From assembly GCF_009914755.1 (NCBI RefSeq), contig NC_060934.1: a stretch of 64,000 nucleotides of DNA. One strand, 5' to 3'. The notes under the pieces were generated by a model. That model saw nothing but the letters and a program-made list of their open reading frames with translations. It had not been told where the DNA came from and made no database searches. Source of the DNA: the human T2T-CHM13v2.0 reference genome, Homo sapiens. Positions 1 through 64,000 of the stretch are shown piece by piece. Made by a program: the position numbers and the translations under genes. Within the stretch, counting starts at the first letter, position 1. Each line of letters begins with the position of its first letter.

Positions 1-1530
1 ATGTTTTGTCCAGGTACTATGCCAAGAACCCAATAGACCTACCTGCAAGAAACCATACAAAAAGCAAGATTCCAGGCTGGCATGACGATCAAATTATGTA
101 CTTCAATGCGTGTGAATGCATTTATAAGCACAGTCTCAATACATAAATAAGGAACAAAATATTTAAAATGTATAAACAGATCATTTCTCTTTGCTTTCTT
201 TAAAATACTATATCAGAATCACCTGAGGAACTTGATAACAATTTTTTTAAAAACTATTATAACTACGTATATTAAGCCTTGTTAAAACCACAAGTTTTAG
301 AGGTTTAAGCCTTACTAGGTCAGCTCTTCTGATTTTGAGAGTTTAAGTGAAAATTTAAATTATAACACAGTATGTGGAGTAAACCTGCTTCAAATATTAG
401 TTTCTACATTATTGTTTCTATAAAAATAGTAATCTTCTGTATTTTAATATCAACTCATCACATATTAAATATTTCAGTCAAATCAAAATTTCATTTGAAA
501 TCTTCAATCTAAAAAATACACAGTTAAGCGCTTAAAAAGTAATTTTAACCACTAGGAAATGTTAATGATTAACTCACATTTGTTTCTGTTTCACTCCATG
601 ACAAAGTCTATAGGACACCCTGCAGAGAGGAAAACTCACATTAATATACCCATAATTTTACTTTCAGAAGCTTCTGGTAATCAAAGACTTATTATGAGGT
701 GTCTTCATGTTACCACTGCGCAGTAGCAAACTTAAAATATTCTAAAGATTAATCTATTTTCTCATTTTTTTAATGCTTTTGTTAAAATCTCAACAAGTAC
801 TAACATGTTATCTAAATTTAAACCTTAAAACAATAACACGACCCAATATGTGAACTCTGCCTATTAATTCTAAAACTTTTAATAATAGTTTGCTTATGTT
901 TGAGACTTAAAACAATAACATACTGCACTACACCCATCTTAGATATTTTCTAGGATCAAAGTCTATCTGGAGCAGGGCAAGCTGTGGTTGAGGGTGGTTG
1001 GGTCAGCAGGTAAGAGCCTTATGACCAGCTCTAAACGCCTCCACGGTGAGGAGCACCTCGAGCTAACAGACCAAGCACCAAAGGGTGGAACAGCTCAAGG
1101 TTGCATTTAGGAGACTCCAGCCTCGGCCGCCCGTGACTCCTCGACGAGCCCCACCTCTCTCGGTTCCAGCATCCGGCCCGCCCCTTCCTCCCAGGCTACC
1201 ACAGTATCGCCCGCCGAGCTCCCGGGCTGCGGGAAATGACGGAAACAAAAACTTGGTACACAAAGAAGGGCTAGGTCAGAAGTGAGGTCCCACCCTGGCA
1301 AGAAGGGCGACTTTTCTAGAAAAACTTAGCGGCAAGTTAACGGGAAGCGCGGCGACACAGTTCCTACGATTGTGGGGGGCACTCTGCCGCCAGGCAGTCT
1401 CATCCTTTGTCCTTTGAGAGGCCTCCTTGAAGCCGAAGGCTCTTAAGTGTCCCTGGGCAACCCTTGACTCGATCTCCATTACGGGCCCTCACTGACAGCA
1501 GCCATGACAGTTGCTTCCGGATATATTGAA
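1..1530 (-). ncRNA. ENTPD1-AS1: 5' end of a spliced minus-strand lncRNA, tentatively ENTPD1-AS1
   Basis: CpG island plus a minus-strand exon at 578-619 and a further minus-strand donor (GCAG|GTAGGT) at 43/42. No long ORF. The name is recalled from the divergent ENTPD1-AS1/ZNF518A arrangement ~40 kb apart and is not verified. Confidence 0.5.
578..619 (-). other. Candidate 42-nt internal exon of the minus-strand transcript
   Basis: Read on -: acceptor TTTTCCTCTCTGCAG|GGTGTCC and donor AAAT|GTGAGT. Confidence 0.55.
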
Positions 1531-1690
1531 TCGCCGCGGCCAGAGTCTCCCGGAAGTGACGCAACGCGGAGGGATCCGCGTTCGGCAGTGGGAGACCGAA
1601 GCGAAGTGGTTCCCGGAAGCGGCTGCAGCTGGGCTGCTGGTGGCGGGGCGGGGGTAGAGTGGGGAGAGAGGTTGTGGGTCTTACAACCAA
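1030..1690 (-). promoter_or_regulatory. CpG-island promoter (left), probably driving a minus-strand lncRNA
   Basis: GC/CpG-rich stretch in AT-rich surroundings. ETS-half-CRE composite CCGGAAGTGACGC at 1550-1562, further CCGGAAG cores at ~1513-1520 (-) and ~1613-1620, GC box ~1643-1654. Confidence 0.85.
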
Positions 1691-1719
1691 CCAACCCCAA
1701 CACGTTTTACGTGTTAGGC

Positions 1720-1915
1720 AGGCATTGTGCTGAACACCTCATTGGCAAGCCATTTAATCCCTTCCTTACAATCCCAGCAGTCAGAAATGTATCACTTACA
1801 TTTTATATATGGGGAAACTAAGGTTAAGAGAGGGCAAGTAAATTTGTCCGAGATCGTATAGCTGGTACTTGGTGAACGTGGTCTAACCCAGACACCGCGT
1901 TCTCCCTGGTGACTC
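1720..1915. mobile_element. MIR SINE fragment
   Basis: MIR core-like GGGGAAACTAAGGTTAAGAGAGGGCAAGTAAATTTGTCCGAGATC. Confidence 0.6.
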
Positions 1916-4723
1916 CATTTTGTAAAACCAGAGCTGTTGGCGCATGGCATCCTCGTAAGCCCCTTTAAGTTAGGCACTCTGTTGCCCAGAGAGGGGCCAA
2001 CTTGTAGCCAGTATGCTCTTTATGGTGAACACAAGGCCCACGTGTGTGCCTGGGTCCCCTTGGCTGAACCTCGGATTTCAATTGGTTTCTGACACCTTGC
2101 CTTTGCAGCATTCTCCGTCTGCAGCGCTGGTTACCTGAGGAAACTGTCAATGATTGCTAGGCTCTGGGGAACATTTTAGCTCCGTTTAGGCCCTTTTAAA
2201 TCCAGGACTAAGACAGTTGGAGGCCTCTCACCATCACCAGATACTCTAGCTGGCCTTAACAGAGGGCCAAGGACCATAATCTTGGACTTTCCACCAGACC
2301 AAGTGTTTGTTTGGCTTCTGTTTCTTTAGAATATGACTGAAAACCAATCTGTAGTTTGTTTAGTCTTCTTTCTGCATTGACCAGTACTCACATAATAAAG
2401 TGGGACTAGCCACTAAGGCTATGTTTTTGTAAAAACAAATTATGCCTAGAAAAACACAAGAAATACATCAAAATTAACAGTGATAGTGTTTGAATAGAGA
2501 GTGATTTTATTTTTTTCTCTCTGCTTTCTCTTTTGCATATCTGCTATAAAACCCTTTTAAAATAGAAAAATAAGCAAACTGGCTATGGTAAAAACATTTT
2601 TAATTGCCTGCTGTTATAATGACGGCAAAGGCATGTTGTCACATTTTGATAAATGACCGTCCTTGATACAAATCACGTAGAGAAATCCTGTTTGACTAGA
2701 AAAGCATTGGATTTTTGTGAGTCAGTGTATTCTCAAAATTTTCGATATTTTGTTTTGGTTCTATAATCCTCACAGGAAAAGTAAAAAAGCAAATTGATGT
2801 TTTTCACACACTTTCGTATGAGAGTATGCTACCACCAAAAGTCTTCCCTAAAACAAAGTTGCAGGGGTCAAGTCATGTGGGGCGTTTGGATACTTGAAAT
2901 GGTGGAGAACAAATATAAAAAGCTATTTTTATTCTGGCTGCTTTGGGGTACAGTTTTAAGCAATTTATTTCAGACTGCCAAAGAAAGCTTCATTCTTTAT
3001 TCACATACTCTACTTCCCACTATTGCTTATTAGTGACTTCTAAAGCAGTGACAAAACAAGTAAAAGAAGATAGAAAGGAAAAATGAGAAGGGATCACGGG
3101 AAGAAGAAAATGTGGAGGAACAAAGACAGATGGTGATATTGGGGTTACTTTGGAACTCCAGGGTAGCATGTAACAGCCTTCTTATCCAAGTCCTGGCACA
3201 GGCCTGGTTGCCTACTAAAAGGTAAATTAGCATCTATGATGTTCCTGCTCACATACTCAGCACCCACAGTGATAAGTCTTACTAAAAATTCATCTTGATG
3301 CGCATTCAAATTAGACATATATTTTAACAAAAATGGAGGGGTTGAACAACAAGAAATGTAAAGTAAAATCCCATCATTTTTCCTGTTTTTTTATCTTACC
3401 ATGTCATTCATTCATCCTGTGGTTAGTAGTATAACTATAAACTGGAAGTTTTGCCTGCAGCATTATAAAGCAACAACTATGAAACGCCAAAGTGAGGTGC
3501 TGACAAGATGCATGTTTTCCAAAGAAATGTCTTTACATTAGTCTGGCTCTGATGAGAAGTTGTTATGATGGGATTAAATGTGCAACAATTTTATTAGAGG
3601 AAACACCTGTGAGAGAGAATGGGCGGGAGCCAAGCAAGACTGGGAGAGGCTGCAAGTCTGAAATTGAGTAAAGCAGAGAGAGAGGGAAGGGTGGTGGAAG
3701 TTTCCTGGACTGCCAAACAGTCTAAGCAAGATTTAGAAAGGCTATTGGAAATCCTCAAGCCAAAATCACCTGTCAGAGGAGTCCTTCTTTCAGGAGCCAG
3801 CCTGCCTTATTATCTGTGCTGCTCTCAGTCACCGGCTGGAGCAGCCCATGGGTGAAAATGTGGCCAGGGAATTCAGAGTGCAGCAAGCATCTAGAGCCCT
3901 TGATCAGTTTTGCTCCCTGTATTGGCAGCCACAGTCCAAGAACTGGTTTTGCCGCTATTGGAACCTTTCACCAGTTTCATGGGTTAAAAGAAGATGTTGA
4001 AAGAGATGAGTTTATGAGGAGAAGTTTTGGGGAGAGCCATTGTTATATGCTTCCCCAGTCACCTTCAAGTCTAGTGAAGGGGGCTTCAATAGCAATACTC
4101 AGAGAACTTGACATGCATTTCCTGGGTTTTGAGAGGTACAGTAGTATCGTGACTCACATCTGGGAAATCCCAGGGGTAGGAGAGATGGGCCAGTGAGAAT
4201 TTTGGCATAGGAGTGAAGGAAAGTTGCTATGTTGGGATCTGTAGTCACTGCCGTAGTTTGTCAAGGCAAATGATGCCTGAGTGTTTCTCGTGCAGCAGAT
4301 GTGGGCCACGTGAAAAAAAGAGAAAGTTGGCCTGAGACCTTTTTGACTCTTGTGTATGGAGAGAATCTGTATGGTATGGATTGTTAGAGAAGCCATAGCT
4401 GTAGATGGAGCAATAGCTGGAGGAACAGAATGTATTGCCTATCTAGAGTGACCAACTTGTCCAGTGCCCTTGGACTTTCCCTGCTTTAGTACCAAAAGTC
4501 CCAAGTCCCAGGAATCCATGTTTGATCATTCTGTGTGTCATAGGAGTTGCAGCATCCAACAAACCTAAAAATCACCCGTGAGAGTGAGCCAAGTTTAAGT
4601 TTCAAGCAGGTCTAGAGTGTAAAACCAGCTTATGACCATGCCGGGATTAAAGTAGATTTTAGCAGAGGACAATTTGAAAATGACGCTGAAACAAAAATTT
4701 CTACACACTCTTTTTTTGGAGTG

Positions 4724-5133
4724 TGTATTAGTCTGTTGACACAGCCAAAATACCATAGACTGAGTGGCTTACACACAGAGATTTATTTTCTCACTGTCCT
4801 GGAAGCTCAAAGTTCAAAACCAGGGTTTTGACCAATTTGCTTTCTGGTGAGGGGCATTCTTCCTGGGTTGCAGCTGGCTGCCTTCTCACAATATCCTCAT
4901 ATGGCCTTTCCTCGGTACATACTCGAGATGAAGAGGCGTGGAAGAGAAAGAGAGAGAACTTTCTGGTGTATCTTCTTATAAGACACTAATTCTGTCAGAT
5001 CAGGGACCCACCCTTATGACCTCATTTCATCTTAATTACTTCCTTAGAGGCCCCATCTCCAGATATAGCCACAGCGGGGGTTAGGGCTTTACCATATGAA
5101 TTTGACGGGCACACAAACGTTCAATCCATCACA
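4724..5133 (-). mobile_element. MaLR solo LTR (MLT1-type)
   Basis: TGTATTAGTC...ACA termini, MLT1-like body, perfect 5-bp TSD GAGTG at 4719-4723 and 5134-5138. Confidence 0.8.
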
Positions 5134-6329
5134 GAGTGTGACTCTGCAACACAGAGATACCTTTTTTGGGTAGGGGCGGTCATGAGAACATTAGGTCTGT
5201 GTTTATGTCTCACACTCTTAAGGAGAAGTTATGCTATGGTGACTTTGCAGCCCTGTATCTTTATGAACAAATGTAAATATGATGTCTATAGATCGTTTGT
5301 GACACTTTTAGAGCTCTTTAGACATTACTTTAATCTTGTCAAGGAAAGTTGGATACCCAGAGGACCCTGTTATTTTTGTGTTCTGCAGAGCAGAGGATGT
5401 CACACGCTAATGTTCACACTACTGAACTCATGAGGAAACCCACAACAGACTCTGTGTACATAGTGATCAGGACTTGGGCTAAGCCCTGGGGCTTGTACTT
5501 AGCTACAGGGACTTAGTAAACAGTGGAACTATTCTGATAAGGGATATGTTACTGCTTCTATTTATGAAATTTGATTTTTTTTAAAGTTAACACAGGATTG
5601 GCTAATCAGAGAATATATCCTCTTACATCTTTTTTACAAATATGAACTCAAGTAGTTGTAAGACTCCAGCTTAAAAGGCCAGTATATTAAGAATGAATTG
5701 CTGTTAAACAAAACAAAACAAAAAAAAGACAGACATAGATTTGAGCTTCCTTTAGCATCCACTTGATCCTTCCAGGAGGTATAGCTGTTTTTTTAATTCC
5801 TTAAGGGGTATAATAGTTGGAATTATGTTCAGCTATGAGGAAGTAATAGAAATTTTCAAAATAAGTTTATTTAAACATGACATAAATTAATTTTTTTTCT
5901 TTTAAGACATCTAGATGAAATCAATTTAGAGTTCGTACAGTTATTCATGGGGTGAGGATTCCAGGCTCCTCCTATCTTGTTGCTCCACTATCTGTGGTGT
6001 CCATTTTCCAAGGTAATTTCATGATCTAAGATGGCTGTTAGAGCTGTAGCCATTCCAGTGAACAGGAAAGACTAGGGGATTCAAAGAAAAGCACAATTGT
6101 TTCATTTCAGGATAGTTCCCAAATGTTACACACAATCCTCTGCAAGACATGTGGAAAAGGTGGTATTTTATTTTCTGGTAAGCCAGTGCCCAGCTAAAAA
6201 ATTAGTTTTTATTACTCTATAACAAGGGTCAGAAAATGATGGCCAATTGGTGAGTTGCCTGTTTTTATAAATAAAATGTTATTGGAACACAGCCATGCTC
6301 ATTTTACCTGTCGTCCATGTCTACATGTT

Positions 6330-6940
6330 CTTTTAAATGATTTTATTGACATAATTCACATTATACAATTTGCCCACTTAAAGTGTAAAATTCAGTGGCT
6401 ATTAGCATTCACAGAATTATGCATCTATCACCACAATCAAGTCTAAAACATTTCCATTGTCCTGAAAAACCCCACGACCTTTAGGTATCTCTCCAATCCC
6501 CCATATCTGCTACCCATAATCTTTCTGTCTGTATAGATTTGCCTACTTTGGACTTTTCATGTAAGTGGAATCATACAATAATTTGGGTCTTTTGGGTCTA
6601 GCTTCTTTCACTTAGCATAATGTTTTCAAGATTCATCCATACTGTAGCATGTATCAGTACTCCATTTCTTTCTGTGGCCAGATATTCCATTAATGGATAT
6701 ACCACCGGGTGTTTATTCATTCATCAGTTGATGGACATTTGGGTTGTTTCTTCCTTTTAGCTATTGTGAATAATGCTTCTATAAATATTCATGTACACAT
6801 TTTTTTGTGGACATATGTTTTCATTTCTCTTGGGTATATTCCTAGGAGTAAAATTACTGGGTCTTGTGGTAAAGGTATGTTTAACCGTTTCAGAAACTAC
6901 TAGACTATTTTCCAATGTGACTGCACCAATTTCCCACCTT
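6330..6940 (-). mobile_element. Old L1 (L1MB-like) 3' end fragment
   Basis: Antisense L1 3' motifs such as CATTCATCAGTTGATGGACATTTGGGTTGTTTC. Confidence 0.8.
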
Positions 6941-7118
6941 CAGAAACATGTTTGTATCTGAATGCATATCTCCTATATTTTAAATAAATAAATATATGCA
7001 GGGAAAAAATAATAGATCAGAAAGAGAGAGAATCCCATTGTTATTCTGGTTGTCCCTAAGATTTGCTCTATCCCTCTCCTATCTGAGGTTTGATTATTAT
7101 GTGAGCGAATAAGTCCTC

Positions 7119-7574
<456 letters not shown>

Positions 7575-9459
7575 TGAAAAATACAACTTTCTATCAACTG
7601 TGATAGAAATCAGTAGTGACAACCAATATCAGTTTCCTCCTGTTATTTTTGGGCACGCAGCTAGACTATGTTTCCCAGATCCCCTTGTACTTAGATAAGA
7701 TTATATGACTAGATGTCACCAGTGGAATGTGAGAAGTGATGGGTGTCATGATTGTAGTGGTTAAATATGGATATTGACTTATTTTTCTACTTTCCTTTTC
7801 TGAAGGCCAGGTGTGGAGAATTCAGAGGACTCTGCTTCTTGGGGAAGGTGGAGCTACTAGATATTAAAAACTTAGGTCCCTGAATGACTGCATGGAGTAG
7901 AACCCTTTCATTATGTCTGTTAACCCATATTGGACCGGGACATGAAAAAGCAATAATCCTTTATTCTGTTAAAATACGAAAGTAAAACAAAAACAAAAAT
8001 AGCAGGTAGCCTACTTTAATACATCTACAGCCTTAAAATACTTCCTTATGGATTTTGATGGTTCTGGCTAATTTGGGCAAAAAATATGGCATAAAATATC
8101 AATCATCTGAATAAATGTGATTAAGATTTAACCAAGGTCATCATGAGAAATACTATAGTAGTATAGCTATTGGTGGTACCTATTCAAAGGATCACATACT
8201 AGTTTCCATATCCAGTTTGTGGAAGTCTTCGAAGCAATGTTTAAAGATGAGTTACCTAGAGATTGTGTGAACATAAAAATGTGGATGATCTAGAGGACAG
8301 AAGCAATTACCCTGATGAAGATGTAAAAGTTGTCACTGTAAATATCTATCACTGAAATCTCACATCATTTGTATTATTCAAATGTGTGTCCAGTGAGGCA
8401 AAAGAACTCATGGTATTAATTTGAATGCCACATATTGGTTCTTTAGAAATCATTTCCCTCCTCCTTTAGAAATCACTTCCTCCTTCACCTAGGACAAACC
8501 ACAGATAACTGCACAGGCTCTGTAAATGGTTTTAAGAAGTCTTCAACGATGCCCCTAAGAACATATTTGGTTCCCTTCTGGTAGATTAAATGCTACCTAG
8601 CCTGAGGAAGACCCCCTGTGTACTAGTATTTTTCTCCTACCATGAGTGACATATTGTAAAAGCATTAGGCATCCAGATGTTCTACTTCTCATTGCTTTTC
8701 TAAATGTTTTATTGAGATATACCTTCTACTATAAGATGACTCATTGTTAGGCAGTATTTATCAAGCAGCTATGCCAGTTATCAACTGATTGCCTCTCAGC
8801 CCCAAATTTACCTTTTTGCCTGATCAGTAAACATGGACCTGGGTCCTTGAAATATTTTTCCTTAGCCAGTGGGCATGATGTTAATCTTCTTAAGAAGTGG
8901 GAGCTGGAGAGACATTGCAGGAGGAGGAAGTTTTCCTTCCTGGTCCTGGTGGCTTTTATTCTCTATTGCTTGGCCTCTATTCTCTATTGCTTTTATTTTC
9001 TATAGCTTGGCCTGTGTAGTTTTCTCCGGTATGAGGTACCTAAAGGAGGCAGATTTCTCTAGTGGCCACTGTGTCAATTTCTAGACTTGGGTGGCAGAGG
9101 CATAGCCAGGAGAATGGCATGAATTTGTGCCTTCCCAGGTCACTGCTCTCTTCGCCCATTCTTCAGACCCACAATGTGTACATGCCTGGAGCCCTGCAAG
9201 CTGGCTGTGAGGAGCCCTGCAAGCAACGCTACCCTGGCTCTAGTGAGCCAGCCACCCAAGCTTTGCCTGTGCAGCTGCCCAGAGCTGCCCTTGTCCAAGC
9301 CACACACAGAAGCACTAGTTTCCTGTAGCTCCCAGTTCCAGCAGCATCCACAGTGGTGCTCTATCTTGTTCTGTGCACTTGACTTCCTGCCTAACACCCA
9401 CCTACCAGTGTGAGCTTGCCTGTACCCTCCTGCTTACCCAACAACTAGGCATAAATACA

Positions 9460-9890
9460 TCTTTACAACTTTGCGTCTTCCAATTCATGAATATTGTATA
9501 TTTCTCCTTTTATTTCGTTGTTCTTTAGTGTCTTTTACTGAAGTATTATAGTTTTATCTACAAATATTTTACATACTGTTTAAACATCTATTCCTAGTAT
9601 TTCATATTTTAATGATATAATAAATGGCATCATCTTTAAGTTTTTAATTTTTAACTATTTGATTGGAGTGCAACACATTTTTATATGTTGATTTTGTATA
9701 TCCAGCAACTTTGCTAAACTTTCATATTACTTTTAATCATCTATATATAGGTTCTGTTTAATTTTCTATATCCCAAATTGTGTCATCTGTGAATTCTTCT
9801 TTTCTAATCTTTATGGTTTTATTTATTTTTCTTGCTTTATGTACCAGTGAAGACACAAAATATAATGTTGAATAGAAATGGTGTTAATGT
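9460..9890 (-). mobile_element. Old L1M ORF2 fragment
   Basis: Antisense L1 motifs (GTTGATTTTGTATATCCAGCAACTTTGCTAAAC). Confidence 0.7.
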
Positions 9891-9891
9891 C

Positions 9892-10100
9892 TGCCTGGCA
9901 TGGTGGCTCACGCCTATAATCCCAGCACTTTGGGAGGCCGAGGCGGGCGGATCCCGAGGTCAGGAGTTTGAGACCAGCCTGGCCAACATAGTGAAACCCC
10001 GTCTCTACTAAAAATACAAAAAAAAATTTAGCCAGGTGTGGTGGCACATGCCTGTAGTCCCAGCTACTCGGGAGGCTGAAGCAAGAGAATTGCTTGAATC
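9892..10100 (+). mobile_element. AluS, 3'-truncated
   Basis: Alu left arm and part of the right arm, ending abruptly at TTGCTTGAATC with no tail. Confidence 0.9.
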
Positions 10101-10414
10101 CTTCTCTTTTCTCTTTCTTTTCTTTTCTTTCTTTTTTTCAGATAGGGTCTTACTTTGTCACCCAGGCTGAAGTGCAGTGGTGCAATTGCTGCAGCCTCAA
10201 ACTCTCAGACTCAGATGATTCTCCCATCTCAGCTTCCTGAGTAGCTGGGACTACAGGTTGCATCACCACACTCAGCTAATTTTTTTGTATTTTTTGTAGA
10301 GATGGGGTTTTGCCATGTTGCCCAGGCTGGCCTCAAACTCCTGGACTCAAGCAATCTGCCCACCTCAGCCTCCCAAAGTGCTGGGGTTATAGGCTTAAGC
10401 CATGGTGCCCAGCC
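10101..10414 (-). mobile_element. AluJ
   Basis: Pyrimidine tail then antisense Alu, directly abutting the preceding + Alu. Confidence 0.9.
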
Positions 10415-11395
10415 AAAAGTTTGGGATTTTTCAATCTGGGCCTGGAAAAGACAGATTAGTCTTTCTCAACTGGTAGAGAAATGAGGGTAGATGAGATCAC
10501 ATGGAAGACTTAGAAACAATAACATTCTTTACTATCAGGACAAAAAATTTTTTGCAGTGAGATAAAGCTGACATGTAAAGAGAAGCTGAGATAGGAGATT
10601 GATGGGAAGAAATCTGAAAATTTTTATATCACTGTTTCTGGGATCTCCTGAGACCCAGTGTTACGTGTACCCTTTCAGTAACTGTGTATTCAACCCTTCA
10701 TTTCATTATGAAGAATATCATACCTTGATATTTTTTCAGTAAATTTATATTTTCAGCCTAGTTTGTTTGCAACCATAAGGAAGTTTCAATGCATACATGA
10801 TTGTTGCAAAAAAAAATACAAAAAATTATCAAGCAAAAAGCAGGATTTTCTCCTCTCCTTCTACCTTACTGTTCTCATTATAGTATTAACTTCTCACCAC
10901 AGTGTTCTTAATATCTTTCCGTGTTCTTTCTATGTATATTACACATGTGAAATTATATATTTATAAACTACTTTCATCACTGTTTCACTCAGCGTTATAT
11001 TGCAGAATTCTGTGTCAAGATACAGAAAATACACTTTTACCTTTTTAGTAGATGTGTTGTATGGTTGTACCCCTATCTGTATAACTAATTTCCTATTGAT
11101 AGATATTCAAAAGATGTTCCCAATTTAGTGGTATTACAAAACAAAGATATAAAATTCTTTGCTTCTTTGTTAATTCAATAGAAATATATTGCCCATATTA
11201 CGTGCCAGACAATTTTCTTGGCAAGTAATTTTTCAAGCTTCTGTTGGTAGAAAGGGGAAGAAATAAACAAGAAAACAAATACATGTGAACTAAATAATTT
11301 CATCTAGTGATAAGTTCTGTGAAGACAAATAAAACAGGGAGATTTCATACAAAGGGAAAGATGTGGGTGTAGAACTTCTTCAGAAGGGGACCTGG

Positions 11396-11715
11396 GGAGG
11401 TAAGCAGTGGCTCACACCAATGGAGTCCCAGTGCTTGAGGAGCTAAGCGGGGAGGATCACTTGAGTGCAGGAGTTTGAGAACAACCTGGACAACATAGCA
11501 AGACTCTGTCTCTCCAAAATTTAAAAATAAAAAAATTAGCTGGGCATGATGGCATGCTCCTCTAGTCCCAGATATTCAGGAGTTCAGGAGGCTGAGGTGG
11601 GAGAATTGTTTGAGGCCCGGCCCAGGAGATGGAGACTATAGCGAACCATGATCGTGCCACCCCAGCCTGAGCTACAGAAGGAAACCCTGTCTCTTTAAAA
11701 AAAAAAAAAAAAAAA
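11396..11715 (+). mobile_element. AluJ (diverged)
   Basis: Diverged Alu dimer with poly-A. Confidence 0.85.
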
Positions 11716-11827
11716 CCGGGAGGCGAAGCTTGCAGTGAGCTGAGATCGCGCCACTGCACTCCAGCCTGGGCGACAGAGCGAGACTCCGTCTTAAAAAAAA
11801 ATAATAATAATAAAAAGAAAAAAAAAA
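11716..11827 (+). mobile_element. 5'-truncated AluY in the tail of the AluJ
   Basis: CCGGGAGGCGAAGCTTGCAGTGAGC...GACTCCGTC plus A-rich tail, CpGs retained. Confidence 0.85.
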
Positions 11828-11980
11828 GGAGGAGGATCTGGGTCGTTTCTGCTGCAAGGTGGGTGATATTTGGCCTAAATCCTGAATGATACAAAGAAAT
11901 GGGCCCTGTGTGATCAAGGCAGACGAACATGGAAAGCAAAGATCCTAAGGCGGTAACAACTTGGCAGTTTGGAGGAAAAG

Positions 11981-12350
11981 AGAGGTGGCCAGTGTATGTG
12001 TTAGACTTCTTGCAATCAGTGGAAACCAATATAACAGTTTAAGCAGGAAGATAATTTATTGAAAGACACTTGGCAGCTCACAGAATCTCCGGGATGGCAA
12101 AGAACCATCTTGGATACTGGCCTACCAAGACAAATTCCCAAAAATCACACTGTGGAACTGGTCTAGAGGTGGCCAGTGTATCAGTTAGACTTCTCCTTGC
12201 AATCAATGGAAACCAATATAACAGTTTAAGCAGGAAGAGAATTTATTGAAAGATGCTTAGCAACTCACAGAATCTCTGGGATGGCAAAGAACCATCTTGG
12301 AGACTGGCCTACCAAGGCAAATTCCCAAAATCACACTGTGGAACTGGTCT
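11981..12350. repeat. Tandem duplication, 2 copies of ~185 bp
   Basis: Units start AGAGGTGGCCAGTGTAT at 11981 and 12165 and both end TGTGGAACTGGTCT. Roughly 90% identical by eye. Confidence 0.95.
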
Positions 12351-12608
12351 AGTGGGAACATCACTACTGTGCTTGCTGGTATATATGCTATTGCTTGCAC
12401 CAATAATGATACTGCTACTGCTGACTCTTCAATTTCCATGTATCTGCCACCTTACCCTCCACCCTTATTTATGACACTAGTTTCCAATTTAAAGTCTGCA
12501 GAAGTGACTCCCTCATGTAGATCCTATATGTGTTTGCACATTTGTACTGGTATTTTTAGACTAAATTCCAGAGGAACAGTTGAGTTTAAGGAGAAGCACA
12601 TTTACATA

Positions 12609-12872
12609 TTTTTTTAAGACAGGGTCTCACTCTTGTTGCCCAGGCTAGAGTGCAGTGGTACAATCATGGCTCACTAGAGCTTCTACCTCCCAGGCTCAAG
12701 TGATCCTCCCACCTCAGCCTCCTGAGTAATTGGAACTACAGGCACGCACCACCGTGCCCCGCTAATTTTTAATTTTTTGTAAAGGCGAGATCTCCCTGTG
12801 TTGCCCAGGCTAGTCTTGAACTCCTGGGCTCAAGTGATCCTCCTGACTTAGTCTGCCAAAGTGTTGGGGTTA
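12609..12872 (-). mobile_element. AluJ, 5'-truncated
   Basis: Antisense Alu ending at CAAAGTGTTGGGGTTA. Confidence 0.9.
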
Positions 12873-13559
12873 CCCAACACTTGTTATTACTTATTAACTC
12901 TAGATTTATGTTTCAGGGTAGGATTGCAGAGCTGCATATATTTGGACTTCATCCTGGCTCTGTGGCAGTAATTATGCATCATTGGGCAAATTAGTCTACT
13001 TCTCTGGGCTTCATTTACCTTGTGTATATAATATGGAAATGACTACCATGTTTCTTGAGACTGCCAGTTGTCCCCCAGTATCCTCTTTCCCCTTCTATGC
13101 GCACAGAGCCCCAAATTTTATCTAGATCCATACCTATGCAGAATCAATACTAATTTACTCTTTTCCCTTAGTCATAGCCAGCATTAAAATCTGTTGAGCC
13201 AGTGTCAGCAATTTGTAAGAAAATCCCAGAGGTTAATAATGAAGCACTTTTTAAAAATGCTGCATCACAAACTTTCTTTATGGTACATGGGATGATACTG
13301 GATAGAAAAACAGATATTTGTGCCACTGAGTTAAAGTGACTGAACACAAATGTAAATGTGAAGAAATTTTAGAAATACCTTAAATGATTTGTTTTGCTTA
13401 CATATTTCTTTTTGTATGTACAAAAATTATACATAGTTGAGTACATGTCTAAATAAATCAAAAAGGTATATTTCAGTAAGCACACAATAAAAATCTTGAT
13501 AAAAGGGCATGTCACAATTTAATTGAAACCATTTAAAAAATTTTTTAGATTCAATTAAA

Positions 13560-14040
13560 AATAGTAAATGTGGTACATGTACACTATAGAATACTATGCA
13601 GCCATAAGAAAGAATGAAATTATGTTCTTTGCAGTAACATGGATGCAGTTGGAGACCATTATCCTAAGGAAATTAATGTAGAAACCGAAAACCAAATACC
13701 ACGTTTTCACTTATATATGGAAGCTAAACATTGGGTACGTACCCTGTTTTACTCAACATTTTGGGAAGTAACTGCCTCTGACTTCAACTCAAGAAAACAC
13801 TTTTTTTGTTGCTAATGTAATCAGTTTGTGTAATGGCGTCAGCAAATAAAAGTATGCTTATTTAAAAAAAATAAGATTAGACATAAAGATGGGAACAGTT
13901 GACACTGGGGACTACAGGAGTGGGAAGGGAAGGAGAGAGAAAAGGTTGAAAAACTACCTGTTGGTTACTATGCTCACTATCTGAATGACGGCTTCAATCA
14001 TACCCCAAACCTCAGCATCACACAACCATGAAACAAACCT
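13560..14040 (+). mobile_element. L1 (L1PA15/16-L1PB-like) 3' end, interrupted at 13739-13879
   Basis: GAATACTATGCAGCCATAAGAAAGAATGAAAT and GCTAAACATTGGGTAC...ACATAAAGATGGGAAC are L1 3' motifs. Confidence 0.85.
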
Positions 14041-14041
14041 G

Positions 14042-14283
14042 CAGGAGGATCACTTGAGGCCAGGAGTTCAAGGCCAGCCTGGGCAACATAGAGAGACCCC
14101 CATCTCTTAAAAAAAAAAAAAAAAGTAAGAAATTGGCAGGGCATGGTAACACATGACTGTTATCCCAGCTACCCAGGAGGTTAAGGCAGGAGGATTGCTT
14201 GATCCTAGGAGTTCAAGGCTGCAGCGAGCTGTGATCATGCCACTGTACTTCAGCCCGGGTGACAGAGTGAGAATCCGTCTCTA
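14042..14283 (+). mobile_element. AluJ, 5'-truncated
   Basis: Alu sequence from GGAGGATCACTTGAGG to GAATCCGTCTC. Confidence 0.85.
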
Positions 14284-14289
14284 TTTTTT

Positions 14290-15890
14290 TTAAAGCTGAT
14301 ATTACAGGAACAATGTTCTCTGACAAACGTGAAATAAAATTAAAAATAAATGCAAATAGTTAAAAATTAGTTGTGAAAACAAAACCTTACTTCCAAACAA
14401 CTCAAGGTCCAACTAAGAAATCAAAAGATAGTGAAATCACTCCAGATAAACAACAGGTGCAGTGCAGCTAAAATGGAACTTAGAGGGAACTTGATAGGCT
14501 TTACATTTTAGAATACAATAAATAAAAAACAATAAATAAACCGAGCACTTAATTCATGAAGTTAAAAATAAGATAGAATGAACTCAGATAATATAGAAGA
14601 AAATAAACATGAGAGTAGAATTTAATTATTTAGAAAACAAAATAACAGAAAAAGAGATAATACCTCCAAAAGTTTTTTTTATTTTAGAATAATAATAAAC
14701 AGACCAATATAAAGATAGAGACAAAAAGAAGGAAAACATAAAGGATTAAAACAAGAAAAACAGCTATAGTAGAGACTTTAAAAGCCTTAGAAAGATAATT
14801 TGAATAGCCATATTCAATAAATTTGTAAAACCTAGATGAAATAGATTATTTTCTATGAAAATATAAGTCACCAATAAAGCTTAGAAAATCTGAGCAAATA
14901 AATAATCATTCAAAAATAATAATATTAAAATGTCTACCTTCTACTATAAAGATGTTATCTGTATATAGATTTATAGGCAGTCTTAACAAATGTTCAAGAA
15001 ACAACTAAACCCCATCTTACACAAACTGCTAAAAGGTTATTAAAAAAAAATTTCTTTTAAAAGGAAACATAGCCAGGCATGGTGGCTCACACTTGTAATC
15101 CCAGCACTTTGGTAGGCCAAGGCAGCCAGATCACTTGAGACCAGGAGTTTGAGACCAGCCTGGCCAACATGGTGAAATGCCATCTCTACTAAAAATACAA
15201 AAATTAGCCGGGCGTGGTGGTGGGTGTCTGTAATCCTGGCTACTCAGGAGGCTGAGGCAAGAGCATCACTTGAACCTGGGAGGTGGAGGTTCCAGTGAGC
15301 CAAGATCGTGCCACTGCACTCCCAGTCCAACCTGGGCAACACAGCAAGACTCTGTCTCAAAAAAAAGAAAAAAAAAAAGAGGAAACACGACCTATTAATT
15401 TTTTGAGACCATAGAAGAACAAGGAAAAAAAAATTATAGCCACATTTCACTTATGAACATGGATGTAAACACAGTAAATATATCAACAAGTTGAATCAAA
15501 CAACATATTAAAAAATAGACTGTGACAACTTTACATCAGAAATACAACAGTGGTTCAACAACTAAAATTATATCATTGTAACTCATATTCCATATTAAGG
15601 AATCAAATTTTAAAATGTGGCCATTTTAATGGTCAGTGGATAAGGAAAATCTGTTTGATGATATTTAAAATCTATTCATGATTCTTAAAAAACAACAAAC
15701 AAAAACTTCTTAGCAAAAGAGGAAAAGAAAGACACCTCTTAATGTCATGATTGACATCAATGCAAAACCCATAAACACATATTAATGGTTACATTTAGAA
15801 GCATTTTTATAAAAGTTAGGATGTTATATAGATGCATGGATATTTTCTATTACCATTACTACTCAAGATTACATTGGAGACCTTAGACAT
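14290..15890 (+). mobile_element. Very old L1M ORF2 remnant, interrupted by an Alu
   Basis: A-rich sense strand with degenerate ORF2 motifs (AACCTAGATGAAATAGATTATTTTC). Confidence 0.65.
15071..15380 (+). mobile_element. AluS
   Basis: Full Alu with poly-A and an approximate TSD around AGGAAACA. Confidence 0.95.
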
Positions 15891-15904
15891 GTTCAGATTG
15901 GCTT

Positions 15905-16187
15905 CTTATTTTAGTTTATTTTATTTTTTTGGCTGGAGCGCGGTGGCGTGATCTCGGCTCACTGCAACCTCCGCCTCCTGAGTTAAAGCAATTTTCCTGC
16001 CTCAGCCTCCCTAGTAGCTGAGACTACAGGCGTGTGCCGCCATGCGCGGCCAATTTTTTGTATTTTAGTAGAGATGGGGTTTCACCATGTTCCCCAGGTT
16101 GGTCTCGAACTCCTGAATTCAGGCAATCCACCCACCTCAGCCTCTCAAAGTGCTAGGTTTACAGGCGTGAGGCACCTCGCCCAGCCC
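15905..16187 (-). mobile_element. AluS
   Basis: Antisense Alu with TSD AGATTGGCTTCTT on both sides. Confidence 0.95.
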
Positions 16188-16189
16188 AG

Positions 16190-17545
16190 ATTGGCTTCTT
16201 TTATCAAGCAATATGTACTTAAGTTTGTTCCAGGTCTTGTGGCTTGATAGCTCATTTCCTTTAATGGCTAAATACTAAATAATATTTCACCGCATGGATA
16301 GATATACTACAATTTGTTTATCCATTCACCTTTTGGAAGGACTTCTTGGTGCTTCCAGTCTTTGGCAATTATGAACAAAGCTGTAATAAACATTCCTAGC
16401 AGATTTTATGTGAACGTAAATTTTCAACTCATTTGGGCAAATACCTACGAGTGCAATTCCTGAGCTCTATGGTAAGACTATATTTAACTTTGTAAGAAAC
16501 TGCCAAACAGTATTCTAAAGTGGCTATACCACTGTGCATTTCCACCAGTAATAAATAAGAGTTTGCATTGCTCCACATTCTCCCCAGTATTTGGTATTGT
16601 CAGTTTTTGGATTTGAGCCATTCTAATAGGCGTGTGGTGGTATCTTGTTTTAATTCGCATTTCCCTAATGACATAAGGTGTTATTATGTCATTAGGTATA
16701 TGGTGTATGGTGTATGTGGTCTCATATGTTTATTTGCCATCTGTGTATTTCCTCTGAGGAGGTGTTTTTCAGATCTTTAGCTTATTTTTTAAATCGAGTT
16801 CTTAGTTTTCTTATTATTGAGTTTCAAGACTTCTTTGTATATTTGAATACAAGTTCTTTGTTAGATATGTATTCTGCAAATATTTTTCTCCCAGTCTGTG
16901 GCTTGTCTTTTAATGTTCTTAACAGTGTATTTCACAGAGCAAAAGTTTTAACTTTAAGTGAAGTCCAGATTACCAATTTTTTCTTTCGTGAATTGTGCTT
17001 TTGGTGTAGTATCTAAAAAGTTATCACCAAACACAAGGTCACCTAGATTTTCTCTTATGTTATCTTCTAGAAGTTTTAGTTTTGCACTTTACATTTAGGT
17101 ATATAATCTGTTTTGAATTATGAGTTGTGAAATGTGTGAAGTCAGTGTCTATATATATTGTTTTAACATGTGGATGGCCAGTTGTTCCAGGAGCAATTGT
17201 TGAGAAGACTAGCCTTTCTCCGTTGAATCTCCTTTGCTCCTTTGTCAAAGATCAGGTGAGTATATTTCTATAATCTATTTCTGGGCTCCCTATTATGTTC
17301 CATTGATCAATTTGTCTATTCTTTTACCAATACTACACTTTCTTGATTACTATACGTTTATGCTAAGCCTTGAAGTCAAGTAGTGTTAATTCTTCCAGTT
17401 TTTTCTGCCTTATCAGTATTGTGTTGGCTATTTTGGGTCTCTTGGCTGTCCATATAAATTTGAATTTGTTGATATCCACAAAATAGCTTGCTGGGCTTTT
17501 TATTTGAATTACATTGAATATATAAAGTTGGGAAAACCAAACATC
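16190..17545 (-). mobile_element. Old L1M (L1MC-like) ORF2 3' region
   Basis: Continuous antisense L1 motifs. The same element appears to resume at ~20615-21210. Confidence 0.8.
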
Positions 17546-18595
17546 TTCTGTAAATAGCTAGCCAGTTATCCCAGCACCATTTATTGAATAGAGAGTTCTT
17601 TCCCCATTGCTTATTTTTGTCAACTTTGTCAAAGATCAGATGATTGTGGGGGTGCAGCATTATTTCTGGGTTCTCTGTTCTGTTCCATTGGCCTATGTGT
17701 CTGTTTTTGTACCAGTACCATGCTGTTTTGGTTGCTGTAGCCTTGTAGTATTGTTTGAAGTTGGGTAGCATGATGCCTCCAGCTTTGTTTGTTTGTTTGT
17801 TTGTTTTTTGTTTTCTGTTTTTTTTTTTTGTTTTTTTTTGTTTTTGCCTAGGATTGCTTTGGCTATTTGGGCTCATTTTTGGTTCCATATGGATTTTAAA
17901 ATAGTTTGTGCTAATTCTGTGAAGAATGTCATTGGTAGATTGACAAGGATAGCATTGAATCTGTAAATTGCTTTGGGCAGTATGGCCATTTTAACAATAT
18001 ATTGATTCTTCTTATCCATGAGCATGGAATGTTTTTCCATTTGTTTGTGTCATTTCTGATTTATTTGAGCAGCATTTTGAAATTCTCCTTGTAGAGATCT
18101 TTCACCTCTCAGCTGTATTCCTAGGTATTTTATTCTTTTTTGTTGCTATTGTGAATGGGATTACATTACTGATTTGGTTCTTAGCTTGAATATTTTTGGT
18201 GTATAAGAATGCTACTGATTATTGTACATTGATTTTGTATCCTGAAACTTTGAAGTTGTTTATTAGCTTACGGAGCTTTTGGGCAGAGACTATGGGATTT
18301 TTTAGGTATAGAATCATGTTGTCTGCAAACAGGAATAGTTTGATTTCCTCTTTTCCTAGCTGGATGCCTTTTATTTCTTTATCTTGCATGATTACTCTGG
18401 CCAGGACTTCCAGTACTATGTTGAATAGGAGTGGTGAGAGAGGGCATCCTTGTCTTGTTCTGGTTTGCAAGGGGAATGCTTCCAGCTTTTGCCCATTCAG
18501 TGTGATGTTGGCTGTGGGTTTGTAATAGATGGCTCTTATTCTTTTGAAGTATGTTCCTTCAATGCCTAGTTTGTTGAGGGTTTTTAACATGAAAA

Positions 18596-19226
18596 TGTTA
18601 GCAGAAAGGGGTCCTGATCCAGACTCCAAGAGATGGTTCTTGGATTTCATGCAAGAAAGAATTCCGGGCAAGTCCATAGAGTAAAGTGAAACAAGTTTAT
18701 TAAGAAAGTAAAGAAACAAAGAATGGCTACTCCACAGGCAGAGCAGTGCTTGAGCTGCTCAACTAAGGATACTTATTGTTACTTCTTGATTATATGCTAA
18801 ACAAGGGGTGGATTATTTATGAGTTTTCTGGGAAAGGGGTGGGCAATTCCAGGAACTGAGGATTCCTTTCCTTTTTAGACAATCTAGAGTAACTTCCTGA
18901 TGTTGCCATTGCATTTGTAAACTGTCATTGCACTAGTGGGAGTGTCTTTTAGCACGCTAATGCATTATAATTAGCATATAATGAGCGGTGAGGACTTCCA
19001 GAGGTCACTCTCATCACTATCTTTGTTTTGGTGGGTTTTAGCTAGCTTCTTTACTGCAACTGTTTTATCAGCAAGGACTTAATGACCTTTATGTTGTGTC
19101 GACCTCCTATCTCTTCCTGTGACTTAGAATGCCTAACCTCCTGGGAATGCAACCCAGTAGGTTTCAGCCTTATTTTACCCAGCCCCTATTCAAGATGGAG
19201 TCAATCTGGTTTGAATGCCTCTGACA
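18596..19226 (-). mobile_element. MER41B-like ERV1 solo LTR
   Basis: Read on -, starts TGTCAGAGGCATTCAAACCAGATTGACTCCATCTTGAATAGGGGCTGGGTAAAAT, as in MER41B. 631 bp with TG...CA ends, inserted in L1. Confidence 0.85.
18826..18855. promoter_or_regulatory. Tandem GAS (STAT) motifs in the MER41B-like LTR
   Basis: TTCTGGGAA (18826-18834) and TTCCAGGAA (18847-18855), both TTCNNNGAA. Confidence 0.6.
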
Positions 19227-19378
19227 AAGGGATGTTGAATTTTATCAAAAGCCTATTCTGCATCTATTGAGATAATCATGTGGATTTTGCTTTTAGTTCT
19301 ATTTATTTGATGAATCATATTTATTGATTTGCATGTGTTGTACCAATCTTGGATCACAGTGATAAAGCTGGTGGATTA

Positions 19379-19495
<117 letters not shown>

Positions 19496-20298
19496 TTAGT
19501 ATCAGGATGATGCTGGCATCATAGAATGAGTTAGGGAGGAGTTCCTCTTCAATTTTTGGGAATAGTTTCAATAGGAATGGTACCAGATCTTCTTTATACA
19601 TCTGCTAGAATCCAGCTATGAATCCATCTGGTCCTAGACATTTTTTTTGGTTGGCAGGCTTTTTATACTGATTCAATTTTGGAACTCATTATTGGTCTGT
19701 TCAGGGATTCAGTTTCTTCCTAGTTCTGCCTTGGGAGGTTGTATGCATCCACTAATTTATCAGTTTCTTCTAGGTTTTCTAGTTTGTGTGCATAGAGTTG
19801 TTCGTCGGCATCTCTGAAGGTTTTTGTATTTCTGTGGGGTCAGTGGTAATGTCCCCTTCATCATTTCCGATTGTGTTTATTTGGATCTTCTCTCTTTTCT
19901 CTTTATTAGTCTAGATAGCAGTCTAACTATCTTATTATTTTTTTCAAAAAGCCAACTCCTGAATTTGTTGATCTTTTGTATGGTTTTTCGCATCTCAGTT
20001 TCCTTCAGTTCAGCTCTGATTTTGGTTGTTTCTTGTCTTCTGCTAGCTTTGGGGTTTGTTTGCTCTTGTTTCTCTAGTTCTTCTAATTTTGATGTTAGGT
20101 AGTTAATTTGAGCTCTTTCTAACTTTTTGATGTGGGTGGTTAGTGCTATAAACTTCCCTCTTAACACTGCCTTAGCTGTGTCTCAGAGATTCTTGTATGT
20201 TGTATCTTTGTTCTTATTTGTTTCAAAGAATTTCTTTATTTCTGCTTTAATTTCATTACTTGTCCCAAAGTCATTCAGGAGCAGATTGTTTAATTTCT

Positions 20299-20513
20299 TC
20301 TCTTTTTCTTTCTTTCCTTTTTTTTTTTCTTTTTTTAGCAAGAGGTTTCAGTTTTTACTTGTTTAAAGAGTGTAGGTGGTAGTTTTAACAAAAGACTTTT
20401 GGTAAAAGCAGCTAGCAATAAGATCATGGCTATCAAAGCAGTTTCTTTCAGAGAAAATGGCCATTCCTTTAAGTGTGACATGTTTTTGGAAGTTTCTTAG
20501 AACAGTCTTAAGG
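20299..20513 (-). pseudogene. Short processed retro-insert (mRNA 3' end, source unidentified)
   Basis: Poly-T 20299-20336, AGTAAA on - at 20354-20359, 13-bp TSD TTGTTTAATTTCT at 20286-20298 and 20514-20526. Confidence 0.75.
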
Positions 20514-21599
20514 TTGTTTAATTTCTATGTAACTGTGTGGTTTTGAGTGATTATTTCAGTATTGATTTCTATTTTTATTGTGCTGTGGTCCAAGAGTGTG
20601 GTTGGTATAAGTTAGTATTGTGTTATTAATTTCACATTTCAATTGTTCACTGCTGGTATATAGGAAAGCAATTGACTTTTGTAAATTAACATTGTATCCT
20701 GTAACCTTGCTCTAATCACTTATTAGTTCTAGCATTTTTTGGTCAATTATTTGAGATTTTATACATAGATAAATACGTTATCTGTAAGCAAAGAAAACTT
20801 CATTAGTTCCTTCTCAATCTGTATATTTTTTTCTTTTCTTTCTTTGACCTACTGAATTACCTAGGATTTTCAATATAATATTGAACAGAAGTGGTGAGAG
20901 GGAACAATTTTGCTTCATTCCTAATTTTAGTGAAAAGCATCTACTTTACCATCATTAAGTATGATGTCAGCTATGGTATTTGTAGATGTTCTTTATCAAG
21001 TTGAGAAGTTCCCTTCTATCCTAGTTTGCTGAGAGTTTTTATCATGAATAGGTATTGGATTTTGTCAGATGTTTTTTCTGCATCTATTGATAGGACTATA
21101 TAATTTTTCTTTTTTAGCCTGTTGATTTGATGGATATAACAGTAATTGATTTTCAAATACTGAATCAGCCTTGCATAGTTTGTATAAATCCCACTTGGTC
21201 ACGGTACCTTTTAATCAATTATAGCGATTTTTAGTGGTTATTTCTTCAAATACTGCCTCTCCAGCATTTTTTTTTCCTACTAGAACTCTGATTAGACACG
21301 TGTTGAAATTCCCAGTCTTTCTTCTATGTATTTTACATCCTTTTCATTATTCTCATCCCTTCGACTTTCAATGCTGCACTCAGGAAATGTTTCCAGATCT
21401 ATCTTTCACTTACTTTTTCATGTGTTTTTAATACTTAGTTTAGTCCAGTTCCTGAGTTTTAATTTTCAATTACTATGTTTTTGTTTTTTGGAAATTCTAC
21501 CTGGTACTTTGTTAACTTCTCTGGCCAGTTTTGATAGACTCTTGGAATTTTACCTGAGGGAAATTTGCAATTTTTAACATAGATGATTAGACAAGATAG

Positions 21600-23640
21600 A
21601 TTCAAACAAAAAGCACTAGTGCCACTGGGCTGAGGAGACAAACAAATAGAAATTGAGAGACAAAATATCAGAGCAGAGAAAATCAAGGCAAGTATATCCA
21701 AAACTTGCATGTCATCTTCCCTCAAGACATTTGCCAGTTGCTAAGCTTTACATGCACAAGATGAAAGTTCAAGAAATCCAGATAAAGAAGCATCTTTGAG
21801 GCTAAAGAGCTGAACAGGGATTTCAGTAGCTTTGGGGTGGTAGGGACACAGAGGTTCAAGTTAAAAAGATTGGCAAAGGTGGAAAAACTATATAAATACC
21901 ACAGACTTTTAGAAGATACCACAGAAAGCCATATCCTAGGAGTAAGGGCAAAAAACAAACAAAACAAAAAACTGAATCATCTTTTACAAAGCCTAAAACC
22001 AGGCCTATATAGAATTAAGATAATCTGTCCCATCTGTCAGAAGAAAACTGACTTAGGAAGGAGAAAACATTATTTAAACCTTTTACAGTTTTAATACACA
22101 AGGTCTGGCATTCAGTAAAAATTATGAGGCATGCTATAAGAAGGACCACATAACGAAAAAACAAATTTAAAACAGATGGTAGAAATATCCTCACAGTGAT
22201 TCAGATATTGAAGTTAGCAGACAGAGACTTTAAAATAATAATGATCCATGTTTAATTGCTGATCAAAAAGAAAAAAGAGAAAAAATGTTTCTAAAAACAA
22301 TGATTAAGATAGTCAGTAGAACAAAGGGAAAGACGGAATTTCAGCTGACACTTGGAATCTACTTAAAAGGTCAAATGGAAGTTTTAGAATTGAAAATAAC
22401 CTATAACTAAAATTAAGAAATAAGTTGATGTGTTTAATAGCAGATTTGACATATCAAAACAGGATATTTTTTCTGGAAGACATATGACCAGAAATTATCA
22501 AGATTAAAGCACAGAGAAAAAAGGATGGAAAATACATAACAAAGTTAAGAATATATAGAACATGGTGACATCTTCTGACTTGTGTATAAATCACAGAATA
22601 GGAGGAGAGAGAATAGAATAGTAGCAGTATTTCAGAATATGTTGGCTGAGAACATTTTTGAAATATATCAAACCACAGATTTGAAAATCTCTCTAAGAAC
22701 CATAGGTAAGATAAATACAATCACACTTGGGATCGGCATAGTCAAAGACAAGCAAATTATAAAAGCAACCTGAGAAAAATGAGATGTTTCTTTCAAATGG
22801 GCAGTTGAGTGAGGGAAGCCAGATAAATGACTTTTCAATAGGATCAACGGAAGTCAGAAAACAATAGAGCAATGTCTTTAAGTTGTTGGAACAAACTATC
22901 CATAAAGCTAGAATTCTACAACTGGCAAAAATTTCTTCACAATTAAAAAAATTAAAAAGCAAAATAACGATATTTTCAGGCAAAGAAGTTGAAAGAATAT
23001 ATTGCCAGCAGATTTTCACTAAGGGAAATATTAAAGGGAGTTGTTCAAAGAGAAAAGAAATGGTCCCAGGTGGAAGTACAGAATAGAAAAAGAAATAAAG
23101 AGTGCTGTGAAGAGTAAATATGTAGGTATATTAGAGTGAATATTGACTTTATCAAATGACAAAAATAATGCCTTGGGCTTAAAATATTTATAAAATGAAA
23201 TCTATGACAACAGTAGTACAAACTGGGGGGGTAAATGGATTTAAAATTTGTAAAGCTCTTTCATTGTTTGTGAAGAGATAAAATTACTAATTTCATAGGG
23301 GCTCTAACAAGTCAAGAATATATAATGTAAATACTAGGACTGCATAATAAACTAATAAGGGGAAATAAAATAAAAATACTTGAGTCATCCAAAAGAAGAA
23401 AATAATTAGTAAATTAACTAGTAAACTTTAAGATATGTCAGAGAAAAACATCAGAAGAATAAGATACCAAGAGAAAAAAGAAAATATTTAGAAAAGTTTA
23501 AGAGGCTAGGGAATAAAATGAGAAGGCATTGCATATTGTATAACATGTTTGTATTGGAGTCCCAGAAAAGGAGGAGCAAGAGAATGGTACAGAAATAATG
23601 TTTGAAGACATAATGGCTGAGATTTTCCCAAAACTGAAAA
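21600..23640 (+). mobile_element. Old L1M 5'/ORF1 remnants
   Basis: A-rich, with L1M ORF1-like motifs (GATATTGAAGTTAGCAGACAGAGACTTTAAAA; GAAGACATAATGGCTGAGATTTTCCCAAAAC). Confidence 0.65.
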
Positions 23641-24053
23641 GTGATCTCCAGGCTCAGAGATTTCCACAGTGATTTTTGCCTCCTGGTATTCTCTCCTCCT
23701 ATATAGTTTTCTCCCACATTGCAGAGGGCTAATCTGTATAACCAATAAAAGAGTGCAGAAAGGATGGAGTGTGCTTTCCAAGGCCAGGCATAAAGGATAT
23801 TTCACTCTCCATCTTGCTCTCTCAGATCACTTTCTCAGAGAAGCTAACTTTCATGTCATGAAGACATTCAGGTAGCCCAGTGGAGAGATCCATGTGGCAG
23901 GAATTGAGGCCTATTGCCAAAAAACAGTACTAACTTGGCAGCCAATTGAGTAAGCTATGTTGGAAGCAGATCTTCCAGGCCCAGTCAAACTTTCAGATAA
24001 CTGCATTCTTAGCTGTCTTCTGGTATTCAACCTTAAGAGAGACCCTGAGTCAC

Positions 24054-24157
24054 GCTCGCTTTGGCAGCACATATCCTAAAACTTGGAACGATACAGAGAT
24101 TAGCATGGCCCCTGTGCAAGGATGACACGCAAATTCGTGAAGCGTTCCATATTTTTT
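24054..24157 (+). pseudogene. U6 snRNA retropseudogene (near full length), 5' part of a chimera
   Basis: GCTCGCTTTGGCAGCACATAT...GATGACACGCAAATTCGTGAAGCGTTCCATATTTTTT matches U6 from nt 3 to the end, with substitutions and a 3-nt deletion after ACAGAGA. Confidence 0.97.
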
Positions 24158-24418
24158 GTATGTGCTATTCAGTTGTGAACTGGTGGGCCGTATGTAACAG
24201 CTGACCAACATGTGAAGATATTGGTACTTGATAGCCTCTTAAGGAAAATTTGCTTCCAAATTTTAAGCTGGAAAGTCACTGGAATAACTTTTAAAAAGAA
24301 TTACAATACATGCATGGCTTTTTAAAATTTCATTACATATGTTAAGAATTGTGTACAAATTGAAATGTCTGTACTGATTCTCAACCAATAAAATCTCAAT
24401 TATGAAAATAAAAAAAAA
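24158..24418 (+). pseudogene. mRNA 3'UTR fragment fused 3' of U6
   Basis: Non-repeat sequence with AATAAA at 24387-24392 and poly-A. The whole U6+UTR insert is flanked by a 19-bp TSD AAGAGAGACCCTGAGTCAC (24035-24053, 24419-24437). Confidence 0.85.
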
Positions 24419-26376
24419 AAGAGAGACCCTGAGTCACAGCCATAATCATTAAGCCACTCCCAGGTTTTTCACCCTAAAAAAACTGTAGGAGATAGTAACT
24501 GTTGATTGTCTTATGCCACTAAGTCCGGGCTAATTTGCATGCAGTGACAAATAACAAATACAGATTTTTGAGGCCTGGAGTTGGAGTGCTGCTGTAACAG
24601 AAACCTAAAATGTAATGGCTTTGGAACTAGGCAATATATGGAACATAAAATGGTGAAAACCTTGAAGAGCCTTTAGGTGTTTGTTACTAGAAACCTGATG
24701 GCATTTTAGGAAACTGCAGGTGAGGACTTAAAATGAAAGGGAGGTAAATTTTGCTGAATATTGGAGGAAAGGAAATCTTCCTTATGTAAAAACAAAGTTT
24801 AGCAAAACTAGTACCTGCAGTAACATGGAAAGTAGCAAACATACCAGATGAGCTACGTGATCTAGCTAAAAAGAATTTTCAGGCAAAGTATTGTGTGCCT
24901 CCTTGATTCTTCATTTTGCTTATAGTAAAATGTGAAAGGCGAGAATAAGCAAAAAATAGAACTGTTTTTAAAAAGTTGAGTGAGAGAAGCCAGAAATCAC
25001 TGGATTTGAACATTCTCAGCCTCTCCAAATGACACAGAATGCTGAAATTAACAAATGGCTTCCAGACAAAAGTCAAATTTAAGGCACTTTGAGAAAAACC
25101 TGGTCTAACAGATGAAGCTGAGAGTGTGCCTGTAAAATCCTTTTAAAGATCTCAGAAGGATCCAAGGTGATACTTTAGATACTTTTAATCAGAGAATAAA
25201 GGTTATGTGACTCTTAGGTGTGCTGTCCCCAGCAGCATCAGTGGAAGCCCAGTGTAGAAAAGGGATCACTTCAATGAGATTTGTGGGTGTGGCTTTTGCT
25301 TAGTAGAGTAAATCCAAGAACTTTCACAGAATACCCACAAAGTTTTAAAGATACTTATATTGGTGGAAACACCACTAGCTTGGACTTAATGGGTCAGAAA
25401 TAGCAAAAAGGAAAATAAGTCCTTGGATTTGGAAACATTTATAGGCATGAAATAGGCCAAGAAAATCATGCAACCAAAACCAATGATAGTGTTTCATGAA
25501 AAAGGAAGAATAACTCAAAGAAAAGAATCAAGAGCCCAGATGGTAGAGCCAAGAGATATGGAGAATTGTTCCTGTGCAGGATTAGCAGTGAATTCCGATC
25601 AAGGACTTTAAAAATTTGTCCAGGTGAATTTCAGATTTGCTGTGGACTTCCCCCATCCTTTTAAACAGGAGCATCTATAGCAGTTATCCTTTGCCTGTGC
25701 CACCATACTGTTTGACATGGGAGACACTAATAACTTGTCACTTTAGTTCATATGACTTCAGATTGAAAGGAACCATACTTGAGCTTTTATGAAAGAACTA
25801 CACCCAAGAAGACTTACCCATATCTGGACCCAATATAAAGTTTTGTACTTTGAGCTCGTGCTGTAATGGATTAAAACTTTTGAGGGTGACTATTTTTTCA
25901 TATGAGAGGGACATGAATAATTGGGTTAGAGAAGGTGGAATGTGGTAGCTACCCACCAAGATGACCTCCAGTGATTTTTGTTTCTTGGTATTAAACTCTT
26001 GGGTAGTCCCCTCTCATTCCGAATACAGCTGGCCTCTGTAACTCATACTTCTGAGACAATATAATAAAGGACAATGTGGCTTCCATCTTGTGTTCTTTTA
26101 GATCACTTGCTTTGGTAGAAATCAACTGCCATGCTAGGAGTATACTCAACCAGCCCAACGGAGAAGTCCATGTGACATTGCATTGAGACCACCTGCTAAT
26201 AGTCAGCACTGAATCAGACACCCTAGAAGTGGATCTTCAACCTTAGTCAAGCCTTTAAATGACTGCAGTCTTAGCAAGCATCTTGACTGCTATCTCATGT
26301 GAGACTCTGTGTCAGAAACACCTAGCTAAGCTGCTTCTAGGTCCCTCCAACATAAATGCTATGAGATAATAAATGT

Positions 26377-26503
26377 ATTTTTATTTTTTTAAGAGACGGA
26401 GTATATGTTGCCCAGGCTGGCCTTGAACTCCTAGGCTCAGCGATCTTCCTGCCCCAGCCTTCTGAGCAGCTGGGACTACAGGCATACATCACAGTGCCCA
26501 GCT
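26377..26503 (-). mobile_element. Alu monomer (FLAM-like) in the 3' MLT1 LTR
   Basis: Single Alu arm with TSD GATAATAAATGT. Confidence 0.85.
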
Positions 26504-26589
26504 TGATAATAAATGTTTATTGGTTTTACCTGCTAAGCTTTGAAGGTAATTTTTAAATGCAGCTATAAATAGCTAATAACATAATTTTT

Positions 26590-28720
26590 TTCCAAAACCG
26601 AGGGGGTTTTTCTCTGAAAAACAACATGAAGGATAAATATATGAAATGACATAAGAACCAAACTGCTAAAATCAAAGACAGGGAAATTTTTAAAAGCAAA
26701 ATTCTGTTCATATAAAGATAAAAAACACATATTATCTTCAACAGAACAAAAATTGAATAGATAGCTGTGACTCCTCAAGAGAAACAATGAAAGTCAGAGG
26801 CACCATAAAGTTATCTTCAATGTGGTACAAGAGAATAACTGCCAACCTAGAATTCCATAACAAACGAAACTATCTTTCAGTAATGAAGGTGAAATAAGTA
26901 CATTTCAAGAAAACACAAACAAAAAGCTTTATCACCAGCAAACCCACACTAAAAGATCAAGTGTTTCCCCCCTCACCCCCGCAAGCAGAAGAGAAAGGAT
27001 CCCAGATGGAAGCTTGGAGTTGCAAGATATTAGGAAAGCATGTAGAAGTAAATCTGAATCAATTATGCAATTATGTCTATGTAAAGCAGTAATAACAATG
27101 TCTATTGGGGCTTATGATAGAGAGAAAATTAAAATTTGTGAACAATAGCACATAAAGTATGAAAGATGGGATTAAACTGAGTTAAAATGTTCTCTTCATT
27201 GACAAGAAAAAAGAAAAAGTACTGATGTACATTAGATATTAATAAGCCATGGGTAAATAATATAAACTATAATAAAGCACTTAAAGACAAGTAAAGAAGA
27301 GATTACTACAAAACTGATAAAAGGAATAATAAAACATCTAATCAATCCAAAAGAAGAAAAGAAAAGGAGAAAAATGATCGTGGAAGAGGTAGAAAAAACA
27401 AAAAAATAGATAGTAGATTTAAGTTCACATATATCCCTACCTAATTATATTAAGTATAAATGATCTGTATTGTCCAGCTAGGAGCAAACCGTTTTCTTAG
27501 GAAGAGAAACTATGATCTGCTGTTTGTAAGAGACAAACTGTAATGAAAGAAAAGCTTAAAGATAAAAGGTCATGTCATGTAAACACTAACTTAAAGAGAC
27601 CTGGTATAGATATATATCACTCTCAGATAAAGTAAAATTCAAGAAAAAAATGTCTGACTAGAAATACAGCCCTATTTCATTAAGATAAAACTAATTTATC
27701 AGGAAGATATAATAATTTTAAAATTATATGTGCATAAATAACATTGTCTCAAAACACATAAAGCAAAATAACAGAACAACAAGGAAAAAGAGACACATCA
27801 ACAATCATACTGGGAGTTTTAAAGATACTTCTCTCAGTAAGTGAAAAAATAAACAGACAAAAAATTTTTGAAAATCAATGAAGATATAGGAGTAAAAACA
27901 ATGATTTAAATGCACCTAAGAGACATGCACAGAACACTATACCCATTACCATGGAATACACATTCTTTTCAAGAGCACGTGAAATATTTATAAATATTGA
28001 CCATATCCAAGGCTATAAAACAAATCTCAATACAGTTCAAAGAATTGAAATTGTGGAATACATGTTTCCTGATCACAAGGGAACTGAGTTTGAGATCAAT
28101 ACAAAAACAACACACAGAAGTAAACAGTAGAAGAGGAAAAGGAAAGAAACACCATGTGTTTAGAAATTAAACCATACATATCAAAGTAGCCCATGTTAAA
28201 AAGAAATCACGATGGAAATTTAAAAATAGTTTGAATTCAATGTTAATTAAAATACTGCAAATCAAAAACTGTAGGATATAGCTAAAGTAGTGTTGGAGGG
28301 AAATTTATAACTTTGCATGTGTAAGAAAGGAGAATGACTGAAATCAGTTAGAGATTCCTGTCAAGAAACTAGGTACCAAGTAACAAATTAAACCAAAGGA
28401 TATACAAAGAAGAAATAATATAAATAGCAGAAGTGAATAAAATAGAAAACAAATATTAAATATAGAAGATCAACTTACCCAAAAGCTTGGTTATTTAAAA
28501 TGACTTAAAGAAAAAAAAAGAAAAAGAAATATCTCTGGGATAATGATTTTGAAAGACAGAGAAATCACAAATAATATCAGCAATGTATAAGGGGATATCA
28601 AAATATATCCTACAGATGGGAAAATGATTAAATTGTATTGTCAGTAAATTTGCCATTTAAGAAAAACTGGACAAAATCTAGGAAAATATAACAATAAAAT
28701 AGACACAAGAAGAAATAGCT
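26590..28720 (+). mobile_element. Old L1M ORF1/ORF2 remnant
   Basis: Degenerate L1 endonuclease-region motifs (CATTCTTTTCAAGAGCACGTGAAATATTTATAAATATTGACCATAT). Confidence 0.75.
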
Positions 28721-29024
28721 GGTCCTAGGATACGAGGGTTTTTTTAAAAAAAAAAAAAAAAAGAGAAGAAACAGCCAGAATAAATGTACACAAAATGTAT
28801 TTGCAACTCAAGGATGTTACCGTTGACACACCATTGACACACACTTTGTTTTGAAGATTGCATTTTTTAAAAATCATCAAATATTACTTCATTTTTTACC
28901 TTTCATTTTAAATAAACTTTTATCCATTTTGGGGTAGTGCTTCAGTATTTTTAATGTGTTATTTTTAGTTATTGCTTTAAAAATTTTATTTGAGTGATAG
29001 GCATGTTTAAAAATGTGTTTTGCA

Positions 29025-29374
<350 letters not shown>

Positions 29375-29937
29375 TTAATATTTAGCTTTTCTATTTTAAA
29401 AATTTTATTAATCTTGGAAATTTTAAAGAAAACACCCATCGTCACTAATATTTCAATACTATATGAAATAAGACACAACTCTTTCTATATTGTTATTTTG
29501 TCCTAGTTTTACAATCTCTAGTTTGCATGGTGTTGATTCTAGGAAAGGTGTTGAAAAAAAGTGTTCAAGTTTTGTAAATATTCCATTTATCTATTGTCAG
29601 CTTAAGTGCAGGAGTATATAAATTAGTTTAAGCTTACTGATTTTGTTGTTGAAATCTTCTATATCCTCACAAATTTTTTAATCTGCTTGCCCTATCAGTT
29701 TCTAAAAAAGGTGTATTAAAATCTTCCTCTATGATTGTAGATGTCTCAATTTTTTTCTTTTGTTAGATTTTACTTTATAAATTCCAATCTTATATTGTTA
29801 ATTATAAGTTGAGGATTATGATACCTTATTCATTAATAGCTCCTTTTATTATTACTATGCAGTGACTATTTTCAATCCTTATTAAAGCTTTTGTCTTTAA
29901 ATGATATTTTGGACTCATACTAGTATTTTTAACCTAT

Positions 29938-30640
29938 TGTAACTGAACCAGACCAATTGGGTTCAACTTTTATGTAACGAGGTTGTGAATTGCTTTTCAG
30001 TTGCTATGGACCTCCCAGGTTCAAAGTCATGTAACCTGAGCATGCGCAGATGAACCAAGTGTGCAACCACTGGTGGAACCTAAATGCTCAGACCAAGGAA
30101 CAGGGACTAAATTAAGAAGCAGACACCACTGACATCATGACCCCCAGCAGCAACTCATTGCAAGATCCAATCGGATCACCTCTCATTATCCTATACTTAA
30201 AAAAACCCGACCCAGGCTGGGCGCTGGGGACTCATGCCTGTAATCTCAGCACTTTGGGAAGCCGCGGTGGGTGCATCGCTGGAACCCTGGAGTTCTAGAC
30301 CAGCCTGGACAATGTGGCGAAACCCGGCTCTACAAAAAAATACAAAAATTAGCGGGGCGTGGTGGCATGCTCCTGTAATCCCAGCTACTTGGGAGTGTCA
30401 CTTCAGCCTGGGCGACAGAGCGAGACCCCGTCTGAAAAACAACAACAAAACAAAAAACAAAACAAAACAAAACAAAAACCTGGCCCAACCCCCAGCTTGG
30501 GGAAACAGGTTTGAGTGTTTCCTCCTCCCGTCTACTTGCCAGTCCAGTCACAATAACCCTTTCACGTTGCAAAAACCTGGTGCTTCCGTGTTTGGCTTTG
30601 TGTTGCACAGGCAAACTAGCCCGGTTTGGTTTGGTAACGC
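29938..30640 (+). mobile_element. ERV solo LTR (LTR47-like), interrupted by an Alu
   Basis: Starts TGTAACTGAACCAGACC and ends GGTTTGGTTTGGTAAC (inverted termini). Family name is tentative. Confidence 0.6.
30215..30478 (+). mobile_element. Alu with a right-arm internal deletion and (CAAAA)n tail
   Basis: GCTACTTGGGA joined directly to GTGTCACTTCAGCCTGGG. Approximate TSD AAAAACCCGACCCA / AAAAACCTGGCCCA. Confidence 0.85.
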
Positions 30641-31047
30641 CGTTTTCCATTAGTTTAATATTTTCTTGGTGTATCTATCTAACTTTTACTTTCAAACTTT
30701 ATAGTTTTTTTATTTTCTCTTGTAAGCAACACAGTGATGGAATTTGTTTTTGAGATATATTCTGAGGATCTATCTGTCTCAATAGGTAAGCTTACTGTGT
30801 TAAAATGATTGATGAACTTATGTTTATCATAATATTTACATTTACATTTTCTGTTTACCATCTTTTATCACTGTGTCTTTATTTTTTCCTTCCTTAGATT
30901 GGATTGAGAAACAAAATGTATTGCCTTTTGATTCCTCTCTTGGCTTAGAAGCTATAGAATACATTTCTGTTCTTTTAACAGGAACCCTTAATATTTGATG
31001 TACATAACTACATATAAATTTTTCTAACAATGTCTGTAATTACTCAA

Positions 31048-31347
<300 letters not shown>

Positions 31348-32831
31348 GTGATTACCCAATATTTCTATCTTTCTTCTGAATACCACATGACTTTTATCCA
31401 CTGAGCATCAAGACCAACTCTAAACCTTGTAATTGTTGCATAGCATTTTAGCTTCAACTTTTCTCGAAGATTAGAAAATGTTTTCTTGAAGAATCCATTA
31501 ATTGTCTCACATATTTTGTAAGTTTCAGAACTCAACATTTCTGCTATATTTTATACTTTTCCTCTTGATTTACTTACCTTCTGGCTGAAGTTCATTATTT
31601 AATATTCCTTTGCAGAGAATATTTGGAGGTAAATTTACTTACTCTTTAAATGTGATGGCAAATATCTTTAAAATTGCCCTTATAACAATAGTTCAGCTAG
31701 CTTTGATATCCTATATACAGTCATCTTCTCTCACCACTTAAAAAAATTATGATGTTGTCTTATAATATTTATGAGGTATTGAAAAATTCTGTTTTTAGTC
31801 TAATTCTTTTGTATTTAATCTGTCTTTTCTTGCTGGTGACTTAAAAAAGAATTCTCTTTACTTTTTTTATTTTTGTAATTTTACTATGGTGTATCCAGGT
31901 ATGTTTTTATTTATCCTACCCAGTGCTTGTAGCACATTTTCAAATGGGGATTCTTTTCTTTTTATGTTTTTTGTTACAATTTATTCTTTTTTTAATTTTT
32001 AATTTTTGTGGGAACATAGTACATGTATATATTTTGATACAGGCATGCAATTCATAATTACATCATGGAAATTGGGGTGTCCATCTCCTCAAGCATTTTC
32101 CTTTGTGTTACAACCAATCCAATTATACTCTTTTAGTTATTTTAAAATGTACAGTTAAGTTATTATTGACTATAGTCCTCCTGTTGTGCTATCAAATACT
32201 AGGTCTTGTTCATTCTTTCTCACAATTTTTTTTGTACCCATTAACTATCCCCACCTCCCTGCCATCCCTGCCGCCCACCCCAGAGGAATCTTGTGTTTTC
32301 TCCAATTCAGAAACATGTTTAGCCTTTATCTGTTCCAATACTGCTTTTCTTCCATTAACACACTTGCATGCACTCCTATAACAGGTGTATGTTGAAAACA
32401 CTCAATCTATTCTCCATGTCTATTAAAAGCTCTTTCATGTGTTTCAATGTGTTTGTTTCTCCTTACTGCATTTCCTCAGGGCTATTTTCACATTGATTCT
32501 CTTTATTATAACCACTGTAGGCTTTATTCCATCTGTTAACTTATAATATTTCAATGGCTATATTTTTTTATTTCCAAGATTTCTAATTATAATTCTAATA
32601 CATTCTGTTAAAATATCACTCTACTTGTGCTTCATTTCTGCCTGCTTATTAATTCATTGCTTGCTGTTTTTAATAACACCATTTTTTCGTTTACCTTTTT
32701 GTAAGACAGTTTAGTTTCTTCTGGAGTGAACTTACATTCTGAAGTTTGATTTATTGGCTACTTTCATAGCATTAGATTACTTTATGGGGTTTGGAGTTAA
32801 ATTTGCAGAGTCAATTTGAGTAGGAAGTTTA

Positions 32832-33192
32832 TCCTTTCTTCCTTCCTTCCTTCCTTCCTGTCTCTCTCTCTCTTCCTCTCTTTCTCTTTCTTTCTTTCTT
32901 TTTTTTTTTTTGTGACAGAGTCTCACTCTGTTGCCCAGGTTGGAGTGCAGTGACGCCATCTCGGTTCACTGCAACCTCCGCCTCCAGGGTTCAAGCAATT
33001 CTCCGTCTCAGCCTCCTGAGTAGCTGGGATTACAGGCGCCCGCCACCACGCCCGGCTAATTTTTTTGTATTTTTAGTAGAGACGAGGTTTCACCATCTTG
33101 GCTAGGCTTGTCTTGAACTCCTGACCTTGTGATCCGCCTGCCTCGGCCTCCCAAAGTGCTGGGATTACAGGCGTGAGCCACCCCGCCCGGGC
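32832..33192 (-). mobile_element. AluS with (TTCC)n/(TC)n tail-derived microsatellite
   Basis: Antisense Alu preceded by pyrimidine simple repeats. Confidence 0.93.
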
Positions 33193-34761
33193 ATTCTTTC
33201 TTTCTCTCTCTCACTCTTGCTCTTGCTCTCTGCTCACTCTTCCTCATTTAATTATTTTTAAGTTGTCTTTCTTAGCCTACCCCAGTCCCTCAGGGTGAAA
33301 CAAGATTTTATATTACAGATGACAGGCCTCTGTTCTAGAGTAAATTGAGGCTAACACAGTTCCCTGAAGAGCCAGTGGATAATTTTGTTTTGTTCCTGGT
33401 ACTTCCTTTTTCTATTATTCTGAGATTTTCTTACACTTTCTCCTGACTTACACTTCCTATTATCTGATTTCTGAGTTTTACTCTTTCTTGATTTACTCCC
33501 TGAATTTTAGTGAAGCATTACCTTTTTGGGAAAAAGTGCAAGAAAGCTGTTTTAGAGCATTTCCCTTCCTAAAAATGTCTTGATTCTACTCTTATGTTTA
33601 ATTGTTTAATTTGCCTTAGAATTTAAAGGTATTACTCCATTGTTGTCTAGTTATTTGTGTAATTGTTGAGAAATCTGATTTTATTTTTATTTACAATCTT
33701 TTGCATGTGACCTCTCTTTTCTCTCTGTAAGATTTTAGGCTCTTTATATCCTGATGTTCTAAAATCTATAGTGATGTATCTTAGCGTTGTCATTTTGGTG
33801 ACATTCAGTGTGAAATTCAGTATGGAAAGTGATATCCTCCAGTTCTAGGGCATTTTATTGTATTTGTTTAATAATTTCTTCTCATTTCTCTTCATGGAAA
33901 AGAGGGGCTCCTATTACCTGGATGTTAGGTTTTACTTTTTTATGTTTTCTATTAGTTATAGTGAATAATGCTGCTATGAACACAGTATACAAATATCTCC
34001 TCAGGATTCTGTTGTTAATTCTTTTAGGTATATACTCAGAAGTGAAATTGCTAGATCATATGGTAATTCTATTTTTACTATTTGCATGAAATGTATTTTT
34101 CCATCTTTTCACATTCAACCTATTTGTGTCTTTGAATCTAAAGTGAGTCTCTTGTGGACAGCATTCAGTTGGATCATGTATTTTTATCTATTCTTCCAAT
34201 TTCTGTCTTTTAATTAGAGAGTTTAATTTATTTATATTTAAAGTAATTACTGATAAGGAGGGACTTGTTATGTCATTTTGCTTTGTTTTCTATATGACTC
34301 ATAACTTTCTTGTCTCTCATTTCCTGCCTTACAGTTTTCTTTTATCTTTAGTTGACTTTTTATAGTGAAATGTTTTAATTCCCTTCTCATTTCTTTTTGT
34401 GTATATTCTATAATTATTTTTGTGGTTACCATGGGGATTATATTTAACATCTTAAAGTTATAACACTCTAATGTGAATTTATACCAGATTAACTTCCAAT
34501 AGCATACAAAAAGTCTGCTCCTTTACAGCTCCATGTCCACCTCTTTTTATTATTGATGTCATAAAATTACATCTTTATATATTGTGCATCCGAAAAGATA
34601 AACTAGTCACTGGTTTTTAAAATTCAGTAGTCTCTTACATTATGTAGAAAATGAAATATGGATTTACAAACCAAAGTTATAAGAATACTAGCTTTTAGAC
34701 CAATAATTGTTTTTTAATTTATTAGTCTCTTAAATCACATAGAAAACAAAAAGTGGAGTTA

Positions 34762-35382
<621 letters not shown>

Positions 35383-38300
35383 AAGTTATTGTTACCATAA
35401 AACTAGCTTTAATAATTGCCCATATATTTATCTTCATTAAGAGCTTTATGTTTTCATATAACTTTGAGTTACTGTCTAGTGTCCTTTTATGTCAAACTGC
35501 AGGAACTCTCTTTAGCATTTCTTGCAGAGCAATTTTTGTTTTGTTTATTTCTTCCCTGTGATTGTGTCATACTTTCCTATATCTTTGTATGCCTTGTGAT
35601 TTCTTTGTTGAAAGTTGGCCACTGGAATCTAATAATGTGGCAGCTGCTAGTCAAAGTCCTCCACATTCCCACAGGGTTTGCTGTTTTTTGTTGTTTGAGT
35701 TTTGGTTGTTGTAGGCTGTACTCATGCCAAGCCAAGGATCAACCTAAGGTGTAAACCTAGGGTCTCCTCAGGTGTTTTCTGAGCCTGTGTCTTTTCCTGG
35801 GCATGTGTGGTGACTTTCTTATTTCCCCTGGATATGCAGTTGCCTTTGAATGTCCTAGTCTTTAATGTTTGGCTTCCAAAAGGGCAAAACGGAAAATGGA
35901 GAGGAAAAAGGCGCTGGCCCTTTAAGTCTCCTGGCAGTTGCTTCAGCCTGAGGGGGAGGGACTTGCCTGCCACCTTGGAGGAGGGGTTGGGTGGTGGTGG
36001 TGCAACAATGGCTGTCCACCTCTGTGCGGACACTCCTAGGATCAGAAGTAGCAATCAGCAGTCAGAACACAGATCCCCAGTATTTGGAGGATGAGTACTT
36101 GCTCCTTATTGCCACCCAAGCCCAGCAAACTGCAAGCAAGGGACTCCAGGAAGAAGTGCACAGCTGCCTGGCTGGAGGCTACAGGGTGGGGGATGGTAGC
36201 TATTGCGAAGCTAAGAGCTGAAATTGACAGAAACTGCAATTTACCTTGCAAGCCTTCTATAGATGTCAGAGTTCCAAAATAGTTACATCAGACATATCCT
36301 GCCAGTACCACTTGTTGATAGATTCCTGCTGCTTCCTATGTTGCCATCTTCCCAGAATCCTCTCCTAAAAACTTTTCTTCTTAATTCTTTTTGGTTTGGT
36401 TTTGTTTTTTGGAGGGGAAGAAATTTTATTTATCTGTACCCCATGAGTTTTATTAGTGATTTTTATTATTATTTTTTAAATTAATCTTTCTGTGTCAATA
36501 ATTGTATAGGCCCAGTCATCTTAACTCCCTTTCCTGTTTATCTAGCAACTGTTTGAATTATTGTGTCAGACTTTAAGCTAGGAGCTGGATGTTGATAGTT
36601 TCTATTTTTCAGTTACTCAGCTGCCTGAGGAGGTTGGGGAGATGGGAAAAAAAAGGGAGTGAGGTAATTTCTGTCTACGTAGGGGCATTTTTCATTTAAA
36701 TTTGTTGAATCTCTGCATTTTGTCCAGAGGGTCAGTTCCTTTTGCCATATCTCTGCTTTCTTGTCTTTAAAGAACATCGGTCATCTTGGTGACAGGATCA
36801 GTTAAAGTGAAGACCTATAACTTGTGGACATACATGAAATGTGGTCTTCTATTTCATCTGTAAATATTTCAGCATGTATCTTTAAATGATAAACTTTGAA
36901 GACATAACAGCAAATATATTACATCTAAAAATTAACAAAACAACTTAATATAATCAAATATCCTGTTTTCAAATTTCCAGTTGTCTCATACATGTCATAA
37001 ATGTGTTTTTGTCTATTTGCTTGAATCAGAATCCAAGTAACTTCCACACATGATGATTGATTGATACACAATTTAAGTCTCTTTTAATCTATAGGTTTTC
37101 TCTTTCATCTCTTTTTTCTGTCCAATTTTTTGTTTGGTTGAAAAAACAGGTCATTTGTCTTATACAGTTTCACAAAGTTGATTGTGCTCATTGTGTAGTT
37201 TAGTATGTTCCACTGACCTCTGTAATTCCTGTGAATTGGTAATACTATAGGCACTCTTGTTTTCCCATAATGACTGGTTTTCTCCCATTTTTTTGTGATA
37301 TTGACAGATGTCAAACATTTTTATATGCCAACCAAAAGTTATTCATCCTTCCTCCATGCTAGTCAGAACTACTATTTTGCTCAGTTGTCAATTTGCCGAG
37401 TCCCAGGGTATAAATCATGATTGGTTTGAGTCAATTACAACAATGCTGTTTTTCTTTACCATCAATTTGTTCTAGAGATGAGTATGTGATTCCATGTTGG
37501 CAAATGAAATATAAGAAGTTCATTAGAAAAGGTTGTTCTCTCCAGTAAAATTTGAAAGAGTGTGAGAAGATCTTTTTTTTTTTTTTTTTTGCTTTTTCTC
37601 ACTTCTTCCTGCTTGATATACTGCTGAGGGAGGATACAATGCCTGGTGCTGTGATAGCTACATGATCTCAATCTGATTCTTGTTCTGTATAAGTGATCTT
37701 TTTATCTCTGGAAACTTTTAGAAGTTCCGCTTTGTCTTTGATATTCTTCAATTTCATTATAATGTATCAGGGTTGAGTTTTTTTTTTTTTTTCATTATAT
37801 CTGTTGCTGGACACCCCATGAACCATCAAACTTTTATTAAAAGTTTGCCTTAAGATGTAATGAGCCATAATAATCTACTTTTACAAGTTCTCAAGTATAA
37901 TTTATTGGTATTAACATAGTCCATATGGCATTGATCTCACAGAAATCAAATTTATCTTTTAAACTACTTTAGACAAAAAAAACAAATTAATCTGCACTAA
38001 CAAAAAAGAAAAGAAAAACCCTATACATTTTTATTCTTTTAAAACTTTAAATAATGAAATGTTCTATGCATATACAAGAGAAATAAAGGAGTATATATAA
38101 CATATATGTGTACCAGGTTTGTTCTTAAATGTAATTAACAAGTATTCCACTTAATTCTTTTTTCTTTTTCTAAGGACTTGAATTAACTGTGCTATCTATT
38201 ACATTACGCTCAGGATGCAAACAGTCTTAGGAAGAATTTGATGTGATTAGGGGTGGGGAGAGGTACCCTAAAATACTTAGGTAAGACCAATATAGTTTAT

Positions 38301-39659
38301 ACAGTTCATTTTAATGTTCTTTCTGTTTGAATATAGTATCCATGAAAAGAACTAAGAAAGAGGGACTATATCTTTCATTAAAACTTAATAAAAATGTCTT
38401 GGTCATCTAAGAAGTGTGAATTGAGAGGGAACTGTCAGGGATGCCAACCTAAAGAAAAATCTTTCTCATCCTGTGTTACAGTGTCTGAAATCTCATCTTT
38501 AGAATTGCTTTGTTGGATCATAAAATCTTTCAAATATTCAAGAAAATTCCATTGAACTGATGGCCCTCCATGAGGAATCATGTCTTATTTATTGCTAGCA
38601 GTTTCTGGCACATAATAGGTATTCAAGAAAATGTCTGCTGAATAAATATTAAACAACAAAATTGAAAAGAACATTGAGAAGAATAATACTTAAAGATCAA
38701 CTAACACTTGTATGATAGATTGCCACAAGTAATTAAGCCGTATCTTTGACCAGGATGTGTAACCACTTTATGCTGTATCACCCAGGCTCTTCATATCTCT
38801 TTTTTTTTTTTTTTTCCCAATTCTGATTGCACTTGATTATATTGTTGGGGGTAGAGAACCTGGGCTTGAGTTCATAGATCAGCAAAAAGAAGAGAGACAT
38901 TTTTAGAGACTCTTACTATCCAAATTAATATCATTTAATCTTTTATTATCATAGTGCTTATGATGTACCAACTTATCTGTGTCTTAAAAGTATGTTTACA
39001 TTGTTGTAAGAACAAATATAAGTTTGATTTAAGTATGATTTACAGGTGAGAATCCTTAGAGAGAAATGAATTTCCATTTATATATTATTTTTAGGAGAAA
39101 ATTTCACTGTCTTAAAGTGAGCTGCTTTATGACACAGAGTCCATGAATTGTACGCATATTTTTTTTAATCCTTCCACCTCAGCCTCCTGAATCGCTGGGA
39201 TTATAGGCACAAGCCACTGCACCTGGCATCAGTTGTATATTGAAAAGCAGAAAGAGGTTTGCAATCAAGATGGAAACTTCATTACTATCACCACCATCAT
39301 CACTTTTATCATTTCCATTACACTCTTGGTGCAATGGCGTTGAGTACTCTCTTCAGTCTATCAAACAATATATAACGTGTTAGTTATATGTTGCACAGCT
39401 CTGAGAAGCTCAGAGGTTAAATGCTGTCAGCTAGTAAGCAGTAGTAAGGTCTTCAGAGGGATCAACTATTTAAAGCATTAATCTAGATGTCCTATCCCCA
39501 TAACTATCCTTCTCAAGTAAAAAAGTATTCCAGAATCCTTTCCTAAGCTATGATTTAGCCTTCTCCCCTTTGTATCTTTTTCTCCCTTTTAATCATCTTC
39601 CCTTCCTTCTTGATTCACTCTCCTCTCTCCTCTCCTCCCTCACCACCCCACTTCCACTT

Positions 39660-39752
39660 TTTTTTTTCTTGCTAACCAATATGTTCAAAACCTGAAAGGA
39701 GATCAAGAGAAACCTTTCAGGTTTTGAACATAGAGGTTAGCAAGAAAAAAAA
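39660..39752. repeat. Near-perfect inverted repeat (38 of 40 bp stem, 13-nt loop)
   Basis: TTTTTTTTCTTGCTAACC-AA-TATGTTCAAAACCTGAAAGG pairs with CCTTTCAGGTTTTGAACATA-GA-GGTTAGCAAGAAAAAAAA. Confidence 0.97.
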
Positions 39753-39794
39753 GGTGATATGAATGGTGGAAGAGGTGATATGAATGGTGGAAGA
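39753..39794. repeat. 21-bp tandem direct repeat x2
   Basis: GGTGATATGAATGGTGGAAGA occurs twice, exactly. Confidence 0.97.
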
Positions 39795-40879
39795 GAAAGG
39801 GGAAGAGATAAGGTAAGTCTGACTAATATTTTAATTTATTTTAACTTTCTCCAATTCTTCTATAACATAAATGCAGGTTTGCAAGGTTTTGTAGGTGAAT
39901 GTATATGTAGAAGTAAAAATAAAGTTATAATGTGAATACTGTGGGGGGGGATGCAATATCTTAATCGAAAAAACAAAAACTACATCAAAACACAGAACAA
40001 AAAACTCTGTCCATTTTTCCAAACTAACATCGTTTTTTGTTATTAAAAGAAAAATCTCGTTCTCTCTCTTTCTGCTGTGATGTGTGTGCATGTCTGGCTT
40101 GCACAGAAATGAGGACCTGAAGAGAGATGGGTGATGTACGATGCGGAATAAAATCCACTTTGTAAACATGTTCTTCATTCCATAATGGCATCCCCTTTGG
40201 TATTTACAGAAGATTTCTCCTTGTGTGTTTTACACAAGCATAAATATGACTAATGTGAATTTCCGCTCATTCGCCTTTTCTAGGTGGAATTGTGTAGCCC
40301 AGTAAACACAATAATAAAGAAGGCTTCCTAAAGACAAAGTGAGGATTTCTCAGTGTGCTTTTTATTAAAGGATGGAGAAAATCTTGCATTTGGCTACAGG
40401 CTGACATTTTCAAAAGCCTGCCCTAAGACAATGAAAAATATGTATCATACACATATTTTAAAAAATTTTTAAAAATTATAAATGTCATACATGCTACTTA
40501 AGAAAACACGGAACATTAAAAAATGAAAAATCTGATCATAGTTTCACTTTCAATTTATTGGTATATCCTTCTGCGCCAAGGTTTTTTGTTGTTGCTTAAA
40601 CGTTTGCCGCCACTTATTCCCTCCCCACATTTTAAAAGGAAGATAATTTATGTAGAATTATGTAGAAAGTGAGGTATCAATTAGTAGGTTGGATTTATAA
40701 AGAACAGAAGAGGAGCCACACTGGCCTTTGGGGTAAAGCCAACCATATTAACTGTCCAGCCCTGTTGTCAGGTAGAGGAAGTATTCGTTTGAGGGAGATG
40801 TGAGCCTCCCTCATTGTGAAGATAGTTTTTGATCAATTATTCAATATATACAGGTTTGGAGTTCAGTATGTCTTCTAGA

Positions 40880-42060
40880 ACTACTGGCGGCAGCTTCTTT
40901 CGTTGACGTGGGCTACAATGGTTGCTAAAACCTGCGTGCCAGAAGCCAGAGGTGGGGAGGCGCCATTTGCTAAACCGGAACTGGTTAAAATCTCAGGGTG
41001 GAGACCATTCCCAGTCAGCAAGGGCTTGGGAAGTGCATACAGTTCCTGCTCCTGGTGTCTACTCTGAAGAGCACAGAGTAGACGTTTGTCTGCCATTTCA
41101 CCGGCAGTAAGATCAGCAGCTGCTGGTGAGCAAAGAGGTAGTAGTGGGTCACTGGACTGGTGGGCGCCGGGGCCGCGCGCTAGATGGAGAGGTCAGCGGC
41201 GAACCCAGCTCCATGGCCTAGTCTCGTCAGACCGAGCGCGGACCCTGCCGGCCTCCGTTCTCTTCCGCTTGTCTCAGGTAAAGCGCAGATCCCTCCGCCG
41301 CAGCGTGCGCTCCCGGTAGCGCTGCGATCAGCTTTTCGGCAATACCCGGATGGAAGTGTAATGGCCGCCATCAGGGACTCGCAGGCAATGGGTACTACGA
41401 CAGGTATTCCCCGTCAGCGGGACTGCCCAGACCTTTTAGGATGTCAGAACTTCTAGAGGGCCACCCAGCAGGCAAATGGCGAGTTTGTGGACCGTCAGGG
41501 TCCCCCAAACAGGTCCAGGGATCCGCCTCTTGTGAGAGGAAGCGCGAGTTAAATAGTCCCGGCCATTCAGCGCTTCCGCTTAACTTGCCGCAAAGTTTTT
41601 CTGGAGAAGTCGGGGTTTTTTTGCCGAGCGCTTTTGCCGACTGCTAGAGCTTACCCTTACTTTCTTAACCTGGGGTTGTTTTACTTCCGGGCTTTTTGAA
41701 CTCTACACTCTCCTACATTCTAGGAGCTGGGTGGGAGTAGGAGACGGTGTGCCTCCGCGCTCCCCGCGGGGCAGCCGAACCCCGGAGGAAGGGGCGGATC
41801 GGGCGCGGTGTTTGGGGCGAAGCTGGGCGCGCGGCGCTCGAAGCACTCACTCGGCGGGTTTCGTGGTTGGTGGAGACAGCAAGGGCGCCCCGCAGACCGC
41901 ACCCCTCGAGCTATAGGTTCGCAGGCCCGACTCGACGGCGTCCCTATTGCTGGCCCAGCGTATGGTCATTGGGGGCCATTTCTTGCAGAGATGCCCTGCT
42001 CCCTGACGCGCTCGCTCTTCTCCAGAGTTGGCCAAAGGTGCTCTTCCCCGCAGACCCTAA
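40880..42060 (+). promoter_or_regulatory. CpG-island promoter (right)
   Basis: CpG-rich. YY1-like GCGCCATTTG ~40960-40969, ETS cores CCGGAAC ~40975 and ACTTCCGG 41683-41690, GC box ~41790, splice donor CAG|GTAAAG after 41277. Confidence 0.9.
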
Positions 42061-42704
42061 CCACACCCAGTGGCAGTTGGATTTCTTTGTAACTGGCTTT
42101 CTCACATGTAGGGTTCATTTTGACTCTATTCGTTACATGGTGTCCTCTTTGTCAAGTAGACAGTCTCTTCCTAGGTGGCTGTGGTAATTGAAAAGTACAT
42201 AGAGCGAAATGTATATAAGGAAAAATGTTTTAACTCTTAAGTGGACCGATCAAACAGATGTAGCTTTAAAGTTCAGAATACAACAGTTAAGACTCAGTTT
42301 TCTTTTTAGGTTTAAATTTGAGAGCAAGTAGTGTATGTGAGCTGTTTTAGTGCAAACATTGTTGAGTATGTTGTCAAACGTCTAAAAAACCCTAGAAAAA
42401 TAAAATAAGTCAATGTTCAAGGAATTCATAAGAATGTTGGAATTTGTACAGTTGTCGCAGTGATAAAACATGAAGACACCAAACTGTCAGGATAGGAATT
42501 CTATTAACTTGAAAGTGTGCATGTTAGATCTAGTTACTGGTAATTGTTGAATTGCTTTTTCTGCAGCAAGGGGTCTGATTTGAGTGTACTCTAAGGTTGA
42601 TATCCTCAGGTTTAATTTAAAACATTTAAATTGATTCAGTGAAATTTCCTAACATTTTTTGAGTTTAACTGCAAATTTATAGAAATGCATTCACTATCTT
42701 TCAG

Positions 42705-42784
42705 CAAAATTGTCTTTTCTGAAATTTATAAAGAGACATTGCGTTCTGTTAACACTTTGAGGGTGTTGGGATTTCCTGGGGAAG
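42705..42784 (+). other. Candidate 80-nt 5'UTR exon
   Basis: Acceptor CTATCTTTCAG| and donor AAG|GTAAGC. Confidence 0.35.
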
Positions 42785-43323
42785 GTAAGCATAGTAAACG
42801 ATGTTGATTTTTGCCATAGAAACTGTAAATTAGATCATCCCTAGATACAGAAAATTGCCAACAAAAGGGGAGAATAAAATGTAGGTATGTTACACAACCA
42901 AATGTTTCCTGTTTGTTGCGTGAAAATAAGTATAATTACCAAATAAAACGTTTTATATCTGGTTTTATGGAAGGACAAAAGACAGTAACCACAATGAACA
43001 CCCACTGTGTGCATTGATAATGTATGAACTTTTAAATGCTTCAATTTTTTGCCATGGTCACACTTCGGATTCTGTTCTAGTCTCTCTGGTAATAGTATGC
43101 TGTAATCCCAGAAGTTTCTATATTTTGAAATATTACAGAGGGACTATACTTTAGCCTAGATCTATAATTTGACTTCAGGATATGCTTTAAATGCCCTTTA
43201 AGTGTATTTTTGTTGTTTACTTTTCTGTTTATAGTTGTTTAGAATTGTTCTCATTGAGGCATTGTGACATTGCATACTTTAGAGCACTTAATACTACTTT
43301 TTTTTTTTTTCTTTAAATGATAG

Positions 43324-43353
43324 GAGACTTGAATCTTGCCCACATTCCTTCAG
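43324..43353 (+). other. Candidate 30-nt 5'UTR micro-exon
   Basis: Long poly-T tract then ATGATAG|, and donor CAG|GTATGC. Confidence 0.5.
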
Positions 43354-43870
43354 GTATGCTACTGAAGGTTTTGTGGCAAAGTGCTATTAGCAGAACAAAA
43401 AGGTTTTAACACCGTCTTGAAATTTTTATTTATTATCTGGTCCCAGGTGTGTAGGCTGTGAGTATTTCAGTTCTATATGGGGTATTGGCTTCTCATGGTG
43501 AGCAGTTTTCATGGCATATTAGATACCAGAAATGAGTATTAAGGGTTAGTATTGTGGTGGTAGGATAACTGAATTGGAACCGGATCCAGATATTATTTCT
43601 AGTTTTGTGACTTTGGGCAAGGCTCATTTTCTTTTTCTTGTAATAAATGAAGATACTGAGTTAGATTGATTCTAAGCTTTAGGTTGTGACTTTTGCAAAT
43701 TTGTGACATGTTATCACTGGTCATCAATGATGTATGCTTAAGTGTATAGAAGTTTTTTCTTAGTTTTTTTTTTTTTTTTTTACATTTCTTTATACACCTA
43801 AGTTGAATGTGAAGTGTAATTGAACAGTTTTTGTCGTCAAAAGTTTTAAAATCTTGGTCTTCATTTCCAG

Positions 43871-43955
43871 ATATCATCTCTTCTTTTGATCACTGTTCCT
43901 GATTGTGACATTGTGCAAGTGTTAAATTGTGTGCCTTTTGTTCCTGAAGAAAGAG
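43871..43955 (+). other. 85-nt 5'UTR exon
   Basis: Acceptor TCTTCATTTCCAG| and donor GAG|GTATGG. No ATG. Confidence 0.65.
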
Positions 43956-44042
43956 GTATGGTAAAGATTGAAATACTGGAGTATATAGTCTATTAAGTAG
44001 TAAGTTGGTATGTTTTAATATTGGACTAAATAAAGTAAAATA

Positions 44043-44265
44043 TAGGTTAAGTATCCCAAATCCAAAAATCCAGAATGCAAAATTTTTTGAGTGCTGACAT
44101 GATGGTCAAAGGAAATGCTCTTTGGAACATTTTGGATTTTGAATTTTTGGATTTGAGATGCTCAACTGGTATAATGCAAATACTCTAAAATCCTAAAAAA
44201 GAAAAAGAAAAAAAGAATGAAACCCTTCTGTTCCCAAGCATTTCAAATAAGAGACACTCAACCTG
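44043..44265 (+). mobile_element. Tigger4a/MER46A-type DNA transposon (MITE)
   Basis: AGGTTAAGTATCCC...ACTCAACCTG TIRs and internal TGCTGACATGATG...AAAGGAAATGCTC. Confidence 0.8.
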
Positions 44266-44867
44266 TAGTTTTACATATACATGAGTTTTCATAAGTTATA
44301 TAAGTTATAGTTTTATTTTATTTTTTGGCTAAAATAAAATACTTAAACATGAGTTTTCATTTTAATCTAAGCAAAAAAAGTAATTTTTGGTTTCATAGTT
44401 TATTACTTAACATTTTATTAGAAATCCAAATATAACTTTAACTATCATCCTTCTGAATAGAAAAGTGGCATTAAAGTCTTCTGGGTAATGAACAGTGGAG
44501 ATAAAGGTGGTAGATAGATGTTTCAAAGCTATATGAATGGCCAGAAGATTGTGGTTTTGGTCTAGTAAGTGCAAAGCAATGTACCTAAAGAAAAATTATC
44601 TGATATGTGTTTATATTATGACTAATAGCATCTTCATTATGAATCAGGAAAGGGACTTGGGAATCACTATAGTGTTATGATTGGTTTCTTGAAGACAGTC
44701 ATGTGAATGTCTGGGTGTAGACAAAAAAGGAGGAAAAATATGCCAACAAATCTATGGTATTATAAGGAAAGCTTTGGAAATGTAGTGGAAAATATTGTAC
44801 CCATGTAAAAAAACATGTTTTTTCTACCCTCAAAACACAGATGTCTCCTACTCTTTGTGTTGGATAG

Positions 44868-44933
44868 GTCCTGGGATCTTTGAAATGCTAAGATTCTTGG
44901 ATACCACAGTATCATAAAATTCCTCTAAATGCA
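44868..44933 (+). other. 66-nt 5'UTR exon (possible alternative acceptor at 44841)
   Basis: Donor GCA|GTAAGT. Acceptors CACAG|ATG (44841) and GGATAG|GTC (44868). Confidence 0.6.
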
Positions 44934-45311
44934 GTAAGTATACACATAAGTATAACCGTAAATTAGGAATAAGATTATTTATGTAACTGCTGAAATAGCT
45001 GACATAGACTATACCACCTTACAGTATTGCTTTAATTATCATAATAACCGTGTTCTTCCCTGAACTTCACCAGCAAATGGATTTCTGTTCAGGGCCATTT
45101 TTTTACAAAGGCATGAATTTTTATTTTGTCAGAAAATAATGTACATTGAGTAGAGAGCAGTAGAGCTGAGTTGAGGTACCACGTTATCGTTTATGTCATT
45201 AAGTAACTTTTTCCTATATAATATTTGTTTGACTTCCTACCACGAGATTCACATGGGTACTGTGTTATTCCTGAAGAGATAAAGTAATTCTGAATGCTAA
45301 GAATTTTCCTA

Positions 45312-45855
<544 letters not shown>

Positions 45856-47642
45856 TACTATTTGACCCAGACTACTCAGAAAAAGTAATGTAATGAAGAA
45901 TGAAAGCTGTAGTTGTAGTGAAGTAAATAGGAGACTGCTGTGTGATGACTGACCAAAACGATTTGTATTAATTTATCTTGAAAACTTGTGAGCAAAGTCT
46001 GACTAAAAATTTAAAGTTGTGACTGGTATGGCTGCATGAAACAAGTGTCAGAATATTACAATGAAGGTACATGATGTGAAGTTTCAGAAAATTAAGTGGG
46101 CTTCACATAGGTCTCATTTCATGAGGAAAGTCAGATAATTTCAAAATGTAGTAAGCTTATCGTCAATTCCTGATTAATATTGGTTTGTTGAAGGTTGTGG
46201 CTGGTAAAAGACGTGTCATATATTGTTTTTGTCAACTCAGTATCTCTTCATTAGAGAACCACCCCTCCCCTATTCTGAGTGGTTGGTGGGCTGTCCGTCA
46301 GTCTTACTGTCTTATAACCTGAGCTTGGTCATCCCTATTGCAACAGTGATTGCTGTTACTCATGCAGAGCCAGTCAGAATCCTTTTTTTGAAATTTATGG
46401 TTGAATGCTAGGACAAAGATACTACCTTTTCTCTGAAATTGTTAATCTGGGAAGGTGCTGGTGGCATTCTTTACCACGTGTATGAAAAGCGCATCTGTGT
46501 AGTGGGAGAAAGTGAAGCCATAAGGAGATGGGAGATGGATGGTGGTAGTGCCAGTTTCAATCTCAGGGAACATGGTAAGTGGTACCTACTTTTCTTTTGA
46601 TTTTGTGAACTATCCTGGTGTCCTTCTCAGTCCTTGTGCCAAAATTTTTTGTGTAAATTGGTTTGAATTGGATTGCAGCAGAAAGTGTTCTGATGAATAT
46701 ATGGCCCTTATGAATTTAAGGTCTAAAGTTTCAGATTGATCATTCACATCCTTCTGTAGTTCCCCACTTTCCTATACCTTATAAAGAGTTCCCTTTATTT
46801 ATTCATCATTTGTGCATGCATTCAATCTACTTTCACTCAACCTACAAACATTTTTTTGAGTGTCCACTATGTACAAGTATGTGCAACTGCCTGGATAGGC
46901 AAGATTATATGTACTAGACTGAGTGGATGGTGGATATATAGCATATTTTTATTTATTTCTGGTGCACAGATTAATAAGCGTGTGTTGAGAATAATGACTG
47001 TGGTGCTTGGCATCTAAGTAATAATGTAAGAACAAGAAGAATTCCTTGTCTTGGAAGTGCTTCTAGTTAGGAATTCATATTAATATACAGCAAACACAAC
47101 AGAAAAAACAGATAAATGAATGCACAGTTGTATTTTAAGTGAATTTTGATGGGAAGGAAGTGAGCAGGTTGGCCCATTTAGGAAGATTTCCTGAAGAATA
47201 TACAACTTTAAATGTATTTCTGCTTATGAATGTGGCTTTGATAGGCACAGAGAATAACTGAAAAAAGGATGGAGTTAAAAATGATTATAGGCTGATCCAG
47301 GTTGGAGTGGAGATTGGTTTCACTGTAACAGTATGTGTTCTTTGGAAATGAGGTAGTGGAAAATAAGGTGACTGTTTTAGGTAAATCTATGTATGAGGCA
47401 TTTGGAAAGCCAAGCAGAAATTTTGGCCCTTTCTACTAAGATGGAGATTTCTTTGAAAAAATGTGTATATTTCTTTTCATATAATTTCATTTTTGTATGC
47501 TAAAATGTGAATTAAATGTGATGAAATACTGTAAAATTACTCATTTTGGCAAAAACCTTTGTTTTATTCATCTGTCTTGAAGATTTTTTAAAAATAGCAA
47601 TTAACTTGGAATGCCGATTTATAAATATGTATATATAACCTT

Positions 47643-47715
47643 TCTCAAAAAGGGAAAGGTAAGAAGAAATGTTATATATATTTATTTATTTCTTCTTACC
47701 TTTCCCTTTTTGAGA
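47643..47715. repeat. Perfect 28-bp inverted repeat with 17-nt AT-rich loop
   Basis: TCTCAAAAAGGGAAAGGTAAGAAGAAAT (47643-47670) is the reverse complement of 47688-47715. Confidence 0.97.
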
Positions 47716-47829
47716 GATCTCTTAGTAATAGTCAAAGCCATACCCTATTCCTTAGTGAGAAAGCCAGTTTGAAACGAATGTAGCAATAGATGTAAAAACA
47801 TTTAAAGGCGTTTTAATGTGGCTTTTTAA

Positions 47830-47952
47830 TGAGCTGGCTTATGCCTGTAGTCCCAGCACATTGAGCAGCTGAGCTGGGAGGATCGCTTGAGCCCAGGAGT
47901 TCAAGACTAGCCAGGGCAACATAGTGAGACCCCATCTCTATTTAAAAAAAAA
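47830..47952 (+). mobile_element. Alu monomer (FLAM_C-like)
   Basis: Single Alu arm with A tail. Confidence 0.85.
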
Positions 47953-48159
47953 TGTTTTTAAAGATAAGGAACAGACTTAAAGTGATGATTGATTGCTCAT
48001 AGAACGTTCATTTTGGGCTCCAGAACTAGGAATGATGTAGAATTTATTGTTGTGTCATTGTCTCATTAAATGCTGTAGTTTCCTATGTCCTTGCCTACCT
48101 TCTTTCCTCAGAGCCTCGCATCTGACCCTCAGAGAGTAGCAGTTGGATTATTCCATTAT

Positions 48160-48360
48160 ACCAAGGTTGGCAAGCTTTTGCTGTAAATGGCCAGATAGTA
48201 AATATTTTAGGCTTTGTGGGCCATATGGTTTCTGGTGCAACTATTGTAACACAAAAGAAGCCATAGGCAATATGTAAATGAGTGAGTGTGGCTGTATTCC
48301 AGTGAAACTTAATTTACAAAAACAGGCAGCAGGCCAGATTTGGCCTGCAGGCCGTCATTT
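48160..48360. mobile_element. MER58A-like hAT MITE
   Basis: GGCCAGATAGTAAATATTTTAGGCTTTGTGGGCCATATGG...GGCCAGATTTGGCCTGCAGGCC. Confidence 0.8.
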
Positions 48361-50560
48361 CATTCCACAAACTCTCTCAGTCACATCTGCGCACCTGCTA
48401 GCATCTTTATTTATCCTCCCCTCTAGTTACTATAGATGGATCATGTTTGCTCCTTTCTAAGTTCACCTCTTCAGCTCGTTCACTAGATTCCGTCCGTTCT
48501 AACCTGAAGGACTTCACTGCTGCATTTCTTTCTATCCTTTATCATCAATTTTTTTATTTTTACTAGATCATTTTAATAAGCGTGCAGTCATACTGTAATT
48601 CCTCCCACCTTTAAAAAACAAAAAATAAATTGAAACAAAACAAAACAACTCCTTTATCTTAAAACTCCTTGAAAGAGTTGTCTGCACTGCATCACTACTT
48701 CCTCTCTTCCCATTTTGCCTTACATCCAAGCTTGTCAGCCTTTCTCCTCTAAAACTCCACTGAAACTGTTCTAATCCATGGTACCAGTGATCTTCACATT
48801 AAGTCTAGTTAGTCATCTTCTTACTTGACAGAGTTGTTCAATCCCTTATCCAGTAAACATTTTCTTCATTTTGCTTTGAGGATACCACATTCTTGATTTA
48901 CCTTAACTCTTATTGGTCATTTCTTTTCTGTCTCACTTGCTGGTTCTTTTTAATCTCTTTCTGTTGGATGTGTTATAGAATCTTGAGGCTCAGGCCTTGG
49001 ACTGCTCTTTTTGTTTATTCCCCCTGGTGATTTCATCCTGCTCCAAGTACTTGAAAGTACATATGTACATATACACACACCGATAACTCCCCAAATTTCA
49101 TCATCCACCTAGCCCTCTGTATTCTATATCCAGCCACACAGTCCACATTTCCTCTTGGATGTCAAATAGACATCTCAGATATTACATGCCTAAAATGGAA
49201 CTTTTGATAAACTTTCCTATTACTTTAACAATCTTTTATATCTCGGTGAATAGCAACTCAGTTCTTTCCAATGCTGTCGGAACTTCTAGAGTTATCCTTG
49301 ACATGTCTCTTTCTTTCAGAGAAAGCATGTCAGGATATCTTGTAGGTGCTAGCTTCAAAATATATTCAATCTGACCATGCCTCATTGTCTCAGCCAAACC
49401 ACCATCAACTCTTACTTGGATAATTGTACTGTGTAGTCTTTGTCTTTACTCTTAATCCCTCCTGAATACTCTGTTCTTAGCATAGCAGCCCAAGTGATAG
49501 AAGTAATTCGACTCATGGTAATTCTCTGCCCACAATGCTCCAGTAGCTTCCTCTCTGATTCAGAATAAAACCAAAGCCTTTACAGTTTCTATCAGGGCCT
49601 GTTTCTGTCCCCTTGTTACTTCTCTGACCTCATCTTCTAGCTTTCCCTCTAATGCTTTCTGTTGTGGTCATACTGATTTTCTTGCTGTTCCCCAAATGTG
49701 TTAGGCACATTGCACACTCAGGGTCATGTCACTAACTTTTGTTTTCTTGGATTGTTGGCTTCCTCAGCTCTTTAAGATACTGACTCCAATAAGACCTTTT
49801 CAAGTCGAGGGCTCCCTGACTTAATATGTAAAATTACAACACTCTGATTCTGCCTTTCTGTCTTTGCTTTATTTTTCTCTGTAGCAATTGTTGCCTTTGA
49901 ATATACTTTATAATTTACTTACTTTGTTTATTACCTAAATAATCAGTAAAATGTTACCTCCGTGAGGGGAGGGATTTTTGTCTGTTTGGTTTACTGCCAT
50001 ATTCCCAATGCTTAGAACGTAGATGTGGTGCTAGCTACAAGTCTGGCAGCATCCCACATGCTGGTGATGTAGTAAAGAACATTACAGATGTAGTTCTCAC
50101 CCTTACGCAACTTATATTCCGGTGGTAGAGACAGATAGAAAATAAATGGGCAAATAAATAAAATATTGCCAGAGATATTAAGTGTTACAAAAAAAGAAAT
50201 AGAAAAGGATAAAGTGGCGAATTTTTTTTTTTTTTTTTTTTTTGAGGAAGGGATGGTTTATAGGGAAGGGCCCTTCTGAGGTGGTGGCATTTGAGCTGAG
50301 ACCTAAAAGATGAGAAGGATGTAGCCTTTTGAAGAATGGAAGAAAGCACATTTCAAGTAGGGAACAGCAGGTGCAAAGGCCTGAGATAGGATGGATAGGA
50401 AGAATATTTGAGGAGCTGAGAATCTGTGGCAGCTTGTTGGAGTATATGTACAATGGGGAGAGTGGTGTGAGATGAAGTTGAAGAAAAAGACCCAAGACCA
50501 GATACCGCTGTTTCTTGCAGGCCTTTGTAAAGAGATTAAATTTTATTTTAAGTGCCTTGT

Positions 50561-50905
50561 TGCTATAGGCTGAATGTTTATGTCCCCCTTCCCCATACTC
50601 AAATTGATACATTGAAACCTATTCTCCAGTGTGATGGCATTTGGAAGTGGGGCCTTTTTAAGAGGTGATTAGGTCATAAGGGCAGAGTCCTTATGAATGG
50701 AATTAGTACCCTTATAAAAGAGACCCCAGAGGGCTCTATTTTGTCATGTGAGGACACAGTGAGAAGATGGCCACCTGTGAACCAGGAAGTAGGCCCTCCC
50801 CAGACACCAAATCGCCAGTGCCTTGATCTTAGACTTCCTAGGCTTCAGAATTGTGAGAAATAAGTCTATGGTACTCTGTTACAGCAGCCAGAACAGAGTA
50901 GGACA
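50561..50905 (+). mobile_element. MaLR solo LTR (MLT1/MST-type)
   Basis: TGCTATAGGCTGAATGTTTATGTCCCC...GGACA with near-TSD CTTGT/CTTGG. Confidence 0.8.
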
Positions 50906-50963
50906 CTTGGGAAACCACCAAGGAGCTTTAAGCAGGGGAGCTTTGTGATATGTTTTATTTTAA

Positions 50964-51441
<478 letters not shown>

Positions 51442-51931
51442 CAAGATCTGGTTTTGAGATGGAATTGACCAGGCTTGCTTATGGATTAATGTGGGGAGTA
51501 AGGGATGGAGGAATCAAGGATGAGTCTTGATTTCTGGGTTGTGGAACTGTATGAATTTTAGTGCCATATAGTAAGATGGGGACATCCAGGGAGTGTAACT
51601 TCTAATCATGGAGGCAGGTGCTGTGTAGACCTAGAGAAAAATTAAACCATTTATATTATTTTCTGAAGCTGAGTAAGAATGGATCACATGATAACATGTT
51701 CTCCCAGCAAATAGCAGTACATCTTTTGATTTTCTTCCCTCCCCTCATGTATTCCAAATCAAAATCTGCCTATTCTAAATCACTGTCGCAGCAAAATGAC
51801 AAACAGAAAAAGAAAAGAGCAAAAGATGAAAATAATTCCTTTTCTATACTGAATTCAATGGCTCTTATGTCACTTTGGACAAATTAGTTCAGATTTTTCT
51901 CCCAATTCCTACCTATTAAAAAGGTGATTTC

Positions 51932-52235
51932 TGCCAGGGTGTGGTGGCTTATGTCTGTAGTCTCAGCACTTTGGGAGGCTGAGGTAGGCAAATTGCTTGA
52001 GACCAGGAGGTCAAGACCAACCTGGGCAACATGGTGAAACCCCATCTCTTAAAAAAAAAAAAAAATTGGAAAAATTAGCTGGGCATGGTGGTGCATACCT
52101 ATAGTCCCAGCTACTTGGGAAATTGAGGTGGGAGAATCAATTGAGCCCAGAAGGGCGAGGCTGTAATGAGCCGTAATTGTGCCATTGCAGCACTTCAGCC
52201 TGGGAGACAGAGTAAGACCCTGTCTCAAAAAAAAA
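51932..52235 (+). mobile_element. AluJ
   Basis: Diverged Alu dimer. Confidence 0.9.
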
Positions 52236-53012
52236 GATGGGGGGTTGTGGGAGTGATTTCTGACTCTGTGTTTTAAACCAAGTTCCAAATTATTGCAGCA
52301 AAAAAGTTTACATGCTCTTTGAAGTTTGCTAGAAAGTGATTTAATCTAAAATCATAGTCATATATTTGATTTGAAAATGAGAGAATGAATAGCTTAAAAA
52401 TATATGGGTTAGGCACTTGTGTACCCAGCCTTCTGGTTTTTGTGAGGGAAAAATGAGAAATAGTAAGTAAAACTTGCATTTAGGAAGCTTATAAATTATC
52501 TGGGGAGGTAAAAAATAATGAAATTATGTAATAGTATAAAGCAATTTGTAATAAATGGTGAGCACTGGCTATTCTTTAAGTGGATACTCAGAGAAAGGAG
52601 AGATTTAGTGTGTATTGTAAAAGGTTACATGTCCCTATAAGAAGCAGAATTTGAAAGGAAGTTTGAATAGTGTTGAATTTAGATAGAAGGAAGGAGATGC
52701 CATGCCTGGTGACCGAAAACTATATGAACAGAACAAAGGTAAATAAAGGTGTATGTGTGGGTAAGCATCTTTTATATTGGGCACAGTGAGAAGTCATAGT
52801 TTCAGGGAGTAATAAAGAATAAGGTTTACCTGAACCAAGAACTGCTTCTGTATTTTAATTTTTAATTTTAAACTCCTTTATAATTGTATACCAATATCAA
52901 TTGCATACCAGAATGGTATGTGACTCACAGATACACTAGAATTTTGAACATTTCTAGATCTGTATTTAATTACTTTTGCATATTTAATTACTTTTGCATA
53001 TTTAACCCTACA

Positions 53013-53435
<423 letters not shown>

Positions 53436-53584
53436 TGATAGGCTTTAGTCTCTCAGGTAAACTTTTTGAAAACTTAAAACAGCTGCAAAAAAAAGTAAGC
53501 CCAAAATGTTTGTTTCAAGTCATGAATAGATAATAGTTATTTTGAGGGCACTAAAATAGATTCTGCTTTGAAAGTAATATTCTT

Positions 53585-53587
<3 letters not shown>

Positions 53588-53639
<52 letters not shown>
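53588..53639. repeat. (GT)26 microsatellite
   Basis: Uninterrupted GT dinucleotide run. Confidence 0.98.
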
Positions 53640-53641
<2 letters not shown>

Positions 53642-54087
53642 CTAGATTCCTTTTAGCAGAACCTTATATTTTTCAGTAAGCTTTTACTGTTACATGCTGC
53701 TTTGGTTTGATCACCACTCATATATTCATTCATATGACTGTTTTGCCTGTATCTGCAGAAGAAGGATTGAATGACTTAAGGAATGCAGTAGTTTTTTATG
53801 TGATGAGACAACTTAGAGAGCTACATGCTGAGTCATGAATATAGCTAAGCTAAAACTAGAGTTTTTAGTTTTTTTTTGGTGTTTAAGCAACTTGAATATA
53901 GTTAAGTAGCAGATAGATTCTTCCTTTTTAGACTCTGTAGAATGCCTTTGACTTTTAATTATTTTAGAAAGCAAATATAACTGTCTAGGAATGTTGCCTT
54001 TTGATGAACTCTTCAAATCTTCCTTATCTTTGGCATTTTACTTTGGGAATTATCTTTTAAAAATCTTTCCGGACCCAATGTGTGATT

Positions 54088-54392
<305 letters not shown>

Positions 54393-55272
54393 TGATTTCT
54401 GACCTATGTATGTTAACATTACCAGTTCCTTGGCTCCTCACTTTTTATTTGGATTGTCACTCTAGTTGCTTAATTTCCTCATTTCTATTTTTACTCTTTC
54501 TCCAGTTTATCTTGCTGTCTAGTACCCTTCTAATATTTCTAATGTACTGCTTTTATAACTTTTTTCTGTTCTTAAATTAACAATTGCTTCTGTTTACCTT
54601 TCATTTCCAGTTCAGATCTGTCCTCTATAGTCTGTTCTCACTTAACCTCCCCATCATGCATTCTCTTTTTCATCTAGACCCTGTGGTACCTTAGGAGAAA
54701 AATACTTTTCTTCCATTGTTTCTTTATTCTGTTCTTGTGGTTTAGATTGCCTTTGCTTCTTTCTTACATGTTTTAAGTCCTGCTACTCTTTAAAGGGTCC
54801 TCACAAAACCTACCTTTCTGTGAAGTAAACACAGTCATCGTTGATTTGTCAACTTTCTGTAGTATGTAAGAAGCCTTTGATTACAAGCAGTAGAAACCAA
54901 TGTGAGCTAGCTTATGTTGAAAGGGGGGATTATTTTAAGGATACAGGATTTCCTGGAATTCAAGAGTAGGAATATATAGGCAGACCTCATAAAGGCTTGT
55001 GGTGGTGACATTGCCCTCTTGGTTTCAGTCAGGGTTCTTAGGAGAGCTGATGATTTTTCTCCTATTGATTTGGTTTTCTGGTTTGTTTTTTGCTATACCA
55101 TGCTGTCATTTCTTTTAAAAAAATTAAACTATTGTCAGTAGTTTGGAGGATATCCTTCTGCAGATCTGTGCTTATACGCACATATGCTTATAAGATCTTT
55201 CCTCTTAGCATGAAAACAAGGATCATTTCTCCTAATTTAAAAATGTATTCTGTGCCTCAGTCTGCAGCTTCC

Positions 55273-55711
<439 letters not shown>

Positions 55712-56116
55712 TGATACTGATATATCCATATTTATATGTTATGCTTTTTTGGTTGAGGGGGAGGATATTCTTAAAAGTGAGGTTTTTGTGAGTAAACAAA
55801 ATTGAGTATTTTCAAGGAAAATATAAATTACCAAAGTGACTCAAGCAGTAGAAAATCTAAAGAGCCCAGAAATCATAGAAGAACTTGCAAAGGTTGTAAG
55901 GTCTAAAAATCTGAAGTGTTACTAGGTCCATATGGTGTTCTTGGTGCAGTCTGTATAATTTTAAGGAAAGAACAAAAATTAAACTGTTGTCAGTAGTTTG
56001 GTTAGTGAACTATTTCAGAGCAGATGAAATAGTGGTAAGTACTCCAATCCATTTTACAAATCCTCTGTAATACCACTACCAAAACTGTTACAGATAGCAA
56101 AAAAAAAAAATTCTAA

Positions 56117-56708
<592 letters not shown>

Positions 56709-59456
56709 CTATTCTGGTTGTATTAATTCCCATTACTTTTTAGGTAGCCTCATTCCTCACAAATTAATTGTTAAATAAACCGACTAAAAACACTTCTCTT
56801 ATAGCATGAATTTATATAGCATGAATGAAATTCAGTAACATAATTCATCATTCTCTTGAGTGTTTACCATTAACTTTGACGCTTGTGTTAAAGTGTTCTC
56901 TGCAGTGGTATGACTGGGTACGTGTGTGTTGATATGGAGAACACAGAATTGAATGATACCTGTATTGTTTTGATCTCTTCTTCACCTTTAGTGTCAACAT
57001 TGATCTGTTTTATACTGGCAGCAAGTATATTATTTTGAGTTTAAGAAAAACTCAGTTGGTTTACCACAGAAATCACTTGCTTTGTTTGAGAATTTGCATC
57101 ATGCCACTTTTTCATAAAGTTTCATAAAATTGCAGTCTAGAGACAAAAAGATTGCTGTTCTCACAAAGTCCAAATGTAAGGTGTTTGCTTGTGCTATCAT
57201 AAGGTAGTATGCCAGTGTGGAGGCCATGGTGATCTAAGACAGCATTTTATGAAACACTGACCTAAGAGTAACCAGTGATCACTAGGAACATTTTTGTATG
57301 TGTATTCTTCTTGACTTTTAACTTTTGACGCATTTGTTTATCCATTTTCTATCCATCTATCAGTATTTGAACAAATTAAACTCTATATGTCTACTGTTTA
57401 TTTTTTTTTCACTTAAGGTATGTTAGATATCATTGTGTTAATAAATGTGAGTTTACAGTATTGGTTTTTAAATTGCATAATATTCCCTTACAATACTGTA
57501 ATTGATTTAATCATCATTTATTGGTGGACACTTATTTTTAATTTTGTGATTTTATAAACGATGGCACAAATAATATTTCTGATTATTAGCTTTAGGATGC
57601 ATTTCTAGAGGTGAATCAGAAGTTGTATGCCTTTTCTCCAGACTTTTTATGTATGTATTGCAAACTGTTCTTTATAAAGGTCATGCCAGCTTTTATCTCC
57701 ATCATTAGTATATTACTGTGCCTTTTTTTCCTCACTGACCAACACTAGGTATTAGAAATATGTAACATCTTTTGCAATCTGATTAGCAGAAGTTTTCTTG
57801 TTTTTATTTGTTTTGAATTCTAGTGAAGTTGGGCATGTTTTCACTTATATTCCTCTGTGACTTTCTTCTTTGGGTGTTTTGCCTAGTTTGTAACTTGTTT
57901 TTATTTTTATTATGAAATGTGTTTATGGACAAAATGCACACTATGTATGTGGTTTAAAGATAAAACAAATATCTGCATACCAACTATTTAAGAAACAGAA
58001 GCTCCTTTCCTCTACCCTCATTGTGTTCTCTCTGGTCATATCCTCCTCTCTGCTCCTAACAAATATGAAACTACCATTCTGACTTTTGGTATTTTGGTGA
58101 CTATAAACACCAAATTGTTTAGTTTTGAAAATTTGGTAGCAAGCCTAAATCTGGCTATACAGTGAAAAGGTAACAGTGCCACTAGTAGATGAAGGCTCCC
58201 AGGAGAAGTTAAGGTAACAGCATACCTGGATCATAGTCTGGTTTTAGCTTCTCTGGAGTTTATCAGAGCCACTTTTGGGGAAGTCTAGGTAAATCATGAG
58301 TGAATCCTAGCAACCTTAGGGCCCACTGTAAGCAGAGAATCTGGCAGGCTCAGAGTATAGACCAGATAGTGGATGTCTGAGAGAGGCTACTCTGTAATTT
58401 TGGTTTCTAAGCTCACCATGCAGTTGATCTGGATATAAAGGTATGGAGGGAAAAGCAGGAACATCATGAGTTTATGTCAATACAAGCCAAATACAGATGA
58501 GAATCTGGGCCAGGCTTACCTGGGGATTCTGTCCAATGGTTGAAAAGACGGTACAGTGTCAGTGACGTTTTTGGTGATGGAAGTCCTCAGTGTGTCTTTT
58601 GATGTCAAAGATGTCTTGTCTTTGGACTGACAGGAGCATGTGATCTGTGGTCCAACTGTTTGTTATCCTGGTATTTCCCTTTACTGTCATCTTGGGGATA
58701 TTATTTACTTCTCTCTCCTCCATTTGATCTCCCAATGCATATTATGTCATGTCTTTCTCTCTCTCTGTTTATTCTTTCATTTTGCTGGAGTATATCTTAT
58801 AGTAACAACTTGGGGAAGGATGTCTGGCAGGTAAATTTTGAGATTTTGCATGTCTTCATTTTACCCTTATACCTAGACCCTTGGCAAAATGTAGAATTCT
58901 CGGTTGAAAGCTTTATGCCAGAATTCGAAGGTATTGCCCCTTTGTCTTTGTCCATCTGTTACTGTTGCTGAGAAATCTAAAGTCATTTGATTTCTAATCC
59001 TTTGTTTTCTGACCTTTTTTGTTTCTATTTAGAAACTGGATTTTGTCTCTACTGTTAGGAATCTTTGCAATGATATGCCTGCGTACCTTACACTGAGCAC
59101 TTGGTGGACATTATCATCCTGGAAACTGATTTCCTACAGCTCAGTACTTTAAAAAGTTATTTTATTGATGATTTCCTTCCCCTTTGTACTCTCTTCCTGC
59201 CCTCCTGTTAGTCAAATGTTAGACCTCCTAGATTGCTCTTCTTTCTTACCTTGTTTCTCCTATTTTTCATCTCTATGTTTTGTTTTTTTCTGAGAGGTTA
59301 TTTCACCTTTACCTTATAGCCCTTCTGTTGCCCCTTTTTGGTTATGTTTTCTTATTTCTTAGAGTTCTTTTTGTTCTTTTGATGTTCCCTTTTTGTGGCA
59401 TCCTGTTCTTATTTCTTATATCCCTAGAAATCAATGAGTTTTAAATGTTTTGTCTT

Positions 59457-59772
<316 letters not shown>

Positions 59773-59939
59773 TCAGTTTCTAACAAATTACTTTTTTTGA
59801 TTTAATTGGTCTGGATCTTGAACTAATATTAGAGGGTTTTCTCAGATGTCCAGTAATCCTTGGCTGTCTGCTTGTGTCTCAGAAGCTCATGGAAAGCCCT
59901 GTCTGAACCCACAGAAGGGCTTGTAACACAAGGTTTTGA

Positions 59940-60309
<370 letters not shown>

Positions 60310-61337
60310 TGATTTTTTTTTTCTTTTACCTCAATCTGTTACAGCTGATAATTTTAAAGCATAATAAAAATAAATTGCCAGAATAATGAAATTTTAAAAA
60401 TGAAGACATACAAAACATAAGTACATGTTTTTATTATTAGATTCAACAGATAAGTCTAACTCTGAAAAGTTTATAAATGTTTATTTTCGGTTTTGGTACT
60501 TACCTTGTCATGGACTGGTGATAGATGGCTTATGGGCCATCAGCAGACCATAGTTTAAGGAGCATTGCTGTCGCCTAGGAGCCAACTTAGAAGCAGAAAA
60601 AAAGGGGATATGAGGTGAGGGTTTGTGTCTCATGTATATGGTCGTTTAATCCTCTTGGTTTTGGCATAGTGCCTACTCTCTCCCCTGTGCCTGGTCTCCC
60701 CTAAAACAAAGATTCGTTTTACCCACTGTAGAGAGTAAGCCTCTAGACTTCTGTAGTGGGGAAACAACAGTAACCAATAGCATGATAGAGTGGGGAAGAG
60801 AATCTTAGCATCCAACTATAAGTCAACCAACTTTCTCCAAATTTCTTTCTGTTTTAGCTTCCCCCTTCCTCCTTCCTCCCACAAGCTGGCAGTTCTTAGG
60901 CCTCGTAAAGATTCAGAATGTAAAATGTGTTAGTTCCTAGCTTTCCCAGCTGTCTGCAAGGTCATTTATCTGTTTTTCAGTATCCAAAATTTTGTTGCTA
61001 TTGCTCCCTCTTCTGTTTTCCATTGTGAATTCTGCTGTAAGGGATTCTAAATATTTGATGTCACAGGTGTTCTTTTTCTCCATCCAGTCTTTTCTGCTTT
61101 TTTAACTATATTAATAACAATGTTTATATTCAATGTATATATTTTCCTCAAAGAGTACATATGTAGTATATTTTCTGAATCTTTGCATATCTAAAATTGT
61201 GCTTTTCCCTCACATATGGGAGCTTTTCTGGATGTGAAATTAATCTTGGGTTACCTCAGAACTCTATATAAATGTTACTCCATTGTCTTCTCGTGTTTAG
61301 AGTTGTGAATAAAATGTCTGATTAATATTGGTGTCTG

Positions 61338-61819
<482 letters not shown>

Positions 61820-61987
61820 TTAAAAATTCAGATCTTTTTGGAAAAAAAAAAAAACTTAGGTACAATTTTTTCTCATTTTCAAAATCATTATTCCTCCCGC
61901 ATCTACTTTGTTCTCTCTTTTATGACAGTCAGTATGCTCTTTTTTTCAATATGCTAGATCTTACTGAGGTTGCTAGTTATTACTTGA

Positions 61988-62358
<371 letters not shown>

Positions 62359-63335
62359 CTTACTGCAGTAACTTTCATTATGGTCACTGCTGGATGGGAG
62401 AACAGGGGAGAGGTTTCTCTGAGGGTTCAGATTATTTTCTCTTTTTAGAGCTGCTGCATCCAGTGATGTTTCTGCCTACTTATCTTTTTTGTTGGCATTG
62501 TTGGGTGGGATGAATTCCTAAAGAATACACCAAGATTTTCTCAGTGTTTTTGTTAGGAGAAGGGGAAGTTGAGAGTTAACCTCATTTATTTTTCTTACAG
62601 TGTAGAGATAATTCAGTTATGTAGCGAAAGGACAGGGCTCTTAAACAGAGGAAGATAGCCATGGGTGTAGGAAGATTCGTCTTTGTTCAGAAATAATGTC
62701 CTCTTTGCATCTCTCCTAACAGTTGGTGCTAGCAATCCCCTACTCTGTCTGGCCTCTGGATCTAGCTTGAAGTTCTGGATTCATTTCCTTCTTCCTTGTA
62801 CCTCAGCCTGAGCCTTCTGTCACCCAAAGGGCTCCAGCTGGTTTTTCACTCAGGCCTCACTTTATCTTCCAAGGTATGTTTAGGGGAAGTTGTAGGCAGA
62901 ATTATGTCTCTCACTTCCTTACTTGGGCATAATGGGCAGATCCTCATTAAATATTGATTGGATGAATGTTCCTAGTGAACTCCCTTTTTAAAAATGGTGT
63001 TTGGCAGTGGGTCGGCATTTGTTTTTACTCCCCTCTCACCAGACTGTTTGCTGTCAGACACCTTGCCATATGTATATGGAATGTTTTTCTAGTTCCTAGC
63101 CATTTTGTAGGAGTTTTTAAATTATATTTTTTGGTTGTTTCAATGGGCAGTTAGGAGAAGGAGGAAGTCAGATGTTTTCAGTTGCCATGTTCATATAGGA
63201 AACTACAGATTATTTTAATACTTTTACAAAATTGTATTATTTCAAGACTTATTGAGATGTTGGTCAAGTCTTATGCTGTAATAATACATATATAGAAGGC
63301 AGTAGTTTAAATAGCACATTTAAAACCAGTAATCT

Positions 63336-63633
<298 letters not shown>

Positions 63634-63866
63634 ACCAGCAATCTTTGTTGGTGGGTAGAGATTGGACTGTAGTAAAAAGAGCATTAGCTCATAGGTTGGA
63701 GGATTACAATTGTAATAAAATTTTTCTTTTTTTATGTTGAGACGTTCACAACATGCCAACATTTTTTGTCCATACGTGGCAACCTTAGTATAAATTGCTG
63801 TCAGATATCATGTTTGTGTATTAGTCAAGAGTTCTCCAGAGATGCAGAACCAGAAAGATACATACA

Positions 63867-64000
63867 CAGTCATACCTTGTTTAACGATGGGAATACGTTC
63901 TGAGAAATGAGTCATGAGGTTATTTTGTCATTGTGTGAACATCAGAGTGTACTTACACAAACCTAGATGGTAAACCTGTTACACACTTTGACTATATGGT
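63867..64000 (+). mobile_element. Tigger3 (MER7/Golem-type) DNA transposon, inserted in an MLT2-like LTR starting ~63817
   Basis: CAGTCAT...AACGATGGGAATACGTTCTGAGAAATG...GTGTACTTACACAAACCTAGATGG. Runs off the window. Confidence 0.8.

What the first reader, a model, noticed from the sequence alone, without database searches (positions are those of the whole stretch)
1178..41797. The two CpG-island promoters 40 kb apart are ancient inverted duplicates of each other
Seen: the reverse complement of the left island aligns colinearly with the right island in at least five blocks. 1566-1580 matches 41284-41298 (14/15). 1476-1528 matches 41340-41391 (~70%). 1308-1350 matches 41570-41612 (38/43). ~1210-1222 matches ~41723-41735. 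1178-1191 matches 41784-41797 (14/14). Both islands appear to transcribe outward in the same homologous direction (left -, right +). The spacers have diverged, so the duplication is old, and I recognise no repeat family here. Inference: the lncRNA promoter (tentatively ENTPD1-AS1) is a retained copy of the ZNF518A promoter/first exon. It could be a lncRNA born by inverted promoter duplication, or the remnant of a lost ZNF518A paralog, with probable shared regulation. I am not aware of this being described, but cannot check.
Basis: partly seen in the sequence, partly recalled or inferred. Interest (0 to 1): 0.8.

Follow-up and report, generated by a model that had tools for sequence, protein, structure and literature searches.

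The report
Old inverted copy of ZNF518A's start
The promoter and first exon of the long non-coding RNA ENTPD1-AS1 are an ancient, flipped, partial copy of the front end of the neighbouring ZNF518A gene, a tidy but unsurprising example of a non-coding gene born from a duplicated gene start.

Summary
All five reader blocks check out. RC(1100-1700) against 41150-41900 scores 47, against a dinucleotide-shuffle maximum of 19 (n=300, z about 24) and 14-18.5 for the only other CpG island within 167 kb.

Homology is not confined to the islands. It is a patchy colinear inverted duplication of about 5 kb: left -2888..2719 (running past the window's left edge) against right 40307..45162, with 1507 of 2203 aligned columns identical (68.4%). 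It covers the ZNF518A promoter, first exons, intron 1, a decayed exon 2 with both splice sites mutated, and intron 2.

The left TSS (1547) aligns to 41319, 27 nt from a ZNF518A TSS. The 37.6-kb spacer is not palindromic. No ZNF518A coding remnant lies to the left.

The arms are single-copy. A 33-mer with up to 3 mismatches occurs only at these two places in 3.1 Gb. A 234-bp repeat found only in the right arm, 14.9% diverged from its consensus, shows the duplication is older than that insertion.

Verdict: an old partial gene duplication that supplied a lncRNA promoter. It is a new member of a known kind and of moderate interest. Shared regulation, exact age and direction of copying are untested.

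The parts
1..2719 (-). Left arm of the inverted duplication, the part inside the window. It is homologous, read on the minus strand, to ZNF518A upstream sequence, promoter, first exons and intron 1. The arm CONTINUES BEYOND THE WINDOW'S LEFT EDGE to about window coordinate -2888 (fetched as L002). That part is homologous to ZNF518A exon 2, intron 2 and the exon 3 region, with later Alu-like inserts at -1448..-1142 and -679..-536.
   Evidence: Inside the window: 2719..2244 to 40307..40777 (293/429), 1633..1238 to 41232..41687 (269/388) and 914..465 to 42226..42731 (290/423). Z-scores are 5.7-24 over shuffles. Outside the window: -1844..-2045 to 43821..44038 (145/197), -2016..-2423 to 44317..44706 (252/373) and -2458..-2888 to 44756..45162 (258/393). 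Multi-copy mask.
40307..45162 (+). Right arm: ZNF518A upstream sequence, CpG-island promoter, first exons, intron 1, exon 2, intron 2, exon 3 and the start of intron 3.
   Evidence: 9 of 35 200-bp tiles scanned over 39400-46399 reach z>=4. All 9 lie within 40200-45199; 0 of 10 tiles outside do.
1001..1800 (-). Left CpG island, the ENTPD1-AS1 promoter. The annotated TSS 1547 aligns to right 41319.
   Evidence: CpG scan. CpG o/e is 0.72-0.80 at 1201-1800, against 0.0-0.5 in the flanks. TSS mapping, with annotation from the hub.
40751..42250 (+). Right CpG island, the ZNF518A promoter. Annotated TSSs are at 41292/41293, 41341, 41565 and 41582.
   Evidence: CpG scan. CpG o/e is 0.84-0.90 at 41200-42099. 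Annotation from the hub.
1294..1547 (-). ENTPD1-AS1 exon 1. It is homologous to ZNF518A alternative exon 41292-41391, the sequence between the exons, and the first ~45 nt of main exon 1 (41582 onward). Its splice donor (GT at 1293-1292) has no counterpart in the right arm.
   Evidence: Alignment with exon marks; sequence read.
578..619 (-). ENTPD1-AS1 exon 2. It lies in sequence homologous to ZNF518A intron 1 (about 42580-42625), where no ZNF518A exon is annotated.
   Evidence: Alignment with exon marks.
43871..43955 (+). ZNF518A exon 2. Its dead copy in the left arm lies outside the window at about -1963..-1896 (minus strand), where the acceptor AG reads AA and the donor GT reads TT.
   Evidence: Alignment -1824..-2087 to 43813..44086, 182/240 identical. 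This is the strongest tile of the scan (z 18.5, 115/145).
44041..44268 (.). An interspersed repeat of about 234 bp inserted in the right arm only, after the duplication. A second partial copy lies near 45300-45400.
   Evidence: The first look gave 2870 candidates genome-wide, of which 40 were scored at 73-81% identity. 0 of 20 fetched copies hit the left arm and 20 of 20 hit the right arm. Excising the repeat raises the junction alignment score from 59.5 to 72.5. The window copy differs at 33/221 positions from the majority consensus.
2720..40306 (.). Spacer of 37.6 kb between the arms, with no inverted homology of its own. It contains the U6 pseudogene at 24052-24156.
   Evidence: Tile scan on the anti-diagonal gives mean 15.06 (n=50), against 14.36-15.90 in five control bands. 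Rfam U6 at 87.4 bits.

Best explanation
An old inverted partial duplication copied about 5 kb of the 5' end of ZNF518A. The copied part held the upstream sequence, CpG-island promoter, non-coding first exons, intron 1, exon 2, intron 2 and the exon 3 region. The copy landed 37.6 kb upstream in the opposite orientation. It carried no coding sequence. Its CpG island stayed CpG-rich, which implies it stayed unmethylated and active. It now fires from a start site homologous to ZNF518A's upstream start sites, but towards the left. There the transcript picks up a new splice donor and unrelated downstream exons and becomes ENTPD1-AS1. The copied exon 2 lost both splice sites and decayed with the introns.

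Shown here: the homology, its extent, orientation and single-copy status, the dead exon 2, the absence of a coding copy, and the alignment of annotated TSSs. Inferred: that ZNF518A is the parent, that promoter activity was continuous, and the age (older than the right-arm repeat insertion, roughly the time of the placental radiation or earlier).
For: Homology beyond chance: score 47 against a shuffle maximum of 19 (n=300), orientation controls of 11-12.5, and 14-18.5 for another real CpG island.

Colinear extension: six local segments cover left -2888..2719 and right 40307..45162, with 1507/2203 identical. 9 of 25 tiles inside the arms reach z>=4, against 0 of 10 outside.

Gene structure is copied: the exon 2 homolog is 182/240 identical, with the acceptor reading AA and the donor reading TT in the left arm.

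TSS 1547 aligns to 41319, between ZNF518A TSSs at 41292/41293 and 41341 (hub annotation).

Single copy: the 33-mer 41580-41612 with <=3 mismatches has exactly 2 places in 3.1 Gb, the two arms, and 0 for the reversed control pattern. Genome DNA searches with 1-2800, 40100-42800, 42750-43790, 43780-44029 and 44300-45290 return self plus at most three 30-46-nt matches.

No coding copy: tblastn of the 1484-codon ZNF518A frame against -49999..41000 gives 3 HSPs, all E 2.6-4.4, while the positive control is 100% over 1484 aa. The whole-genome protein search finds only the gene itself on chr10.

Both islands are CpG-rich at homologous positions, with CpG-poor flanks.

Age order: the 234-bp repeat is in the right arm only. 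It has a JC distance of 0.167 to its consensus, against 0.205 per lineage for the arms.
Against: The parent-to-copy direction rests on parsimony only, namely that the right arm's exons still splice to the coding exon. No outgroup genome was available.

Only 9 of 25 tiles inside the arms are individually significant. The stretch 42800-43799 against about 465..-1824 is not alignable, so colinearity there is interpolated.

The genome DNA search did not recover the left copy when queried with the right arm. Its silence therefore cannot exclude other copies at <=70% identity.

Identity is uniform (66-74%) across promoter, exon and intron homologs, and the best promoter block is not exceptional (p 0.51). 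There is thus no sequence evidence that shared regulatory sites are under selection.

Promoter activity is taken from the hub's annotation, not measured here.
Confidence: 0.75

Rival explanations
1. The left arm is what remains of a full-length inverted ZNF518A paralog. Its coding exon and most introns were later deleted or decayed, leaving only the 5' end as a lncRNA promoter.
For: The copy includes non-coding exons 1-2 and introns in gene order, as a whole-gene copy would. The outer boundary near 45162-45343 abuts later repeat insertions, so the true end may be obscured.
Against: No homology was detected from -20000..-2400 against 45400-63800. No coding remnant lies in -49999..41000 (3 HSPs, E>=2.6) or elsewhere on chr10 (which used a stricter first look). 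A 4.4-kb coding exon decayed to about 68% nucleotide identity should still be visible to tblastn (inference). A full copy from TSS to CDS end is about 31 kb in the right gene. By the hub's coordinates it would run into CCNJ (-45635..-27821).
Confidence: 0.1
2. The direction is the reverse. The left locus is the older transcription unit, and ZNF518A acquired its present promoter and 5' UTR exons from a copy of it.
For: Nothing in one genome polarises the event. Both arms carry active annotated promoters (hub annotation).
Against: In the left arm the exon 2 homolog has both splice sites mutated and the exon 3 homolog is only 37/61 identical. This looks like decay of once-used exons. In the right arm those exons are used and join the coding exon. 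The left island is smaller and has lower CpG o/e (0.72-0.80 against 0.84-0.90).
Confidence: 0.1
3. Both arms are independent insertions of an old low-copy transposable element or LTR that carries a promoter, not a local duplication.
For: The genome DNA search is too insensitive to find copies at about 68% identity, since it missed the left arm itself. No Dfam or RepeatMasker library was available.
Against: The 33-mer with <=3 mismatches has only 2 places in 3.1 Gb. An abundant family would have been seen, as the 234-bp repeat was at 73-81% identity. Colinear homology runs over about 5 kb and contains annotated exons and introns of a host gene. The two copies lie 37.6 kb apart in a 3.1-Gb genome.
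Confidence: 0.03
4. The similarity is chance or compositional: shared CpG-island composition and common promoter motifs.
For: Both regions are GC- and CpG-rich. Only 10 CpGs are positionally shared, out of 27 (left) and 34 (right).
Against: Z is about 24 over dinucleotide shuffles and about 19 over local-composition shuffles. Orientation controls score 11-12.5. Another real CpG island scores 14-18.5. The strongest homology of all lies in AT-rich, CpG-poor sequence around exon 2 (z 18.5).
Confidence: 0.01

Closest known systems
Partial gene duplications (promoter plus first exons) that give rise to non-coding RNAs or truncated genes, as described for recent human segmental duplications (bioRxiv 10.64898/2025.12.03.692127; passages seen)
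   Same: A promoter is copied with only the first exons of a protein-coding gene. It stays active at the new place and drives a non-coding transcript that continues into unrelated sequence.
   Different: Those cases are recent, high-identity duplications studied by CRISPRi. This one is about 68% identical and far below the identity at which segmental duplications are usually catalogued (threshold recalled, not checked). It is inverted and only 37.6 kb from its parent. No functional data were examined here.
Inverted duplications at inversion breakpoints made by staggered breaks (Ranz et al. 2007, PLoS Biol 5:e152, PMC1885836; abstract read)
   Same: Two inverted copies of non-repetitive, partly genic sequence flank a segment with no homology of its own. 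This is the footprint that model predicts: 17 of 29 Drosophila inversions had such duplications.
   Different: That work is on Drosophila. Whether the 37.6-kb spacer is inverted relative to an ancestral order could not be tested here. A simple inverted duplicative insertion gives the same present-day picture.
Large genomic palindromes / fold-back inverted duplications
   Same: Two arms in inverted orientation on one chromosome.
   Different: In a fold-back palindrome, homology runs to or near the centre. Here the 37.6-kb spacer scores no better than control bands.
lncRNAs derived from decayed protein-coding genes
   Same: Former exons of a protein-coding gene persist as decayed or re-used pieces of a non-coding gene.
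   Different: Here the parent gene survives next door. Only its non-coding 5' end was copied, and no coding exon contributes to the lncRNA.

Membership tests
Ancient two-copy (segmental) inverted duplication | Colinear kb-scale homology between two places, beyond chance and composition | tested here: met
   z 5.7-24. 1507/2203 identical over six colinear segments.
Ancient two-copy (segmental) inverted duplication | Opposite orientation of the copies | tested here: met
   Only the reverse complement aligns (47). Forward, reversed and complement controls score 11-12.5.
Ancient two-copy (segmental) inverted duplication | Not a dispersed multi-copy repeat | tested here: met
   2 of 2 genome matches are the two arms; self plus only 30-46-nt matches. 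Caveat: that search also missed the diverged partner arm.
Catalogued human segmental duplication (>=1 kb, >=90% identity; definition recalled) | At least 90% identity | tested here: not met
   68.4% over 2203 aligned columns.
Partial gene duplication giving a lncRNA | The copy holds the promoter and 5' exons in gene order | tested here: met
   Promoter and exon 1; exon 2 homolog; weak exon 3 region, 37/61.
Partial gene duplication giving a lncRNA | The copy lacks the coding sequence | tested here: met
   no ZNF518A-like coding match on chr10 other than the gene itself. 3 HSPs with E>=2.6 in 91 kb.
Partial gene duplication giving a lncRNA | The copy's promoter is active and starts transcription at the homologous site | tested here: inconclusive
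   Annotated TSS 1547 aligns to 41319, 27 nt from TSS 41292. Activity itself rests on the hub's RefSeq annotation. No CAGE or expression data were seen.
Partial gene duplication giving a lncRNA | The protein-coding gene is the parent | not testable with these tools
   Needs outgroup genomes; none are held for this window (one search says it has no relatives here).
Inversion-linked inverted duplication (staggered breaks) | Inverted copies of non-repetitive sequence flank a segment | tested here: met
Inversion-linked inverted duplication (staggered breaks) | The flanked segment is inverted relative to the ancestral order | not testable with these tools
   No other vertebrate genome available.
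Interspersed repeat / promoter-bearing transposable element | Many dispersed copies in the genome | tested here: not met
   By contrast the 234-bp repeat gave 2870 candidates.
Interspersed repeat / promoter-bearing transposable element | Match to a curated repeat library (Dfam/RepBase), terminal repeats, target-site duplications | not tested
   No repeat library is among the tools. Rfam finds only U6 in the window.
Fold-back palindrome | Arm homology reaching the centre | tested here: not met
   spacer tiles have mean 15.06, against control bands of 14.36-15.90.

The most novel reading that the evidence does not exclude
The two arms are the scar of an ancient inversion of the 37.6-kb segment upstream of ZNF518A, made by staggered breaks that duplicated the gene's 5' end. 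In one step this event created the promoter of a 337-kb antisense transcript that runs back through CCNJ, CC2D2B and ENTPD1/CD39. The two promoters still respond to the same factors, so ZNF518A and the CD39 antisense RNA are co-regulated by descent.
Probability: 0.15. Interest if true: 0.55.

Novelty: new member of a known kind. Interest (0 to 1): 0.4.

Why it matters
It gives a concrete origin for the promoter of ENTPD1-AS1. One paper reports splice variants of this lncRNA as restraining CD39 expression in T cells (PMC7676266; passages seen; those variants are described as lying after the 3' end of CD39).

It shows that a duplicated CpG-island promoter can stay CpG-rich, with an annotated start site, at the homologous position while the exons copied with it decay to about 68% identity.

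It also makes a simple hypothesis testable: that ZNF518A and ENTPD1-AS1 share regulators because their promoters share ancestry.

Duplications this diverged are not in the usual segmental-duplication catalogues (recalled). Similar promoter pairs may therefore be under-counted. The mechanism itself is already known, so the general lesson is modest.

Tried and rejected

2. HSP chaining without repeat masking was derailed by Alu pieces. The observed chain scored 430, but controls scored 219-272. I dropped it for banded tile scans.

3. A global alignment with very cheap gap extension gave 75.7% identity over 3499 columns. I rejected it as inflated by over-gapping and used local segments instead.

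4. A cheap-gap 'empty site' alignment (second part) was uninterpretable. It was replaced by the copy-versus-arm BLAST and the excision test.

5. Whole-genome DNA searches as a copy-number test found only self and never recovered the partner arm. They exclude an abundant family, not rare diverged copies. The 33-mer pattern search did recover the partner and nothing else.

6. Extra conservation of the 38/43 core-promoter block: not supported. Windows of 38/43 also occur in intron-homologous segments, and the permutation p is 0.51.

7. Palindrome through the spacer: not supported. Borderline tiles at 5501, 14501 and 20201 are matched by equal numbers in control bands.

8. Homology further out, -20000..-2400 against 44600-63800: nothing colinear above controls beyond about 45343.

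9. Coding paralog: none.

10. Known RNA family in the arms: none. Only U6 at 24052-24156.

11. Literature. 0 papers hold both ENTPD1-AS1 and ZNF518A. Of 60 papers holding ENTPD1-AS1, the 15 listed concern expression or disease, by title. The 6 papers with ZNF518A + promoter + duplication are unrelated by title. 0 papers match lncRNA + 'duplicated promoter' + protein-coding gene + origin. Supplements were not consulted.

Those parts are now described inside in-window parts.
Full report
**Setting.** The window is human T2T chr10:96968001-97032000 (hub note; confirmed). The finding claims that the CpG island at about 1.2-1.6 kb (ENTPD1-AS1, minus strand) and the one at about 41.2-41.8 kb (ZNF518A, plus strand) are old inverted duplicates.

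**1. The observation.** I read both regions and counted the five blocks:

| Left | Right | Identical |
|---|---|---|
| 1566-1580 | 41284-41298 | 14/15 |
| 1476-1528 | 41340-41391 | 37 over lengths 53/52 |
| 1308-1350 | 41570-41612 | 38/43 |
| 1210-1222 | 41723-41735 | 11/13 |
| 1178-1191 | 41784-41797 | 14/14 |

They are pieces of one colinear local alignment, left 1633..1238 against right 41232..41687, with 269 of 388 ungapped columns identical.

The score of RC(1100-1700) against 41150-41900 is 47. The nulls are far lower:
- 300 dinucleotide-preserving shuffles: mean 12.8, sd 1.4, max 19.
- 300 shuffles confined to 60-bp blocks: mean 13.5, max 18.5.
- The left island forward, reversed-only or complement-only: 12.5, 11 and 12.
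- The only other CpG island in the 167 kb I held (-45799..-43850, by the hub's coordinates the CCNJ promoter): 14.0-18.5 in four of four comparisons.

That last control is a single real island, so the empirical null is thin. The shuffles and orientation controls are decisive on their own.

**2. Extent.** The homology does not stop at the islands.
- Inward: 2719..2244 aligns to 40307..40777 (score 32.5; null mean 19.2, max 27, n=100).
- Outward: 914..465 aligns to 42226..42731 (39.5; null mean 18.6, max 26).

A tile scan of the rest of the window found nothing further inward of about 2.9 kb / 40.1 kb except Alu-type repeats that also match off the anti-diagonal.

Because the outward homology ran towards coordinate 1, I fetched 20 kb to the left. 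Coordinates below 1 are window coordinates left of the window. Unique inverted matches continue there:
- -1844..-1993 to 43821..43985
- -2016..-2393 to 44317..44676
- -2458..-2756 to 44756..45034

A banded scan of 35 tiles of 200 bp over right 39400-46399, each against 50 shuffles, gives z>=4 for 9 tiles. All 9 lie within 40200-45199. None of the 10 tiles outside reaches it. Two more inside reach 3.8-3.9. In the nine tiles, 662 of 922 columns are identical.

Six local segments together give 1507 of 2203 identical (68.4%), with a Jukes-Cantor distance of 0.41 between arms. The stretch 42800-43799 is not significantly alignable. Its left counterpart is about 1.2 kb longer and holds Alu-like inserts at -1448..-1142 and -679..-536.

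Beyond right 45343 / left -3083, nothing colinear rises above controls out to 63800 / -20000.

The 37.6-kb spacer shows no inverted homology of its own. Fifty masked tiles on the anti-diagonal have mean 15.06, against 14.36-15.90 in five shifted control bands and 14.61 for the non-complemented control. The structure is therefore two arms of about 5 kb (left about 5.6 kb, right about 4.9 kb) around a non-palindromic spacer.

**3. What the arms contain.** The right arm is the 5' end of ZNF518A. Using the hub's exon table:
- The left TSS (1547) aligns to right 41319. This lies between the ZNF518A alternative start sites 41292/41293 and 41341.
- ENTPD1-AS1 exon 1 (1547..1294) is homologous to ZNF518A exon 41292-41391, the following 190 nt, and the first ~45 nt of the main first exon (41582 onward).
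- Its donor (GT at 1293-1292) has no counterpart on the right.
- The donor of the right exon (GT at 41392) reads AG on the left.
- ENTPD1-AS1 exon 2 (619..578) lies in sequence homologous to ZNF518A intron 1.

The best-preserved stretch of all surrounds ZNF518A exon 2 (43871-43955). Left -1824..-2087 aligns to 43813..44086 with 182 of 240 identical. In the left arm the acceptor AG reads AA and the donor GT reads TT. It is a dead exon, at about -1963..-1896.

The exon 3 region aligns only weakly (37 of 61).

Both arms have a CpG island at the homologous place. The left has o/e 0.72-0.80 over 1201-1800. The right has 0.84-0.90 over 41200-42099. Flanks in both are CpG-poor (0.0-0.5). Ten CpGs are positionally shared, out of 27 (left) and 34 (right) in the core alignment.

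**4. Not a repeat family.**
- The 33-mer 41580-41612, allowing three mismatches, occurs exactly twice in the 3.1-Gb assembly. One match is itself; the other is the left arm on the opposite strand with three mismatches. The reversed control pattern matches nowhere.
- Genome DNA searches with 1238-1633, 1-2800, 40100-42800, 42750-43790, 43780-44029 and 44300-45290 return the query itself plus at most three matches of 30-46 nt.
- These searches did not recover the partner arm, so they cannot exclude rare copies at about 68% identity. They do find old abundant repeats.
- Right 44041-44268 (and a partial copy near 45300-45400) gave 2870 first-look candidates, of which 40 were scored at 73-81% identity.
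- Rfam finds only the U6 pseudogene in the window.

**5. Relative age.** That 234-bp repeat is absent from the left arm.
- 0 of 20 fetched copies hit the left arm at E<=1e-3, and 20 of 20 hit the right arm.
- Removing 44041-44268 joins the flanks into one alignment (-1844..-2393 to 43821..44676, 362/522) and raises the score from 59.5 to 72.5.
- The window copy differs at 33 of 221 positions (14.9%, JC 0.167) from the majority of the 20 other copies.
- The arms differ by JC 0.41, which is 0.205 per lineage. That value is biased low, because only alignable parts count.

The order (duplication first, insertion later) is consistent. Converting to years needs substitution rates that I only recall. 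My estimate is around or before the placental radiation, very roughly 80-150 Myr, and this is an inference. No repeat shared by both arms was found that would cap the age.

**6. No coding copy.** The ZNF518A coding frame lies outside the window at 67627-72078.
- A whole-genome protein search finds it only once on chr10. The next hits are on chr4 (51% over residues 1325-1483; by recall ZNF518B) and generic zinc-finger genes. That search ran with a stricter first look.
- Local tblastn against -49999..41000 gives 3 HSPs, all with E 2.6-4.4. The positive control is perfect.
- By the hub's coordinates CCNJ occupies -45635..-27821, where a full-length inverted copy would have to lie.

**7. Selection and mechanism.** Identity is much the same in promoter (0.693), upstream (0.683), intron 1 (0.686), exon 2 region (0.736) and intron 2 (0.656-0.676). 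Windows of 38/43 occur three times, two of them in intron-homologous sequence. Column permutation gives a maximum >=38 in 51% of 5000 trials. So I claim no extra constraint on shared promoter motifs.

The argument for continued function of the left promoter is different. A duplicated CpG island that became methylated in the germ line would lose CpGs by deamination (established knowledge). The left island kept o/e 0.72-0.80 while its flanks fell to 0.0-0.5. RefSeq also annotates a curated transcript starting inside it, and functional elements lie on both homologous cores: 1267-1636 on the left, 40995-41634 and 40538-41442 on the right (hub note).

Most likely sequence of events:
1. About 5 kb of the ZNF518A 5' end is copied in inverted orientation 37.6 kb upstream.
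2. The copied promoter stays active and fires leftward.
3. Its transcript acquires a new donor and downstream exons.
4. The copied exons 2 and 3 decay.

How the copy was made is open. The present layout is what a staggered-break inversion of the upstream segment would leave (Ranz et al. 2007; abstract read). An inverted duplicative insertion fits equally well.

**8. Comparison with the known.** Partial duplications of a promoter plus first exons that create non-coding RNAs have been described for recent human segmental duplications (bioRxiv 10.64898/2025.12.03.692127; passages seen). This locus is an old, diverged, inverted and local example.

I found no paper naming both genes. The 15 listed of 60 ENTPD1-AS1 papers deal with expression and disease, by title. 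One reports the antisense RNA as curbing CD39 expression (PMC7676266; passages seen). I did not look at supplements, and browser self-alignment tracks could not be consulted.

**9. Verdict.** 'Shared regulation', the age in species terms, and the direction of copying remain untested. This is a new member of a known kind and of moderate interest.

Noticed in passing
window 44041-44268 and about 45300-45400: An abundant interspersed repeat of about 234 bp (2870 first-look candidates genome-wide, best copies 73-81% identical) with an internal inverted repeat. The window copy is 14.9% from the majority consensus. I could not name the family without a repeat library. A second partial copy sits at the outer edge of the detectable arm homology.
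   Followed up: partly
window 24052-24156 (+): A full-length U6 snRNA match (Rfam RF00026, 87.4 bits, model 1-105) in the middle of the spacer. It corresponds to the annotated pseudogene RNU6-271P.
   Followed up: no
outside the window: 67627-72078 (+), L006:3627-8078: The whole ZNF518A coding frame (1484 codons between stops) is a single uninterrupted stretch 22 kb beyond the end of the duplicated arm. Its only clear paralog in the assembly is on chr4 (51% identity over the last ~160 residues, 29% over residues 115-473).
   Followed up: partly
window 5680-5729 vs 37571-37623, and 21340-21577 vs 22383-22621: Two borderline inverted matches in the spacer (scores 24 and 26, against off-diagonal maxima of 20.5 and 21). 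A banded test with control bands shows such scores are equally common off the anti-diagonal, so they are probably chance.
   Followed up: yes
L002, window coordinates -1448..-1142 and -679..-536: Alu-like multi-copy inserts present in the left arm only. They account for part of the ~1.2 kb by which the left arm's intron-1 homolog exceeds the right.
   Followed up: partly
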